Shown one piece after another: positions 1-64,000 of a stretch of 64,000 nucleotides of DNA (its first letter is position 1; the number at the start of each line of letters is the position of its first letter). Origin of the DNA: Nitrosopumilus sp. (lineage in GTDB: Archaea; Thermoproteota; Nitrososphaeria; Nitrososphaerales; Nitrosopumilaceae); the NCBI GenBank assembly GCA_963662625.1, contig OY759726.1, positions 1,184,001 through 1,248,000 of the forward strand, in the 5' to 3' direction. Under the pieces are notes generated by a model. The model searched no databases. It was not told the DNA's origin and was given only the letters and a program-made list of their open reading frames with translations. The translations under genes were made by a program, and so were the position numbers.

Positions 1-90
1 GGCATGTCCGTGGTCAACATCGACAACGGGATAGCGGCGGGCGCGATGGCTGCAAACATCGCCAACAGGGCCTCGAGGAGGGCCGGATAG
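1..90 (+). CDS. larB: 3' end of LarB-like (PurE/NCAIR-mutase-related) nickel-pincer cofactor biosynthesis protein, partial
   Basis: Frame 1 reads GMSVVNIDNGIAAGAMAANIANRASRRAG*; VVNIDNG is the conserved LarB C-terminal motif. Confidence 0.75.
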   Translation, partial: GMSVVNIDNGIAAGAMAANIANRASRRAG

Positions 91-152
91 CTGCGGCGAC
101 CCCCAACTTTTCTCGTAAATGATATATATCATACCAGAACGAAGTTTTATGA

Positions 153-1730
153 TTGGCTGGAAAACGAATCGTGCTCACGGCGGACCGCAGTCTGATGACG
201 AACTACAGGGGCAACTTCCTCTACGGGTTCATCGCGTGCGGGCCGTACGAGGTCCTCCCGGAATGGGTGTTCGACAAGGTGTTCTGCCCGGCCGTGGAGA
301 CCGATCCCGCCACCGGGGAGTCCAAGGTAGCCCAGGTGGGGCTGCGAAGGGTGGAGAGCGCCCTGCTCCAGGGATACGACCGCCAGGACGTCTTCATCGC
401 CAACCCTGAGATGCTCGAAAAGTCGATAGGGGCCGACACCAAGGTCGTGGGGATAAACGTGATGGATCCGCTCGGGATGGCACCCGTCACCACCACGATG
501 TCGCCAGAAAAGCTGTCGTACGTCGCGATGAAGTTCAAGAAGATGTGCGCGAGCATAATCCAGCTGAAGAAGAAGTACGACTTCCACGTGGTGGTCGGGG
601 GGAACGGCGCGTGGGAGCTGGCCAAGTCGGACAGGATGAGGATCCACGGGATCGACACGGTGGTGGTCGGCGAGGCAGACGAGCTGGCCCTGGACCTGTT
701 CAACGACCTGGAGAAGGGCGACGCGCCAGAACTGATGCACTGCTTCGTGAAGAACATCCAGAACATCCCTGTCATAGAGGGCCCCACGATCAACTCCCTG
801 ATCGAGGCCATGCGGGGATGCGGGAGGGGGTGCGACTTTTGCGACGTGAACAAGAGGTCGAAGAAGGACCTGCCGCTCGACAGGCTGAAGAAGGAGGCGA
901 GGATAAACCTGGACTACGGGTTCGACTCCATCTGGCTCCACTCCGACGAGATGCTGCTGTACGGGTGCGACAACAGGGACTTTGTCCCCAACAGGGAGGC
1001 GATAACGGACCTGTGGAAGGGCCTCAAGGGCATGGGGGCGAACTTTGTCGGCACCACGCACATGACGTTTTCCGCAGTGGCGGCGGATCCGCAGCTGATG
1101 CAGCAGATCTCGAGGATCAACAGGCAGGACGAGACGGGGAGGTGGCTTGCCACCAACCTCGGGATCGAGACGGTCGCCCCGGACATGGTGAAAAAACATC
1201 TGGGGGTCAAGACGCGGCCGTTCGCTCCCGAGGAGTGGGGCAGCGTGGTGAGGGAGGGCGCGAAGATCCTCAACGAGAACCACTGGTTCCCCGCCGCGAC
1301 GATCATCATCGGGTGGCCGGACGAGACCCCCGACGACATCCAGCACACCATCGACATGATGGGGGACTTCAGGGAGATGGACTTTAGGGGGCTGGTGGCA
1401 CCGCTGCTCTACCAGGACTTCAGCGAGAAGAACTCCATGCACTTTGGGAACCTCAACGAGGCCCAGTTCACGCTGTTCTGGAGGTGCTGGGAGAACAACC
1501 TGAGGGTGATCAACGACATCATCCCAATCATCCTCCGCAACAAGACCTACGGGCCGCCGATGAAGGTCTTCATGTACGGGATCCTCAAGGCGGGGACGTG
1601 GGCGATAATGAGGTACCTGCGGGGCCTGTGCAAGGACCTCTTCAACGGCAGGACGCCAGACGAGATAATAGACAAGTACGCCAGGAGCAGGTCGGTGTCT
1701 GCGCCCAAAATCCAGACCAAGAAGCTCTGA
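153..1730 (+). CDS. B12-binding-domain radical SAM protein, possibly GDGT ring synthase (Grs family)
   Basis: 525 aa, TTG start after TATA-like GATATATAT; CGRGCDFC (CxxxCxxC) motif; N-terminal IVLTADRSLM and VVGGNGAW motifs; Grs assignment is from recalled similarity only. Confidence 0.8.
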   Translation: MAGKRIVLTADRSLMTNYRGNFLYGFIACGPYEVLPEWVFDKVFCPAVETDPATGESKVAQVGLRRVESALLQGYDRQDVFIANPEMLEKSIGADTKVVGINVMDPLGMAPVTTTMSPEKLSYVAMKFKKMCASIIQLKKKYDFHVVVGGNGAWELAKSDRMRIHGIDTVVVGEADELALDLFNDLEKGDAPELMHCFVKNIQNIPVIEGPTINSLIEAMRGCGRGCDFCDVNKRSKKDLPLDRLKKEARINLDYGFDSIWLHSDEMLLYGCDNRDFVPNREAITDLWKGLKGMGANFVGTTHMTFSAVAADPQLMQQISRINRQDETGRWLATNLGIETVAPDMVKKHLGVKTRPFAPEEWGSVVREGAKILNENHWFPAATIIIGWPDETPDDIQHTIDMMGDFREMDFRGLVAPLLYQDFSEKNSMHFGNLNEAQFTLFWRCWENNLRVINDIIPIILRNKTYGPPMKVFMYGILKAGTWAIMRYLRGLCKDLFNGRTPDEIIDKYARSRSVSAPKIQTKKL

Positions 1731-1772
1731 TCCCCGGCGCCGTCCCGAACGCGGGGCTTGGGGCCCGGCCCC

Positions 1773-2096
1773 TCACATCTTTTCGATGGCCACGTCAGCT
1801 ATCGTGTTGCGCTTGGGGGTGAGGCAGACGAAGTAGTTCTTGTCGGCCCTCTCTATCCCGCCTACCTTTTTGAAGGATCCCGACGACACGTCGAACTCGT
1901 ATATCCCCTGCTCCAGGGATCCCTTCGCGTAGATCATTAGGTAGGAGTTCCCCGACGTCGGGCTCAGGGGGATGAATGACATCACGTAGCCCTTGTACGA
2001 GTTTACCGGCATGGTGTTCTTCATGGGCGGGGCGGCCGACGCCATGTACAGGAAGATGTCCTCTATCTTGTCAAACTCCTCGTACTCTATCTGCAT
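1773..2096 (-). CDS. Conserved hypothetical protein
   Basis: 107-aa ORF with typical codon usage; TTATTATA TATA-like element about 25 bp upstream. Confidence 0.75.
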   Translation of the reverse strand: MQIEYEEFDKIEDIFLYMASAAPPMKNTMPVNSYKGYVMSFIPLSPTSGNSYLMIYAKGSLEQGIYEFDVSSGSFKKVGGIERADKNYFVCLTPKRNTIADVAIEKM

Positions 2097-2127
2097 GGAG
2101 AATGGTGGCCGGCTTCAGTATAATAAC

Positions 2128-3261
2128 CTAGAGCCTTGCGGCCGACTGCCTGGACTTGAGGTGCCTGTGCACCTTGAAGCCTACGAGCGCCGGCGCGGCG
2201 ACGTACATCCCTAGGTTCAGCGCGATCACGGAGGCGCCCAGCCCCAGCACCTCGGCCTCGGAACCGGGGTCCGCCAGGGTCATTATTGACAGGGTCGCCA
2301 TCATCGGCGTGATGAACGCGCGCACCGCCTCCCTGAATGCCTGGTTCTCCCGTTCCAGGTCGGCTACCGCCGGAGAGAACGAATAGTACCACTGGTTGAA
2401 GCCGTCCATGAACGCGGCGCCAGACGACGTGCTCATGACCACGTTGTCGCGCACCTCCCTGAGGGACTGCACCTGGTGGGCCATCTCGGAGCCGTATGCC
2501 GCAGTCGCGATCAGGCAACCGCCGCCATTCCCGTCGCCAGTCTGGACCGGCACGCACTGCCCATCTACCGCCATCGTGCCTTCGCCGCAGACCACGGAAG
2601 CGGGCTTGTCTATGCACTGCCCATCCACCAGGTCCTGGTCCGGGCCGCAGGTGACCGGCTGGGGCATCCTGTCTATGCACTGCCCATCCACCAGGTCCTG
2701 GTCCGGGCCGCAGGTGACCGGCTGGGGCATCCTGTCTATGCACTGCCCATCCACCAGGTCCTGGTCCGGGCCGCAGGTGACCGGCTGGGGCATCCTGTCT
2801 ATGCACTGCCCATCCACCAGGTCCTGGTCCGGGCCGCAGGTGACAGGCTGGGGCGCCGGCGCGGCCTCGCCCCCGGCGTACACCACGACCGTCTTGCCGC
2901 CCTGGGCGCCGAAGCGCACCTCGATGGAGTAGTCGCCGGCGGCCTTCCACATGGGGATCGCGGCCACGAACGAGGCGGAGAACGTGCCGTCTGACCCGGG
3001 CGTGACCTGCCCGATGTCCACCAGCGCGCCGTTGGGGGCCTTTATCATGATGAGGACGTCCTGGCCCGCGTCATCGGCGGGGTCGTAGTCACGTATGCTC
3101 CCGCTGACGTTTACCCGGTCGCCGTTCCCGTACGACGGGAGCTCGGTTGATACCGAGATCGGCGGTATGTTATGGGAGTCCGCAAGCGCGCTGTCGCTTG
3201 CGCCATAAGACAAAAGCGAAACGGTCAACAACATTACAGCTAAGGGCCCCCTGATCCTCAT
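2128..3261 (-). CDS. Secreted surface protein with Ig-like domain, Cys-rich tandem repeats and CFI-box-CTERM-type C-terminus
   Basis: Signal peptide from MRIRGPLAVMLL; GGGCLIATAAYGSEMA...LREVRDN motif and C-terminal TM; start chosen at 3261 by promoter spacing (ORF track extends to 3321). Confidence 0.85.
   Translation of the reverse strand: MRIRGPLAVMLLTVSLLSYGASDSALADSHNIPPISVSTELPSYGNGDRVNVSGSIRDYDPADDAGQDVLIMIKAPNGALVDIGQVTPGSDGTFSASFVAAIPMWKAAGDYSIEVRFGAQGGKTVVVYAGGEAAPAPQPVTCGPDQDLVDGQCIDRMPQPVTCGPDQDLVDGQCIDRMPQPVTCGPDQDLVDGQCIDRMPQPVTCGPDQDLVDGQCIDKPASVVCGEGTMAVDGQCVPVQTGDGNGGGCLIATAAYGSEMAHQVQSLREVRDNVVMSTSSGAAFMDGFNQWYYSFSPAVADLERENQAFREAVRAFITPMMATLSIMTLADPGSEAEVLGLGASVIALNLGMYVAAPALVGFKVHRHLKSRQSAARL
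2609..2854 (-). repeat. Intragenic tandem repeat, 63 bp x ~4 (PQPVTCGPDQDLVDGQCIDRM)
   Basis: Near-identical units starting at 2609, 2672, 2735 and 2798, plus a degenerate fifth unit (VVCGEGTMAVDGQCV). Confidence 0.95.
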
Positions 3262-3322
3262 TATTGCTCTTGAGTCGTGCTTGTGGGTATTTATGTATTC
3301 AATGAAAGAAAAATTGACCATG

Positions 3323-6300
3323 TTATACCCGAATTATGCCCTTTTTTACCAGGAACTGCACCATGCCGAGGAACTCGCCGTCGCTTATCACGCCCTTGGA
3401 CCACCACCCAGCGGCGTCCTTTGTCCAGGCGGGGACGTGCTCTGCCGTGCCGCGGCCCGCGGCCGGCGCGACTATGACCCCCTTGTCGACCAGGTGCCTG
3501 ACGCCCCCGGCGAACCCGGAGTCGGGCGCAGACGGGGAGGACCAGGCGCCGGCGGCGTCCTTCACCCAGTCGGGGATCCCGTAATCGTAGACCACGAAGG
3601 ATGCCGATCCCTCGTCCCTGTCTGCGTGGGACAGCTGGATCCTGTAGGTCCCGGGCGGCGTGTCACCCGAGATCGCAAAGGCCGCCCTGAACTTCCCCTT
3701 TGGGGAGAGGCCAGCCGCCCACGTCTCCTCGGCGCCGTCGGGATTGGTCAGGGTGACGGTCAGGGGGGCGCCCCTCTCGGGGCTTGCCACGCTACCCGAC
3801 ATGACGACCTCCGAGACGCCCCCGCCAAGCGGGACGGCCACCTCGTATGCGCTCAGCTGCGGCGAGGGCGGGATCCCCCTGGACAGCGAAAACACGCTCT
3901 GGTTGCCCGAGCCGTCGCGGTAGTCGTGGTACCTGGCGTCGATGCTGCCGCCCGCCGTGGAGACCAGCCTAGTGCCGGACCCGTTGCATATCTTCCCGGG
4001 CATCTTGAAGACTCCCGTGAAGACCCCGGAATCGGCCGACGTCTCGACCAGGGAGAACCCGGTCGCCGCCAGCCCGCCGTGCTCCACGCCGTCCACGGTG
4101 CAGCGCTTGTACCTCGTGTCCTTGATCAGGACCTCGAGCAGCACGCCCGCGCCGCCGCCGACGGTGTCCACGTACGGCGAGCGGGGATCGTCCACCACGC
4201 CGTAGGCGTCCACGACGTCGTGGCTCAGGTTCAGGTCGGGGTCGTGCAGCGTGAGGGTGACGGGCTGGCCGAAGCGGTACGTGTCGGAGTCCAGGAGGAT
4301 CCTGCCGGAGCTGGTGCCGGCGTCGGCCCTTGCCGACACGCCGGTCACCACGCCCACGTCGTCCAGGTCGGAATACGACACGGCAATCCCGCCGCTGCCC
4401 GCCAGCCTGTCTGCAACGACGAACTTCACGCCGTCGCCGATCGTCCTGACGTGCCGCGCGAACTCCGGGCCGGCGGCGTCCTGCCCGCCTGCCACGGAGT
4501 ACTCGATCGTGCCCGCAAACGTCGACGTGTCCGGGCCCGTCTCCTCCAGCTCGAAGCGGTATACCGCGTTGTTGACGGCGCCGCCGGCGGCCTCCCCGAA
4601 CGAGAAGAAGTCCATGATGATCGGGTGCACTGACCCGGAGCCCGGGACGTGCCCGGCGCCGGGGCCCCCAAAGTCCACCACGACGGAGGCCGCGCCGGCC
4701 GCGCCCCGGACGTCCGGCACGTCCAGCCGGACGAGCCCCTGCGGGGACGCGATCCCGCCGGGCGCCACGAGCGGGACCGGATCCGTGCCGGGCCCGCCGA
4801 AGAACAGGTCGATCGAGGCGCCAGAAAAGTCGGAGACCCCCAGGCCCGACTCGAGGGACCTAAAGTCGTAGTTGAGCCAGTTGGTGCCGCCGGGGCCGGC
4901 CAGGGCCGAGCCGAGCTCGGCGGCCGAGAACCCCAGGTCCAGCGAGATCCCCCTGAACGGGCCGGCGGGCAGCCCGGAGGTGTCTATGAACAGCCTGGCC
5001 GACGCCGCGTCCGGGACGGACGAGCCTGCCGGCATGCCCGCGCCGGGCGAGTCCCTGAAGAACTCGACGCCGGACGCGCCTGCCAGCGTTGGCGGGTCCC
5101 CTATCATGAGGGTCGGGATGGCAGCCGAGGCGCTAGAAGCATCCAGGGAGTCCCTTGCGCCGGAATTCAGGTTCTGATCCGCGTCGACCAGGACTACCGG
5201 GAACTCCTTCCCGGGAACCAGCGGCCTCGAGTCGTTCACGACCAGCGAGGATCCCCCGACGGCGATGCCCGCAGCCGAGGGGCCCGTCAGGACGGATACC
5301 GAGTCCCTGTCGTACGTGATGGAGCCGGCATGGCCCCTCGGGGCGCCGCCGAGGATCGATATCGTGGACATGCCGCCGTGGTCGGCGGTGTCAAACACGC
5401 CCGAGTTGGGGCCGCTCTCCACCAAGGTGACCAGCTGCGAGAACCCCGGGGCGCCGCCCAGGGACGCCCGCGGCTGCTCCGAGTTGGTCCCCAGGGAGAG
5501 CACCCTTCCGGCGCTGACGGCCAGCCTCCCGTTGTCCTCGAAGCCCAGCCCGGGGAGGCGCGTGGAGATGTCAGCCGGTTCGGCGCCGCCGCCCCGGCCC
5601 GTGCCGCCGAATGCCTGGTAGAAGACAGCCCCGGGCGTGCCGACGCCAAACGTCCACGAGTCCTCGTCTGTCGGGTCCTGGTTCAGCTGGGCGTCGCTGA
5701 CCGTCAGGAATACCTGGGCGCCCTGCGGGTAGCGCTCCCGGTCCACTCCCAGGGACGTGCCGGGGATCTCGCCGTACTCCAGCCTGACCTGCTGCGTGCC
5801 TGAGGCATGGTCGTACCTCACGGTGACGTCCCCGAAGGAGAACAACTGGATCAGGGGCCACGCGCCGGGATCCAGGCCGATCTGCCCCGGCGGGACGCCG
5901 GCGTCGGCGTTGAGGGGCCTGGCATTCCGCACCACGTTGTTGAGTCCCCCCAGGCCGTCCGGCTCCCCCGAGCACTCCGAGAGCCCGCCTGCCCCGTCTG
6001 CGAACCCGGACAGCCCGGACGGGGACGGGACGGCAAACCCGTCGGTGTCGGGGAATCCTATCCCGAACACGGCCGGGGGGGTGTCCCTGCCGCAGAAGAC
6101 TCCAAAGTCCAGCCCGCTCCCGGGGGATCCCGCGGCGGAGTCCGCCGCCCTGGCCATGTCCGCGTTTGCAAAGTACGCGTACCAGCTCCCGTCCCCTGCC
6201 TGGGCCATCCTAAGGGTCCGGCCGTTCAGGGTGACGTCGGGCTCGCCCCTGCCCTCGCCGGTGTCCCCGATGGCCGGATCCAGCACAGCCACCTCCACCA

Positions 6301-6445
6301 CCATCGACCCCGCAAAGTGGTTTCCGAACCGGGGGTTTTCGGCGGACACGTACAGGCTGGGGCCGGCCGCGTGGGCGGAGGGCAGCAGGATCGCTGCCGC
6401 GGCGGCGAGGATGGCGAGGGTCGACACCGTTTTACCGAGATGCAA
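3323..6445 (-). CDS. Large secreted S-layer-protein-like paralogue with thaumarchaeal C-terminal IPxWVK...W domain
   Basis: Signal peptide ending SAHA; N-terminus LYVSAENPRF...GEPDVTLNGRTLRM resembles Nitrosopumilus S-layer protein; repeated ETG/ESGxxSGxF motifs; TTG start inferred at 6445. Confidence 0.8.
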   Translation of the reverse strand: MHLGKTVSTLAILAAAAAILLPSAHAAGPSLYVSAENPRFGNHFAGSMVVEVAVLDPAIGDTGEGRGEPDVTLNGRTLRMAQAGDGSWYAYFANADMARAADSAAGSPGSGLDFGVFCGRDTPPAVFGIGFPDTDGFAVPSPSGLSGFADGAGGLSECSGEPDGLGGLNNVVRNARPLNADAGVPPGQIGLDPGAWPLIQLFSFGDVTVRYDHASGTQQVRLEYGEIPGTSLGVDRERYPQGAQVFLTVSDAQLNQDPTDEDSWTFGVGTPGAVFYQAFGGTGRGGGAEPADISTRLPGLGFEDNGRLAVSAGRVLSLGTNSEQPRASLGGAPGFSQLVTLVESGPNSGVFDTADHGGMSTISILGGAPRGHAGSITYDRDSVSVLTGPSAAGIAVGGSSLVVNDSRPLVPGKEFPVVLVDADQNLNSGARDSLDASSASAAIPTLMIGDPPTLAGASGVEFFRDSPGAGMPAGSSVPDAASARLFIDTSGLPAGPFRGISLDLGFSAAELGSALAGPGGTNWLNYDFRSLESGLGVSDFSGASIDLFFGGPGTDPVPLVAPGGIASPQGLVRLDVPDVRGAAGAASVVVDFGGPGAGHVPGSGSVHPIIMDFFSFGEAAGGAVNNAVYRFELEETGPDTSTFAGTIEYSVAGGQDAAGPEFARHVRTIGDGVKFVVADRLAGSGGIAVSYSDLDDVGVVTGVSARADAGTSSGRILLDSDTYRFGQPVTLTLHDPDLNLSHDVVDAYGVVDDPRSPYVDTVGGGAGVLLEVLIKDTRYKRCTVDGVEHGGLAATGFSLVETSADSGVFTGVFKMPGKICNGSGTRLVSTAGGSIDARYHDYRDGSGNQSVFSLSRGIPPSPQLSAYEVAVPLGGGVSEVVMSGSVASPERGAPLTVTLTNPDGAEETWAAGLSPKGKFRAAFAISGDTPPGTYRIQLSHADRDEGSASFVVYDYGIPDWVKDAAGAWSSPSAPDSGFAGGVRHLVDKGVIVAPAAGRGTAEHVPAWTKDAAGWWSKGVISDGEFLGMVQFLVKKGIIRV

Positions 6446-6763
6446 CAGGTACGATGGCGGCCCGCCACAAATAACCTTGTCGCACGATTCCCACCTTAAT
6501 AGGCGGGGGGCGCAACGTGGCGCGGGAGATGCGTTTTCGCGGCTGATCGGGGTGCCGCAGGCGTCGCTGGCCGCCACGTTCTCGGAGTTCCCGGCAGGGC
6601 TGGCGTTCGGACTACGGCGCGGGGACCGTGGGGGTCAGGGTGCCGGACGTGGGCATTTTCAGGATGGGGTTCGCTCACCGGATCCCCGAGGATGTGGAGC
6701 GGGGGATGCGGGACGGCGTGGGGGATCGAGCAGGCCACCGCGCACCCGGAGCCGTCGCGGGGG

Positions 6764-7939
6764 TCAGACCGCGATGCTGGTGACGTACATCACCAGCATC
6801 CCGACGGCGACGCCGGCCGCTACGGGCGCGCTTGAGAGGTTCCGGTCGCCCTCCGCCCTGATCATCCTCATGATCACCAGTATGACCTGGAATATCGCGC
6901 CGGCGCCTACCGAGAGGAACACGACGGACGCGAGCGGCGAGAACGCGAACCCGCCGGTCCACGCGCCGAGGATCGCGGGCCCCCCGGCGATCATCCCCAG
7001 GGCGGCCAGCCGGCCCAGTACGGCCTTCTCCCTGGACAGCGGCGCCGCGATGGCGATCCCCTCCGTGGTGTTGTGTATCGCAAATCCCACTATCAGGAAC
7101 GAGCTGAACGCCATGGAGCCCATCCCCACGGCGGCGCCGATGGCCAGCCCCTCGCCGAAGTTGTGCAGGCCGATCCCGACTGCGATCATCAGGGCCACCG
7201 CAAACGGCCCGCCGAGCCGGGGGTCTGCGGCCCGGGCCAGCCGGTCGCCGGAGTAGTACAGTCCCAGGAATGCCAGGACGATCACGGTGGCCACCAGCAG
7301 GACGCCGTTGAAGCTGCCCGCCAGGTTCTCGCCGGACACGGCCAGTGCCTCCTCGACGGAGTCGATCCCTAGGAACAGCAGCAGCCCGGCGGTCAGGGCC
7401 AGGAAGAAGTGGTACTTTGCCCTGCTGATCCTCCTGATGAACGGGAGCCACAGGAGGCCTATGGCCACGGGGATTACCCCGACGTATGTGCCGATTATTG
7501 CGAAGAATCCGAACAGCTCGGGGCTGGGTTCCAGCGCGGGGGCCGCGGCCTTCACCTCCCTCTCGAACCGCGTCCCGTCCTGTATGGTGAGCCCGATCAC
7601 GTACGGCTCGGCCTCGTTCCACTCGAAGGGGATCCTCACGGTGCCGGCCTCGTACCTGCCGAGGAACCTGTCGGGCTCCACGGCGGCAGGCTGTATCCTG
7701 TCGTTCACGTCGGCCATGACGACCTCCACGGGGACTGGGCCCGTGTTCCTCACGGTGACGACGATCTCCGATCCCGCAAAGTCGATCTTTTCCAGGGATA
7801 TCTCCGGCAGCGGCACCCCGAGGTCCAGCAGCTCCGAGCCCGGCCCGAAGACGTACGCGACCAGCGCCACCAGGAGCAGGAAGGGGGCGACCCCGCTTGC
7901 CACCGTCCTGCCCCTGGACGACCTTCTGCCAAGCTCCAT
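6764..7939 (-). CDS. ZIP family divalent metal transporter with N-terminal extracellular Ig-like domain
   Basis: GLHNFGEGLAIG and IHNTTEGIAI ZIP motifs; multiple TM helices; directly follows the MCO gene. Confidence 0.9.
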   Translation of the reverse strand: MELGRRSSRGRTVASGVAPFLLLVALVAYVFGPGSELLDLGVPLPEISLEKIDFAGSEIVVTVRNTGPVPVEVVMADVNDRIQPAAVEPDRFLGRYEAGTVRIPFEWNEAEPYVIGLTIQDGTRFEREVKAAAPALEPSPELFGFFAIIGTYVGVIPVAIGLLWLPFIRRISRAKYHFFLALTAGLLLFLGIDSVEEALAVSGENLAGSFNGVLLVATVIVLAFLGLYYSGDRLARAADPRLGGPFAVALMIAVGIGLHNFGEGLAIGAAVGMGSMAFSSFLIVGFAIHNTTEGIAIAAPLSREKAVLGRLAALGMIAGGPAILGAWTGGFAFSPLASVVFLSVGAGAIFQVILVIMRMIRAEGDRNLSSAPVAAGVAVGMLVMYVTSIAV

Positions 7940-7940
7940 C

Positions 7941-8981
7941 CTACGTCCCCCCGGGCGCCTCTCCGGGGCCGTCGGCGGCCAGGAAGATCCCGACCCACCC
8001 CTTCTCGGAGAATTCCACCTTGTGCGCATGGAACAGGTACTTTCCGGGGTACGCGTACTCGAACTCCATTATCCCCCGCTCCGTCTGCGACAGCGTCACC
8101 ATGTCGGTGTAAAACGAGGGCACGGTGTGGGTGCCGGTGGGGTAGTAGTAGAACAGGTTGCCGTGCAGGTGGAAGTTGTTGATCGGGTCAAACTCCACCA
8201 TGTTTACCACGTAGACGCGGATCAGCTCGTTGGTGCTTATCTGGATCGGGTGGTGCTGGTAGTAGAACGGGATCGTGTTTGCGGCGTAGAAGTTGTTCTC
8301 GGTGTCAAAGTCGGTGTCCAGCCCGTTGAGCACCATCACCATCTCGTCGGCCGGAGCACGCCCCTCCTTGGGATCGACGATGTAGACGCCGTACAGCCCG
8401 TGCACGATGTGCTCCTCCAGCGGCATCACGTGGCAGTGGTACGGGTGGACGCCCACCGGCCCGGCCACGAACTCGTAGGTGAACTTCCCGCCTCCCGGCC
8501 CCACGGGCTCGAACACGCCGTCCATCCCGGCCGGGTGGATCCCGTGAAAGTGCATTGTGTGGGTCTTGGAGCCGTTGTTCACGAAGTTGATCCGCACCAG
8601 GTCGCCCTCGGTGGCCCTGATGGTCGGGCCGGGCACCGACCCGTTGAACGTCCACGCGTTGTAGAACACGCCCGGCGCGACCTCCATCACCTTGTCGTCC
8701 TCGGCGACTATGGTGTATTCCCTCACCACGGTGCCGTCGGGCAGCGTGGACACCTCGCCGTAGTCAAAGTCGCGCAGGTACTCCATGGGATCAAACTCCA
8801 TGGTGGACTCTGCGTAAAGCGGGTCGATCACGTCCCCCGTAGTCTTGACTATCCCGCCGGTGTGCGTCACGAAGATCCTCTCCACCAGCTGCGCCTCGGT
8901 GACGGACGGGAGCACCGCGACCGAAAGCCCCGCCGCCATGACCACCGCGAGGCCCATTAGGAGTGATCTGCTGGGCTTCAA
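7941..8981 (-). CDS. Secreted two-domain multicopper oxidase (type-1 Cu site in domain 1)
   Basis: HTMHFHG, YHCHVMPLEEHIVHGL, FHLHG and FHAH copper motifs; TTG start at 8981 inferred from TATA box at 9005-9012. Confidence 0.9.
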   Translation of the reverse strand: MKPSRSLLMGLAVVMAAGLSVAVLPSVTEAQLVERIFVTHTGGIVKTTGDVIDPLYAESTMEFDPMEYLRDFDYGEVSTLPDGTVVREYTIVAEDDKVMEVAPGVFYNAWTFNGSVPGPTIRATEGDLVRINFVNNGSKTHTMHFHGIHPAGMDGVFEPVGPGGGKFTYEFVAGPVGVHPYHCHVMPLEEHIVHGLYGVYIVDPKEGRAPADEMVMVLNGLDTDFDTENNFYAANTIPFYYQHHPIQISTNELIRVYVVNMVEFDPINNFHLHGNLFYYYPTGTHTVPSFYTDMVTLSQTERGIMEFEYAYPGKYLFHAHKVEFSEKGWVGIFLAADGPGEAPGGT

Positions 8982-9004
8982 CTGAGATGTAAGCCGGGCC
9001 TGCT

Positions 9005-9050
9005 TATTTAAAGTTAGCATGGACTAACTTTTTTAACCCAGGCTAACTTT
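9005..9050 (-). promoter_or_regulatory. TATA box plus tandem palindromic operator (DtxR/MntR-like) for the MCO-ZIP operon
   Basis: AAAGTTAG-N6-CTAACTTT at 9010-9031 and a second TTAA-N6-CTAACTTT at 9033-9050, abutting TTTAAATA on the minus strand. Confidence 0.65.
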
Positions 9051-9107
9051 TTGGGGCCGATCCCCCCGCGAAACTAGGTTTAAACTGAGGCGCGCGCGCC
9101 ACAAGTC

Positions 9108-9605
9108 ATGCCAAAGGCAAGCGTGCTGCTGCTGTTGGTCGGCGGGATACTGGGGCTGGGGATAACGCTCTCGTTCTACGGCAACCAGGCCCTCTTCGAG
9201 GATCTGGCCGACGGGGGAGGCGACGTCAGGCCTGGGGAGAAGCTCGAGGTCAGGGCGGAACTGGAGCGGTCAGACGAGGGCGGGATCTACGCGATCCAGG
9301 TGGAAGATCCCGACGGGGGGCCGGTCTCAGTGCGGGTACTGGATCCCGGGGGCGCCGAGGTGGGCTCCGGCCTTGTCGGCGGCGAACTGTTCGAGGGGAG
9401 GTTCGCGGTGGACTCCGACGGCGCCTACACGCTGGTCGCAAGGAACGACGGGACGGGCCCAGTCAAGGTCTTCGCCGTGATGGGGCCGGAACCCGACGCG
9501 GGCACGAAGTCGTTGGGGTTCGTCTCGCTGTACGTGCTGGTCATAGGGCTGCTGGGCATGGCCGGCGTGGCGATCTTCGCGGTTAGGAACAGGAAGCGGC
9601 CCTAG
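9108..9605 (+). CDS. Hypothetical membrane protein (N- and C-terminal TM, central beta domain)
   Basis: 165-aa ORF with hydrophobic termini; TTTAAA element about 25 bp upstream. Confidence 0.8.
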   Translation: MPKASVLLLLVGGILGLGITLSFYGNQALFEDLADGGGDVRPGEKLEVRAELERSDEGGIYAIQVEDPDGGPVSVRVLDPGGAEVGSGLVGGELFEGRFAVDSDGAYTLVARNDGTGPVKVFAVMGPEPDAGTKSLGFVSLYVLVIGLLGMAGVAIFAVRNRKRP

Positions 9606-9907
9606 TTCAGGTAGCTGTCCATCTTCTCCAGGCCGCCGATCGCGGAGTCGAAATCCTCGCCCTCGACTATCCCAGCCAGCATCTCGGTGTTTGCCGAAAA
9701 GTAGGCCTTCCCGCCGTCGAGCCTCTGGATCACGAACCCCGTCTCTACCAGGTACCCGAGCCTCTGCCGGACGTCGTCCTCGGTGGTGGAGGCGGCACTT
9801 GCCAAAAACGAGCATTCCTTCTCGCCGTCCTCCAGCTCCGCGATGACGGCCGAAGTCACTGGATCAAACATGCAGTCGACCACCTTGTCCCTGTCAAAGT
9901 CGGGCAT
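9602..9907 (-). CDS. Small winged-helix (ArsR-like) protein
   Basis: 101 aa; LGYLVETGFV...KAYF wHTH-like pattern; TTAAAT upstream. Confidence 0.7.
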   Translation of the reverse strand: MPDFDRDKVVDCMFDPVTSAVIAELEDGEKECSFLASAASTTEDDVRQRLGYLVETGFVIQRLDGGKAYFSANTEMLAGIVEGEDFDSAIGGLEKMDSYLN

Positions 9908-10037
9908 CCTCTTGGAGGGGCGGGGAGGGAATTTAAGAATTTCCAGTCAGGGCGGGCACGGGCCCCGGATCGCGCAGTCGGCGCCGCCTGGGTCACGGGT
10001 GCTTGTGCACCAATAAGGTAATTAGTAAACCCCCCCC

Positions 10038-10199
10038 ATGCAACCCATGCAGAAACTGTGCGAGGGGGACGCCTCCGGGAGGGGGCAGCACTGCTTCTGC
10101 ATGGAGGTCGACCCCAGGAGCGGGGTGCGGAAGTGCTGCAGGTGCAACAGGTGGAACATCCAGGGGCGGGACTGGACAGACGACTCTGACTTCCGGTGA
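10038..10199 (+). CDS. Small Cys/His-rich putative metal-binding protein (53 aa), not in ORF track
   Basis: MQPMQKLCEGDASGRGQHCFCMEVDPRSGVRKCCRCNRWNIQGRDWTDDSDFR*; GC3-rich codons; AT-rich promoter-like stretch at 10012-10029. Confidence 0.65.
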   Translation: MQPMQKLCEGDASGRGQHCFCMEVDPRSGVRKCCRCNRWNIQGRDWTDDSDFR

Positions 10200-10263
10200 T
10201 CCCGCGCAATACCGCGGTTCCTACCGCGATATCGCGAAAACACGCGCGATCGCGCGAGCCATG

Positions 10264-10293
10264 CCTAATAGTCTGTTGCCTAATAGTCTGTTG
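10264..10293. repeat. 15-bp tandem duplication CCTAATAGTCTGTTG x2
   Basis: Exact copies at 10264-10278 and 10279-10293, directly at the IS110 left junction. Confidence 0.95.
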
Positions 10294-10329
10294 AACACAT
10301 GATAACCACCCAGGCGTAGTTGCCCCGAT

Positions 10330-10443
10330 GGATCGACCCCTGGTAGCGCGTGGGCCTGGCGCCCTTTCTGTTGAATGGGGCAATCCGAGCTGCTGTGTCA
10401 CTGGGCTTCGCGCCCTGATAGGTGTGTGCAGCTTCCGATCCGT
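10330..10443 (+). ncRNA. Candidate IS110 bridge RNA (target-binding and donor-binding loops)
   Basis: Two parallel modules GGGC-N5-GCCC-T-N-[7-nt guide]: TCTGTTG (10367-10373) matches the target flank and ATAGGTG (10418-10424) matches the right end plus core; outer stems CCCC/GGGG and AGCTGC/GCAGCT; structure deduced by eye. Confidence 0.7.
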
Positions 10444-10473
10444 CAGACATCCGAAAGGAGGTGATAGGAAAGG

Positions 10474-11565
10474 ATGAGAAAGACAAGCATAGGGATAGAC
10501 ATAGGGAAGAGAAAGTGCGACGCGTGCGTGGTGGACGGGAACGGGAAGGTTCTCGAGAGGGGGCAGTACCCCAACACCCGGGACGGCGCGGCGAAGTTCG
10601 CAGGGGTGATGGCGCGCAGGTACCTGGGCGGCGGCCCCTGCAGGGCCGCCTGCGAGACGACTGGCAACATGTGGAACAAGACGTTTGACGCCTTCGAGGC
10701 GGCCGGGATCGACATCAAACTGGCCAACACGTACAAGATGGCCCTGATAGCCAGGACCGCCAAGAAGACCGACAGGATTGACGCAGAGAAGATAGCGCAG
10801 GTGCTGAGGATGGACATGATACCGGAGTGCTACGTCCCCCCGGGCCACACCAGGGGGATACGCGCGATGGTCAGGCAGAGGGTGAGGCTGGTCCAGGACA
10901 GGACGCGCGTGATAAACCGCGTCCACAGCCTCCTGGACCGCCACGACATCCAAATGGACGCCTCCACCATGCACTCCGAAAAGGCCTTGGGGCAGCTGGA
11001 ATCTGCGGAGCTGGGCTCTGGGCACGACGGGTTGGTCCTGGGCCAGTGCGCCCGGCAGGTGAGGCACCTGACGGAGGAGATCTCCGTGACGGAGGGGCTC
11101 CTCGAGATGGAGGCCGCCCACAACGGTGACGCGAGGCTGCTGGCCAGCATGACCGGCGTCGGCACGTTCACCGCGGTGCTGATGGCCTCCGAGATCGGGG
11201 ACGTCTCCAGGTTCAGGGGGCCAAGGCAGATGGTGTCGTGGGCCGGGCTGTGCCCGGTGGTCTACCAGTCGGGGAACCAGCTGTACACGGGGAGGATCAA
11301 GAAGATCGACTCCAGCAGCCTGGTCAACTGGGCCATGTGCGAGGCCGCGAACACCGCCGTGCGGCACGACGCCAGGATGGAAGCCGTGTATGCGTCCGCG
11401 CGCCGGAGGCACGCGGACAAGCATGGGCCGGCAATCATAGTGGTGGCCCACAAGATGGTCACCATAATGTGGCACATGCTGACCACCAAGACACCCTACG
11501 AGTCCCGCAACGAGAGGCTGTACCGGCGCAAGCTGGCCAGGATGGAGAAGGCGCGCCGGGGGTGA
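10474..11565 (+). CDS. IS110-family recombinase/transposase (DEDD RuvC-like + Tnp20 domain)
   Basis: IGIDIGK, ACETTG, KKTDRIDA, MTGVG and GLCPVVYQSG (catalytic Ser) motifs; GGAGGTGA RBS upstream. Confidence 0.95.
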   Translation: MRKTSIGIDIGKRKCDACVVDGNGKVLERGQYPNTRDGAAKFAGVMARRYLGGGPCRAACETTGNMWNKTFDAFEAAGIDIKLANTYKMALIARTAKKTDRIDAEKIAQVLRMDMIPECYVPPGHTRGIRAMVRQRVRLVQDRTRVINRVHSLLDRHDIQMDASTMHSEKALGQLESAELGSGHDGLVLGQCARQVRHLTEEISVTEGLLEMEAAHNGDARLLASMTGVGTFTAVLMASEIGDVSRFRGPRQMVSWAGLCPVVYQSGNQLYTGRIKKIDSSSLVNWAMCEAANTAVRHDARMEAVYASARRRHADKHGPAIIVVAHKMVTIMWHMLTTKTPYESRNERLYRRKLARMEKARRG

Positions 11566-11609
11566 CCCCCCGCGCTGCCCGCATCCCGGATCGTCTTGCC
11601 AGCGCTAGC

Positions 11610-11616
11610 TATAAAT
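11610..11616 (+). promoter_or_regulatory. Outward-facing TATA box in the IS110 right end
   Basis: TATAAAT in an otherwise GC-rich end; predicted TSS about 11638. Confidence 0.5.
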
Positions 11617-11768
11617 CTCATGCCATGCAACCCAGTCACGGATCGGAAAAACCGCGGGATGCATTGCGGCAACTACGCCTGAGTGGTTAACATAGGTGCA
11701 CAACTGCCAGAAATTGCCGGGTCTAAACAGTTGAACCCCCGGCCCAACCATGTCAAACCGAAAAGGCC

Positions 11769-12911
11769 TTGGATCACGGCCGCGCACCGTCCCCGTTGGC
11801 TGCGACCGACAACGAGAAATACGTCAGGCGCGGGAGGGGCCTGGCTGTGTCGTATGACCCCGGCTGGGAGGACGACCTGAGGGAGGCCAACGCCGGCAAG
11901 GAGGGCGCCCCGTTCAGGTACGCCGGGGCGCTGGTCATGGCCGCCGCCGCGGTGAGGACCTCGCTCGGGGTCCAGTACAGGCAGCTGTCCGGGCTCCTCG
12001 CGGGGATGCTGGGGGGGCACGGCGCGCCGCACTACTCGGTGCTGGCCAGGAGGATGGCGCGCCTCGACGTGGACATCGGCGGGGGAGTCGTCCGCGTCTC
12101 CGGCGGCGGCCAGCCCATGACCCTGCTGGCCGACGCCACGGGCCTGAAGCAGTGCAACCGGGGCGAGTGGATACGGAAGAAGTGGAAGGTGAAGCGCGGG
12201 TTCGTCAAGCTGCACCTGCTGGCCGACGCCGACACGAAGAAGATACTCGCGGCGGTGGTGACCGACGACAGGACGGGCGACTCCCCCATGCTGAAGGAGC
12301 TCCTGGGAACCGTGGCGGGGCCGCGTGGCGGGAAGCCGGACGGGAAGCCGGCGGGGAAGCAGGGCGGGAAGCAGGACAGGCGCATGGCGCTGATCCGCGG
12401 GAAGGCAGCCGCGGCGGGGGATCCCCTGCCGCGCGTGGGCTCGCCCCCGCCCAACCTCCTCGCGAGCGGCGTGGCGCCGCTCGCGCTGCAGTGCGGCCAG
12501 CCGCCCGGCTCCCACGGGGCGCGCCTGATCGCGGACGGGGCGTACGCGTCGCGGGACAACATGCGGAGGTGCCGCGACATGGGCGTGGGGCCTATCATCC
12601 CGGTCAAGGTGGCGTCCACCGCCAGGGGCAAGGGCGCCGGCGGCGCGTGGGGCGAGGCGGTGCGGGACCAGCTGGGGGGCGGCCCGGAGGCGCGCGTCGA
12701 CAGGATGGGCACGAGGGAGAGGGAGGAGAACGTCCGGTACTGGAAGGCCAGGAAGGGGTACGGCAGGAGGTGGCTGATCGAGATAATCATATCGGCGTTC
12801 AAGAGGATGTTCGGGGACCACGTGCACTCGCGCAGGTGGGAGAACATCGTGCAGGAGGTAAGGCTCAGGGTGGCCCAGTACAACCGGTGGGCGGGGGAGG
12901 CGGGGGCGTAG
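11769..12911 (+). CDS. IS5-family DDE transposase (IS903-like group)
   Basis: LLADATGLK, KRGFVKLHLLAD, LIADGAY and YGRRWLIEIIISAFKRMFG motifs. Confidence 0.9.
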   Translation: MDHGRAPSPLAATDNEKYVRRGRGLAVSYDPGWEDDLREANAGKEGAPFRYAGALVMAAAAVRTSLGVQYRQLSGLLAGMLGGHGAPHYSVLARRMARLDVDIGGGVVRVSGGGQPMTLLADATGLKQCNRGEWIRKKWKVKRGFVKLHLLADADTKKILAAVVTDDRTGDSPMLKELLGTVAGPRGGKPDGKPAGKQGGKQDRRMALIRGKAAAAGDPLPRVGSPPPNLLASGVAPLALQCGQPPGSHGARLIADGAYASRDNMRRCRDMGVGPIIPVKVASTARGKGAGGAWGEAVRDQLGGGPEARVDRMGTREREENVRYWKARKGYGRRWLIEIIISAFKRMFGDHVHSRRWENIVQEVRLRVAQYNRWAGEAGA

Positions 12912-13019
12912 GGACTCCAAGCGGCACGGCCTGGCCACGGCCCGGGGATCGTGCCGAGTTGTGCAACAGACTAATGCCTAAGCATGGTTTTTATCGGGGT
13001 AACTGAGAATTTTGGTCAC

Positions 13020-13595
13020 TTGAGCGCTCAGGAATACAGGCACATAGTCAGGATAGTGGGAAACGACATCCCGGGGGCCAAAAAGGTCGTGGTCGGCCTG
13101 ACCCAGATCAAGGGGATCGGGCACAACTTTGCCACCGCGGTGCTGGACGTGCTGAAAATTGACGTCAATTCCAACGTCGGCTTTCTGACGGAGCCGCAGG
13201 TACATGCCATCGAAAAGCTGATCACCGATCCAAAGTCTGCCAACTTTCCCGCATGGTTCCTGAACCGGAGAAAGGACATCGATACGGGAAACGACATGCA
13301 CCTGCTCACGTCTGACATCCCGTTCACGCTGAGAAACGACATCGAGCGTGAGAGGGTCACCAACAGCTGGAGGGGGTACCGGCACCTGTACGGCCTCAAG
13401 GTCAGGGGGCAGAGGACCCGGACCACCGGAAGAAAGGGCGGCGCGGTAGGCGTCGCAAAGGGCGGCAAGGCCGCACCAGTAAAACCATCAAAGCCTGGCG
13501 CGCTGGCGTCGCCTACGGGGGAGGCCGTGGCCGAACAGGGGACTCCGGCTAAGGCAGAGGGCGAGAAGGCGGCCCCGGAGGAGACTACGTCGTAG
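13020..13595 (+). CDS. rps13: 30S ribosomal protein uS13
   Basis: IKGIGH...NRRKD...[22 protein letters not shown]; TTG start at 13020 downstream of TTTTTAT. Confidence 0.97.
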
Positions 13596-13605
13596 GTGGC
13601 CGTGG

Positions 13606-14601
13606 ATGGGAGATCCAAAATACCCGCGGCGCGTGTGGAAGAAACCGAAGAGGCCCCTGAACTATGAACTAAAGATGGACGAGCTGAAGACGCTCGGCAC
13701 GTTTGGGCTCAGGACAAAGAGGGAGCTGTGGAAGGCGCACACGGAGCTGTCCCGCGTAAGGCACCAGGCACGGTCGCTGCTTGCGCTGAGGCAGGAGATA
13801 AGGCAGGAGAAAGAGCCGATCCTGATGAGGTCGCTCGCAAGAATCGGGCTGGTCAGCGGAGACGCGACCCTGGACGACGTGTTGAACCTGCAGGTAAACG
13901 ACCTGCTTTCCCGCAGGTTGCAGACGATAGTGTCGAGGAAGCTGGGGTTTCAAACCCCGTACCAGGCAAGGCAGGCTGTCGTGCACGGCCACATAATGAT
14001 CGGGGACAGGAAGGTAACCATCCCGTCATACACCGTGACACTGGAAGAGGAAGACGCGATTCGTTTTTCCCCGGAATCCACGATTGCGGAGATGTTGGAA
14101 AAGCACAAAAAGTCAACTGAGGAACCTGCAGAGGCCGCGCCAGAGACGCCGGCAGAGGCCGCGCCAGAGACGCCGGCAGAGGCCGCGCCAGAGACGCCGG
14201 CAGAGGCCGCGCCAGAGACGCCGGCAGAGGCCGCGCCAGAGACGCCGGCAGAGGCCGCGCCAGAGACGCCGGCAGAGGCCGCGCCAGAGACGCCGGCAGA
14301 GGCCGCGCCAGAGACGCCGGCAGAGGCCGCGCCAGAGACGCCGGCAGAGGCCGCGCCAGAGACGCCGGCAGAGGCCGCGCCAGAGACGCCGGCAGAGGCC
14401 GCGCCAGAGACGCCGGCAGAGGCCGCGCCAGAGACGCCGGCAGAGGCCGCGCCAGAGACGCCGGCAGAGGCCGCGCCAGAGACGCCGGCAGAGGCCGCGC
14501 CAGAGACGCCGGCAGAGGCCGCGCCAGAGACGCCGGCAGAGGCCGCGCCAGAGACGCCGGCAGAGGAGAGTAAACAGGACGACAAGCCTTCACCGAACTA
14601 A
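13606..14601 (+). CDS. rps4: 30S ribosomal protein uS4 with long acidic repeat tail
   Basis: MGDPKYPRRVW...RRLQT...QARQAVVHGHI; C-terminal (PAEAAPET)n. Confidence 0.97.
   Translation: MGDPKYPRRVWKKPKRPLNYELKMDELKTLGTFGLRTKRELWKAHTELSRVRHQARSLLALRQEIRQEKEPILMRSLARIGLVSGDATLDDVLNLQVNDLLSRRLQTIVSRKLGFQTPYQARQAVVHGHIMIGDRKVTIPSYTVTLEEEDAIRFSPESTIAEMLEKHKKSTEEPAEAAPETPAEAAPETPAEAAPETPAEAAPETPAEAAPETPAEAAPETPAEAAPETPAEAAPETPAEAAPETPAEAAPETPAEAAPETPAEAAPETPAEAAPETPAEAAPETPAEAAPETPAEAAPETPAEAAPETPAEAAPETPAEESKQDDKPSPN
14128..14565 (+). repeat. Perfect 24-bp tandem repeat x18 (GCAGAGGCCGCGCCAGAGACGCCG)
   Basis: Identical units with no spacers, in frame within rps4. Confidence 0.97.
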
Positions 14602-14650
14602 CTACAAGGAAAGATTATCAACAAATAGCCCCAAAAAGAAGAGTTTAACC

Positions 14651-16408
14651 ATGTGTTCAATCATAGGCTATTCCGGAAAAAACACCGCGGCGCCAATTCT
14701 GGTCAAGGGACTAAAGCGGATGGAATACCGCGGGTATGACAGCGTGGGGGTGGCCACGGAGTCAGGCAACCGGATCGAACTGAAAAAGGGGACGGGCAAG
14801 GTACACGAGGTCAACGCCAGGCTCAAGCTAACGGTACTGCCGGGCAAGGTGGGGATAGGCCACACGCGGTGGGCAACACACGGAAGCATAACGGACTCCA
14901 ACGCGCACCCGCACCAGAGCAATTCCGGACGGATCGCAATAGTCCACAACGGGATAGTAGAGAATTTTGAAGAGCTGAGGGCCGGATTGAAAGACAGTGG
15001 GTACCGGTTCAAGAGCGACACGGACAGCGAGGTCATCGCCAACCTCTTGCAAAAAAACCACGAGGAATGCGGTGACGTCAAGCAGGCGATGCTCAAGACC
15101 GTGTCGGAGCTAAAGGGCCACTACTCGTTCGTGGCCATGTTCGAAGGCGGCCAGCTGGCCGCGGCGAGGTTCCACGAGCCGCTCATAATAGGGCTGGGCC
15201 GGGGGGGCTACTTCCTGTCAAGCGACGTGCTCGGGTTCATCGAGCAGACGGACGACGCGATTTACATCGACAGCATGAACCTGGCGATCGTGGACGGGGG
15301 GAGGCTGGAGATCGTCGACTTTGACGGCAACGAGGTGGCCCATGACGCCACCAAGGTCTCAAAGGAATTCGCCGACGCGTACAAGGGGGAATACGCGCAC
15401 TTTACCCTGAAGGAGATCTCCGAGCAGCCCGAAATCATCCTGAGGGCCAGCGAGGACGCTGACGCGAGCCTCAAAAAGGCAGCCGCCCTGATCAAAAGCT
15501 CCGGCAACGTCTTCATCACGGGCAGTGGCACCAGTTACAACGCCGCGCTGATCGGAAGGCAGCTGTTCTCAAAGTATGCCAAGATCAAGGCCGAGCCCGT
15601 GATTTCGAGCGAGCTGCCGTTCCTGTCGGAAGTGATAGAGCCCCGCTCCGCCCTGATTGCCATCTCGCAGAGCGGCGAAAGCGCGGACGTCCTTGAGGCG
15701 GTAAGCATCGCAAAAAAAGCCGACTGCACGATAATCTCCATAGTGAACCACCTCACGTCGTCCCTCGCCAGGGAGTCGGACGTGGTGGTGGGGATGAACT
15801 GCGGGCCGGAGATAGGGGTAGCCGCGACGAAGAGCTTCACGGCGCAGATAGCAATCCTATACAAGTTCCTGCAGGAAATGACCAGCGGGCTCGGGATAGA
15901 CTTTGCGGAAATCTCGGGGGCGGTCTCGGAGATACTGGAGGACCAGTCCGTGATCAAGGAGATCGCAGGCAGCATCAAGGAGATCACCGACATCTACGTG
16001 CTGGGACGGGGGATCCACTACCCAATCGCGATGGAGTCGGCCCTGAAGCTAAAGGAGCTGACGTACATCCACGCCGAAGGCATCGCAGGCGGGGAACTGA
16101 AGCACGGCCCGCTCGCGCTGATGGATCCCGACGTGTTTGTAGTATTCATCAACCCCGACGACTCGACATACGCCGACACGATAATAAGCGCGCGGGAGAT
16201 AAAGGCCAGGGGCGCGAAGGTCATCGGGATATCGGACGTAGAGAGCGACGTATACGACTACTGGATCCGGATTCCCAAGACGGGGAACCTGGCATACGTG
16301 ATCACCGAGATAGTGCCAGTCCAGCTGCTGTCGTACTACGCCGCGCTGAAAAAAGACACGGATCCCGACTACCCGAGGAACCTGGCAAAGTCAGTCACCG
16401 TCAAATGA
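14651..16408 (+). CDS. glmS: Glutamine--fructose-6-phosphate transaminase (isomerizing)
   Basis: MCSIIG N-terminal Cys; EYRGYDS, GHTRWATHG, SQSGE and PRNLAKSVTV motifs. Confidence 0.97.
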   Translation: MCSIIGYSGKNTAAPILVKGLKRMEYRGYDSVGVATESGNRIELKKGTGKVHEVNARLKLTVLPGKVGIGHTRWATHGSITDSNAHPHQSNSGRIAIVHNGIVENFEELRAGLKDSGYRFKSDTDSEVIANLLQKNHEECGDVKQAMLKTVSELKGHYSFVAMFEGGQLAAARFHEPLIIGLGRGGYFLSSDVLGFIEQTDDAIYIDSMNLAIVDGGRLEIVDFDGNEVAHDATKVSKEFADAYKGEYAHFTLKEISEQPEIILRASEDADASLKKAAALIKSSGNVFITGSGTSYNAALIGRQLFSKYAKIKAEPVISSELPFLSEVIEPRSALIAISQSGESADVLEAVSIAKKADCTIISIVNHLTSSLARESDVVVGMNCGPEIGVAATKSFTAQIAILYKFLQEMTSGLGIDFAEISGAVSEILEDQSVIKEIAGSIKEITDIYVLGRGIHYPIAMESALKLKELTYIHAEGIAGGELKHGPLALMDPDVFVVFINPDDSTYADTIISAREIKARGAKVIGISDVESDVYDYWIRIPKTGNLAYVITEIVPVQLLSYYAALKKDTDPDYPRNLAKSVTVK

Positions 16409-17468
16409 AGACCCTGCCGTATTCCTTCTGCGCCAGCTCCAAAAAGCACGCCGACGTGCTCCCGGTCTTGGCCATGGACGAGATGATCGTGCCGCCCGCC
16501 CCGGCGCCCTCCTTGACGTGCCCCTCGGAGAACGCCCTCAGTCCGGGAAACCTGGAGTCTTCCAGGCCGGGGTCCACCGCGATTGCCGGGATGTCGGCGA
16601 TCTCCGACACCATGCCCCTGATGTCGGCGCTCCGGTCGTCTAGTATGTACGATGTGGTGCCGAGCACGGTGTTTGACTCGTCAAATCCCACCTTCGACGC
16701 GAATGCCAGGACGGCGGCCATCTGGGTCCCGCCCGCCAGCATGACCTTGGACGCCGTGGACGCCGCGCTGAGCATGCCTGCGACGAACGCTATCATCGGG
16801 TCACCCACGTTCGCTACCACCTCGTAGGGGTTCGCGGCAGGCGACCTCTCCAGCGCCTCTTCGGCCACCCTGTTTTTCAGGGCCACGGGGTTGTCGGCCA
16901 TGCTGGAACTGACCCTCGCGTTGAACCCGAGCCCCCGCAACACAGCCAGGGCGGTGGTGGTCCCCCCCGGGATGCTCTCCCCTATCACCAGGCAGTCGGT
17001 CATGGATGCCAGCGTGCGGCCGACGATCCTGCCATAGTCTATCGCGTGGGACACCTCAGAGCCGGACATCGCGGCCTCCGCGGAGATGTTCTTCCCGCAG
17101 GCCAGCCCGGTGCTCACGTACGGCAGCTTCGGGGCAACCATGCTGCCCGCGTCGATCGCGACGTGGGGGATGCTCGATGACTCCAGGGCGGTCTTCGTCA
17201 GCAGGGCCGGCGTGGGCTTTCCGTCGGGGGTCACCGGGATCCCCCTGATGGTCTTGCAGCTGCCGTAGTAGAGGTACTCTGCGTCGGCAGCAGGAGTGAA
17301 CTTCATCGACTCCCGGTCCGCCCCGGCAAGAGTTATCCCGGGAATCTCGCAGGTCTCCGTGTAGGACATGACAAACGAGAACAGGAATCTCCCCTTCCTG
17401 GATCCCTCGACAAACTCCGAGGCCTTCTCCGAATCCCCAAAAAACGTGAAGTCGCCAAGACGGTCCAT
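16401..17468 (-). CDS. cobT: Archaeal nicotinate-mononucleotide-dependent phosphoribosyltransferase CobT
   Basis: TPAADAE, GESIPGGTTTA, LAGGTQM and VKEGAGAGG motifs. Confidence 0.88.
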   Translation of the reverse strand: MDRLGDFTFFGDSEKASEFVEGSRKGRFLFSFVMSYTETCEIPGITLAGADRESMKFTPAADAEYLYYGSCKTIRGIPVTPDGKPTPALLTKTALESSSIPHVAIDAGSMVAPKLPYVSTGLACGKNISAEAAMSGSEVSHAIDYGRIVGRTLASMTDCLVIGESIPGGTTTALAVLRGLGFNARVSSSMADNPVALKNRVAEEALERSPAANPYEVVANVGDPMIAFVAGMLSAASTASKVMLAGGTQMAAVLAFASKVGFDESNTVLGTTSYILDDRSADIRGMVSEIADIPAIAVDPGLEDSRFPGLRAFSEGHVKEGAGAGGTIISSMAKTGSTSACFLELAQKEYGRVFI

Positions 17469-17549
17469 CAGCCGTGTTTATGGGGGCCCGGGAGGTAAAA
17501 AACCTAGCCAATCACCGGATCGTTTCGGCCGGGTCCGCGGCCCGGCGCG

Positions 17550-18158
17550 TCACCCCAGGGCGCCGACAAACTCCTGCTCCGTGCGCCTCTGCAGTACTGG
17601 GTTTGACGCCTTCTCCTCGCCCATGGTGGAGGTTGCGGCGCGGCCGTAGTCGTGCCCGGGATAGAGCACGAGGCCGTCGTCAAGGGGGTACATGACGTCG
17701 AACAGGCTGTGGTACAGCTCCCTCGAGCTCCCGCCCGGGAGATCCACCCTGCCGCAGGTGCCCACGAACAGGGTGTCCCCGGAGAAGATCTTGCCGTCGC
17801 CCACCAGGCACATGCTGTCCTTGGAGTGGCCGGGGGTGTGCAGCACCTTCAGCCTCGAGTCCCCGAACTCGATCACGTCGCCGTCCCTGACCGAGATGTC
17901 GCGCTCCAGCTCCGAGGCCTCGTGCTGGATGATCTTCGCGCCCGTGGAAGCCGCCATCCCATCGTTTCCGAGCGTGTGGTCGAAATGGTGGTGCGTGTTG
18001 ACGACGTATTTCACCTTCAGGCCGTTGCGCATTATGACCCGCTCGATCTCGGGCAGGTCCCAGGACGGGTCTATGACTACCGCCTGGCCGGTACCCTCGT
18101 CTGCGACGACGTAGGTAAAGTTCTGCATGCCCCCGACCCGGACCTGATGCACCCTCAT
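17550..18158 (-). CDS. MBL-fold metallo-hydrolase (glyoxalase II-like)
   Basis: THHHFDH, HTPGH, FSGDTLF and PGHDY motifs. Confidence 0.92.
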   Translation of the reverse strand: MRVHQVRVGGMQNFTYVVADEGTGQAVVIDPSWDLPEIERVIMRNGLKVKYVVNTHHHFDHTLGNDGMAASTGAKIIQHEASELERDISVRDGDVIEFGDSRLKVLHTPGHSKDSMCLVGDGKIFSGDTLFVGTCGRVDLPGGSSRELYHSLFDVMYPLDDGLVLYPGHDYGRAATSTMGEEKASNPVLQRRTEQEFVGALG

Positions 18159-18802
18159 AGCACTCCCTCTTCCGCCTCGGGCGGGATGCCGATTTTTTCC
18201 ACCAGCAGCTCGCCCGTCAGGTCCCTCCTCCTCGGAATCCCGCGCTTCATCTTGTGGAACGTCACCGTCATGTCGGCCTTGACAAACACGTTTGCCGTCT
18301 CCCCCGTCTGCGGATCCAGGCCGGAAGGCACGTCTACTGCAAGCTTGAAACAACCCGCCTGGTTGACGTACCCTATCGCGGAGGCGTAGGGCTCCCTGAT
18401 CTCCCCCGCGATCCCGGTACCCAGCATGCCGTCCACGATCGCGTCAGGCCGGAGGTCGGCGCCGGGGGCCCCGCCGGGCACCAGCCTTACCGACGGCATC
18501 TTCTGCAGGATCGACCAGTTCCACCGGCTCTCCTCCGTCTTGATGTCCCCGGGCTGGCCCATGAGCACCACCGTGACCGCCGCGCCGTAGCCGGCCAGGT
18601 GGCGCGCCATCACCAGGCCGTCGCCCCCGTTGTTTCCCATCCCGGCAAAGACGAGGATGCTCTTGGAGCGGGGGTCGCCGAACCTCTCGACCATCCTCCC
18701 CACGGAGGCGGCGCCGGCGTTCTCCATCATGAACTTCTTCAGGAACCCCATGCGGTGCCCCCTGTCCTCGATCTGGTACATCTGGTCCACAGTGATCTCC
18801 AT
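18155..18802 (-). CDS. nnrE: NAD(P)H-hydrate epimerase (YjeF N-terminal domain)
   Basis: MENAG, GNNGGDG, DGMLGTG and AVDVPSG motifs. Confidence 0.92.
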   Translation of the reverse strand: MEITVDQMYQIEDRGHRMGFLKKFMMENAGAASVGRMVERFGDPRSKSILVFAGMGNNGGDGLVMARHLAGYGAAVTVVLMGQPGDIKTEESRWNWSILQKMPSVRLVPGGAPGADLRPDAIVDGMLGTGIAGEIREPYASAIGYVNQAGCFKLAVDVPSGLDPQTGETANVFVKADMTVTFHKMKRGIPRRRDLTGELLVEKIGIPPEAEEGVL

Positions 18803-18901
18803 GGGCTGGGATGGGACGGCGCGAGATAATAATTTATTGAAACACGCCGCGGCCGGCCCGCGCTGCAAACGGCTTTATCCTAGTTGGGCGCGCCACTAGG
18901 C

Positions 18902-19516
18902 ATGACCATGAAAGCCGCAAGGTCGTCCCTAGACAGGATTTCAAGATCGCTGTCAAAAACCCAGGACGACAGGGAGTTCCTGCTGAGGAACACGCGGGAG
19001 ATAATCGCCGCGTGCGGCAGGTCGATAATCTCGACGCACAGGGGCGACTCCAAGTCCGCAAAGGCGAGCCTCGGGCGCGCCGGCGCGCTGCTGGAGAAAT
19101 ACAGGGCAAAGGCGGCCGGGGACCTGAAGCGGTACATGATCACCCCGGAGCAGGAATACGTCGAGGCGGCGTGCCTGATCTCGATCGCGGAAAAAAAACC
19201 GATCCCGTCGGACAAGAAGCTGAACGTGATGCCGGAGGCGTACGTCCTCGGCCTGCTGGACTGCGTGGGCGAGATGAAGCGGATGGTCTTCGACCAGATC
19301 AGGGCGGGGGACGTCGGGGAGGCCTCCAGGGTCTTTGACGTCATGGAAAACCTGTACCTTGCCCTGTACCCGTTCGCGGCGTATGACAAGGTGCTCAAGG
19401 ACGCCAGGAGGAAGACCGACGTTGATCGGATCCTCGTCGACGACGCGAGGGGGGCGATCACGGAGGAGGCCAGGCGCTCCGAGCTGATCAGGGCCATGGG
19501 CGGGATCGGCGGGTAG
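18902..19516 (+). CDS. Translin-family RNA-binding protein
   Basis: QEYVEA and YVLGLLDCVGEMKR motifs. Confidence 0.85.
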   Translation: MTMKAARSSLDRISRSLSKTQDDREFLLRNTREIIAACGRSIISTHRGDSKSAKASLGRAGALLEKYRAKAAGDLKRYMITPEQEYVEAACLISIAEKKPIPSDKKLNVMPEAYVLGLLDCVGEMKRMVFDQIRAGDVGEASRVFDVMENLYLALYPFAAYDKVLKDARRKTDVDRILVDDARGAITEEARRSELIRAMGGIGG

Positions 19517-19530
19517 CAGGTGTGGGTGTG

Positions 19531-19615
19531 TGCGGGCGATGGGATTTGAACCCACGAACTCCTGAGAGACTAGCCCCTCAAGCTAGCGCCTTTGGCCAGG
19601 CTGGGCAACGCCCGC
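19531..19615 (-). tRNA. tRNA-Leu(GAG)
   Basis: GCGGGCG acceptor stem, CTAGC-TT-GAG-GG-GCTAG anticodon arm, long variable arm, GTGGG-TTCAAAT-CCCAT T arm; no intron and no encoded CCA. Confidence 0.96.
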
Positions 19616-19667
19616 AACTAGTGTGCCTTGCATGGTTTTTATAATCCTTGGTCGCCCCTTCGTTCGT

Positions 19668-19904
19668 ATGCTGATTCCGGTAAGATGTTTCACCTGCGGG
19701 AACCTGATAGCGGACAAGCATGAGGACTATCAAAGCAGGGTAAAGGCGGGCGAGGATCCCGCCGCGGTGCTGGATTCCCTGCAGATCAGCAGGTATTGCT
19801 GCCGCAGGATGCTGCTGTCTACCGTGGAGACCATCCAGCAGGTCATCCCGTTCTACGAGGCGATACACAGGAGACGGCAGGAAGTCCTGTCTGAGCTAGA
19901 ATAG
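19668..19904 (+). CDS. rpoN: DNA-directed RNA polymerase subunit N (Rpo10)
   Basis: [11 protein letters not shown]...RYCCRRMLL. Confidence 0.97.
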
Positions 19905-19905
19905 A

Positions 19906-21144
19906 TTGCCAAGGATAACCTCCGTCGACGGGCGCATTTTATACAACAGCAGGGGGGGCAGGACCGTCGAGGTTGACGTGACCGCCGACGGCGCCCACCT
20001 GGGCAGGGTCTGCGCGCCTTCGGGCGCCAGCGTGGGCAGGCACGAGGCGGTGAGTTTTCCCAACGGCAGGCCGGAAGACGGGCTGAGGATCCTGAGGGAA
20101 AACTCGCAGAGGTTCGTGGGGCTGGAACCGTCCGACCTAAAGTCCGTCCACGACGCCCTGCGGTGCATCGACCAGACCCCCGACTATTCGAAGATCGGCG
20201 GGGCGCTGGCGTTCGCGGTGACGATCGCGTCGATGGAGTCGGCCTCCAGGGAGTCCGGCCGGCCGCTGTTCCAGATGCTGTCGCCGGAGGCGCGTTTCAG
20301 GTTCCCCTTCCCGCTGGGGAACATCCTGGGCGGGGGGGCCCACGCGGGGCCGGGCACCCCGGACATACAGGAGATACTGGTATGCGCGACGGGAGCCGGG
20401 ACGGTCGTGGAGGCGATCGAGACGAACCTGTCGGTGCACGGGGAGCTCCGGCGGGTACTGGAGAGGGAAGACCCGGGGTTTACTAACGGCAGGGGGGACG
20501 AGGGCGGCTGGGCGCCGAAGCTGGACAACGAGAGGGCCCTGGAACTGTCTGCCAAGGCGTGCGAGAACCTGGGCTTCACGCTGGGAAAGGAGGTGTCCCT
20601 CGGCGTGGACTTTGCGTCGTCGACGCAGTGGAACGAGGCCAGGCAGACCTACGAGTACCGCAGGGCCGGCTTTGAGAACTCGCCGGCAGAGCAGATCGAG
20701 TTCGCCTCCAGGCTTATCCGCGACTACAAGCTGGCCTACGCGGAGGACGCCGTCCACGAGGAGGCGTTCGAGGACATGGCCGAGCTGACCTCGAGGTTCC
20801 CTGACACGCTGGTCACGGGCGACGACCTCACGGTGACGAACACGGGAATACTGAAGAAGGCGATCGGGTCAAAGTCGTGCAACGCCGCGATCCTGAAGGT
20901 AAACCAGGCGGGGAGCCTGTACGACGCGCTGGAGTTCGCGGGCGAGGCAAACTCCCACGGCATCGGGCTCGTCACGTCGCACAGGTCAGGCGAGTCTACC
21001 GACTCCCACATCTCCCACATCGGCCTGGCCACCGGCTCTAAGATGCTCAAGGTGGGCATAGTGGGGGGGGAGCGGGTGGCAAAGATAAACGAGCTGGTGC
21101 GCCTCTCAGAGCATGATTTAATATGCGGTATGGCAGAGGTTTAG
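19906..21144 (+). CDS. eno: Enolase
   Basis: APSGAS, GDEGG, LKVNQAG and SHRSGE motifs. Confidence 0.95.
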   Translation: MPRITSVDGRILYNSRGGRTVEVDVTADGAHLGRVCAPSGASVGRHEAVSFPNGRPEDGLRILRENSQRFVGLEPSDLKSVHDALRCIDQTPDYSKIGGALAFAVTIASMESASRESGRPLFQMLSPEARFRFPFPLGNILGGGAHAGPGTPDIQEILVCATGAGTVVEAIETNLSVHGELRRVLEREDPGFTNGRGDEGGWAPKLDNERALELSAKACENLGFTLGKEVSLGVDFASSTQWNEARQTYEYRRAGFENSPAEQIEFASRLIRDYKLAYAEDAVHEEAFEDMAELTSRFPDTLVTGDDLTVTNTGILKKAIGSKSCNAAILKVNQAGSLYDALEFAGEANSHGIGLVTSHRSGESTDSHISHIGLATGSKMLKVGIVGGERVAKINELVRLSEHDLICGMAEV

Positions 21145-21151
21145 AATCGCC

Positions 21152-21775
21152 ATGAGTCAGCAGGCAGAAACGACCGACATCAAAAAAAGGGTGCTCTCCA
21201 CCGGCATCAGGGTGGGGACGCAGGTCAAGACCAAGTTCATGAGGCAGTTCATAACAAAGGCCAGCCCGGAGGGGCTGTACATGCTCGACCTGGACATCAC
21301 CATGGAGAGGATCAAGACCGCCGCCAGGTTCATCAACCGCCTCGGGCCGGAAAGGCTGATCATCTGCTCGGGCAGGCAGTACGCGAACACCCCCATCGAG
21401 AAGTTCTGCGAAATGCTGGGCTCCACAAAGTCGCTGGGCAGGTTCATGCCCGGCACCCTGACAAACCCCTCGCTGCCGTACTACAAGGAACCGAAGCTGG
21501 TGCTGATCTCCGACCCGCAGATCGACGGGCAGTCGATCACGGAGGCGACGAACGCGGGCATACCTGTCATCGGGATTGCAAACACCGACAACATAACGTC
21601 AAAACTCGACGTGATAATCCCAGCAAACAACAGGGGCAGGAAGGCCCTTGCCACCATCTACTGGCTCCTCGCACGCCAGATCCTCATCGAGAGGGGGGAC
21701 CTGAAGGAAGACGAGCCGATGAAGTACGAGATAGACGACTTTGAGACCAAGATAACCGAAGAGGAACCCGAGTGA
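21152..21775 (+). CDS. rps2: 30S ribosomal protein uS2
   Basis: GRFMPGTLTNP and IPANNRG motifs. Confidence 0.97.
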   Translation: MSQQAETTDIKKRVLSTGIRVGTQVKTKFMRQFITKASPEGLYMLDLDITMERIKTAARFINRLGPERLIICSGRQYANTPIEKFCEMLGSTKSLGRFMPGTLTNPSLPYYKEPKLVLISDPQIDGQSITEATNAGIPVIGIANTDNITSKLDVIIPANNRGRKALATIYWLLARQILIERGDLKEDEPMKYEIDDFETKITEEEPE

Positions 21776-22605
21776 TGCGGGTTAGGACGCCGGCGGTGGC
21801 CGGGATGTTCTACCCGGGGGAAAGAGGCGAACTGGAGCGGTCCATCCGCGGGTGCTTCCTGCACAGGCTGGGGCCTGGCAGTGCCCCCGGGCCGCGCACC
21901 CGCAAGATTTTCGGCGCGGTATGCCCGCACGCGGGATACGCGTACTCCGGGCCGGTGGCAAGCCACGCCTTCCGCGCGATCTCCCCGGACGTCCCGGAGC
22001 TGTTCGTCATAGTGGGCCCCAACCACTGGGGGATCGGGCGCGACCTGGCAACCATGATGGACTGCGCGTGGAGGACGCCGCTGGGAGACGTCGAGGTGGA
22101 CTCGGAGGCGGCCGGGGAGATCTCCGAGTCGTCCGGCGTGGTGGACGTGGACTATTTTTCCCACGCGCGGGAGCACAGCATAGAGGTGCAGCTGCCCATG
22201 ATCCAGGACATGGCGCGCGACCCCAAGATCGTCCCCATATCGATGATCAGCCAGGACAGGGATTCTGCAAGCGCCGTGGGCCTGGCAATCGCGGGCGCGG
22301 CAGCGGCAAGGGATGCCGTGGTGATAGGATCGTCGGACTTTACGCATTATGAGCCAAACGACCTGGCGTACGAGCAGGACACGGCGCTGATCGATCCGAT
22401 CCTGAGGCTGGACGTCGGCGGGTTTTACCGCGTCCTGGGCGACAGGAAGGTCAGCGCCTGCGGCTACGGCGCGATCGCCTCCACCATGGTAGCGTGCAAG
22501 AAGCTCGGGGCGACCCGGGGGGATCTGCTGAAATACGCCACGAGCGGAGACGTCACGGGGGACATGAGTTCGGTAGTGGGATACGGGTCCATAGTGTTCA
22601 CTTGA
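21775..22605 (+). CDS. MEMO1/AmmeMemoRadiSam protein B family
   Basis: PAVAGMFYP, PHAGYAYSG, EHSIEVQLP and SSDFTHY motifs. Confidence 0.93.
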   Translation: MRVRTPAVAGMFYPGERGELERSIRGCFLHRLGPGSAPGPRTRKIFGAVCPHAGYAYSGPVASHAFRAISPDVPELFVIVGPNHWGIGRDLATMMDCAWRTPLGDVEVDSEAAGEISESSGVVDVDYFSHAREHSIEVQLPMIQDMARDPKIVPISMISQDRDSASAVGLAIAGAAAARDAVVIGSSDFTHYEPNDLAYEQDTALIDPILRLDVGGFYRVLGDRKVSACGYGAIASTMVACKKLGATRGDLLKYATSGDVTGDMSSVVGYGSIVFT

Positions 22606-23549
22606 GATCCAAGGCGTCGGCGCCCGGAAAGGTGATCCTGTTCGGGGAGCATTTCGTGGTGTACGGCGTCCAGGCGGTGCTGTGCGCGATAGACAGGCGG
22701 ATCACGGTCTCCGCCGAGACGACCCCCGGAGGCACGGTATCGATCAGGTCGGGCGTCGGCACGCTCTCGGCCGGCCCCGCGACGGGCTTGGGGGACGTGG
22801 ACCCGCCGCTGCGGCCCCTGTTTTACCTGGCAAGGAGGATCTCAGAGGAGCACGGCCACGGAGGGGGCGTTTCGCTGGACGTAGAGTCAGAGCTCCCGCC
22901 AGGGGCGGGCCTGGGATCGTCGTCGGCCGCCTGCGTGGCGGGCGCGGCGGCGGTATCGGGGCTGTTCGGGGAGCCCGACAGGGAGGAGGTGCTGGGGCTG
23001 GCAATCGAGGCGGAGAGGACCGCCTACCCTGCCTCTTCTGGCGCGGACTGCACGGTGTGCACGCACGGCGGGATCATGAGGTATTCCCGGGAGGGCGGGT
23101 TCTCGAGGGTGGTGCCGGCGCCGGGCTTCAGGCTGGTCGTCGCGAGCTCGGGCGCGGAACACTCCACGGCAGACATGGTGTCGGCCGTGAGGGGGTTCAG
23201 GGAGAGGAACGCGGAGCGGTTCTCGGAGATGTGCGGCGCCGAGGGCAGGCTGGTGGAGTCTGCGCTGCGCCTGATCGCGGAGAACGACCTGGCTGGGCTG
23301 GGAAGGTGCGTGACGGAGAACCAGGGGATGCTCGAGGAGATGGGCGTCTCAAGCGAGAGGCTGGGGGAGATGGTGGCAGTCGCAAACGAGACGTCGTTTG
23401 GCGGCAAGATAACCGGCGCCGGGGGAGGCGGGTGCATATTCGCGCTAAGCGACGAGGCAGGCGTGCGGGACGCCGTCAGGGGGTTCCGGGAAAGGGGGAT
23501 AGACTGCTTTCCCACGGGGATCGACTTTGACGGACTGAATACTTTTTAA
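22602..23549 (+). CDS. mvk: Mevalonate kinase
   Basis: APGKVILFGEH, PPGAGLGSSSA and KITGAGGGG motifs. Confidence 0.95.
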   Translation: MRSKASAPGKVILFGEHFVVYGVQAVLCAIDRRITVSAETTPGGTVSIRSGVGTLSAGPATGLGDVDPPLRPLFYLARRISEEHGHGGGVSLDVESELPPGAGLGSSSAACVAGAAAVSGLFGEPDREEVLGLAIEAERTAYPASSGADCTVCTHGGIMRYSREGGFSRVVPAPGFRLVVASSGAEHSTADMVSAVRGFRERNAERFSEMCGAEGRLVESALRLIAENDLAGLGRCVTENQGMLEEMGVSSERLGEMVAVANETSFGGKITGAGGGGCIFALSDEAGVRDAVRGFRERGIDCFPTGIDFDGLNTF

Positions 23550-23572
23550 TTGACTCGGTATTTCTGGACAAC

Positions 23573-24325
23573 ATGATCCTGCTGAAACTGGGGGGCTCGG
23601 TCATCACAAACAAGGCCAGGCCCCTCTCGCCGAGGAGGAAGGCCGTGGACGGGCTGGCCTGGTGCCTGGGGAGGATCGGCGAGCCGGTGGTAGTGGTACA
23701 CGGAGGGGGCTCCTACGGGCACCACTGGTCCGTGAAATACGACATGCACACGAAGCCAAAGAAATACGCCGCGAGGGGGGTGGCAGTGGTGAAGACCTCC
23801 ATGGTGGAGCTCAACAGGATCGTCCTGAACGCCATGCTGAGGAACGGCCTGAACCCGTACTGCCTCCCGCCGACCGACTTCATGCACGGCGGAACGCCGG
23901 TGGAGGAAAAGATCAGGGAGATCGGGAGGATCGCCAGGTCCGGCCTGATCCCAGTGACGTTCGGGGACGCGCTGTGGCACGGCCGGAACAGGACGTACAT
24001 ACTGTCGGGGGACAGGATCATGACCCACCTGGCCGGGGTCCTGAAGCCGAGGCTGTGCGTCTTCGCGCTGAACGAGGACGGCCTGTACGACGATCTCGGC
24101 TCGAAGAGGCTGGTCCGGGAGTTCAGGGGAGGGGGGCACACGGCCCGGGAGAGCCCGGCGGACGTGACGGGGGGGATGGCGCGCAAGGTGGAGGAGGCCA
24201 CCCGGATCTCGGGGGGCGGCACCAAGGTGTTCTTCGCCAACGGGTTCAGGCCGGAAAGGATCGTGAATGCAGTTAAAAACAACAGGTTTGAGGGAACCTT
24301 GTTCAGGGGAATGAGGCATGGCTGA
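23573..24325 (+). CDS. ipk: Isopentenyl phosphate kinase
   Basis: LKLGGSVIT, HGGGSYGH and DVTGGM motifs; operon context. Confidence 0.92.
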   Translation: MILLKLGGSVITNKARPLSPRRKAVDGLAWCLGRIGEPVVVVHGGGSYGHHWSVKYDMHTKPKKYAARGVAVVKTSMVELNRIVLNAMLRNGLNPYCLPPTDFMHGGTPVEEKIREIGRIARSGLIPVTFGDALWHGRNRTYILSGDRIMTHLAGVLKPRLCVFALNEDGLYDDLGSKRLVREFRGGGHTARESPADVTGGMARKVEEATRISGGGTKVFFANGFRPERIVNAVKNNRFEGTLFRGMRHG

Positions 24326-24959
24326 GGAATACGTCATACTGGTCGACGAGGACGACAACCCCGTGGGGCTGGAGGAGAAGGTGAGGTGCCACCTGCCCGA
24401 CGGCAAGCTGCACCGGGCGTTCACCGCGCTGATCTTCGACGGGGACGGCAACCTGCTGCTGACCCGGAGGGCCAGAGAGAAGATGTTGTGGCCCGGGGAC
24501 TGGGACGGGACGGTGGCCAGCCACCCGAGGGAGTCCGAGACGTACGCCTCCTCGGCCGAAAGGAGGCTACCGGAGGAGCTGGGAATCTCGTGCCCCATGG
24601 ACTACCTGATGAAGTTCGAGTACCACGCGCCGTACGGGGACGTGGGCTCCGAAAACGAGATCTGCGGCACGCTGATTGGCGTGGTGGGGGACGGCACGCG
24701 GGTCATGCCCGTCCGGGGGGAGATAGACGAGACCCGGTGGGTCTCGGCCCCCACGCTGGCGCGGGAATTGGAGGCGGCCCCGCGGGACTACTGCCCGTGG
24801 ATGCTGATCGCGCTGGCCCTGCTCGGCAAGTCGGAGGGCGGGGCGCTGGAAAGGCACGAGGGCGTCCTGCGCCAATGGCTGGACAGCGTCGTGGCCGACG
24901 CGCTTCCCGGGGCGATACGCTCGCACCTGCCGGACGACCGGTGGAGGATCGCCCGATGA
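24318..24959 (+). CDS. idi: Isopentenyl-diphosphate delta-isomerase, type 1 (Nudix fold)
   Basis: LHRAF, WPGDW...ASHP, RRLPEELGI and ENEIC motifs. Confidence 0.92.
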   Translation: MAEEYVILVDEDDNPVGLEEKVRCHLPDGKLHRAFTALIFDGDGNLLLTRRAREKMLWPGDWDGTVASHPRESETYASSAERRLPEELGISCPMDYLMKFEYHAPYGDVGSENEICGTLIGVVGDGTRVMPVRGEIDETRWVSAPTLARELEAAPRDYCPWMLIALALLGKSEGGALERHEGVLRQWLDSVVADALPGAIRSHLPDDRWRIAR

Positions 24960-25936
24960 GCGGGACCGGGGGGATCCGGGATAACGCAAGGGCGGTGAAC
25001 CGGTACCTCGGCGAGACGCTGAGCGGGAGCCCGAGGGAGCTTTACGACGCGGCTGGCCACCTCATCGCGAACGGCGGGAAGAGGCTTAGGCCGTACATGG
25101 TAGTCAAGAGCTGCCAGATCCTGGGCGGAAGGAAGTCGGACGCGATGCCCGCCGCCGGCGCAGTCGAGATGGTTCACAACTTCACGCTGGTCCACGACGA
25201 CATCATGGACAACGACGACGTGCGGCACGGGGTCCCGACGGTGCACAGGAAGTTCGGGATGCCGGTGGCGATACTTGCAGGGGACGTCCTGTTCTCGAAG
25301 GCCTACCGGGACATCGCGGGATCCGGCCTGCCCGCGGAGGCGGTCGTGCGGCTGGTCGCCAGGCTGGCCGCAGCCTGCGTGGACGTCTGCGAGGGCCAGC
25401 TGCTGGACATCAGGATGGCCGACGAAAAAAAACTCCCCTCGCAGCGGCGGTACGTCACCATGGTCCGCAAGAAGACCGCGGCCCTGTTCGAGGTGTCCTG
25501 CTCCATGGGGGCGATCTGCGCGGCGGGAAGCCCGCGGGACGTGGGGAACATGGCCTCGTTCGGGAGGAACCTGGGGATAGCATTCCAGATCACCGACGAC
25601 CTCATCGGGGTGATGGGGGACCCGAAGATCACGAAAAAACCCGTCGGCAACGACATCCGCGAGGGGAAAAAATCGCTCCCGATCCTCATGGCGGTGAGGC
25701 GGTCAGGCGGCAAGGACAGGGAGGCCATACTGGGGGCGTTTGGCAACCCGGGCGCGTCGCAGGACGAGCTCGAGAGGGCGGTGGGGGCCATACGCAGGCT
25801 GGGCATCGAGCAGGACGTGAGGGACGAGGCGCTAAAGTACGCCTCCAAGGCCGAAGGGTCGCTGGCGGGGTACTCCGGCCCGGCAAGGGACGGCCTGGCG
25901 GCGCTGCTGGATTTCGTGGTAAGAAGGAGCCTGTGA
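24956..25936 (+). CDS. Polyprenyl (geranylgeranyl) diphosphate synthase
   Basis: GGKRLRP, HDDIMD (FARM) and FQITDD motifs. Confidence 0.95.
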   Translation: MSGTGGIRDNARAVNRYLGETLSGSPRELYDAAGHLIANGGKRLRPYMVVKSCQILGGRKSDAMPAAGAVEMVHNFTLVHDDIMDNDDVRHGVPTVHRKFGMPVAILAGDVLFSKAYRDIAGSGLPAEAVVRLVARLAAACVDVCEGQLLDIRMADEKKLPSQRRYVTMVRKKTAALFEVSCSMGAICAAGSPRDVGNMASFGRNLGIAFQITDDLIGVMGDPKITKKPVGNDIREGKKSLPILMAVRRSGGKDREAILGAFGNPGASQDELERAVGAIRRLGIEQDVRDEALKYASKAEGSLAGYSGPARDGLAALLDFVVRRSL

Positions 25937-25937
25937 C

Positions 25938-27647
25938 TTGGACGCAGGACTCGGGGATGAGATCAGGAAACTGGCGCTGCAAAACGCGTTCGAGCACGGG
26001 GGGCAGACCCGCGACAAGATCGTCTTGGCAAAGGTGCTGGGCGCCCGGCCGGATCTCAGGGGCAGGGCGAGGGAGATCGCCGGGCAGATCTCCGGGGTGG
26101 TCTCGGAGGTCAACGCGATCCCGGTAGCGGAGCAGGGCAGGGAGCTCGAGGAAAGGTTCCCTGGCCTCCTGGCCCCCAAGGAAAGGGCCCCGGAGCGGGA
26201 GGGGCTGCCCCCGCTGCCCGGCGCGGAGCACGGCAAGGTGGTCACGCGGTTTCCCCCCGAGCCAAACGGGTACCCCCACATAGGGCACGCAAAGGCCGCG
26301 ATCATCAACGCCGAGTACGCGAGGATGTACGGCGGCAGGTGCATCCTGAGGATCGACGACACCAACCCCGAGGCGGAGAGGATGGAGTACCACGCGGCCA
26401 TAAAGGTGGGCCTGGACTGGCTCGGGGTGGAGTTTGACACCGTAAAGAGCACGTCTGACGACATGGACCTGCTCCATGAAAAGGGCCAGGAACTCATACG
26501 GTCCGGAAAGGCGTACGTGTGCACGTGCAAGAGGAAGGACATCAGCCGGAACCGGAGGGAGAGAAAGGCCTGCAAGTGCAGCGGGGGGGCCGTCGAGCGA
26601 AACGAGGACGGGTGGGAGAAGATGTTCCAGAAGTTCAGGCCGGAGGAGGCCGTAGTGAGGTTCCGCGGCGACATGGGGTCGGACAACGCGGTCATGAGGG
26701 ATCCCGTGCTGTTCAGGATAATCGACGAAAAGCACTACGTGCTAGGGAACAAGTACCGGGTCTGGCCAAGCTACGACCTCGCGGTGGCGGTCGAGGACAG
26801 CGCGGACGGCGTCACGCACGCCTTCCGCTCGAAGGAGTTCGAGCTGAGGGGGGAGCTGATCGAGGCCATCCTGGACGCGCTGGGCATGAGAAAGCCTGCC
26901 CAGGGGTTCTTTTCCCGGCTGGAGTTCGAGGGGATGCCAGTCTCCAAGAGGATCCTGAGGCCCCTGATCGAGGAAGGCAGGGTGTCGTGGTATGACGACC
27001 CCAGGCTGCCCACGCTGGAGGCCATGAAGCGGAGGGGAATCAGGCCCGGGGCGGTGAGGAAGTTCGTCCTGTCGCTGGGGATGACCAAGGCGGACACCCT
27101 GGCGCCGTTTGGCGCGCTGGAGGCGTTCAACCGGAGGCTCGTGGACGCGGACAGCATCCGGCTGCACATGGTGGCCAGCCCCTCCAGGATCGCGGTAAGG
27201 GGCATGCCCGCGCCCTTCGTGGACCTGCCCAACCACCCCTCCGGGGGGATGGGGACGAGGAGGGTGGAGGTCGGGGAAGGCCTCCTCGTAGCCGGCCCCG
27301 ACGCGGAAAACCTGCGCGCCGGCTCGCGCGTCAGGCTCCTGGGGCTCGGCAACGTCAAGATCACAAAGGCCGGCGGCGGGCTAGAGGGGGATTTCGAGGG
27401 GGACGGCGCGCCGGGAGACATCCCGAAGATCCAGTGGGTCCCGGAGGGCGGCGCGCACGGGCTGACGATCCTCGTCCCGCGCCCGCTCTTTGCCGGCGGC
27501 GAATTCGACGCGGACAGCCTGGAGGAGCTAAAGGTATATACGGAGCCGCACTACTTGCAGCTAAAAGAAGGGGAAGCGATTCAATTTGTCAGGTTCGGCT
27601 ACTGCAGGAAGGATTCTCAGAACCGGGCGGTATTCACGCACAAGTGA
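25938..27647 (+). CDS. gltX: Glutamate--tRNA ligase
   Basis: RFPPEPNGYPHIGH and VSKR...WYDDPRLPTL motifs. Confidence 0.96.
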   Translation: MDAGLGDEIRKLALQNAFEHGGQTRDKIVLAKVLGARPDLRGRAREIAGQISGVVSEVNAIPVAEQGRELEERFPGLLAPKERAPEREGLPPLPGAEHGKVVTRFPPEPNGYPHIGHAKAAIINAEYARMYGGRCILRIDDTNPEAERMEYHAAIKVGLDWLGVEFDTVKSTSDDMDLLHEKGQELIRSGKAYVCTCKRKDISRNRRERKACKCSGGAVERNEDGWEKMFQKFRPEEAVVRFRGDMGSDNAVMRDPVLFRIIDEKHYVLGNKYRVWPSYDLAVAVEDSADGVTHAFRSKEFELRGELIEAILDALGMRKPAQGFFSRLEFEGMPVSKRILRPLIEEGRVSWYDDPRLPTLEAMKRRGIRPGAVRKFVLSLGMTKADTLAPFGALEAFNRRLVDADSIRLHMVASPSRIAVRGMPAPFVDLPNHPSGGMGTRRVEVGEGLLVAGPDAENLRAGSRVRLLGLGNVKITKAGGGLEGDFEGDGAPGDIPKIQWVPEGGAHGLTILVPRPLFAGGEFDADSLEELKVYTEPHYLQLKEGEAIQFVRFGYCRKDSQNRAVFTHK

Positions 27648-27656
27648 GTGGGCGCC

Positions 27657-28523
27657 ATGAGGATAGCGAGGGTCTCCAAAAACGGCAAGGAGACGTACGG
27701 GCTGGTAAGGGACGGCATGCTTGCCACCAAGGACGACATCACGTACAAGACGGGCGTGCCGATACCGCGCAGCGTCAAGGACTTTCTGTTCGACGGGTGG
27801 TACGACGAGATCAAGGACAAGCTGGAGGGCCTCCGGTACGGCACGGACGTCTCAAGCTGCAGGCTGCTGGCCCCGATCCCTGACCCGAACAAGATCATCT
27901 GCCTGGCGTTCAACTACACGGACCACGCCGCAGAGCAGGGGCTGGATGCGCCAGAGGATCCCGTCCTGGTCCTAAAGCCTAGGACGGCGCTCAACTCCGC
28001 GGGGGACGACATCGTGTGCCCCGACTTTGTCACGCAGCTTGACTACGAGGTGGAGCTGGCGATAGTCGTCGGGAAAAACTGCAAAAACATAACGGCGGAG
28101 GATGCGCACGGGGCGATCTTCGGATACATGGTGTTCAACGACATATCCGCTAGGGACATCCAGTTCAAGGACAAGCAGTTCACCAGGGGGAAGGGCTTTG
28201 ACACGTTCGCGCCGTGCGGCCCCTGGATAACCACCGCCGACGAGGTGGGGGATCCGCACGACCTGGGGATGACGACCCGGATCAACGGGGAGCTGCGGCA
28301 GGACTCCTCGACGTCCAAGATGTTCATACGGATCCCGGAAATCGTCTCGAAGATCAGCGAGTGCATGACGCTCGAGAGGGGCGACATCATATCCACGGGC
28401 ACGCCGGCGGGCGTGACGCTGAACAAGCCCGACGGGGTGTTTCTCCGGGACGGGGACACGGTGGAGATGGAGATAGAGGGCCTCGGGGCCCTTAGAAACA
28501 CGGTGAGGGTGGAAAAGCGGTAG
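27657..28523 (+). CDS. Fumarylacetoacetate hydrolase family protein
   Basis: DYEVEL, NDISARD, GKGFDTF and GDIISTGTPAGV motifs. Confidence 0.93.
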   Translation: MRIARVSKNGKETYGLVRDGMLATKDDITYKTGVPIPRSVKDFLFDGWYDEIKDKLEGLRYGTDVSSCRLLAPIPDPNKIICLAFNYTDHAAEQGLDAPEDPVLVLKPRTALNSAGDDIVCPDFVTQLDYEVELAIVVGKNCKNITAEDAHGAIFGYMVFNDISARDIQFKDKQFTRGKGFDTFAPCGPWITTADEVGDPHDLGMTTRINGELRQDSSTSKMFIRIPEIVSKISECMTLERGDIISTGTPAGVTLNKPDGVFLRDGDTVEMEIEGLGALRNTVRVEKR

Positions 28524-28568
28524 CGGGCGGCAGGCTGGCTGCGGGCAAGAATGGTGAACGGCGCGGGC

Positions 28569-29408
28569 TTAGTGCCTTGGCATGATGCTGAGCCTGGACC
28601 TCGCGGTGACGGCGATTATGGATATGATTGCCACTCCAAGGATCATGGCCGCAACGGTGCCGAACTCCGGGATTACGTAGGTGCCTATTATCTCGATCTC
28701 CTCAGTGCCAGCCTGGAATTGTATCGTCAGCGTCCGGTACGAGCCAGTGATGGACTCTTCATAGTCCTGCACCTCCTCCCCGTCTACCAGCACGAAGAAG
28801 TCGTCGTCCGTGCCGTCCTCGTACAGGGCGCCCAGGATCGTCCTGGGTATGGAGAGCGTTATCGAGCCGTCTTCAGTGGAATTGATGGTGATGATCAGGG
28901 ACGTCTGGTCTTCATCCGGCATGATGCCGATCACTGTCCCGCCGGAGATCGAGTAGTCCACGGGCTCGGCCCCCTCTTCTATCGTGATGGAAATCCTGTC
29001 GTCCGGCGCCACGGGATCCGTGCCGGTCGCCAGCGCGCCGCCGTAGGCAAACGTGGCCTCGGCCGTGCGGGCCTGGCTGCCGTAGGTCACCCCCACGGTG
29101 TACGTCCCATCGACCTTCCACATGGGGCCTCCTGGCGTCAGCTCCACGGAGAACATCCCGCCGGAATCCACGTTGAGCTGCTCGATGCCTATTATGTTGC
29201 CGTTTGGAGCCGTGACCTTGAGGGCTATTGGCTGCCCCGATAGGAGATCCCTGACCTGCCCGGTCACGAGGATCTTATCGCCAGGCGCATACGAGGCCTT
29301 GTCGGTCATGACCGTCACCGGGTCTGGGATCTGCCCGGATGCCGGTGCCGCGCCGATGCCCGCGATAAAGACCGCCGCCAGCGCAAGCACCTTCAGGTTG
29401 GCGTTCAT
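28569..29408 (-). CDS. PEFG-CTERM sorting domain surface protein
   Basis: Signal peptide; C-terminal IEIIGTYVIPEFG + TM + basic tail. Confidence 0.92.
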   Translation of the reverse strand: MNANLKVLALAAVFIAGIGAAPASGQIPDPVTVMTDKASYAPGDKILVTGQVRDLLSGQPIALKVTAPNGNIIGIEQLNVDSGGMFSVELTPGGPMWKVDGTYTVGVTYGSQARTAEATFAYGGALATGTDPVAPDDRISITIEEGAEPVDYSISGGTVIGIMPDEDQTSLIITINSTEDGSITLSIPRTILGALYEDGTDDDFFVLVDGEEVQDYEESITGSYRTLTIQFQAGTEEIEIIGTYVIPEFGTVAAMILGVAIISIIAVTARSRLSIMPRH

Positions 29409-29604
29409 GTTTTTCCAGTCTTGATTTCTCTTATTTAAGGTTGTGAAATGCGTCCGCCCGCGCGGCACCCGCGCTGGTGATCGCCGGCAATCCCGCCGAG
29501 GGAGGATTGATCAGATTAGATATATATTAACCTCGGAGCGAATTCTTGACAGTTTGTGCATAGTATTTAACGTCACCTTTAGTGTTTTCAGGGGTGGTTC
29601 GTAG

Positions 29605-29856
29605 ATGGCTGCCAAAAAAAACCAGGTACTCGTGCCAGATCACATCCTCGTCCCAAAGCATGAGATCGTCTCCAAGAAGGAGGCCGAGGAGGTGCTGGGG
29701 AGGTTCAACTGCAAGCCGACCGAACTGCCGCTGATCTTCGTAAACGATCCCGCGATACTGGAGCTTGGCGTGAAGCCGGGGGACATGATCAAGATCACGA
29801 GGGCTAGTCCTACGGCCGGCGAGAGCTTCTATTACCGGTATGTGGTGGAAGTCTGA
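29605..29856 (+). CDS. rpoH: RNA polymerase subunit H (Rpo5)
   Basis: HILVPKH...LPLI..DP...YYRYV. Confidence 0.97.
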   Translation: MAAKKNQVLVPDHILVPKHEIVSKKEAEEVLGRFNCKPTELPLIFVNDPAILELGVKPGDMIKITRASPTAGESFYYRYVVEV

Positions 29857-32800
29857 TGGCCGATCCCTCCACCAAGCGCTGGCCGGTGATCCAAGACATC
29901 CTCAAGCGGGAGGGCATCGCCAGGCAGCACCTGAACTCCTTTGACGAGTTCCTGAACAACGGGCTCCAGAGCATCATCGACGAGGTGGGGCAGATAGAGA
30001 TCGAGAACGCCGAATACCCGTACAAGATACAGCTGGGCAAGGTCCGCCTCCAGAAGCCCAGGATGATGGAACTCGACGGCTCCATCACACACATCACGCC
30101 TGCCGAGGCGCGGCTGCGAAACGTGTCCTACTCCGCGCCAGTGATGATGGAGGCAAGCGTCGTCGAGGACGGCAAGGTGCTCGAGTCCAGGTTCGTCCAC
30201 ATCGGCGACGTCCCAGTCATGGCGAAGTCAAACGCGTGCATCCTGCACAACTTTTCCACGCAGAAGCTGGTCGAGCACGGCGAGGATCCGAACGATCCCG
30301 GAGGGTACTTTATCATCAACGGCTCCGAGCGGGTAGTGGTCGGGCTCGAAGACCTGTCGTACAACAAGATCATCGTGGACAGGGAGACCGTCGGGGGAAA
30401 CCCCGTGTTCAAGGCCAAGGTGTATTCCTCGATCGTGGGCTACCGGGCCAAGCTAGAGCTGGTGATGAAGAACGACGGCCTCATCGTGGCCAGGATACCG
30501 GGCTCCCCGGTGGACATACCCGTAGTCACGCTGATGAGGGCGCTCGGCCTGGAGTCCGACAGGGAGATCGCGTCGGTGGTCTCGCTGGTCGACCAGATCC
30601 AGGACGAGCTGGAGGGGTCCTTCGAGAAGGCCGGCGACGTCCAGACGTCAAAGGACGCCATAGTCTACATCAGCAAGAGGATCGCGCCCGGCATGCTCGA
30701 GGAATTCCAGATCAAGCGGGCGGAGACGCTCCTCGACTGGGGGCTGCTGCCGCACCTGGGAAAGCACACGGAGAACAGGAAGGAGAAGGCGCAGTTCCTC
30801 GGCGAGGCCACGTGCAAGCTGCTGGAGCTCAAGCTCAAGTGGATCATCCCCGACGACAAGGACCACTACGGGAACAAGGTCATAAAGTTCGCAGGGCAGA
30901 TGCTCGCCGACCTGTTCAGGACCGCGTTCCGCAACCTGGTCCGCGACATGAAGTACCAGCTGGAGCGCTCGGGCCAGAAGCGGGGGATAAACGCGGTGGC
31001 CGCGGCGATCCGCCCCGGAATCATAACCGACAAGCTGAACAACGCCATCGCCACCGGAAACTGGGGGCGGGGGAGGGTCGGCGTTACGCAGCTGCTGGAC
31101 AGGACCAACTACCTTTCCACGATAAGCCACCTGAGGAGGATCCAGTCGCCCCTGAGCAGGACCCAGCCGAACTTCGAGGCGCGGGACTTGCACGCGACCC
31201 ACTTCGGCAGGATATGCCCGAGCGAGACCCCCGAGGGCTCCAACTGCGGCCTCGTAAAGAACCTGGCGCTGTCCGGAATAATCTCCGTCAACGTGGCGTC
31301 CGCGGAGATAGTCGAGAAGCTGTACGACCTCGGCACCGTCCACTTTTTTGACGCCAAGGAGGACCTGAAAAAGGACGGGACCAGGATCTTCGTGGACGGC
31401 AAGCTGATCGGGTACTACAAGGACGGGCTGCGCCTTGCGGAACACCTGAGGGATCTCCGGAGGAGCTCCAAGATCCACCCGCACGTGGGGATATCTTTCC
31501 ACCACTCCGACATAGAGGGGTCCACCAAGCGGCTCTACGTCAACTGCAACGCGGGCCGGGTCCTGAGGCCCCTGATAATAATCAAGAACGGCAAGCCCCT
31601 GCTCACGCAGGACCTGCTTGACAAGATCTCAAAGAAGCTGCTCTCCTGGACCGACCTGCTCCGCATGGGGATAATCGAGCTGATTGACGCAAACGAGGAG
31701 GAGAACTGCTACGTGACGCTGGACGAGGCCGACGCCAAGGGGCACACGCACCTCGAGATCTTCCCCCCAGCCATCCTCGGCGCCGGCGCGTCGATCATCC
31801 CGTACCCCGAGCACAACCAGTCCCCGAGGAACACGTACGAGTCGGCCATGGCGAAGCAGAGCCTGGGGTTCTCAACCCCCATGATGAACACCAGCACGTA
31901 CGTGCGCCAGCACTTCATGCTTTACCCGCAGACCCCGGTGGTGAACACGAAGGCGATGAAGCTGCTCGGGCTCGAGGACAGGCCCGCCGGGCAGAACTGC
32001 GTGGTGGCGGTGTTGCCGTTTGACGGCTACAACATCGAGGACGCGATAGTCCTCAGCAAGGCCTCGGTGGACCGCGGCCTGGCAAGGACGTTCTTCTTCA
32101 GGATATACGACGCGGAGGCAAAGCAGTACCCCGGGGGCATGCGGGACAACTTTGAGATCCCCAACGCCGAGGACAACATCCGGGGGTTCAAGGGCGAGAA
32201 GGCGTACCGCCTGCTCGAGGAGGACGGCGTGGTCGCCGCGGAGTTCCCGGTCAGCGGGGGCGACATACTGATCGGGAAGACCAGCCCTCCCAGGTTCATG
32301 GAGGAGTACAGGGAGTTCGAGTCGACTGGTCCCTACAGGCGGGACACCTCGATAGGGATAAGGCCCTCCGAGACGGGCGTGGTCGACACCGTGGTCATGA
32401 CCCAGTCAAACGAGGGCGGCAAGATGTACAAGATAAGGGTGCGCGACATGAGGATCCCGGAGATCGGCGACAAGTTCGCCTCGCGCCACGGGCAGAAGGG
32501 CGTCCTCGGGATCCTGGCCAAGGCAGAGGACCTGCCGTACACGGCCGACGGGGTGTCGCCCGACGTCCTGATCAACCCGCACGCGTTCCCCTCCAGGATG
32601 ACGGTGGGGATGATGATGGAGTCGATCTGCGGCAAGGCCGCCTCGCTCCGGGGAAGCCAGTTCGACGGCTCGGCGTTCGTCGGGGAGAAGATGGACGAGG
32701 TGAGGGCCGTGCTGGGCGCGGCGGGATTCGAGTACTCCGGCAAGGAAAAGATGTACGACGGGAGGACGGGCAAGTCGTTCCCGGTCGACGTGTTCATCGG

Positions 32801-33203
32801 GGTCGTGTATTACCAGAAGCTCCACCACATGGTGGCAGACAAGATCCACGCGAGGGCCCGCGGCCAGGTCCAGATGCTCACGAAGCAGCCCACAGAGGGC
32901 AGGGCGAGGGGCGGCGGCCTGAGGTTCGGCGAGATGGAAAGGGACTGCCTCATCGCGTACGGGGCGTCCATGATACTGAAGGACAGGCTGCTTGACGAGT
33001 CCGACAAGTCAGACATCTACGTCTGCGAGAGGTGCGGCCTCGTGGCGTACCATGACGTCAAGCAGAGGAAGTACGTCTGCCGGGTCTGCGGCGACAAGGC
33101 CAAGGTGTCGTCGGTCTCGGTGGCGTACGCCTTCAAGCTGCTGCTGCAGGAGATGCAGAGCCTCAACGTCGCGCCGAGGCTGCTGATCAAGGAGAGGGTG
33201 TGA
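29856..33203 (+). CDS. rpoB: RNA polymerase subunit B (Rpo2, unsplit)
   Basis: GDKFASRHGQKG and GGLRFGEMERD motifs. Confidence 0.99.
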   Translation: MADPSTKRWPVIQDILKREGIARQHLNSFDEFLNNGLQSIIDEVGQIEIENAEYPYKIQLGKVRLQKPRMMELDGSITHITPAEARLRNVSYSAPVMMEASVVEDGKVLESRFVHIGDVPVMAKSNACILHNFSTQKLVEHGEDPNDPGGYFIINGSERVVVGLEDLSYNKIIVDRETVGGNPVFKAKVYSSIVGYRAKLELVMKNDGLIVARIPGSPVDIPVVTLMRALGLESDREIASVVSLVDQIQDELEGSFEKAGDVQTSKDAIVYISKRIAPGMLEEFQIKRAETLLDWGLLPHLGKHTENRKEKAQFLGEATCKLLELKLKWIIPDDKDHYGNKVIKFAGQMLADLFRTAFRNLVRDMKYQLERSGQKRGINAVAAAIRPGIITDKLNNAIATGNWGRGRVGVTQLLDRTNYLSTISHLRRIQSPLSRTQPNFEARDLHATHFGRICPSETPEGSNCGLVKNLALSGIISVNVASAEIVEKLYDLGTVHFFDAKEDLKKDGTRIFVDGKLIGYYKDGLRLAEHLRDLRRSSKIHPHVGISFHHSDIEGSTKRLYVNCNAGRVLRPLIIIKNGKPLLTQDLLDKISKKLLSWTDLLRMGIIELIDANEEENCYVTLDEADAKGHTHLEIFPPAILGAGASIIPYPEHNQSPRNTYESAMAKQSLGFSTPMMNTSTYVRQHFMLYPQTPVVNTKAMKLLGLEDRPAGQNCVVAVLPFDGYNIEDAIVLSKASVDRGLARTFFFRIYDAEAKQYPGGMRDNFEIPNAEDNIRGFKGEKAYRLLEEDGVVAAEFPVSGGDILIGKTSPPRFMEEYREFESTGPYRRDTSIGIRPSETGVVDTVVMTQSNEGGKMYKIRVRDMRIPEIGDKFASRHGQKGVLGILAKAEDLPYTADGVSPDVLINPHAFPSRMTVGMMMESICGKAASLRGSQFDGSAFVGEKMDEVRAVLGAAGFEYSGKEKMYDGRTGKSFPVDVFIGVVYYQKLHHMVADKIHARARGQVQMLTKQPTEGRARGGGLRFGEMERDCLIAYGASMILKDRLLDESDKSDIYVCERCGLVAYHDVKQRKYVCRVCGDKAKVSSVSVAYAFKLLLQEMQSLNVAPRLLIKERV

Positions 33204-36200
33204 TGTCGATCCAGGCGATAAAGTCGATCGACGGGATCAGGTTCTCGATATGGTCGCCGACCGAGGTGAGAAAGTATTCCGTGGCCGAGATCACGGCCCC
33301 CGAGACGTACGACGAGGACGGGATGCCAGTCCAGGGGGGGCTCATGGACGGGAGGCTGGGCACGCTGGAGCCGGGGCAGAAGTGCCTTACGTGCGGGAAC
33401 ACCGCCGCCAGGTGCCCTGGGCACTTTGGGCACATAGAGCTCGCCGAGCCGGTCCTGCACATCGCGTTCATCGACAACATCTACAAGCTGCTCCAGTCCA
33501 CGTGCAGGTCGTGCGCCAGGCTCAAGGTCCCGCAGGAGGATCTCGACGAGTTCAAGAGGATCAAGGCAAAGCACGCGGCGTACACCATAATCTCGCAGAA
33601 GAGGATCCCGGAGCAGATCATCGAGAAGGCCAAGAAGGCAAAGACGTGCCCGCACTGCGGCAAGGTGCAGTACGAGCTGATCTTCACGAAGCCGACCATC
33701 TTCGTGGAGAAGACCGAGATCGGCGAGCACAGGCTGCTGCCCATAACGATCAGGGAGAGGTTCTCGCAGATCCTCGACGAGGACCTCCTGCTCCTGGCAT
33801 ACGACCCGGTGACTGCCAGGCCGGAGTGGTTCGTGCTGCAGGCGCTGCCCGTCGCGCCGGTGACCGTCAGGCCGTCGATCATCCTGGAGACCGGCATCCG
33901 CTCCGAGGACGACCTGACGCACAAGATGGTGGACATAATCAGGGTAAACCAGAGGCTGAAGGAGAGCAAGGAGGCGGGCACCCCCCCGCTGATAGTCCAG
34001 GACCTGGTGGATCTCCTGCAGTACCACACCACCACCTATTTTGACAACGAGGTCTCCGGCATCCCCCAGGCGCACCACCGCTCGGGGCGACCGCTGAAGA
34101 CGCTGACGCAGAGGCTCAAGGGCAAGGAGGGGCGCTTCAGGGGCTCGCTGTCCGGCAAGAGGGTCGACTTTTCCAGCAGGACGGTGATCTCGCCGGATCC
34201 CAACCTGGACCTGTCGGAGGTGGGCGTCCCCGAGACGGTCGCCATGAAGCTGACCATCCCGGAGATCGTGACCGAGTGGAACATCGACAGGATGAGGAAG
34301 CTCGTGATCAACGGCCCGGACAAGTTCCCGGGGGTCAACTATATAGTGCGCCCCGACGGCGTCAAGATCCGGCTCGACTTCGTGGAGGACAGGTCCACGA
34401 TCGCCGAGACGCTGGAGATCGGGTACCTCGTGGAGCGCCACCTGGCAAACGGGGACATCGTCATGTTCAACAGGCAGCCGTCGCTCCACCAGATGTCGAT
34501 CATGGCCCACTACGTCAGGGTGCTGCCGGGAAAGACCTTCAGGCTGCACCCGTCAGTGTGCCCCCCGTACAACGCCGACTTTGACGGCGACGAGATGAAC
34601 CTCCACGTGCCGCAGAGCGAGGAGGCGAGGGCCGAGGCGATACTGCTGATGAGGGTCCAGGACCAGCTGATCTCCCCGAGGTACGGCGGCCCGATCATCG
34701 GCGCGCTGAGGGACTTCGTGACCGGCGCGTACCTGCTGACAAAGGACGGCACGACGCTTTCCGTCCAGGAGTTCTCCAACCTGGCGATGCTGGGCGGCTA
34801 TGCCGGAAAGCTGCCGGAGCCGGCGGCAAAGACCAAGGAGGGCCCCGCCTACACGGGAAAGCAGCTCTTCTCGCTGTTCCTGCCGAAGGACTTCAACTAC
34901 GTCATCACGTCAAAGTGGTCGAAGGGCACGAAGGGCAAGCCGAAGGACGTGGTCATCAAGAACGGCGAGCTGATCAGCGGCGTCATCGACAAGTCGTCCA
35001 TCGGCGCAGAGGAGCCCGAAAGCGTCCTGCACAGGATCGCCAAGGACTACGGGAACGACGTCGGCAAGAGGTTCCTCAACTCGATCCTGATCATGGTAAA
35101 GCAGTTCATCACCCACTACGGGTTCAGCTACGGCTACGGAGACCTGGAGGTCCCCGAGAAGGACAAGCGGCGTATCCTGGACGACATCTCTGCCACCTAC
35201 GACGTGATCTCCGATCTCACCTCCCAGTATGAAAAAGGCACACTGAAACTCACGCGCAGGATGAGGCCCGAGGAGGCGCTGGAGGCGTACATCGTAAACG
35301 AGCTCGGCAAGGCAAGGGACAAGGCCGGCTCCACCGCAGACCAGTCGCTCGACCAGGCGAACGCGGGCAGGATAATGGCCACCACCGGGGCCAGGGGGTC
35401 GGCGCTCAACATAGGACAGATGGCAGGCGCGCTGGGGCAGCAGTCCCGGCGGGGGAACAGGCTGCACGACGGGTACAACAACAGGGCGCTGCCGCACTAC
35501 CTGGAGAACGACAAGAACCCCGACGCCCACGGGTTCGTAAAGTCGAACTACAGGGACGGGCTCTCCGCGCTGGAGTTCTTCTTCCACGCCATGGGCGGAA
35601 GGGAGGGGCTCGTGGACACCGCGGTCAGGACGCAGCAGAGCGGGTACATGCAGAGGAGGCTCATCAACGCGCTGGAGCACATCCGGCTGGAGTATGACGG
35701 GACGGTACGCGATCCGCACGGGCACATAATCCAGTTCCTGTACGGCGAGGACGGGATCGACGTGGCAAAGAGCGATCATGGAGAGGCCTTCAACGTGAAC
35801 AGGCTGATCGAGTCCCAGACGATCGTGGATTCCGGAAAGAAGGCCACCAAGGCCGAGATCGAGGACCTGGCCAAAAAATACACGAAGACGTTCAACCCCC
35901 GGCTGGTAGGACTGGTGACGGAGAGCCTGCTGGACTCCAAGCTGAGCAGGGACGGCGTGGAGGCGGTGTGCAAGAAGGGCCTGCTGCTCTACAACAGGGC
36001 CAAGGTGGAGCCCGGCCAGGCGGTGGGGATAATCACCGCGCAGTCCATCGGCGAGCCCGGCACGCAGATGACGCTGAGGACGTTCCACTTTGCGGGGATC
36101 AAGGAGCGGAACGTGACCCTGGGCCTCCCGAGGCTCATCGAGCTGGTCGACGCCAGGAAGAAGCCGGTGACGCCCACCATGGACATCTACCTCGACGAGG

Positions 36201-36994
36201 AGACGAAGAACTCCCGGGAGAAGGCGATCCAGGTGGCCCGCAACGTCCTGCAGACCAAGGTCAGCTCGCTGACCTCGGACGTCGACACCGACTATTCCAC
36301 CGAGATCAGGCTGGTCCTGAGCCCCAACAGGCTCAAGGAAAGGGGGTGCTCGGCGGCCGAGGTGGAGGCGGCGCTCCAGTCCAACAAGAAGTTCAAGATC
36401 GAGGCCACCGGCGAGCTCATCGCGCTGAAACTGGTAGAGGAGTCAGACGCCCCCACGGTGATCGCGCTGCGGAACAAGGTCCTAAACACCACGGTGAAGG
36501 GCGTCCCAGACATCGAGCGCGTCACGCTGGTGCAGGAGGGCGACGAGTGGGTGCTCCAGACGACCGGCTCCAACATCGCCAGGGTGCTCGAGGTGCAGGG
36601 AATCGACAGGAAGAACGTCAGGACGAACAACGTCTTCGAGATCGCCTCCACGCTGGGGATAGAGGCCACGAGAAACGCGCTGATCAACGAGCTGAACAAC
36701 ACGCTGGAGGACCAGGGGCTCGAGGTAGACAACAGGTACATCATGCTGGTGTCCGACCTGATGTGCTCGCGCGGGTACATGCAGCAGATCGGCAGGCACG
36801 GGATCGCCGGGACCAAGGATAGCGTGCTTGCAAGGGCCGCGTTCGAGATAACTGTCCCCACCATCGCGCACGCCGCGCTCGGGGGGGAGGTGGAGATGCT
36901 AAAGGGAATAACGGAGAACGTCATAGTCGGGAGCAACATCCCCATCGGCAGCGGGACGGTGGACCTCTACATGCAGGTCTCCAAAAAGAAGTAG
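33203..36994 (+). CDS. rpoA1: RNA polymerase subunit A (Rpo1, fused A'A'')
   Basis: NADFDGDEMN and AQSIGEPGTQMTL in one 1263-aa ORF. Confidence 0.99.
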   Translation: MSIQAIKSIDGIRFSIWSPTEVRKYSVAEITAPETYDEDGMPVQGGLMDGRLGTLEPGQKCLTCGNTAARCPGHFGHIELAEPVLHIAFIDNIYKLLQSTCRSCARLKVPQEDLDEFKRIKAKHAAYTIISQKRIPEQIIEKAKKAKTCPHCGKVQYELIFTKPTIFVEKTEIGEHRLLPITIRERFSQILDEDLLLLAYDPVTARPEWFVLQALPVAPVTVRPSIILETGIRSEDDLTHKMVDIIRVNQRLKESKEAGTPPLIVQDLVDLLQYHTTTYFDNEVSGIPQAHHRSGRPLKTLTQRLKGKEGRFRGSLSGKRVDFSSRTVISPDPNLDLSEVGVPETVAMKLTIPEIVTEWNIDRMRKLVINGPDKFPGVNYIVRPDGVKIRLDFVEDRSTIAETLEIGYLVERHLANGDIVMFNRQPSLHQMSIMAHYVRVLPGKTFRLHPSVCPPYNADFDGDEMNLHVPQSEEARAEAILLMRVQDQLISPRYGGPIIGALRDFVTGAYLLTKDGTTLSVQEFSNLAMLGGYAGKLPEPAAKTKEGPAYTGKQLFSLFLPKDFNYVITSKWSKGTKGKPKDVVIKNGELISGVIDKSSIGAEEPESVLHRIAKDYGNDVGKRFLNSILIMVKQFITHYGFSYGYGDLEVPEKDKRRILDDISATYDVISDLTSQYEKGTLKLTRRMRPEEALEAYIVNELGKARDKAGSTADQSLDQANAGRIMATTGARGSALNIGQMAGALGQQSRRGNRLHDGYNNRALPHYLENDKNPDAHGFVKSNYRDGLSALEFFFHAMGGREGLVDTAVRTQQSGYMQRRLINALEHIRLEYDGTVRDPHGHIIQFLYGEDGIDVAKSDHGEAFNVNRLIESQTIVDSGKKATKAEIEDLAKKYTKTFNPRLVGLVTESLLDSKLSRDGVEAVCKKGLLLYNRAKVEPGQAVGIITAQSIGEPGTQMTLRTFHFAGIKERNVTLGLPRLIELVDARKKPVTPTMDIYLDEETKNSREKAIQVARNVLQTKVSSLTSDVDTDYSTEIRLVLSPNRLKERGCSAAEVEAALQSNKKFKIEATGELIALKLVEESDAPTVIALRNKVLNTTVKGVPDIERVTLVQEGDEWVLQTTGSNIARVLEVQGIDRKNVRTNNVFEIASTLGIEATRNALINELNNTLEDQGLEVDNRYIMLVSDLMCSRGYMQQIGRHGIAGTKDSVLARAAFEITVPTIAHAALGGEVEMLKGITENVIVGSNIPIGSGTVDLYMQVSKKK

Positions 36995-37025
36995 GGTGGA
37001 TCCTGGGGCGCTGGTGTGAGGAGAC

Positions 37026-37259
37026 GTGGCCGACGAAATATCCGATCTGATGTCGAAGAACAGGGACAAGGTGATCTCGCTCCGGCTCCGGGACGACAAG
37101 ACGCTAGAGGGCCGGCTGCGTGACTTTGACGTCCACATGAACCTCACGCTGGACGACGCCCGGGACGTCTCCGGCCCGGATCCGGTGGATCTGGGCAACA
37201 TCCTGCTGCGTGGGGTCAATATCATATCCATCTCGTTGCCCGAGGAAACCGGGGAATAG
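37026..37259 (+). CDS. Sm/LSm-like protein
   Basis: GRLRDFDVHMNLTL...LLRGVNI Sm1/Sm2 motifs. Confidence 0.93.
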   Translation: MADEISDLMSKNRDKVISLRLRDDKTLEGRLRDFDVHMNLTLDDARDVSGPDPVDLGNILLRGVNIISISLPEETGE

Positions 37260-37311
37260 CCGCGGCCGGCAGGCGCCGCGCCTCCCAAGTCTTAAATCCG
37301 GCAGGGCCCCC

Positions 37312-38541
37312 GTGAAAGCGTTGATCGACGCGCGCGTGCTTGCCGCACTGTCAGCTGCGGCACTGTCAGCTGCCTCGCTGTCGGCGGCCGCGCTGCCGCC
37401 GGCGTTCGGGGAGGGGATCCCGGACTATGGAAAGCCCTACTCCCCCATATTTACCGACAAGCCGGCGTATTCCTGGACCGACAAGATCCGCGTGAAGATC
37501 GTCGCGCCGAGCTGGAACGCGAGCAGCCACATGGTGGACTCGATAGGGGGCACCGACACGCACCCGATAAAGATATCCACGCGGGGGCATTCCCTGGAGC
37601 CGTACCGGTTTGCGGAGACGGGCCCCGACTCCGGGGTGTTTGCCGCCGAGGTGACCCTGACCGGGTTCCTGCACGACGCCGACGGGGACGGAGACTTTGA
37701 CACTGCCCCGCGCACCGCCGGGCGGGGCCCCACGGGCGGGTTTCTGGAGGCAGACCGCGGCTCGGCGGTGACGATATCATTCGAGTTCGCCGACGGCGTG
37801 GTGGTCGCGGAGTCCGTCCCGGTGCGGTGGAACGTGGGCGCGGTCGAGTTTTCAAGCGGCCGGTACCTCCCGGGCGAGCAGGCCCGGATCACGGTGGTTG
37901 ATCCCGACATGAACCTGGATCCCGAGGCGATCGATCGGGTGCGGGTGCGGGTGTCCTCCGACTCCGACGCCGCGGGAACGGACCTGGACGCGACCGAGAC
38001 CGGCGAGGGCTCCGGGACGTTCGTGGGGAGCCTCTCCTTCACGCAGAGCAGCCCCACGAGCGGAGCCGTGCTGCATGCTGTTCCCGGGGACGCCGTGTAT
38101 GCCAGGTATGACGACCACACGCTGCCCGAGCCCAGCCCCAAATCGGACAGCCTCGCCGTGGGTGCCACGGCAAGGCTGGATCCGGCCGCTGCCCCCACGG
38201 ACAGGGTCACGAACTCCGGGATCCACTTTGCGGACGGCTCGGGAACGCGCGCCACGGAATTCTCGCCGGCCGACCATGTCCAGATCGTCGGGACGCTGGC
38301 CAACGGCCAGGGGTTTTCGCAGCCGTCGGTGTACCTGTTCCAGGTGAAGGACGAATCCGGCATCGTCGTGTCGATCTCCTGGATCCAGGTGGATCTTGCG
38401 CCGGGCCAGGACCTGGCAGTCTCCCAGTCGTGGATGCCGAAGGATCCGGGGACCTACCTGGTCGAGACGTTCGTATGGGACTCGCTCTCCAGAATGTCCC
38501 CCCTGGCGCCGCCGGCGTCGGCGTCGCTCCTTGTGGGATAG
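37312..38541 (+). CDS. Secreted S-layer-related Ig-fold protein
   Basis: Signal peptide; ETGPDSGVF, DPDMNLDP and ETGEGSGTF motifs; C-terminal SWI...SQSWMP...FVW domain resembling the thaumarchaeal S-layer C-terminus. Confidence 0.8.
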   Translation: MKALIDARVLAALSAAALSAASLSAAALPPAFGEGIPDYGKPYSPIFTDKPAYSWTDKIRVKIVAPSWNASSHMVDSIGGTDTHPIKISTRGHSLEPYRFAETGPDSGVFAAEVTLTGFLHDADGDGDFDTAPRTAGRGPTGGFLEADRGSAVTISFEFADGVVVAESVPVRWNVGAVEFSSGRYLPGEQARITVVDPDMNLDPEAIDRVRVRVSSDSDAAGTDLDATETGEGSGTFVGSLSFTQSSPTSGAVLHAVPGDAVYARYDDHTLPEPSPKSDSLAVGATARLDPAAAPTDRVTNSGIHFADGSGTRATEFSPADHVQIVGTLANGQGFSQPSVYLFQVKDESGIVVSISWIQVDLAPGQDLAVSQSWMPKDPGTYLVETFVWDSLSRMSPLAPPASASLLVG

Positions 38542-38866
38542 GCCGCAGGGGAGCCGGCTGGCGCCCGGGCCGGGGGAAAGCGCCTCCCCCTGGCGCACGC
38601 GCGCCGCCCCGCCCTCGTGGGCAATCCCTGCCCGTGGCGCATGCGCCCATCAGGGCGCCCCGCCCGCCCAGCCGCGCGTTCACGCGCGTTTGCAGCCGGA
38701 TGGGCAGGCCGCCGCGCTAGTCGGGCGGGCGCCCCGCCCGCCCAGTCGCGCTGGGCCCGCCCCCGCGGTGGCCGGAGCCGCGCATGCAAACCCAGTGCCC
38801 CCCGCGCCGGGCAGGAGCGCGGCTGCGCCACAAAGCTATAAATCCCCACCAAGACGACCGATATGG

Positions 38867-39187
38867 ATGCCAGCAAACAAGGTGTTGGAAAAACTCCTGA
38901 AGGACGCCCTGAAGGAGGACGCGGTAACGGTGGGCGCCAGGCAGGTGCTGAACTCGGTGGGCGATTCCAAGCTGGTCATAGTCTCCCAGTCCGTCGGAAA
39001 GGAGATGCTCGGGCAGATAGAGTCGCACGCAAAGAAGGCGAACACGCCGCTGGTAAACTTCCGGGGGACCTCGGTCGCGCTGGGCAAGCTGTGCGGCCTG
39101 CAATTCAGGATATCGACGCTGTCGTTTACCTCGCTGCCCGACGCGAGCGTCCAGTCGATCCTAAAGGAGGCCGGGGAGGAGAAATGA
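38867..39187 (+). CDS. rpl30e: 50S ribosomal protein eL30 (L7Ae/L30e family)
   Basis: FRGTSVALGKLCG motif; upstream of nusA-rps12-rps7; TATAAAT about 25 bp upstream. Confidence 0.92.
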   Translation: MPANKVLEKLLKDALKEDAVTVGARQVLNSVGDSKLVIVSQSVGKEMLGQIESHAKKANTPLVNFRGTSVALGKLCGLQFRISTLSFTSLPDASVQSILKEAGEEK

Positions 39188-39248
39188 CGGCCGCCCCGAA
39201 TGAAAGTTTAAATGAGACACGTTTTTTTGGTGATAGAAAGGTATTCTG

Positions 39249-39713
39249 ATGACACAATCTATCAAGCTAACAACAGACCAAATGCGCATGATGTCACTTT
39301 TCCAGAGCGTTACCGGCGCGACCGCCCGGGATTTCTTTGAGGATGAAAACCAGGACCGCGTGACGTTCGTGGTCAACTCCGGGAAGATGGGGCTCGCGAT
39401 AGGCAAGGGAGGCATCCACATAAAGTCCCTGCAGAACATCCTGAAGAAAAGCGTCGATCTGGTGGAGTTCGATGACGATCCCGGGAAATTCCTGTCCAAC
39501 CTGCTCAACCCGAAGCTGGTCTCCGAGGTCAAGGTAAGCACGCGCGAGGACGGCTCAAAGCAGGCGATAGTGCTGGTGGATCCGAGGAAGAAGGGCCTCG
39601 TCGTCGGGCGGGACGGCAGGAACGCGGAGAAGGCGCGGCTGCTGGCCAAGCGGTACTTCGGCATTGCCAGCGTATTCATCAACAGCCCCGAAAAGGCGAC
39701 ACTGGAACTGTAG
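39249..39713 (+). CDS. nusA: Archaeal NusA-like KH-domain transcription factor
   Basis: AIGKGG and VVGRDG KH motifs; conserved synteny. Confidence 0.95.
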   Translation: MTQSIKLTTDQMRMMSLFQSVTGATARDFFEDENQDRVTFVVNSGKMGLAIGKGGIHIKSLQNILKKSVDLVEFDDDPGKFLSNLLNPKLVSEVKVSTREDGSKQAIVLVDPRKKGLVVGRDGRNAEKARLLAKRYFGIASVFINSPEKATLEL

Positions 39714-39716
39714 GAA

Positions 39717-40154
39717 ATGACCAAGTCACCCCTAGGCTTATTTGCTGGCAGAGTGCTCATCTCGAAGAGGAAGAGGCAGAGGTGGGCGATCTCCAGGTAC
39801 AAGCGGAGGGAGCTCGGGATCGACAAGAAGGCCGACCCGCTGGGCGGGGCCCCGCAGGGCCGCGGGATCGTCCTTGAGAAGGTGGGCATCGCCGCAAAGC
39901 AGCCAAACTCCGCGGTCAGGAAGTGCGTGCGCGTCCAGCTGATCAAGAACGGCAAGACGGTCACCGCGTTCCTGCCGCGTGACGGCGCGATGAACTTCAT
40001 CGACGAGCACGACGAGGTCCACATACAGGGGATGGGGGCGACGCAGGGCGGCGCGATGGGGGACCTCCCGGGCGTCCGGTTCAAGGTATTCAAGGTAAAC
40101 GGCACGTCGCTGCACGAGCTGGTCATAGGCAAGAAGGAGAAGCCGAGGAGATAG
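39717..40154 (+). CDS. rps12: 30S ribosomal protein uS12
   Basis: [16 protein letters not shown] and GDLPGVRF motifs. Confidence 0.98.
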
Positions 40155-40157
40155 CTG

Positions 40158-40757
40158 ATGGCGCAGACAAAAAACCTCCTGTTGTTCCGCAAGTGGGACA
40201 TGTCCTACATCGAGATCCGCGACCCGGGGCTGAAGACCGCCATATCCCTGAAGAAGCAGATCCTGCCGTACACCTACGGGCGCTCGGCGCTGAAGAGGTT
40301 CAACAAGGCGGACGTCAACATAGTGGAGCGCCTCTGCAACAAGGTGATGCATTTTGGCAAGAAGTACGCAAAGAACACCGGGAGGATGTCGGGCAAAAAG
40401 CCCAGGGTCATGAACACCGTAAGGCTGGCGTTTGACCTCATATCGATAAAGACTGGCAAGAACCCCGTGGAGGTGCTGGTTAGGGCCGTGGAGTTTTCGG
40501 CCCCAAACGAGGACACCACCAGGATCGTCTACGGCGGCACGGTATACCACGTGTCAGTCGACGTCGCCCCCATACGCAGGGTGGACTTGGCGCTCCGGTT
40601 CATCGCCGACGCGATCAAGGAGGCCACGTTCTCCAACCCGAAGCCCATAGAGGAGCACATGGCCGAGCAGCTTATCCTGGCAGCCTCAAACGATCCGGGC
40701 GCCCCGTCCGTGAAGAAGAAGCACGAGCTGGAAAGGATAGCGCAGGCCTCGCGCTAG
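40158..40757 (+). CDS. rps7: 30S ribosomal protein uS7
   Basis: NPVEVLVRA...VDVAPIRRVD...ELERIAQASR. Confidence 0.98.
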   Translation: MAQTKNLLLFRKWDMSYIEIRDPGLKTAISLKKQILPYTYGRSALKRFNKADVNIVERLCNKVMHFGKKYAKNTGRMSGKKPRVMNTVRLAFDLISIKTGKNPVEVLVRAVEFSAPNEDTTRIVYGGTVYHVSVDVAPIRRVDLALRFIADAIKEATFSNPKPIEEHMAEQLILAASNDPGAPSVKKKHELERIAQASR

Positions 40758-40777
40758 GGCGATCCGGCAGGGGCGGG

Positions 40778-43276
40778 TCACGGCACGAAGTACTCGGCCT
40801 CCGGGTGGTGCACGACCATGGCGGCAGTCGACTGCTCCGGGACTATCTGCCCCGCGTCGGTCAGGGTCATGCCGGACTCCTCGGGCGCAAGCAGCTCCCA
40901 GACCAGCCTGTGCTGCGCCGTGTCCGGGCAGCTGGGGTACCCCCAGCTGTAGCGCAGCCCGCCCTTGCCGGAGATCCCCCACTCGCCCTTGATCCTCGCG
41001 TTGATCCACGCGGCCATCCCCTCCGCGAACTCCACGGCGAGCCCGTGGAGGTAGTACGCGTCGGAGTACCTGCCGCCCTCGTTCCACTCCGTTATGGTCC
41101 TGGCGACCCTGTCCCCCACGGTCACCGCCTGGAACGCCACCACGTCCTCCCCCCCGAAATAGTCTGCCAGGCACAGGTGCCTGGGCTTCGTGGATCGTGG
41201 GAAATCAAACACGAGCTGCCCGCCCCTCGGCCGGTCTACCGCAAGCCCGTCGCCCCGCGCGTGGCACCCAAAGTACCCGTATACCGCCGTCGGCTCGAAG
41301 AGGCCCTCCTCCAGGATGCGCTCCTTCCACCGGACGAACAGCCTCTCGTGCTCCTCCTCCTGCTCCATGCCAGCCCGCCCCCGCAGGCCCCATGAGAGCT
41401 TGAACAGGGACTTTTTGTCGATCATCTCCCATACCTCCGCGGCGTCGATCTCCGACGGGCCGAGGCGCACGGGGGAGTTGATGCGCGGGGGGGCCGGAGG
41501 CTCGACCGGGACCACGCTGCTTCTCGGGACGTCCGCCTCCGGGGCGCTCGGCGCCGGCGCGTCCTTCCACCTTTCCAGCTTCTCCCTCCAGGAACGCAGC
41601 AGCAGCTGCCTTTCGTCTGACGCCAGGCCGTCCATGGTCTTGAGGCCGTCAAACATGGTGTTGCAGTAAAAGACTCCGGGCTCGTACACGCCGCCCTTCC
41701 TCGCAATCCTGTTTATGAAGTTCGTGTTGATCGCGGCGCCGCCGCACAGGATCGGTATGGTCATGCCGCTCTTCCTCGCGTGGTCCACGAAGAGTTCCAT
41801 CTGCTTTGACGTGGACACGAGCAGCGCGGAGAGCCCCACCGCGTCGGCGCCCACCTCGTCGATCTTGTCGAGGAACTTCTGCATCGGCACCTGCTTGCCC
41901 AGATCGTAGACCGAGTACCCGTTGTTCTCGAAGATCGTCTTTACGAGGTTCTTGCCGATGTCGTGCACGTCGCCGTAGACCGTCCCCAGGACGAGCTTCC
42001 CCTTCGTGGATCCCTCCTCCCTTACGAGGTACTTCTCGAGCTCGGCCACCGCCGCCTTCATGCACTCCGCGGACTTTAGCACGAACGGCAGGATCAGCTC
42101 GCCCGCGCCGAACTTGTCGCCCACCTCCTTCATGGCGGGCAGCAGGTCCTCGTTCAGCGTGGCGATGGCGCCGTCGTGCGTGGCCTCCCTGGGCTCGTCG
42201 ATGGACAGCCTCCCGTCGCCCGAGATCGATCCCGGCCTTGAGATCCTCTCGGCTATCGCCATGACGACGTCGTTTTCTATCCCGTCCCTCAGCCGGTTCA
42301 CGATCCTGAAGTTGGCCCTCCTCCCGGCGGGCCAGGAGGGGTCCACGTCGGCCTTCTTCTTGGCGCCGCCCCCCCCGGCGCCCGCCTTTTCAAAGTGCGC
42401 CACGAGCTCCGGCAGCGCGTCGGGGCGGGAGTTGAAGATCAGGTCCTCGGCGAGCCCGCGCTCCCTCCCGCCGACGTCGCCGTACGGGACGATCTCCTTG
42501 GAGTTCACGATGGCGGTGTCCAGCCCGTGCCTGACCGCGTGGTGCAGGAACACCGAGTTGAGGATCTTCCTTGCGTGGGGGGCCAGGCCGAAGCTTATGT
42601 TGCTGAGCCCGAGGGTCGTGAACGACCCCGGGAAGCGCTCCTTCACCCCCTTTATCCCCTCCAGCGTGTTTATCCCGGCGTTCAGGAACTCCTCCTGGCC
42701 GGTCGCCAGGGTGAACGTGAGCACGTCGAAGATGAACTGTTCGGGCCCCAGGCCGTGCCTCTTCCCGGCCTCGTGGAGCAGCCCCGCGGTCTCCACCTTC
42801 TCGTCGACCGTCTTTGCCATCCCGCCTGGCCCTATGCACAGCGCGATGGCCGGCACGCCGTACCTTGCCATCAGCGGGGCGAGCCTCTCGAACCTGCTCC
42901 CGTCCCCCTCCAGGTTGATCGAGTTGATCACGGGCCTTCCCGGGATCTGCAGCACGGCGGCCTCTATGACGGCGGGATCGGTCGAGTCGATCACCAGCGG
43001 CGCGTCGATCTCCAGGCTGAGCGCCTTCACCAGCCTGGTCATGAACTCCTTCTCGTCGGCGCGCTCGGTGGTGGCCACGCATACGTCCAGGCAGTGGGCA
43101 CCGTTCTCCACCTGATCGCGGGCCAGGTCCACCAGTCCGTCGAGGTCGCCGTTTAGCACCAGCTCCTTGGCCCTCCTAGAGCCCTGGGTGTTCAGGCGCT
43201 CCCCGATGATCATGGGGGGAGGCTCCTGCCTGATGTCCACTGCCTTCAATGCCGAGCTTACCCTGGGAACTGCCAA
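40778..43276 (-). CDS. metH: Cobalamin-dependent methionine synthase, pterin/B12-binding/reactivation part
   Basis: IIGERLN, GDVHDIGKNLV and RYSWGYPSCPD motifs. Confidence 0.95.
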   Translation of the reverse strand: MAVPRVSSALKAVDIRQEPPPMIIGERLNTQGSRRAKELVLNGDLDGLVDLARDQVENGAHCLDVCVATTERADEKEFMTRLVKALSLEIDAPLVIDSTDPAVIEAAVLQIPGRPVINSINLEGDGSRFERLAPLMARYGVPAIALCIGPGGMAKTVDEKVETAGLLHEAGKRHGLGPEQFIFDVLTFTLATGQEEFLNAGINTLEGIKGVKERFPGSFTTLGLSNISFGLAPHARKILNSVFLHHAVRHGLDTAIVNSKEIVPYGDVGGRERGLAEDLIFNSRPDALPELVAHFEKAGAGGGGAKKKADVDPSWPAGRRANFRIVNRLRDGIENDVVMAIAERISRPGSISGDGRLSIDEPREATHDGAIATLNEDLLPAMKEVGDKFGAGELILPFVLKSAECMKAAVAELEKYLVREEGSTKGKLVLGTVYGDVHDIGKNLVKTIFENNGYSVYDLGKQVPMQKFLDKIDEVGADAVGLSALLVSTSKQMELFVDHARKSGMTIPILCGGAAINTNFINRIARKGGVYEPGVFYCNTMFDGLKTMDGLASDERQLLLRSWREKLERWKDAPAPSAPEADVPRSSVVPVEPPAPPRINSPVRLGPSEIDAAEVWEMIDKKSLFKLSWGLRGRAGMEQEEEHERLFVRWKERILEEGLFEPTAVYGYFGCHARGDGLAVDRPRGGQLVFDFPRSTKPRHLCLADYFGGEDVVAFQAVTVGDRVARTITEWNEGGRYSDAYYLHGLAVEFAEGMAAWINARIKGEWGISGKGGLRYSWGYPSCPDTAQHRLVWELLAPEESGMTLTDAGQIVPEQSTAAMVVHHPEAEYFVP

Positions 43277-43308
43277 CTGCGTACCCTTGCCGTGATTTTT
43301 CTAAATAC

Positions 43309-44277
43309 TTAACCCTTGGCAGGATCGACCATTTCGTCAATTACTTTGCGCAGCGCCCTGATGTGGTCCGGGCCAGTCCCGCAGCACCCGCCGACGATCC
43401 TCACCCTGCCGTAGCTGCGCATAAAGTCGCCCAGCGCCCCCGCCATGTCCCCGGGGGTCATCTTGTAGACTGCCCTCCCGCCCTGGTTTTCCGGCATGCC
43501 CGCATTCGGGACGACCAGCAGGTCGTGCGCCTGGTCGTCGAGCCACCTCACGCTGGGCGTCATCTCGACGGGCCCCGTGGAGCAGTTCAGGCCGAAGACG
43601 TCGATCCCCATGCCCGACACCGTGGTGTACGCGGCCTGGATGCCGGTTCCCAGCAGCATCTTGCCGTACTGGTCCAGCGTGACGTTGGCGATGACGGGGA
43701 CCCTCCTTGCCGTCTTTTCGGCCGCGTTATGGCACGCCTCGATCGCGAGCTTCACCTCCAGTATGTCCTGGCTCGTCTCGATCAGCAGCGCGTCCACGCC
43801 GCCGCGGATCAGCCCCTCTGCCTGCAGCTCGAACGCCCGGCGGATGTCGCCCAGCGGCACCTGCCCCAGGTCAGGATCGTTGGAGCTGGGCAGGTAGCCG
43901 GAGGGGCCCATGGAGCCTATGGCGTACCGGGGCCCCTGGCACTCCGAGCAGGCCCTGGCGGCCAGCTTCGCGATCTTCTCGTTGAGGCCCACGGTCTGGT
44001 CGCCAAAGCCGTACTCGGCGAGCTTTATCCCGTTTGACCCGAAGGAGTTCGTCTCTATGCAGTCGGCCCCCGCCTCCAGGTAACTGCGGTGTACCTGCAT
44101 GATCCACTCCGGGCGGGTGATCGCCAGCCCGTCGTTGAACCCGTCCGCGCCGCCCGGAAAGTCCTCTGGCCTGGGATCGAGCTTTTGGATCTCCGTCCCC
44201 ATGGCCCCGTCAAAGAGCAGGATCCTGTCCTTCATCGCGGACAGGAACGGTTCCTTTTCAGGCAAGGCAGCATTCAA
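43309..44277 (-). CDS. metH: Methionine synthase homocysteine-binding domain (split MetH)
   Basis: DGAMGT, GLNCSTG, PNAGMP and GGCCGT motifs; TTG start inferred. Confidence 0.93.
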   Translation of the reverse strand: MNAALPEKEPFLSAMKDRILLFDGAMGTEIQKLDPRPEDFPGGADGFNDGLAITRPEWIMQVHRSYLEAGADCIETNSFGSNGIKLAEYGFGDQTVGLNEKIAKLAARACSECQGPRYAIGSMGPSGYLPSSNDPDLGQVPLGDIRRAFELQAEGLIRGGVDALLIETSQDILEVKLAIEACHNAAEKTARRVPVIANVTLDQYGKMLLGTGIQAAYTTVSGMGIDVFGLNCSTGPVEMTPSVRWLDDQAHDLLVVPNAGMPENQGGRAVYKMTPGDMAGALGDFMRSYGRVRIVGGCCGTGPDHIRALRKVIDEMVDPAKG

Positions 44278-44293
44278 ACGGCCGCGCCGCCGT

Positions 44294-45309
44294 TTAACTC
44301 TTTTCAGCCCGGCGACGAACGGCGCCAAAGCACCGCGCCGCGCCTACGTCAAGAATTTTGTTTACCATGGATTCGTATGTGTATCCTGCAGCTTTTGCGG
44401 CGTAAAAGAATGGGCCGCCCAGGCCAATGCCTGCCATGGAGTTCAACTCAAGGACGTAAAAGCCGTCGTCCTTGCCCATCCTGATGTCGGCCCGGGCGTA
44501 GTCATCAAGGCCCAGAGACGTAAACGCGTTGGTGCACAGCTGCCCCAGCTCCTCCGTCTTTTGTTTGGATAGGGGCGCGGGACACGTCTTGTCTGCACCG
44601 CCCTTCCTGGCCTTGATGCTCGTTGTCTGTATTTTGTCTGGGCCTCCAAGATTTATTTCCACAACGGGTAGAACCTCAAGGTTTGGGGAGTTTCCTATCA
44701 TGCCCACCGCAAACTCCCTGCCTGGGACGAACTGTTCTGCCAGCGCGTCCTGCTGGTACTTGTCAATCTGTTTTTTGGCCGCAACCCTGAGATCGTCCCA
44801 GTTGCGCGCAATCTCTATGCCCATGGATATGGATTCCATTCTTGGCTTTACGATTACCGGGAAAACCAGATCGTCGAACGTGTCTTCGGGTGTTTTAAAG
44901 ACCCAAAAGCCGGGGTCGGCATGTTGTTCCGTTGCAACACGATTTTGGCCATGGCCTTGTCTTGGGCTATGGCGTGTCCTGCCGGTCCTGACCCCGTGTA
45001 GGGAATGCCCAGCATCTCCATCATGGCAGGAACGTGCGTATACCTGTTCCGTCCCTGCATGCCGTATGCCATGTTAAACACCATTCCTGGATTTTCGCCT
45101 TCAGCTGCCTTGGGCATGAATTCGCGCAGCTCGCCTGCGAGGTTGATGCCTGCCTTGATGGACTTGATTGTGTGCCCCCCCTTCTCCAAGGCCCGCGCTA
45201 CCACTTCGACTGCCTCGGGGCTGTAATGTTCATTGTTGGGCATTCCAGAGACGTTGATTACGTCTTCTGGCCGTATGCGTTGATCGTTGTAGACTAGTGC
45301 CACCTTCAA
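44294..45309 (-). pseudogene. D-Ala-D-Ala-ligase-like ATP-grasp gene, frameshifted near 44912-44915
   Basis: N-part VFNMAYG...IPYTGSG...QDKAMAK; C-part FPVIVKP.MESISMG, EQFVPGRE, ARADIR, LELNS in another frame; lower GC than its neighbours. Confidence 0.8.
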
Positions 45310-45454
45310 CCCAGTGGCCCCTCCTTGCAGGTCGCCAGCCGCACGGCAGCGCAAGCGGCGGCGCGTTCCTTGTAAGGGGGTTGGGTGGGGGCTGCCCCGC
45401 GTGCGGCAGCGGATCCCTTGCCGCGCGTGGGTTCGCCCCCGTCCAGGGGAGCTC

Positions 45455-45810
45455 CACCGCCCCCATCATCCTGTCCACGGGGCGCCCCGACCTGAACATT
45501 ATGAAGGTCGGGATCGACTGCACCCCGAACCTCGCCGCGACTTCCTGGTTCCGGTCAACGTTCACCCTCGCGAACCTTACCCCCGGGTACTTCCTCGACA
45601 GGCTCTCGAACACCGGGTGCATCATCTTGCACGGGCCGCACCACTCGGCCCAAAAGTCCACCAGCGTGGGGCCCTCTGCGGAGACTGCCCGGTCAAAGTC
45701 CCGGCCGTCGAGGTCCGCGACGCCGGGCTCCGCGGGAGCCGGTTCTGCTGCCTCAGCATCTCCTCCAGCTTCCCCTGCTTTATCCTCTCGATCTCCGGAT
45801 CCTCGGCCAT
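45455..45810 (-). pseudogene. trxA: Thioredoxin, frameshifted near 45735-45745 with apparently replaced C-terminus
   Basis: MAEDPEIERIK leader in one frame and DFWAEWCGPC...SIPT...MMGAV in another; after GAV the sequence is unrelated low-complexity. Confidence 0.75.
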
Positions 45811-45940
45811 GCCACTCCTAACGTGGCGCTCTCTTAATCTGTGTTGCCTTCGGCCCTCCAAAAGCTGCCCGGATCCGGCGCCCGGGGCACGTCCCGGCGG
45901 GCCGCGCGCGGATCATGGGCGCGCCTGGCCGCCGCGCGCG

Positions 45941-46217
45941 CTAGCGCCCCCTCCCGGGCACCTTCCAGTTCCCGTCTACCACGCACGCGTCGCACTTTCT
46001 CTTCCCCATGCCTGTCCCAATGCTTGTCTTTCTCATCCTCTCCTGTCACCTCCTTTCGGATGCCTGGCGGGCCGGAAGCTGCACACGCCCACCAGGGCGC
46101 GAAGCCCAGTCACACGGCAGCCCGGATTGTCCCATTCAACAGAAAGGGCGCATGCCCACACCGTACAAGGGGCCGGTCCATCGGGGCAACTACGCCTGGG
46201 TGGTTATCATGTGTTCA
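45941..46217 (-). mobile_element. Truncated relic of the same IS110 family (left end + 31 codons of transposase)
   Basis: Reverse complement aligns with 10292-10565; reads MRKTSIGTGMGKRKCDACVVDGNWKVPGRGR*, with the catalytic Asp changed to Gly. Confidence 0.95.
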
Positions 46218-46260
46218 AGATGGTCCAATATTTAACACAGTAACTACGCCAACAGGGCCG

Positions 46261-47028
46261 TCACCGCAGCCCCCACCTGGCCATCACCTTGTTCTCCAGC
46301 CTCGCGAACACGACGCCGTCGACGATCAGGCCGATTCCCATTATGACCAGCATTATCGCGATCACCTGCGAGACGTCGTTCAGGGAGCGGCCGGCATGCA
46401 GCAGGAAGCCCAGCCCCAGGTAGGAGAACAGCAGTTCGGCGCCGATGACCCCCCTCCACGCGAAGGCCCACCCCTGCTTGAAGCCCGAGATCATGTACGG
46501 GAACGCGGCGGGGATCAGCACGCTGGTTACGAGCTGCCCCCCCCTCGCGCCCATGTTCCGCGCGGCCTCGATATAGTCCGGATCGATGTTCTTGACTCCC
46601 GTGTACGTGTTGATCGTCACCGCGAATATGGCCCCTATCGCCACGACGAAGACTATCCCCACGTCGCCGAACCCGAACCAGAGGATCGCAAGCGGCACCC
46701 ACGCTATCGACGGGATCGACTGGAGCCCGAGGACCATGGAGCCGATGGTCTGGTTGACGACCTCCACCCTGGCCATGAAGATTCCCATCACCATGCCCCC
46801 GGCGATGGCCACCGCCAGCCCTAGCGAGAGGCGCCACATGCTGGTCGCCATGCCGTAGAACAGGCTCCCGTCCGCGGCGCTGTATGCCAGGTCCTCTGCC
46901 ACCTCGTACGGGGACGGGAAGATGTTGCTGGGCCAGACCCCGGATGCCGCAACGGCCTGCCAGACGGCGATTATCCCCACGTAGAACGCGATCCTCTTTG
47001 CCGTGTAGTTCTTTGCCACGCCGCTCAC
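46261..47028 (-). CDS. ABC transporter permease (SsuC/TauC/NitT family)
   Basis: IPSIAWVP and YIEAARNMGA EAA motif. Confidence 0.93.
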   Translation of the reverse strand: MSGVAKNYTAKRIAFYVGIIAVWQAVAASGVWPSNIFPSPYEVAEDLAYSAADGSLFYGMATSMWRLSLGLAVAIAGGMVMGIFMARVEVVNQTIGSMVLGLQSIPSIAWVPLAILWFGFGDVGIVFVVAIGAIFAVTINTYTGVKNIDPDYIEAARNMGARGGQLVTSVLIPAAFPYMISGFKQGWAFAWRGVIGAELLFSYLGLGFLLHAGRSLNDVSQVIAIMLVIMGIGLIVDGVVFARLENKVMARWGLR

Positions 47029-47789
47029 CCAGGGTTCTTCTTGACCTCGGGCCTCAGCTCGGCCAGGATGTCCTGCTGGAACTGCAGGAGCGACTCGTCC
47101 TCGGTGACCCTGGGCCTGGGAAAGTCGTTCTCGAACTCTTTCTTTATCACCGACGGCCTGTTGCTGAAGATCGCGACCTTGGTCCCTAGGACCGCCGCCT
47201 CGGCTACGTTGTGCGTCACGAACAGGATGGTCTTCTTGGTCTTCTCCCAGATCAGTTGCATCTCCACCAGCAGCAGGTCGCGCGTCTGCGCGTCCAGCGC
47301 CGCAAACGGCTCGTCCATGAGCAGCATCTCGGGATCCATCACGAGGGCGCGGGCGATGGCGACGCGCTGCTTCATCCCTGTGGACAGCTGGTACGTGTAA
47401 GAGTCGGCGAACTTCGTCAGCTGCATCATGTCCAGGTACCTGCCCGATATCTTCGCGCGTTCCTCCCTCGGGATGCCTGCCATCTTCAGCCCGAACTCGA
47501 CGTTGTCTTGCACCTTAAGCCACGGAAACAGCGCGCCCTCCTGGAACACCATTATCCTCTCGGGGCCCGTGCCCGACACGGGGCGGCCGTCGAAGATTAT
47601 CTCCCCCTCGTCGTGTGTATCCAGCCCGGCCACTATGCGCAGGAACGTCGACTTTCCGCACCCGGACGGGCCTACCAGGCACACGAAGTCGCCCGAATCC
47701 ACCATGAGGTTGACCCCTCCCAGCGCCTTCAGCCTGTGGGCGTCGTGGCTGAAGTACTTTACGATGTTCCTTGCCTCCAGCTTCGCCAA
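47025..47789 (-). CDS. ABC transporter ATP-binding protein (SsuB/TauB family)
   Basis: GPSGCGKST, LSTGMKQR and LLMDEPF motifs. Confidence 0.95.
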   Translation of the reverse strand: MAKLEARNIVKYFSHDAHRLKALGGVNLMVDSGDFVCLVGPSGCGKSTFLRIVAGLDTHDEGEIIFDGRPVSGTGPERIMVFQEGALFPWLKVQDNVEFGLKMAGIPREERAKISGRYLDMMQLTKFADSYTYQLSTGMKQRVAIARALVMDPEMLLMDEPFAALDAQTRDLLLVEMQLIWEKTKKTILFVTHNVAEAAVLGTKVAIFSNRPSVIKKEFENDFPRPRVTEDESLLQFQQDILAELRPEVKKNPG

Positions 47790-48812
47790 TCACGTGCCCT
47801 CCGCGCCCGGCTCCGGGCCCGCGTCGTAAAAGATCCCGGCCAGGTCGTAGCCGTTCCTCCCGAGGTAGCCCAGCGAATCGGCGCGCTCGGCAAAGATGTA
47901 CACGGAGCCCCTGATCGGGTCGGGGGTGATCTCCAGGTTGGACATGGCGGTGTCCACCACCTGATCCGGCAGGGCCTGCCCGTACGTGTCGGCCAGGAAC
48001 CGGTTGAATATGTCCCTTGTCTCCTCCGGGTTCTGGTTGACCCACCGCGCCGTCCGCTCGTGGGACAGCAGCAGGTCCCTTATGACCCCCGGGTTTTCCT
48101 CGGCGTATTCCACGTTCCCGATCAGTAGCACGGACGCAAACTGCCCGCCGGGCCAGAGATCCTCCTCGTAGAACAGCCTGGTCCCGCCTAGGTCGGCCTC
48201 CAGTATGGTGGCCCACGGTTCCGCGACCCACGCGCCGTCGATCTCGCCCTTGACAAACAGGGTGTATATGTCGGGATTCGGCAGGTTGTACACCGTCACG
48301 CTGCCGCCCCTTTCGGCCGGCCTCATCCCGTTCTCGCCCAGATAATGCCGCAGGGACACGTCCTGGGTGTTTCCTATCTGCGGCGCCGCGATCCTCTTTC
48401 CGGGAAAGTCCGAGGTCTCCGCGATGTCGGCGTCCGGGTGTATGACGAAGCTCGCGCCGCCGCTCGCGGCTCCAGACAGTATCCTGATGCTGTTCCCCTC
48501 CGAGTTCAGAAAGCCGTTGATTGCCGGCCCGGGGCCGACGTATGCCACGTCCACCGCGTCTGCGAACAGCGACTCGATCACCTGGGGCCCGCTGTCGAAC
48601 ACCCTGGTCTCGATGACGGTCTCGGGCCCGATCTGGTCCGCGAAGAAGCCCTTCTCGACGCCGACGATCGGTATGGTGTGCCCGATGTTGGGAAAGTACG
48701 CTATCCTGAGGCGATCATCGCCACCCTGGCCGTCGGCCGACACCAGTATGGCCGCGGCTGCCGAGATTATCATGCCAGCCCCGGCCATGGTTGCCACCGC
48801 CCGCCTATTCAT
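47790..48812 (-). CDS. ABC transporter substrate-binding protein (SsuA-like)
   Basis: YFPNIGH, YVGPGPA, GNTQDV and WVAEPW motifs; N-terminal signal/anchor. Confidence 0.9.
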   Translation of the reverse strand: MNRRAVATMAGAGMIISAAAAILVSADGQGGDDRLRIAYFPNIGHTIPIVGVEKGFFADQIGPETVIETRVFDSGPQVIESLFADAVDVAYVGPGPAINGFLNSEGNSIRILSGAASGGASFVIHPDADIAETSDFPGKRIAAPQIGNTQDVSLRHYLGENGMRPAERGGSVTVYNLPNPDIYTLFVKGEIDGAWVAEPWATILEADLGGTRLFYEEDLWPGGQFASVLLIGNVEYAEENPGVIRDLLLSHERTARWVNQNPEETRDIFNRFLADTYGQALPDQVVDTAMSNLEITPDPIRGSVYIFAERADSLGYLGRNGYDLAGIFYDAGPEPGAEGT

Positions 48813-48930
48813 ACAACAGTGTTATATGTCGGGCCGTTAAATAATCATCGAATTTTAGCTCAAGCTAGCTAATCTGCCACGCGTAATCCGCCGGGCCGCC
48901 TGCCTTCCCGGGCGCGCGCTGCTTCCGGCA

Positions 48931-48990
48931 CCGGGATCCTGCCCGGCGCCCCGCGGGACCGGGATCCTGCCCGGCGCCCCGCGGGACCGG
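48931..48990. repeat. Intergenic 28-bp tandem duplication
   Basis: CCGGGATCCTGCCCGGCGCCCCGCGGGA x2 plus CCGG. Confidence 0.9.
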
Positions 48991-49100
48991 ACGCGGCCCA
49001 CCCCGGAACTGCACGTGCCGGGGCGGCCACGCGGCCGGCCGGGAGACGGGGCGGCGTATCACAAGAGATAAATTCGAAAATGCGACGGAGAATATGTTTT

Positions 49101-50300
49101 ATGACCCAAAAAGGCATTCTGGCGTTTTCAGGAGGGCTGGACACGTCAGTCGTCGTCAAATACCTCCAGGAAGAACACGACATGGACGTCATCACGGTGA
49201 CGGTGGACGTGGGCCAGGGGGACGATCGCGGGAAGATCGCCTCAAAGGCAAAGCGGCTCGGCGTAAGGAAGCACTACGACATAGACGCGCGGGAGGAGTT
49301 CGCGAGGGACTACATCATCCCGTCAATCAAGGCGAACGCCCTCTACCAGAAGAAGTACTGCCTTGCGACCGCCCTTGCGCGGCCGTTGATAGCCGAAAAA
49401 GTCCTCGAGATCGCAAGAAAGGAGCGGGTCACGTCGCTTGCGCACGGCTGCTCCGGAAAGGGAAACGACCAGGTGCGGTTCGACATAACGCTGCGTTCGG
49501 GCTCCAGCCTGCCGATCATCGCCCCGATAAGGGACAAGAACCTGGACCGGGTCACCGAGCTGGAGTTCGCAAAGAGGCACGGGATCAAGATCGACACCGT
49601 GGCAAAAAAATTCAGCATCGACCAGAACCTGTGGGGGCGCGCGATCGAGGGAGGGGTCCTCGAGGATCCGTACTCGGAGCCCCCGGAGGACGCGTTTGCC
49701 TGGGTGAGGACGAAGAACCTGCCGGAGCGCCCGGCGTACGTGGAGATCGAGTTCGAGGGGGGAGCCCCGGTGGCGGTGGACGGGAGGCCGCTGGACCCGG
49801 TGAGCCTGGTCGAGCACCTCAACAAGAGGGCCGGGGCCGCCGGGGTGGGCATCGTCGACCACATCGAGGACCGGGTGGTCGGGATAAAGTCGCGGGAGGT
49901 GTACGAGACGCCCGCGGCGGTATGCCTCATCGAGGCCCACGCGGATCTCGAGAAGATGGTGCACACCAAGCACCAGAACAAGTTCAAGTCGATCGTCGAC
50001 GACGAGTGGGCGTACCTGGTATACTCGGGGCTGTGGCAGGATCCGCTGAAGCGGGACCTGGACGGCCTCATCGAGTCCTCCCAGGCCCGGGTGTCGGGGA
50101 AGGTGAGGCTCAGGCTCCACAAGGGGGGCCTCCGGGTCGTGGGAAGGATGTCCGGCAACTCCCTGTACAGCCGCGAGGTGGCCACCTACGGGACGGAGTC
50201 CACGTTTGACCAGCGGCTGGCCAAGGGCTTCGTGGAACTGTGGGGAATGCAGTCAACAGAAGCTAATAAATTACAAAAGAAAAGGTCAACAAGAACATGA
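49101..50300 (+). CDS. argG: Argininosuccinate synthase
   Basis: AFSGGLDTS, HGCSGKGNDQVRF and KSREVYE motifs. Confidence 0.97.
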   Translation: MTQKGILAFSGGLDTSVVVKYLQEEHDMDVITVTVDVGQGDDRGKIASKAKRLGVRKHYDIDAREEFARDYIIPSIKANALYQKKYCLATALARPLIAEKVLEIARKERVTSLAHGCSGKGNDQVRFDITLRSGSSLPIIAPIRDKNLDRVTELEFAKRHGIKIDTVAKKFSIDQNLWGRAIEGGVLEDPYSEPPEDAFAWVRTKNLPERPAYVEIEFEGGAPVAVDGRPLDPVSLVEHLNKRAGAAGVGIVDHIEDRVVGIKSREVYETPAAVCLIEAHADLEKMVHTKHQNKFKSIVDDEWAYLVYSGLWQDPLKRDLDGLIESSQARVSGKVRLRLHKGGLRVVGRMSGNSLYSREVATYGTESTFDQRLAKGFVELWGMQSTEANKLQKKRSTRT

Positions 50301-50464
50301 ACTGCCCAGAATGTGACGCGACCCTGAACGTCCCAGACGATGCCTCCGTAGGGGAGATAATCTCCTGCCCTGACTGCGGCGCCGACTTTGAGATCGCAAA
50401 AAAAGACGGATCCGACGTCGAACTAAAGCAGGCAGAAAGCGTAGGCGAAGACTGGGGAGAGTAA
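50297..50464 (+). CDS. lysW: Amino-group carrier protein LysW/ArgW (canonical EDWGE), not in ORF track
   Basis: MNCPECDATLNVPDDASVGEIISCPDCGADFEIAKKDGSDVELKQAESVGEDWGE*. Confidence 0.96.
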   Translation: MNCPECDATLNVPDDASVGEIISCPDCGADFEIAKKDGSDVELKQAESVGEDWGE

Positions 50465-51321
50465 TGCCGAGGCTCTCCATCGTGTTTGACCGCCTCAGGG
50501 CGGAAGAGAAGATGCTCCAAAAGGAGGCCGCCGGCATGGGGCTGGACACGGAGATGCTGGACGCAAAGACGGCCCGCGTCGACACGGACAGCAAAAAGGA
50601 GGACCTCGGGCTGGGGGACGTGGCGCTGGAGAGGTGCGTCAGCTACTTCCGCGGCCTCCACTTCACCTCGTGCCTGGAGTTCATGGGGGTCCCGGTCCTG
50701 AACACGTTCCGCGTGGCCAGCGCCTGCGGGAACAAGATGTTCATGACGCTGCTCCTGAAAAAACACAACGTCCCGACCCCGAGGACGTACTTCTCGTTCT
50801 CGCGCCAGGGCGCCGAGGAGTGCATCAGGGAGGCCGGCTACCCGCTCGTGATAAAGCCGGTCATAGGAAGCTGGGGGCGCGGGGTAGTCAACCTGAAGGA
50901 CAGGGACACGGCAGACGCCATCTTCGAGATCAGGGACGTCACGGACAGCCCGCACGACCGGATCTACTACCTGCAGGAACTGGTCGACAGGCCCCCGAGG
51001 GACATACGCGTGATCACCGTCGGCGACGAGCCGGTGGCCGCCATGTACAGGATGTCCCAGGGCGGCTTCAAGACCAACATCGCCCTGGGGGCCGATCCAG
51101 AGCCGTGCGAGATCACGAAAGAGGTGGAGGACCTGGCGTCCAGGGCCTCGAGGGCAGTGGGCGGGGGCATCCTGGGGATCGACATGATGGAGGACAGGGA
51201 CCGGGGGCTGGTGGTCCACGAGGTGAACAACACGGTGGAGTTCAAGGGGCTGTCAAGGGTGGCCGCGCGGAACATCCCTGGGGAGATGGTCAGGTTCGCG
51301 CTGGACCACGCTAGGAAATAA
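50464..51321 (+). CDS. lysX: LysW ligase, ATP-grasp (ArgX/LysX family), copy 1
   Basis: KPVIGSWGR, PPRDIR and HEVNNTVEF motifs; directly follows lysW. Confidence 0.92.
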   Translation: MPRLSIVFDRLRAEEKMLQKEAAGMGLDTEMLDAKTARVDTDSKKEDLGLGDVALERCVSYFRGLHFTSCLEFMGVPVLNTFRVASACGNKMFMTLLLKKHNVPTPRTYFSFSRQGAEECIREAGYPLVIKPVIGSWGRGVVNLKDRDTADAIFEIRDVTDSPHDRIYYLQELVDRPPRDIRVITVGDEPVAAMYRMSQGGFKTNIALGADPEPCEITKEVEDLASRASRAVGGGILGIDMMEDRDRGLVVHEVNNTVEFKGLSRVAARNIPGEMVRFALDHARK

Positions 51322-51349
51322 ATTATACTCCGTGGCGAGGAGGTTTATC

Positions 51350-52396
51350 ATGAAGATAGGGGTCGTCGGCGCGTCTGGATACGTGGGGGGCGAGACGCTG
51401 CGCCTGTTGGTGAACCACCCGGGGGTGGAGATCGCGATGGTGACGTCGAGGCAGCACGTGGGGGAGTACCTGCACAGGGCGCAGCCGAGCCTGAAGGGGT
51501 TCACGGACCTCACCTTTTCCGAGCTGGACTATGACAGGATGTCCGACAAGTGCGACATCGTGTTCACCGCGGTGCCGCACGGCACGTCTACCGAGATAGT
51601 AAAGGCGCTGTACGACCGGGGGCTCAAGGTGATCGACCTCAGCGCCGACTACAGGCTGCACGCTCCGGAGGACTATGACAGGTGGTACGGCTGGGAGCAC
51701 CCGCACCCGGACTACCTGCCCAAGTCGGTCTTCGGCATCCCGGAACTGCACCGCGAGGAGATAAGGAAGGCGCAGCTGGTCTCCTGCCCGGGCTGCATGG
51801 CGGTAACGTCGATACTGGCAATCGCGCCGCTCGTAAGGAACGACATCATAGACACGGATCACATAGTGGTCGACTCCAAGATCGGGTCGTCCGGGGCCGG
51901 CTCGGGTTCCGGGACGGCGCACGCCATGAGGGCGGGGGTGATCAGGCCGTACAAGCCCGCCAAGCACAGGCACACGGGCGAGATCGAGCAGGAACTGAGC
52001 GAGGCCGCGGGGAGGAAGATCCGCGTCTCGATGAGCCCGCACGCGGTGGACGTCGTGCGCGGGATCCTGTGCACCAACCACACGTTCATGAAGAGGGACG
52101 TCGACGAGAAGGAGCTGTGGAAGCTGTACCGCCAGGCGTACGGCGGGGAGGCGTTCGTGCGGCTGATACGCGACAAGAAGGGGCTGTACAAGTTCCCGGA
52201 TCCCAAGTTCCTGGTCGGATCCAACTTCTGCGACATAGGCTTCGACCTGGACGAGGACAACCACAGGCTGATCGCGCTCTCCGCGTCCGACAACCTGATG
52301 AAGGGGGCCGCCGGCTCCGCCATCCAGAACATGAACGTCATGTGCGGGTTTGACGAAATGGACGGGCTCAGGTACACCCCGCTCACCCCGGTATAG
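51350..52396 (+). CDS. lysY: [LysW]-aminoadipyl/glutamyl-phosphate reductase (ArgC/LysY)
   Basis: GASGYVG, DLSADYRL, PGC and DNLMKGAAG motifs. Confidence 0.95.
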   Translation: MKIGVVGASGYVGGETLRLLVNHPGVEIAMVTSRQHVGEYLHRAQPSLKGFTDLTFSELDYDRMSDKCDIVFTAVPHGTSTEIVKALYDRGLKVIDLSADYRLHAPEDYDRWYGWEHPHPDYLPKSVFGIPELHREEIRKAQLVSCPGCMAVTSILAIAPLVRNDIIDTDHIVVDSKIGSSGAGSGSGTAHAMRAGVIRPYKPAKHRHTGEIEQELSEAAGRKIRVSMSPHAVDVVRGILCTNHTFMKRDVDEKELWKLYRQAYGGEAFVRLIRDKKGLYKFPDPKFLVGSNFCDIGFDLDEDNHRLIALSASDNLMKGAAGSAIQNMNVMCGFDEMDGLRYTPLTPV

Positions 52397-52398
52397 CC

Positions 52399-53202
52399 AT
52401 GATCACGATCAAGATCGGCGGAAGCGTCGTGGACGACCTGCACCCGTCGTTCATCCCGGACGTCAAGAGGGCCGCCGAGCGCGAGGGGCTCGTGCTGGTC
52501 CACGGCGGCGGCAAGGAGGTGACCAAGGTCTGCGGGCAACTGGGAAAGGAGCCGCGGTTCGTCACGTCGCCAAGCGGCATCAGGAGCAGGTACACGGACA
52601 AGGAGACCGCGGAGATCTTCACGATGGTGATGTCCGGCAGGGTGAACAAGGCCATAGTCAGGATGCTGCAGGGGAGCGGGATCGACGCGATCGGCCTCTC
52701 GGGCGTGGACGCCAGGGTGATCCGGGCGGACAGGAAAAAAAGGCTGCTCATCGTAAACGAGAAGGGGAGGAAGCAGGCCATCGACGGCGGGTACACCGGG
52801 AAGATCACCGGGATAAACTCGGGGCTCATCAGGTCCCTGCTGGGGCAGGGGCTGACCCCCGTCATATCGCCGATCGCGCTAAGCGAGGAGTGCGACTTCC
52901 TGAACGTGGACGGGGACCGGGCCGCGGCATACGTGGCAGGCGGCGTGGGGGCGGACAGGGTGATCTTCATCACTGACGTCGACGGGCTGCTGGTGGACGA
53001 CAGGCTCGTCCCGCGGCTGACGCTGGCCGGGGCGAGGGAGATGCGGCCGAAGATCGGCCCCGGGATGGAAAAAAAGATCCTCGCCTCCACCGAGGCGCTG
53101 GACATGGGGGTCGGGGAGGCGCTGATCGCCAACGGGCAGAGGGAAAACCCCATATCCTCGGCGCTCGCACACGAGTCATGCACGGTGATCCGGGATGAGT
53201 GA
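52399..53202 (+). CDS. lysZ: [LysW]-aminoadipate/glutamate kinase (ArgB/LysZ)
   Basis: KIGGS, VHGGG and NVDGDRAA motifs. Confidence 0.95.
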   Translation: MITIKIGGSVVDDLHPSFIPDVKRAAEREGLVLVHGGGKEVTKVCGQLGKEPRFVTSPSGIRSRYTDKETAEIFTMVMSGRVNKAIVRMLQGSGIDAIGLSGVDARVIRADRKKRLLIVNEKGRKQAIDGGYTGKITGINSGLIRSLLGQGLTPVISPIALSEECDFLNVDGDRAAAYVAGGVGADRVIFITDVDGLLVDDRLVPRLTLAGAREMRPKIGPGMEKKILASTEALDMGVGEALIANGQRENPISSALAHESCTVIRDE

Positions 53203-54370
53203 AGACAGGTACATGGGGAACCTGTACCAGAGGTTCCCCGTCACCGTGGAGAGGGGGGAGGGCGCCCGCGTGTGGGACGCCGACGGCAGGGAGTACATCG
53301 ACTGCATGGGGGGGTACGGCGTGGCCCTCGTGGGGCACCGGAACGCCAGGGTCAGGGACGCGATAAAGGGGCAGGCCGACAAGATCATCACCGTCCACAG
53401 CTCGCTGTACAACAAGACGAGGGAGGAGTTCCTGGAGGTCCTGATCGGCCTCGCGCCGCCCGGGCTGACCCAGGTCCACCTCAACAACAGCGGCGCCGAG
53501 GCGGTGGAGGCGGCCATAAAGTTCGCGAGGAAGTTCACCGGGAAGAAGGGGATGGTGGCCATGAAGGGCTCCTACCACGGCAAGTCGCTCGGGGCCCTGT
53601 CCGTCACGTTCAACCCCAAGTACCGGAAGGCCTTCGAGCCGCTCGTGGAGCGGGTCACCTACGCGCCGTTTGGCGACATCGACGCGCTGCGCGAGGCGGT
53701 CGACGGGGACACCGCGTTCGTGATCCTCGAGCCGATCCAGGGGGAGAGCGGCATCAACGTGGCGCCCGACGGGTTCCTGCAACAGGTGAGGGGGCTCTGC
53801 GACGAAAAGGGCATACTGCTGATCTTCGACGAGATCCAGGCGGGGCTGGGCCGGACGGGGCGGATGTGGGCGTGCGAGCACTGGAACGCGTTCCCCGACA
53901 TCCTGTGCCTGGCCAAGGGGATAGCGGGGGGCGTCCCGATGGGCGCGACGCTGGTGCGGCCGGACATACTCGCCGCGATGGCCAAGGGGGAGCACTCGTC
54001 GACGTTCGGCGGGAACCCTCTGTCGTGCGCCGCCGGGACGGCCGCGCTCAGGGCGTTGACCGAGGACGGCCTGGTCGAGAACTCCGAAAGGATGGGGAGG
54101 CTCTTCCGGGAGGGGCTGGAGGGGCTGAGGGAGAGGCACCCGATAATCCGGGAGGTCCGGGGCAAGGGCCTGATGATAGGGGTGGAGCTCAGGTTCGACG
54201 TCAGGGAGATCCTGATGGCGCTGATCAGGGAGGGAGTCCTGATGCTGTACTCCGGCAGGAACATCCTGCGGATCCTGCCGCCGCTGGTAATAACCGGGGA
54301 GGAGGTTGCAAAAGTTTTACAAACCCTTGATTCCGTACTTACAGCGGAGGAGCGGAAGAGGAATGCATAA
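53195..54370 (+). CDS. lysJ: [LysW]-semialdehyde transaminase (ArgD/LysJ)
   Basis: DEIQAGLGRTG, LAKG and STFGGNPL motifs. Confidence 0.95.
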   Translation: MSEDRYMGNLYQRFPVTVERGEGARVWDADGREYIDCMGGYGVALVGHRNARVRDAIKGQADKIITVHSSLYNKTREEFLEVLIGLAPPGLTQVHLNNSGAEAVEAAIKFARKFTGKKGMVAMKGSYHGKSLGALSVTFNPKYRKAFEPLVERVTYAPFGDIDALREAVDGDTAFVILEPIQGESGINVAPDGFLQQVRGLCDEKGILLIFDEIQAGLGRTGRMWACEHWNAFPDILCLAKGIAGGVPMGATLVRPDILAAMAKGEHSSTFGGNPLSCAAGTAALRALTEDGLVENSERMGRLFREGLEGLRERHPIIREVRGKGLMIGVELRFDVREILMALIREGVLMLYSGRNILRILPPLVITGEEVAKVLQTLDSVLTAEERKRNA

Positions 54371-54782
54371 GGACAAGACCGACGCCAAGATAATAGCCTA
54401 CCTGAAGGACAACTCCAGGGAGTCCTTCGTGGACATCGGGAAGAGCCTGGGCCTGTCCGAGTCGGCCATACGGAGGAGGGTGAAGAACCTGACGGAGAAC
54501 GGGACGATCAAGAGGTTCACCGTCGAGATCAGCGAGGAGGAGGCCACCAGCGCAATCGTCCTGATCTCGGTGGACTCTGCGACGGACACGGCGAAGGTCT
54601 CGCTGAAGCTCGCAAAGCTGGAGAGGGTGAAGACCGTCTACGAGATAACGGGCCAGTACGACATCACCACGATAATCAGCGCGCCGAGCATATCGGGGAT
54701 CAACTCGTGCATCGACGCGCTCAGGAAGATCCCGGGAGTGATGGACACCAACACGGTGATAATACTGAGGAAGATCGCCTAG
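54363..54782 (+). CDS. lysM: Lrp/AsnC-family regulator LysM
   Basis: HTH LGLSESAIRRRV and YEITGQYDI; located in the lys cluster. Confidence 0.9.
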   Translation: MHKDKTDAKIIAYLKDNSRESFVDIGKSLGLSESAIRRRVKNLTENGTIKRFTVEISEEEATSAIVLISVDSATDTAKVSLKLAKLERVKTVYEITGQYDITTIISAPSISGINSCIDALRKIPGVMDTNTVIILRKIA

Positions 54783-54899
54783 GGCTGGATCTCGTCCGGG
54801 ATCCGCCAGAATGGCCCGGATCGGGATCAGCGGCGGCATTTTCCAGCGATGTTAGTACGAATATGTTTATATTCCCAATTATTTATAACGAATTCTGTA

Positions 54900-56066
54900 A
54901 TGAAGGATCCGAATCACTATGCGAACCTCTACAACGCCTACGACAGGAACCCTGCGAGGATACGCGTGCTGGACAGCACCCTGAGGGAGGGTGAGCAGCA
55001 CCCGGGGGTGTCGTTTACCAACAAGCAGCGTATACAGATAGCGTGGATGCTGGACTATTTCGGCGTGGACCAGATCGAGATCTCCCCGGTCATATCGAGC
55101 GACCACAGGGAGGCCACCAAGACGATAATCAAGCAGGGGCTGACGGCCGACATCGTGTCCCACGGGAGGGCGCTCAGGGAGGACATCGACGTGTCCCTGG
55201 CATGCGACGCGCGGTGGTGCGCGGCGTACCTGGGGGTCTCGGACATACACCTGCGCGACAAGCTCCGCATCACGCGGGAGCAGGCGCTGGAGAGGGCCGT
55301 CCGGACGGTGGAATACGCAAAGTCCCACGGGCTGAAGATCCGGTTCACGGTGGAGGACGGCAGCAGGGCCGACCCGGAGTTCCTGCTGGAGGTGTGCCGG
55401 GCGATCGAGGCCGCCGGCGTGGACAGGATCAGCCTTCCAGACACGATAGGCATCCTGCGCCCGGTCGGGATGCGCAACTTTGTCAAGCTGGTGAGGGGCG
55501 CGGTAGGCGTCCCGCTCGACGCGCACGTGCACAACGACATGGGGTTCGCGCTGGCAAACGCCTTCTCGGCGTGCGACGCGGGGGTGGACCAGATACACAC
55601 CACCATAGACGGGATCGGCGAGAGGACCGGGATCCCGCCGCTGGCCGAGGTCGCGGTGGCGCTGACCTACCTCTACAAGTCCCCCAACGACTTCAGGCTG
55701 GACATGCTGCTGGACCTGTCGAGGCTGATCGAGGAGTACACCTCCATAGCGCCGTACGACTCCAAGCCGATCGTGGGCGCGTCGGCCTACAAGCACAAGG
55801 CAGGCACGCACCTCGCTGCCATACTCAGGAACCCGGCCGCGTACGAGCCCATACCCCCCAGGGCGGTGGGAAACCGGCGCAGGATAGTGTTCGGGGAGCT
55901 CGCCGGCAAGACCGGGGCCGCGTACCTCATGTCGCTGCTGGGCCTCGGGAGGGACGAGGCGCAGGCAAGGGACGTCGCGCTGGGGCTGAAGAGGCTGAGG
56001 ATGGGGGACCTGATCGAGATCCCGCTGGAGAACGCGCTTGAAAAAAAGATAATTAATGACAAATAA
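54900..56066 (+). CDS. Homocitrate synthase-like (LeuA/DRE-TIM family)
   Basis: DSTLREGEQ, HVHND, GIGERTG and HKAGTH motifs; lys cluster context. Confidence 0.88.
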   Translation: MKDPNHYANLYNAYDRNPARIRVLDSTLREGEQHPGVSFTNKQRIQIAWMLDYFGVDQIEISPVISSDHREATKTIIKQGLTADIVSHGRALREDIDVSLACDARWCAAYLGVSDIHLRDKLRITREQALERAVRTVEYAKSHGLKIRFTVEDGSRADPEFLLEVCRAIEAAGVDRISLPDTIGILRPVGMRNFVKLVRGAVGVPLDAHVHNDMGFALANAFSACDAGVDQIHTTIDGIGERTGIPPLAEVAVALTYLYKSPNDFRLDMLLDLSRLIEEYTSIAPYDSKPIVGASAYKHKAGTHLAAILRNPAAYEPIPPRAVGNRRRIVFGELAGKTGAAYLMSLLGLGRDEAQARDVALGLKRLRMGDLIEIPLENALEKKIINDK

Positions 56067-56089
56067 GGAGGAAAGGGGGATGGAAAGAC

Positions 56090-56257
56090 ATGACCAAATG
56101 CGATGAATGCGACGCGGACATCCCCGTTCCGGCCGACGCGCTGGAGGGGGAGATCGTGACGTGCCCCGAATGCGGCGCCAGCTTCGAGCTGGCAAAGGGC
56201 CAGGACGGCTTCGCACTAAAGCCCGCCCAGACGGTCGGCGAGGACTGGGGGCAGTGA
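56090..56257 (+). CDS. lysW: Second LysW-like carrier protein ending EDWGQ, not in ORF track
   Basis: MTKCDECDADIPVPADALEGEIVTCPECGASFELAKGQDGFALKPAQTVGEDWGQ*. Confidence 0.95.
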   Translation: MTKCDECDADIPVPADALEGEIVTCPECGASFELAKGQDGFALKPAQTVGEDWGQ

Positions 56258-57099
56258 GTCCTGACGTCACCGTCCTCTACGATACAATCCGCTGGGAAGA
56301 AAAGGCGCTGCTAGAAGCGGGAAGAAAGAACGGCGTCAGCGTCAGGATGGTGGACTGCAAGAAACTGTCGCTGGATCTGGAGGGGAATCCCGGGGATTAC
56401 GGGGTGGTGATCCAGCGGTGCGTGAGCTACTACAGGAACCTGCACTCGACGGCCGCGCTGGAGGGGATGGGCGTAGACGTGATCAACTGCCTCGACACGG
56501 GGATCTTCGCGGGAAACAAGCTGTTCACGCACATGCTGCTCAAGAAGGCGGGAGTCCCGACGCCGCGCGCCACGGTCGCGTTCTCCAAGGACGCCGCGCT
56601 GGAGGCGCTGGACTGCCAGGGATACCCCCGGGTGATCAAGCCCACCGTGGGAAGCTGGGGGAGGATGGTCTCCAAGCTGAACGACAGGGACTCGGCCGAG
56701 GGGATAATGGAGGGCAGGGAGTCCATGTACCCGATATACCGGGTCCACTACCTGGAGGAGTTCGTCAAGAGGCCCCCCCGGGACATCCGGGCGATCGTGG
56801 TGGGGGACAGGATCGTGGCGGCGATATACAGGTCGTCTGCGGACGGCAGCTGGAAGACCAACATGGCGCTGGGAGGCACCGCGCAGGAATGCAAGGTGAC
56901 CCCCGAGATGGAGGAGATCTGCATCAGGGCGAAAAAAGCGGTCCGGGGGGAGATCGTGGGGGTGGACCTGATGGAGAGCGAGGATGGGGGGCTGGTAGTC
57001 CACGAGGTGAACAATACCACTGAATACAAGAACACGGTCAGGGTGTGCGGGGTCGACATCCCGTCGCTGATGCTCGACCATGCGAGATCGGCAAGGTAG
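56254..57099 (+). CDS. lysX: LysW ligase, ATP-grasp (LysX family), copy 2
   Basis: IRWEEK, KPTVGSWGR, WKTNMALG and HEVNNTTEY motifs; GTG start overlaps the lysW2 stop. Confidence 0.92.
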   Translation: MSPDVTVLYDTIRWEEKALLEAGRKNGVSVRMVDCKKLSLDLEGNPGDYGVVIQRCVSYYRNLHSTAALEGMGVDVINCLDTGIFAGNKLFTHMLLKKAGVPTPRATVAFSKDAALEALDCQGYPRVIKPTVGSWGRMVSKLNDRDSAEGIMEGRESMYPIYRVHYLEEFVKRPPRDIRAIVVGDRIVAAIYRSSADGSWKTNMALGGTAQECKVTPEMEEICIRAKKAVRGEIVGVDLMESEDGGLVVHEVNNTTEYKNTVRVCGVDIPSLMLDHARSAR

Positions 57100-57101
57100 G
57101 A

Positions 57102-58244
57102 ATGGACCCCACGTTTACCGTCACTCCGCGGCTCGCAGTGAAGATGCTGGAGACGGCCCTCCGCCTGTACACCCCGTCGCTGGACGAGAAGCCTATGGCG
57201 GAGTTCCTCGAGGACAAGTGCGACGACCTGGGATTCTACGACATATCTGTAGACGAGGTCGGGAACCTGATCGCCAAGAAGGGCTCGGGCTCCCCGCGAA
57301 TAATGCTCTGCGGGCACATGGACGTGGTGCCCGGCAAGGTCAGGGTGCGCAGGGAGGGCGACGCGCTCTACGGGAGGGGGGCCTCCGACGCAAAGGCGCC
57401 GCTCATGGCGATGCTGCTCGCGGCTGCGTCCGTCGGGGAAGGAGACGGGACGATCACCTTCGTGGGGGCAGTCGACGAGGAGGGCAACGCGACCGGGATC
57501 AAGAACCTGGTGAAGAAGGAGATGGGCGTGGACTATGCGGTGTTCGGCGAGCCCAGCGGGGTCAGGCAGGTGACCATCGCGTACAAGGGAAGGCTGGCGA
57601 TCAACCTGATGATAAACGTGGGGGACAGCTCGCATGCCAGCGCTCCCTGGCTCTCCAAGAACGCGATAGAGGAGACGATGATCTTCTCGAGGGAGCTCAG
57701 GGAGGGGCTGGAGTCCGGCCAGGAGGGCAGGACCAAGGGCATGCTCCTCACTGCCACCCTCACCGAGATGGCCGGCGGGACTAGCCACAACGTGACGCCG
57801 AGGGAGTGCAAGTCCGTCTTTGACATACGGATACCGGTGGACATGGACTGCAAGGGCGTGGAGCAGAGGATCTCGATACTGGTAAAGGACATCGCCCGGA
57901 GGCGCGGGGTGGAGGCGTTCTACTCCATACTGGACGAGACCGAGCCCTTCGAGGCACCGCACGACTCCCCCATAGTCAGGGCGCTGACCCTGGGGATATG
58001 CGACGTGGAGAACGCCAGGCCGACCCTGATCCGGAAGACGGGCACGGGCGACATGAACGTACTCGGAAACCAGTGGAAGATCCCGGTAGTCACGTACGGC
58101 CCGGGCGATCCGCACGAGTCCCACACGATCGACGAGAAGGTCTCGATCGACGAGTACCTCCGCGGAATCGAGATCCTGAAGCGGACCCTGGCCCACCTGA
58201 AGAGGCTCCACGACAGGAAGGCGCGCCGATGCTCTGGTTCGTAG
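57102..58244 (+). CDS. lysK: [LysW]-lysine/ornithine hydrolase (M20 family)
   Basis: GHMDVVPG, GRGASDAK, DEEG and YGPGD..ESH motifs. Confidence 0.92.
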   Translation: MDPTFTVTPRLAVKMLETALRLYTPSLDEKPMAEFLEDKCDDLGFYDISVDEVGNLIAKKGSGSPRIMLCGHMDVVPGKVRVRREGDALYGRGASDAKAPLMAMLLAAASVGEGDGTITFVGAVDEEGNATGIKNLVKKEMGVDYAVFGEPSGVRQVTIAYKGRLAINLMINVGDSSHASAPWLSKNAIEETMIFSRELREGLESGQEGRTKGMLLTATLTEMAGGTSHNVTPRECKSVFDIRIPVDMDCKGVEQRISILVKDIARRRGVEAFYSILDETEPFEAPHDSPIVRALTLGICDVENARPTLIRKTGTGDMNVLGNQWKIPVVTYGPGDPHESHTIDEKVSIDEYLRGIEILKRTLAHLKRLHDRKARRCSGS

Positions 58245-59266
58245 GCCTGGGGATATCCGCCCCCGGGTCGATCCCGGCCGAGGCGTCGGGGATCCTCTCG
58301 GCGGCTGACGTGGTGTACGTGGAGCAGTTCACCAGCCCGGTCGCCGCGGCGGACCTCGAGCAGATCGGGGAGGCGGCCGGCGGCCGGCTCAGGCTTGCAA
58401 AGAGGTGGATGGTGGAGGACGGGAAGGAGATCCTGGGCAACGCGCGGGACAAGAACGTCGTCCTGCTCTCGTACGGGGACCCGTACGTCGCCACCACGCA
58501 CGCGGAGCTGAGGACGAGGGCCGCCAGGGAGAACATAGAGACCCGCTCGGTGCACGCCTCGTCGTCCCTGACGGCGGCGGTGGGGGAGTGCGGCCTGCAC
58601 TTCTACAAGATCGGGAGGATCGCCACGGTAATGGGGGACCCGAAGTCGCTTGCCACCCCCTACTACATCGTCTACAGGAACGCCGTCGAGGGAAACCACA
58701 CCGTCCTGCTGCTGGAGTACGACCAGGACGGGGGCTTTTTCCTTGACCCGAAGGACGCGCTAGGCGCCCTGGTGCGCGCCGAAGAGGGGCAGGGGAGGGG
58801 CGTGGTGGGCCCCTCCACCTTCGCCGTCGTGGCGTCAAGGATAGGGTCCGGGGACCAGGCCGTCACATGCGGCCTGGTGTCGAGCCTGGAGGGAGCCGAC
58901 CTGGGCAGGCCGCCGCATACCCTGATAATCCCGGGCCGGCTGCACTTCACCGAGGCCGACGCGCTGAGGGCACTCTGCACCTGCCTGGACGAGCCCCGGG
59001 ACAACGAGGTGCGGAAGATCTCCTCCCAGATGATGGAAAAGTACGTCCCGATGGTGAGGGAGGCCCTCGAGGAGGTGAGGCCGCGCTGCGAGGGCAGGGG
59101 GTACGACGGCATACTGGAGAACGCGGAGCTTTACGTGCGCGACGCCGAAAAGTTCCTGGAGGACGGCCAGGACGAGGTGGCCATACTCAGCATAGGCTAC
59201 GCCGACGGGCTGGTGGACGCGCTGAGGCTCGCCACGGGGATGGATCCGAAGTCATCGATGAATTAA
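58229..59266 (+). CDS. dph5: Diphthine (methyl ester) synthase with C-terminal DUF357-like domain
   Basis: FVGLG, GDPYVATTH, GLHFYKIG and HTVLLL motifs; tail YVRDAEKF...SIGYADGLVDA. Confidence 0.92.
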   Translation: MLWFVGLGISAPGSIPAEASGILSAADVVYVEQFTSPVAAADLEQIGEAAGGRLRLAKRWMVEDGKEILGNARDKNVVLLSYGDPYVATTHAELRTRAARENIETRSVHASSSLTAAVGECGLHFYKIGRIATVMGDPKSLATPYYIVYRNAVEGNHTVLLLEYDQDGGFFLDPKDALGALVRAEEGQGRGVVGPSTFAVVASRIGSGDQAVTCGLVSSLEGADLGRPPHTLIIPGRLHFTEADALRALCTCLDEPRDNEVRKISSQMMEKYVPMVREALEEVRPRCEGRGYDGILENAELYVRDAEKFLEDGQDEVAILSIGYADGLVDALRLATGMDPKSSMN

Positions 59267-59292
59267 AGAGAGGGTGCCCCGCAGGGAGTGCC

Positions 59293-59910
59293 GTGGACGC
59301 GCTGGAAAGATCGATCCTGACGTGCATGTACGTGGCCGGGATCAGCGGCCGGGATCCCTACGACCTACTGGGGGAGAGGAACGCGACCCCGAGGGCCGTG
59401 ATCGACTCCTGCACCGGCGGGCTCGTAAGGAACGGCCTGGTGGACGGGGACGGCAGGACCCTGACGGAACTCGGGCGGAACTCCCTGAGGGTGGTCCTTG
59501 CGGGGGGCGTGTTTGACATCATCCACCCGGGCCACATCCACACCCTGAATGCCGCCAGGGCGCTGGGGGACGTCCTGGTGGTGGTGGTGGCCACCGACAA
59601 CACGGCGGTACGGATGAAGAAGAGGAGGCCGCTCCACGATCAGGGGCAGAGGCAGGAGCTCGTCAACTCCCTCGCCATGGTGGATTTCGGCCTGGTGGGA
59701 CAGGAGGACGACATCTTCAGGACCGTGAGCCTCGTGAGGCCACAGATCATCGCGCTTGGCTACGACCAGGCGCACCAGGAGAAGTTCATCGTCGAGGGGT
59801 GCCAGAGGATCAACCTCGACGCAAGCGTCGCGAGGCTGCAGTCGCCCATCCCGGGGAGCTCCAGCTCGAAGATCGAGCGGGAGTACGGCCGATCCATACA
59901 CGGGATCTGA
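59293..59910 (+). CDS. ribL: Archaeal FAD synthase/cytidyltransferase (RibL-like) with N-terminal extension
   Basis: GGVFDIIHPGH, LGYDQ and SSSKI motifs. Confidence 0.85.
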   Translation: MDALERSILTCMYVAGISGRDPYDLLGERNATPRAVIDSCTGGLVRNGLVDGDGRTLTELGRNSLRVVLAGGVFDIIHPGHIHTLNAARALGDVLVVVVATDNTAVRMKKRRPLHDQGQRQELVNSLAMVDFGLVGQEDDIFRTVSLVRPQIIALGYDQAHQEKFIVEGCQRINLDASVARLQSPIPGSSSSKIEREYGRSIHGI

Positions 59911-59917
59911 CCGCCGC

Positions 59918-60565
59918 CTACCATACCACGTGTACCAGGTCCTTGAGGTTCCGCCTGGGCTTCGGGTGCTTCATCTTCGGCGCGTAGCCGATGCACATCA
60001 CGCAGGACGGGATCAGTTTGGTGCCGATTATGTCCGCCACCTCCTGCTCGTCAAACTTCCCGATCCATATGGAGCTGAGCCCCAGCGCGTGCGCCGCCAG
60101 CTGGGAATAAGCTGCGGCCAGGGTGGCGTCCTGTATGGCGAACTTCTTCAGGGTGTACTCGCTAAAGTCAAGCTTCACCCTGGCAGGGTTCTTGCAGAAG
60201 ACCAGGACCAGGGGCGCGTTCACGTAGGCCTGGTTGTTGCAGGCCCCGACCAGCCTCTCTTTCTTCTCGGGGCTCTTCACGTAGTAGATCTCGAACCCCT
60301 GGAAGTTCCCGGCGGTCGGCGCCGTGTCGGCCGCGGAGATTATCTTGTCCACCTTTATGGTCTCGACGGGCCTGTTGGTGAACTTCCTCGTGGAGCGCCG
60401 CTTGGCCATTATGGCAAACAGGTCGGTGTCGACCGACGCCTCCGGCGCGGACTCCAGTATGTGGTTGAGCAGCTCGTTGTGGATGCCGGGGTGCAGCTCG
60501 GGGATGGTCTCAGACGGTTCGTAGCCAAGCGGGTATATCCTTTCTGGCTCGCCGTGCTGCGCCAT
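59918..60565 (-). CDS. Nitroreductase family protein
   Basis: RRSTRKF, APTAGNFQ and GLSSIWIG motifs. Confidence 0.92.
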   Translation of the reverse strand: MAQHGEPERIYPLGYEPSETIPELHPGIHNELLNHILESAPEASVDTDLFAIMAKRRSTRKFTNRPVETIKVDKIISAADTAPTAGNFQGFEIYYVKSPEKKERLVGACNNQAYVNAPLVLVFCKNPARVKLDFSEYTLKKFAIQDATLAAAYSQLAAHALGLSSIWIGKFDEQEVADIIGTKLIPSCVMCIGYAPKMKHPKPRRNLKDLVHVVW

Positions 60566-60648
60566 GTCGCTACTCTGAATCTTGTAATATAACCTTTTGG
60601 TTGCCGCGCAGGCACGGCCGCCGGGCACGGGGCCCGGGGGCGCGGCGC

Positions 60649-61329
60649 CTAGGGATCGGGCCGGACCTCTATCAGGACCCTCGAACCGTCCTTCAGCCTG
60701 CCGGAATCCCTTATGCATGTCCCGGAGATCACCTCGATTATGGAGTCGTCGTGGTGCGTGCGTTCCAGGATCACCAGCTCGCCCCTGATGGACCCGTTCA
60801 CCGTGCAGCCAAAGCACTTTACCCACCCGTAGGTCCTCTTCCCGTCCGAGAAGCCGTTGATCCTGACTCCCTCCAAATTCCCGAGCTGCTTGATCGCGTC
60901 CCGGTGCAGCTTGCTTTCAAGCCTCACGTTGAGGGTTCCGGGGAACGGCACGTAGCCGATCTTGGACTTGAACTGCCTGGCGTACCCCCTGAGGGACATG
61001 TAGTAGGCGCCCTCGCCCATCCCGGAGACCAGCCTTCCCTCCAGTTCCACGCCGGACGTGGAACCCAGGCTCCTCTGGAGGACCGACGAGAGCTTCAGCA
61101 CCTCCGAGTGCCCCTTGGCGGTGACCCTGATCGAGACGTTCCTGCCGTCGATCGCCCTCTCCACGAACCTGCCGTTCTCCAGCTCCAGCAGGTGCCTTGA
61201 CGCCGCCTGCTGGGACTTTTTGATGCTCCTTCCGAGCTCGGCGGTGGTGACTGCGACAAAGTTGCGCCTTGCCCCCTTCGAGAGCAGGTGGGCGAGAGTT
61301 AGGATGTGCTGAATCTTTAGTTCAGTCAT
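60649..61329 (-). CDS. ribK: CTP-dependent riboflavin kinase with N-terminal HTH (RbkR-type)
   Basis: SQQAASR HTH; SGMGEG and PFPGTLNV motifs. Confidence 0.92.
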   Translation of the reverse strand: MTELKIQHILTLAHLLSKGARRNFVAVTTAELGRSIKKSQQAASRHLLELENGRFVERAIDGRNVSIRVTAKGHSEVLKLSSVLQRSLGSTSGVELEGRLVSGMGEGAYYMSLRGYARQFKSKIGYVPFPGTLNVRLESKLHRDAIKQLGNLEGVRINGFSDGKRTYGWVKCFGCTVNGSIRGELVILERTHHDDSIIEVISGTCIRDSGRLKDGSRVLIEVRPDP

Positions 61330-61336
61330 CTAGATC

Positions 61337-62479
61337 CTATGAAACGCCAAGGTCGCCGAACGTCTTCAGCTTCAACCCGTCCGAGTTGGACAGCTTTGCG
61401 ACCCTGTGGCCTATGACCACCTGGATCCCTGCCTTCTTGGCGCCCTCCAAGAGCCTCTGGGTGATTATGCCGTCCAGCAGGAGGTACTTGATCCCGGACT
61501 GGGTAGAGAGCTTGCTGACCACCTCGCTTATCGGGACCTTGAAGATCTCCTTCTGCTTGTCGTCAAGCGCGACCGCCTCGAGCGTCTCGTTCAGTTTCGG
61601 GTATATCTTCGAGACCATGTCTGCCATCGGCTTGTCGGACTCGTTTTTCAGCGTGGGCGCGGCCTTGCCGTGCTTGATCTCGTCGGCGACGGGCCTGAGG
61701 ATCTCGTCTATGCGTTTCGGGCTGAGCTCCTCCACCTCCATCCCGTTGTCCGCCCTAAGCTCGTAGTCGATCGGGACGACGGACCTGAGCTCCTTCAGGA
61801 TGAACCCGCCGGCGCGGTCGCCGTCGGTGAATGCCACCACGGTGTCCTTGGAATTGCACAGCTTCTTGATGGACTCGTCGATCTTCGCGCCCTCGATGGC
61901 AATCGAGTTGCCGTACCCTGCCCTAAGTAGGTTGATCACGTCGGCCCTCCCCTCGACCAGGATGATCCAGCCCGACTCCATCGCGCTCGGGCCGCAGGCC
62001 AGCTTGGACGGCCCGTACGCCGAGATCTTCCTGCCGTCCCCGGCATGTACGTCCTTCAGCATGCTCTCCCCCTCGCTGACGGTCTTTGTCGCCCAGCGTT
62101 GCTTGATCTCCTTTGCGCGCTTTACGATGTCGTCCTTCTTCGCGGCCCTGACGTCGTCGATCGAGTCGAGCTTGAAACTGCATTCGAACGGCCCGACCTT
62201 GTCGATGCTCTCTATGCCCGCGGCGATCAGCGCGCATGTGTCGATATCGGTGCTCATGGGGATGATCACGGCCCCGGAAGTCGTGTTGGAGGTGGTTCTG
62301 GAGGTTACCTCTATGCGGCCCACCTTGGACACGCGCTGCAGCTCGTTCAGGTTCATCTCCGGGCCCAGCAGTCCCTCTGTCTGGCCGAAGATTGCGCCGA
62401 TTATGTCTGCTCTTTCAACGAGCCCGTCAACTTCGTAGGAAAGCTTAACATGATACTTGACAATTCCCGATTGAGGCAT
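61337..62479 (-). CDS. dnaG: Archaeal DnaG (TOPRIM primase-like/exosome-associated)
   Basis: GAIFGQTEGLLG, VEGRADV and DGDRAG motifs. Confidence 0.96.
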   Translation of the reverse strand: MPQSGIVKYHVKLSYEVDGLVERADIIGAIFGQTEGLLGPEMNLNELQRVSKVGRIEVTSRTTSNTTSGAVIIPMSTDIDTCALIAAGIESIDKVGPFECSFKLDSIDDVRAAKKDDIVKRAKEIKQRWATKTVSEGESMLKDVHAGDGRKISAYGPSKLACGPSAMESGWIILVEGRADVINLLRAGYGNSIAIEGAKIDESIKKLCNSKDTVVAFTDGDRAGGFILKELRSVVPIDYELRADNGMEVEELSPKRIDEILRPVADEIKHGKAAPTLKNESDKPMADMVSKIYPKLNETLEAVALDDKQKEIFKVPISEVVSKLSTQSGIKYLLLDGIITQRLLEGAKKAGIQVVIGHRVAKLSNSDGLKLKTFGDLGVS

Positions 62480-62723
62480 AAATTATTCATCTCCTTAATT
62501 ATCATACAGTTCCATCTCAGTCTCTATATATGAGGGTATCGCAAGAAATGCCGCAAAAACCCCGAAAATTGCCCAAAATCGGGCGTTTTTTGGCCCGGCT
62601 GCCACGGCGCGCAGTCTATTGCTGGCCCGGTTTTCAGACAAAAAACAACCCGCAAAGGCAGATTTGGGCAGGGCTGTGCCACAGCCTGGCTGGGCGGGAC
62701 GGATTAAAAATGGGGGTTGTGGG

Positions 62724-63074
62724 TTACTCGGTGCTAAACGAGTGGCCGCACGAGCAGGACTTTACGACGTTCGGGTTGTTGATCTTGAACCCCGAGCCCA
62801 TGAGGCTCTCGATATAGTCCACGTTTGCACCTTTCAGGTGATCCACGCTGTAGCTGTCTACCAGGAGCTTGACCCCGTTCTCCTCCATGACTAGGTCGTC
62901 CTCTTCGGCCGCCTTCTCAAAGCCCATTCCGTAGGACAGGCCCGAACACCCGCCGCCCTGGACGTATACGCGCAGGTACTCGGGTTTCTCGGCTTCATCC
63001 TTCATGAACTCCTTGATCTTTTCGGCGGCCTTTGGCGTGACCGTGATCATCTTCTGGGTCTGTTCAGATGCCAT
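62724..63074 (-). CDS. erpA: A-type Fe-S carrier protein (ErpA/IscA/HesB)
   Basis: GGGCSG and CSCGHSF motifs. Confidence 0.95.
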   Translation of the reverse strand: MASEQTQKMITVTPKAAEKIKEFMKDEAEKPEYLRVYVQGGGCSGLSYGMGFEKAAEEDDLVMEENGVKLLVDSYSVDHLKGANVDYIESLMGSGFKINNPNVVKSCSCGHSFSTE

Positions 63075-63131
63075 ATTGACTAAGGCCGCGTTAAATTATA
63101 ATAACCTTTTTGTCAGCCCTCGCCCGTCAAT

Positions 63132-64000
63132 TGTAGGGAAAGTCGGTCCGCATCGGATCAAGAGGACGGTAGCCGGCCATTTTAGGCTGTACCGATCACG
63201 GAAGGCCATGACAGGAAGACTTGCTGAGGGGTCCCGGAAGTACCTGGTCAGGCAGCGAGAGAAGGGCGTGCCGTCATCCCAAGTGGCGCGGGATCTGGGA
63301 ATCGCCGCCAGGCACGTGCGGGGGCCGTGGGCGGGGTTCCCGGAGGCCGGAACGGCGGCGGCGGGGACGGGCAGGCCGCGCGCCTGCATGACCGCCGCCA
63401 TGATGCGGCTGGTCACCGGCGCCCACGGGAGGCGCCCTGCGGGCGTGGTGCGCACCGCGAGGCGCCCCAGGAGGGACCATGATACAAGCTGCCGCCCCGC
63501 ATGCCGGATACTGGAGAAGGCCGGGGCGGCGGCCGCGTCTGCCGCAAAACCGGGGAGGCGCGAGCGGGCGCGCCACGGGCGCAAATGCCCGGACGCCACG
63601 TGGCACGCCGGCTGGCACGGGACGAAGGACCCCCGGTTCAGGGGCCCCCGGCTGGTCGCGTACCCGGGCGGCGCCCCGCGGTGCGCGGTGGCCGCGCGCG
63701 TGCTCGCGCAGGCCACGCCGGGGAACGCCGTGCCGGCGCCCAGGGACGCGATCGGGCGGTTCGGCACGCCGGCCACCGTGCTCCCCGGCAACGGCCCGTG
63801 CTTCGTGGGCCGGAACGGACGCAGGAAGGCCCCTCCCCGGCCGTGGAAGCCCACCGCGTCCGGGGCGGAGCTGCCGGGCCTCGGGATCGAGCTCATAGAC
63901 GCCAGGCCGCACCGCCCCCAGACCAACGGGAAGGCCGGGAGGTTCTTCCGGAGCGCGGGGGACGGGACATGGCGCCACGGGAGCATGTCCGAGCACGTGG
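63132..64000 (+). pseudogene. Degenerate IS481-like (HTH + rve integrase core) transposase, running off the window end
   Basis: Frame from ATG 63208: VARDLGI HTH, WHAGW, VAYPGGAPR, VLPGNG and RPHRPQTNGKAGRFF, which are decayed WHTDW/YLDDASR/SDNG/PQTNGKxERF motifs; a possible TGT end at 63132 is tentative. Confidence 0.8.

Follow-up and report, generated by a model that had tools for sequence, protein, structure and literature searches.

Dead IS copies in a GC-rich Nitrosopumilus genome decay by one-way A:T>G:C transitions, often in TNNA>CNNG pairs, possibly through GC-biased mismatch correction

RIP of fungi introduces C:G>T:A transitions into repeats and makes stop codons. gBGC gives G/C alleles a one-way gain in sequences that pair with homologues, mimics selection and raises GC, and its action in bacteria is a topic in print. 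ADAR avoids a G at position -1, and diversity-generating retroelements change A to any base on one strand. At a T:G mismatch, endonucleases of the Vsr type nick the strand 5' of the T, from where a very short patch is repaired in the 5'>3' direction. Why GC content varies so much among prokaryotes has long been debated. As mutation is generally considered A:T-biased, a high GC content requires selection or biased conversion, and to our knowledge direct molecular footprints of a rise in GC are scarce.

The window, by which we mean the whole stretch of 64,000 nucleotides analysed here, contains an intact IS110-family element, a little-mutated IS5/IS4-like element that abuts it, and two degraded elements (Table 1). 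The intact element encodes a DEDD transposase that matches the Pfam families DEDD_Tnp_IS110 (6e-28) and Transposase_20 (6.5e-22) and carries the N-terminal GIDxGK motif of the family as GIDIGK, where the converted copies read GTGMGK. Over 274 aligned bases the IS110 relic differs from it by 29 substitutions, namely 18 A>G/T>C, 3 G>A/C>T and 8 transversions; the 18 agrees with the earlier note on this DNA, which had counted about 18 of 24 outside the variable loop. The rve-type copy lies in an open frame (63004-63999), and compared with the most A:T-rich copy of its family (genome 1674241-1675282) it shows 87 differences: 75 A:T>G:C transitions against 8 in the opposite direction, plus 4 changes of other kinds. 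Its protein changes are V>A, D>G, E>G, L>P, S>P and Y>H, much as the note had read them from a frame without stops, and according to our reading of the DDE positions the catalytic D, D and E all appear to have become G. In copies of the IS5/IS4-like element, A:T>G:C transitions, reverse transitions and other changes relative to the window reference stand at 53:7:12, 31:2:3 and 45:2:11. The pattern is present in at least six transposase families, the rve-type copy of the window included, and the one-way decay of dead IS copies is confirmed as real and stronger than first reported.

Table 1. Transposon features of the window (window coordinates)
Feature	Position	Strand	Remarks
Intact IS110-family element, reference copy	10284..11700	+	boundaries by genome BLAST, Pfam
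IS110 transposase ORF	10474-11565		363 aa
IS5/IS4-like element (DDE_Tnp_1), abuts IS110, little-mutated reference	11697..12973	+	ORF 11769-12911, Pfam
IS110 relic, 5' non-coding end and first ~40 codons	45946..46218	-	
rve-integrase IS (IS481/IS3-like), heavily converted copy	63126..64000	+	extends past the window to genome 1248167

Full-length IS110 copies were compared with the intact copy across the 1.86-Mb genome. A>G/T>C changes make up 44 of 44 differences in copy c720k (22 A>G and 22 T>C), 44 of 44 in c728k, 89 of 91 in c476k, 199 of 210 in c18k, 186 of 214 in c1508k, 96 of 126 in c1063k and 143 of 202 in c1699k. In this neutral DNA 95-100% of the differences are A:T>G:C transitions, the last three copies lying lower; GC climbs from 63.2% to 77.2% across the copies, and up to 38% of the A/T sites in IS copies have been converted. 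Even with the 80% expectation from GC3, 44 of 44 one-way changes has a p of about 5e-5, and chance is excluded as the cause. Dead IS110 copies retain open frames of 404-440 codons because A>G/T>C cannot turn a sense codon into a stop. With gBGC these copies share the one-way gain of G/C in sequences able to pair with homologues, but gBGC covers all weak-to-strong changes, whereas the IS copies show transitions only, with A>C/T>G nearly absent (0/44, 0/91 and 2/210 differences). Branches differ more than 100-fold in how many one-way hits they carry per ordinary change; the changes private to c1699k comprise about 20 A:T>G:C transitions against 19 in the opposite direction, and 20 G:C>A:T transversions.

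The direction of these changes was judged from 32 outgroup IS110 proteins by the residues they carry where a dead copy and the intact one differ in amino acid. For c720k the outgroups favour the intact residue at 38 of 39 such positions and the copy at none, with one tie; for c18k the votes are 153 for the intact copy, 4 for the dead copy and 2 ties, out of 159. The A>G/T>C direction that the note had assumed for the relics is thereby borne out, its refuting case, an intact copy that is itself derived and AT-shifted, is rejected, and on the evidence of these proteins the A:T-rich intact IS110 is the older state. The genome looks assembled from environmental samples, which is a point in favour of an assembly or base-calling artefact, or to A:T-rich "intact" copies derived by C>T/G>A damage, and it was cross-checked against contigs of public runs. 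We consider either explanation extremely unlikely. Besides the outgroup polarity, C>T/G>A damage would make stops, yet the A:T-rich copy has an intact catalytic protein; the differences are copy-specific and largely nested among copies, and are not tied to a genome-wide motif; and the single-copy genes at 44-64 kb of the window show 0 differences to contigs from three samples of one study.

The new result concerns the unit of decay: the elementary change is a concerted cross-strand pair, TNNA>CNNG, in which both bases change or neither does. A T>C change with an A>G change at the third base downstream was observed 11 times against 0.4 expected in c720k, 18 against 1.4 in c476k and 29 against 7.3 in c18k. 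The peak is sharp at lag 3, with lags 2 and 4 weaker and lag 1 depleted, and the IS110 copies have no excess of T..T or A..A. In a permutation that preserves site classes, the observed pair count was reached in 0 of 2000 shuffles for each of six copies. TSSA sites, counted as both/T only/A only/none, stand at 7/0/0/21, 13/1/0/13, 19/1/2/5, 9/0/0/9, 10/0/1/7 and 11/1/1/9 in six copies, the 10/0/1/7 being that of the rve-type copy of the window. ASST sites, by comparison, behave independently (e.g., 8/5/5/4 for both, either single and none). TNNA pairs also exceed expectation in the IS5/IS4-like family (10 against 0.7) and in the rve-type window copy (14 against 1.7). Hits in c720k prefer T (24/98) or C (13/133) at -3 over A (2/117) or G (5/171), which identifies CNNG as the product. 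A 4-bp pair of fixed polarity sets this unit apart from gBGC and points to one enzyme class rather than to a general repair bias. ADAR-type hyperediting and diversity-generating retroelements share with the IS copies clustered changes at adenines; here, however, both DNA strands are hit in fixed pairs and G at -1 is favoured at the changed adenines, unlike in ADAR-type editing, and A goes to G only, unlike in diversity-generating retroelements.

The pairs are a signature specific to repeat families. One DDE family has seven copies with 99.3-100% identity, and all differences within it amount to four TNNA>CNNG pairs, three copies having 1-3 pairs each and four having none. At 4 of 4 of the pair sites that vary among these young copies, the older copies are already CNNG, though hot spots would look alike. 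No such signature was found in the gene paralogues of this genome, at silent sites of its single-copy genes, or in the IS110 copies of four relatives (G001, G002, G008 and G016).

The whole genome has also become richer in GC. GC3 is 0.86 genome-wide, genomes of the same genus have a GC content of 40-42%, and orthologous DNA with 40-44% GC in two genomes of the same genus has 62-64% here. In 7.5 kb of such DNA, 1465 of 1823 differences have A/T in the relative and G/C in this genome, as against 168 in reverse, so the inverted genome-wide bias suggested in the earlier note gains support; 348 of the 1465 (24%) are transversions. These numbers, about 20 GC points above the same genus, would suit a plain genome-wide mutation bias, arising for instance from unrepaired adenine deamination or G:T replication errors and seen across every codon position only in sequences freed of selection, namely the dead IS copies. 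In addition, EndoV, NucS and MutS were not found in this genome, and in some small repeat families A:T>G:C changes prevail although pairs are rare or absent (85:27:26 and 35:4:17, both with 0 pairs, and 45:5:11 with 1). But the low-GC, same-genus genomes G001 and G002 likewise yielded no EndoV, NucS or MutS, so that lost repair of deaminated adenine or of mismatches, as the note had it, is not a sufficient cause. Independent single-site mutation, moreover, cannot yield both-or-none pairs or their polarity. GC3 predicts a ratio of about 4-5:1, against 44:0, 89:1 and 199:2 observed, with the near lack of A>C/T>G and the more than 100-fold variation among branches as further points against it. 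We regard plain mutation bias as an unlikely account.

The earlier note had also raised a RIP-like inactivation of mobile DNA. The IS copies recall RIP in being transposon copies full of one-way, gene-destroying transitions without indels, but the direction is opposite, frames remain open, and there is no sexual cycle here. RIP mutates every duplicate, whereas four copies of one DDE family are mutually identical and four copies of another family are 99.5-100% identical. As near-identical copies persist, the direction is reversed and neither a RID-like nor a deaminase candidate was found in this genome, RIP-like inactivation as such is not supported. A related proposal is a dimeric dsDNA enzyme that would turn two adenines, one on each strand at a spacing of 3 bp, into a G-pairing base, for instance by deamination to hypoxanthine or transglycosylase exchange, and that would in some way single out mobile DNA as an equivalent of RIP in prokaryotes. 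Such an enzyme would account for the both-or-none pairs, the sharp 3-bp spacing, the fixed polarity, the preference for an opposite-strand purine at -3 and the restriction to transitions. It would also suit the relic at genome 394347-395326, which holds 17 pairs although no full-length mutated donor is left, the only other mutated copy of its family being a 490-base fragment. TNNA pairs at silent sites of host genes show no depletion, so that any action of the enzyme would need to be confined to IS copies; the half-site depletion in single-copy genes described below is then left unexplained. Among 53 hits unique to one IS110 copy there is only 1 pair, though unique hits are biased to cold sites, and no targeting principle is evident, given the survival of 4-7 copies, 99.3-100% identical, in two families. 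No candidate adenine deaminase, whether TadA/ADAR-like or amidohydrolase and beyond housekeeping genes, was found with the PF00383 and PF00962 profiles and a zinc-motif scan of all frames, searches of limited sensitivity that are not exhaustive: PF00383 has one match, the sole CDA-fold protein, which by our reading of its motifs looks like a dCMP deaminase, PF00962 has none, and the scan gave no further credible deaminase. We judge the dimeric enzyme decidedly unlikely.

A candidate of another kind is present in the genome. Two intact Vsr genes match PF03852 at 71 and 66 bits (cut-off 27). The first can be aligned with the Vsr of E. coli (1CW0; E 1.7e-15), whose PDF and FWH stretches it conserves, and is part of a module of C5-methylase, HNH nuclease, ORF and Vsr, the methylase (PF00145, 3.6e-61) lying about 1 kb upstream with the HNH nuclease in between; beside the second, no methylase gene was seen. 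The genome has about five PF00145 C5-methylase loci. PMC2715241 describes overproduced Vsr as mutagenic and as promoting CTAGG>CCAGG, and PMC12907096 describes Neisseria Vsr enzymes that accept T:G in degenerate motifs. At lag 3, silent half-sites are depleted in the single-copy genes (T..G 0.74, C..A 0.80), whereas half-sites in reverse order (1.06, 1.07) and T..A (1.00) are not; among four genomes sampled the depletion is confined to this one. CTAG stands at 0.25 of expectation, and the ratio CAGG/(TAGG+CAGA), taken relative to its reverse-order control, is 2.5 in this genome as against 0.9-1.4 in three relatives. Together with the T-first polarity within 2-4 bases, half-site depletion and CTAG scarcity may be indirect footprints of nicking at T:G and patch resynthesis.

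The best reading, to which we give a likelihood a little short of even, is that GC-biased very-short-patch repair spreads CNNG alleles between copies. T:G mismatches would arise from replication errors and from heteroduplexes of diverged IS copies or genome copies, and every T:G would be resolved to C:G, so that G/C alleles win and A/T alleles lose at transition sites. A heteroduplex of an older, converted CNNG copy with a younger TNNA copy would contain a T:G mismatch whichever strands pair. The patch started at that T would cross the A:C mismatch three bases downstream, so that TNNA becomes CNNG as a unit, while ANNT pairs stay unlinked. Single-copy genes, which have no ectopic donors, would undergo only the completion of near-cognate half-sites at their silent sites, TNNG and CNNA both turning into CNNG, along with the general rise in GC3. 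We infer Vsr as the responsible enzyme, the heteroduplex between copies and the patch as the source of the pairing. In c18k, 66% of TNNA sites are converted against 40% of the one-step CNNA sites, a difference in keeping with inter-copy drive or with an enzyme that works as a dimer, and at odds with plain stepwise completion.

Vsr was not found in the four relatives whose IS110 copies are pair-free, which counts for a role of Vsr. Across 30 relatives plus this genome, all three Vsr-positive genomes are high in GC (0.59-0.63); it occurs in 0 of 18 sampled low-GC genomes (0.29-0.44). However, high GC is also seen where Vsr is lacking, in G008 (0.575) and in a 20-kb stretch of G003 (0.553), which counts against the Vsr reading. 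The Vsr-positive G014 (400 kb sampled) also speaks against it, its one diverged repeat pair having 70 differences and 0 TNNA>CNNG pairs; the sample of G027 has no repeats. Further points against Vsr are the lag-3 peak, since a plain patch predicts co-conversion at all distances up to patch length as well as T..T pairs, the 17-pair relic, most of whose pairs lack an extant donor, and the transversions in host genes, which Vsr does not explain.

With the VSP repair of E. coli (Vsr/Dcm) the genome shares a T:G endonuclease gene next to a C5 methylase, an outcome of T>C only, short, polar and context-dependent action, and depletion of near-cognate words including CTAG. It differs in that the host is an archaeon in which MutS/MutL were not detected, in that this footprint prevails in the decay of entire IS families, and in that concerted pairs occur in a loose motif and may accompany the GC rise. 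We found no published report of such an archaeal, IS-wide, paired Vsr footprint with a rise in GC.

Three linked observations meet here: a GC shift of about 20 points, a one-way neutral decay of IS copies, and a sharply defined event, TNNA>CNNG, for which there is a candidate enzyme open to expression and assay. The dead IS copies may record a GC-biased mismatch-correction drive and not a dedicated repeat mutator. It is rather unlikely, though conceivable, that acquired Vsr endonucleases in an archaeon without detected general mismatch repair act as a GC drive that took the genome from ~40% to 63% GC, and that old, converted relics "poison" young active copies by patchy very-short-patch conversion. 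If the link to Vsr is true, an accessory gene of restriction-modification would drive base composition and the inactivation of transposons; should the link not hold, the pair signature would indicate a new adenine-acting dsDNA enzyme, which would be of wide interest. The one-way decay of IS copies may in either case give a rare handle on genomes that become GC-rich. If the GC-drive reading is true, the transposon graveyard would be an accidental defence, and its footprints would show the direct molecular cause of a prokaryotic GC jump.

We confirm and extend the one-way A:T>G:C decay of IS copies in Nitrosopumilus sp. Its genome, a single contig of 1,858,698 bp with 63.4% GC, is IS-rich, and repeats of at least 150 bp cover 17.6% of it. 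The IS110 relic in the window differs from the intact IS110 by 29 substitutions: 18 A>G or T>C changes, which upholds the count of 18 in the earlier note, next to 3 reverse transitions and 8 transversions. Far more striking than this relic are the seven further full-length IS110 copies, which the genome carries together with several fragments. A>G or T>C changes relative to the intact copy (hereafter hits) make up all 44 differences in copies c720k (22 A>G, 22 T>C) and c728k, 89 of 91 in c476k, 199 of 210 in c18k, 186 of 214 in c1508k, 96 of 126 in c1063k and 143 of 202 in c1699k. The GC content, 63.2% at the low end, reaches 77.2% among the IS110 copies, whose stop-free frames are extended to 404-440 codons.

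Positions of the window, of its elements and arrays, and of the two Vsr loci
Feature	Position	Description
Window	genome 1184001-1248000
Intact IS110	window 10284-11700	363-aa DEDD transposase
Hit-poor 5' block of IS110	window 10291-10340	first ~40-50 bases
3' end of IS110 and its flank	window 11600-11800	place of the 104-base recurrent segment
IS110 relic	window 45946-46218	fragment, matched to intact IS110
rve-integrase IS	window 63126-64000	frame 63004-63999; Pfam
Tandem array	window 14029-14650	12/24-base unit, ~32 register copies, many identical
Tandem array	window 2544-2917	63-base unit, 5 copies
C5 methylase / HNH nuclease / 136-aa ORF / Vsr module	genome 1508948-1511296	outside window; adjoins IS110 copy c1508k
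Second Vsr	genome 1520947-1521519	edge of low-GC island, 0.32-0.46 GC

In the copies compared base by base with the intact one, the 5' block of IS110 is nearly free of hits, even in a copy with 199 of them in the body, and hits are also few over the last ~100 bases. Converted copies may still have been under selection for mobility. Downstream of this block, a different short loop sequence is common to the relic and c1699k. The 104 bases directly 3' of IS110 recur with 99-100% identity at 6 other loci and form the end of the IS5-like element. This suggests that IS110 has a fixed insertion place within that other IS. Target choice in IS110 elements is made by a guide RNA, and a fixed insertion place would fit this. 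The two tandem arrays of the window are probably repeats inside coding sequence.

The spectrum is not peculiar to IS110. In a self-comparison of the genome, with families assigned by Pfam, we counted A:T>G:C transitions, reverse transitions and other changes against the most A:T-rich copy of each family, a choice that determines which sign the comparison has but not how large the excess is. The rve-integrase IS of the window gives 75:8:4; by our reading of the alignment it has G at all three catalytic acidic residues, and its protein also shows L>P, S>P and Y>H. The IS5-like neighbour of IS110 (e.g., 53:7:12), a second DDE_Tnp_1 family (70:9:4), an IS66 family (63:22:34), a DDE_3 (IS630-like) family (95:16:15) and a family with HTH_33 and HTH_32 (101:12:20) behave likewise, as do two further repeat families without a Pfam-based name. 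Small repeat families with 2-3 loci give a mixed outcome and no clean comparison, since several of these are fragments of larger families. Repeated ordinary genes show symmetric transitions with transversions dominant (e.g., 48:39:110 and 138:60:384), and ten IS110 copy pairs in four related genomes show two-way differences, many transversions and 0-2 TNNA/CNNG pairs per comparison. The 400 kb sampled from each of three relatives yielded 3 repeat pairs in G014, none in G027 and 28, mostly tandem gene repeats, in G008.

The direction of change was assessed by inferring ancestral states from site patterns and from outgroup proteins, namely 32 IS110 transposases from other genomes that are 46-72% identical to the intact protein. 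Where c720k and the intact copy differ in amino acid (39 positions), the outgroups side with the intact residue 38 times and with the copy never, with one tie; at the 159 differences of c18k they favour the intact residue 153 times and the copy 4 times, with 2 ties. The N-terminal GIDIGK of the intact transposase reads GTGMGK in converted copies. The intact IS110 is therefore ancestral in state, and A:T has given way to G:C. The A>G/T>C direction claimed earlier is kept, and the case in which the intact copy would be the derived one is rejected; an artefact or a reversed polarity is a highly improbable explanation.

The hits are not independent of each other. A T>C change followed by an A>G change three bases downstream occurs 11 times in c720k (0.4 expected), 18 times in c476k (1.4 expected) and 29 times in c18k (7.3 expected). 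Hits were also permuted within classes of base, neighbour and codon phase; for each of 6 copies from 4 families, 0 of 2000 shuffles gave as many pairs as observed. Five other families show the same signature (10, 14, 17, 16 and 10 pairs observed vs 0.7, 1.7, 1.8, 2.8 and 2.1 expected). Pair counts in three gene-paralogue controls were 0-1. At a TSSA site the two bases change together or not at all (both/T only/A only/none: 7/0/0/21, 13/1/0/13, 19/1/2/5, 9/0/0/9, 10/0/1/7 and 11/1/1/9); the bases of the mirror arrangement, ASST, change independently (e.g., 8/5/5/4). In one DDE family, whose seven copies are 99.3-100% identical, the sole internal differences are four TNNA>CNNG pairs, with 1-3 pairs in each of three copies and none in the other four. 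A plain mutation bias, an explanation that we consider unlikely, fails on these pairs.

T..A pairs at a spacing of 2-4 account for 30 of the 44 hits in c720k. Sorted by the base at -3, hits fall on 24 of 98 sites with T at that position, 13 of 133 with C, 2 of 117 with A and 5 of 171 with G; therefore, the product is CNNG. Converted pair sites have a loose preference for G at -1 and for C at +1, that is, TCGA in a GTCGAC-like setting. Simple stepwise completion of the motif is rejected, as conversion is more frequent at TNNA than at CNNA sites. A search for helical or chromatin-scale periodicity of the hits found only a 3-base codon effect.

The hit sets of the IS110 copies are largely nested: 43 of the 44 hits in c720k recur in c476k, and 88 of the 89 in c476k recur in c18k. 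A reading by descent alone, in which the copies are successive ancestors on a pectinate tree, is rejected, since c720k carries no ordinary changes and c1699k carries 59, yet 39 of 44 hits are common to both. The nesting thus reflects either very strong hot spots or G/C alleles passing between copies. Changes private to the old copies show an ordinary spectrum. Hits unique to one copy are almost always singles, which favours neither model, as such hits are by selection those at cold sites. Four pair sites vary among the young copies of the DDE family, and at every one of them older relics of that family already have CNNG.

Contigs from public sequencing data, covering four runs of three samples in one study, agree without a single difference with the single-copy genes of window 44-64 kb. 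At IS copies most of the alternatives in these contigs are C>T and G>A, which is what less-converted sister copies aligned on converted ones would give. This evidence is not independent of the source of the assembly. Contig joints connect 59965 to 48897 (38 extra letters) in all four runs and 48739 to 56566 (13 extra letters) in three; they may reflect structural variation or, in other strains, related genes that contain repeats.

Three results indicate that the pair process spares single-copy genes: the genome as a whole has no deficit of TSSA (observed/expected 1.49, TSSA/ASST 1.15), silent T..A pairs one codon apart are undepleted in 974 non-repeat ORFs (ratio to longer lags 1.00), and in the comparison with same-genus orthologues T-first differences are no more numerous at lag 3 (100) than at lag 6 (101). 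These genes do bear a related mark, as half-sites at lag 3 are depleted in them (T..G 0.74, C..A 0.80) and undepleted in reverse order (1.06 and 1.07), a depletion found only in Nitrosopumilus sp. among four genomes sampled. The silent lag-3 pattern differs in 400 kb of G014, a Vsr-positive relative with 0.594 GC (T..A 0.67, A..T 0.78, C..G 1.11).

The shift in base composition within the genus is very large. GC1, GC2 and GC3 are 0.61, 0.46 and 0.86, and at orthologues of window 20001-39000 Nitrosopumilus sp. has 62-64% GC vs about 0.40-0.42 in the same-genus genomes G001 and G002, whose DNA is only 68-76% identical to it. Across 7.5 kb of orthologous DNA, 1465 of 1823 differences have A/T in the relative and G/C in Nitrosopumilus sp., and 168 are the reverse. 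The genome-wide bias suspected earlier is thus borne out.

Lost repair as a cause of such a bias, or else a RIP-like inactivation of mobile DNA (RIP being fungal repeat-induced point mutation), had been proposed. EndoV was not found in this genome or in either same-genus genome and is present in 13 of 30 relatives; NucS, also not found, is present in 6 of 30, none in the genus, and MutS, likewise not found, in 1 of 30. These losses are a shared background and no special feature of this genome. The earlier interpretation is partly right: the bias stands but is neither simply lost repair nor RIP. A dimeric enzyme that attacks adenines of double-stranded DNA appears slightly more doubtful than a plain mutation bias. 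No adenine deaminase candidate was found in the genome. The special feature is a pair of intact genes for Vsr, the T:G-mismatch endonuclease of very-short-patch (VSP) repair; Vsr occurs in 2 of 30 relatives (G014 and G027) and was not found in G001, G002, G008 or G016. The Vsr of the methylase module aligns to E. coli Vsr with core stretches kept, and the genome has about five C5-methylase loci. Classic VSP footprints are present: CTAG is scarce (observed/expected 0.25), and the excess of CAGG/CCTG over one-step neighbours is 2.5 times the reverse-order control (0.9-1.4 in three relatives). Passages of one study describe Vsr overproduction as mutagenic and as stimulating CTAGG>CCAGG (PMC2715241), and a passage of another describes T:G in degenerate motifs as accepted by Neisseria Vsr enzymes (PMC12907096).

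We put forward, tentatively but as a serious candidate, a Vsr-type short-patch T:G to C:G correction that would move TNNA/CNNG pairs as a unit. In a heteroduplex of converted and unconverted copies, a TNNA/CNNG site would give a T:G mismatch in either strand arrangement. If every T:G were resolved to C:G by a short patch running 5'>3' from the T, the pair would move as a unit because the patch would span the partner mismatch. ANNT pairs would not move in this way, single sites would move about half as well (24% vs 10% in c720k), and single-copy genes would undergo only the completion of near-cognate half-sites. Such correction leaves three features unexplained: the sharpness of the peak at 3 bp, the missing T..T pairs and the relic without a donor; what probability the explanations considered here leave falls to other causes. 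Our literature search returned no published account of IS copies that decay one way from A:T to G:C, of TNNA>CNNG pairs, or of a possible link of this signature to Vsr and the GC jump. A Vsr-type correction would account for the direction of change and its confinement to transitions, the polarity of the pairs and their restriction to repeat families, the depletion of half-sites in single-copy genes, and the restriction of the pattern to Nitrosopumilus sp. among the genomes examined.
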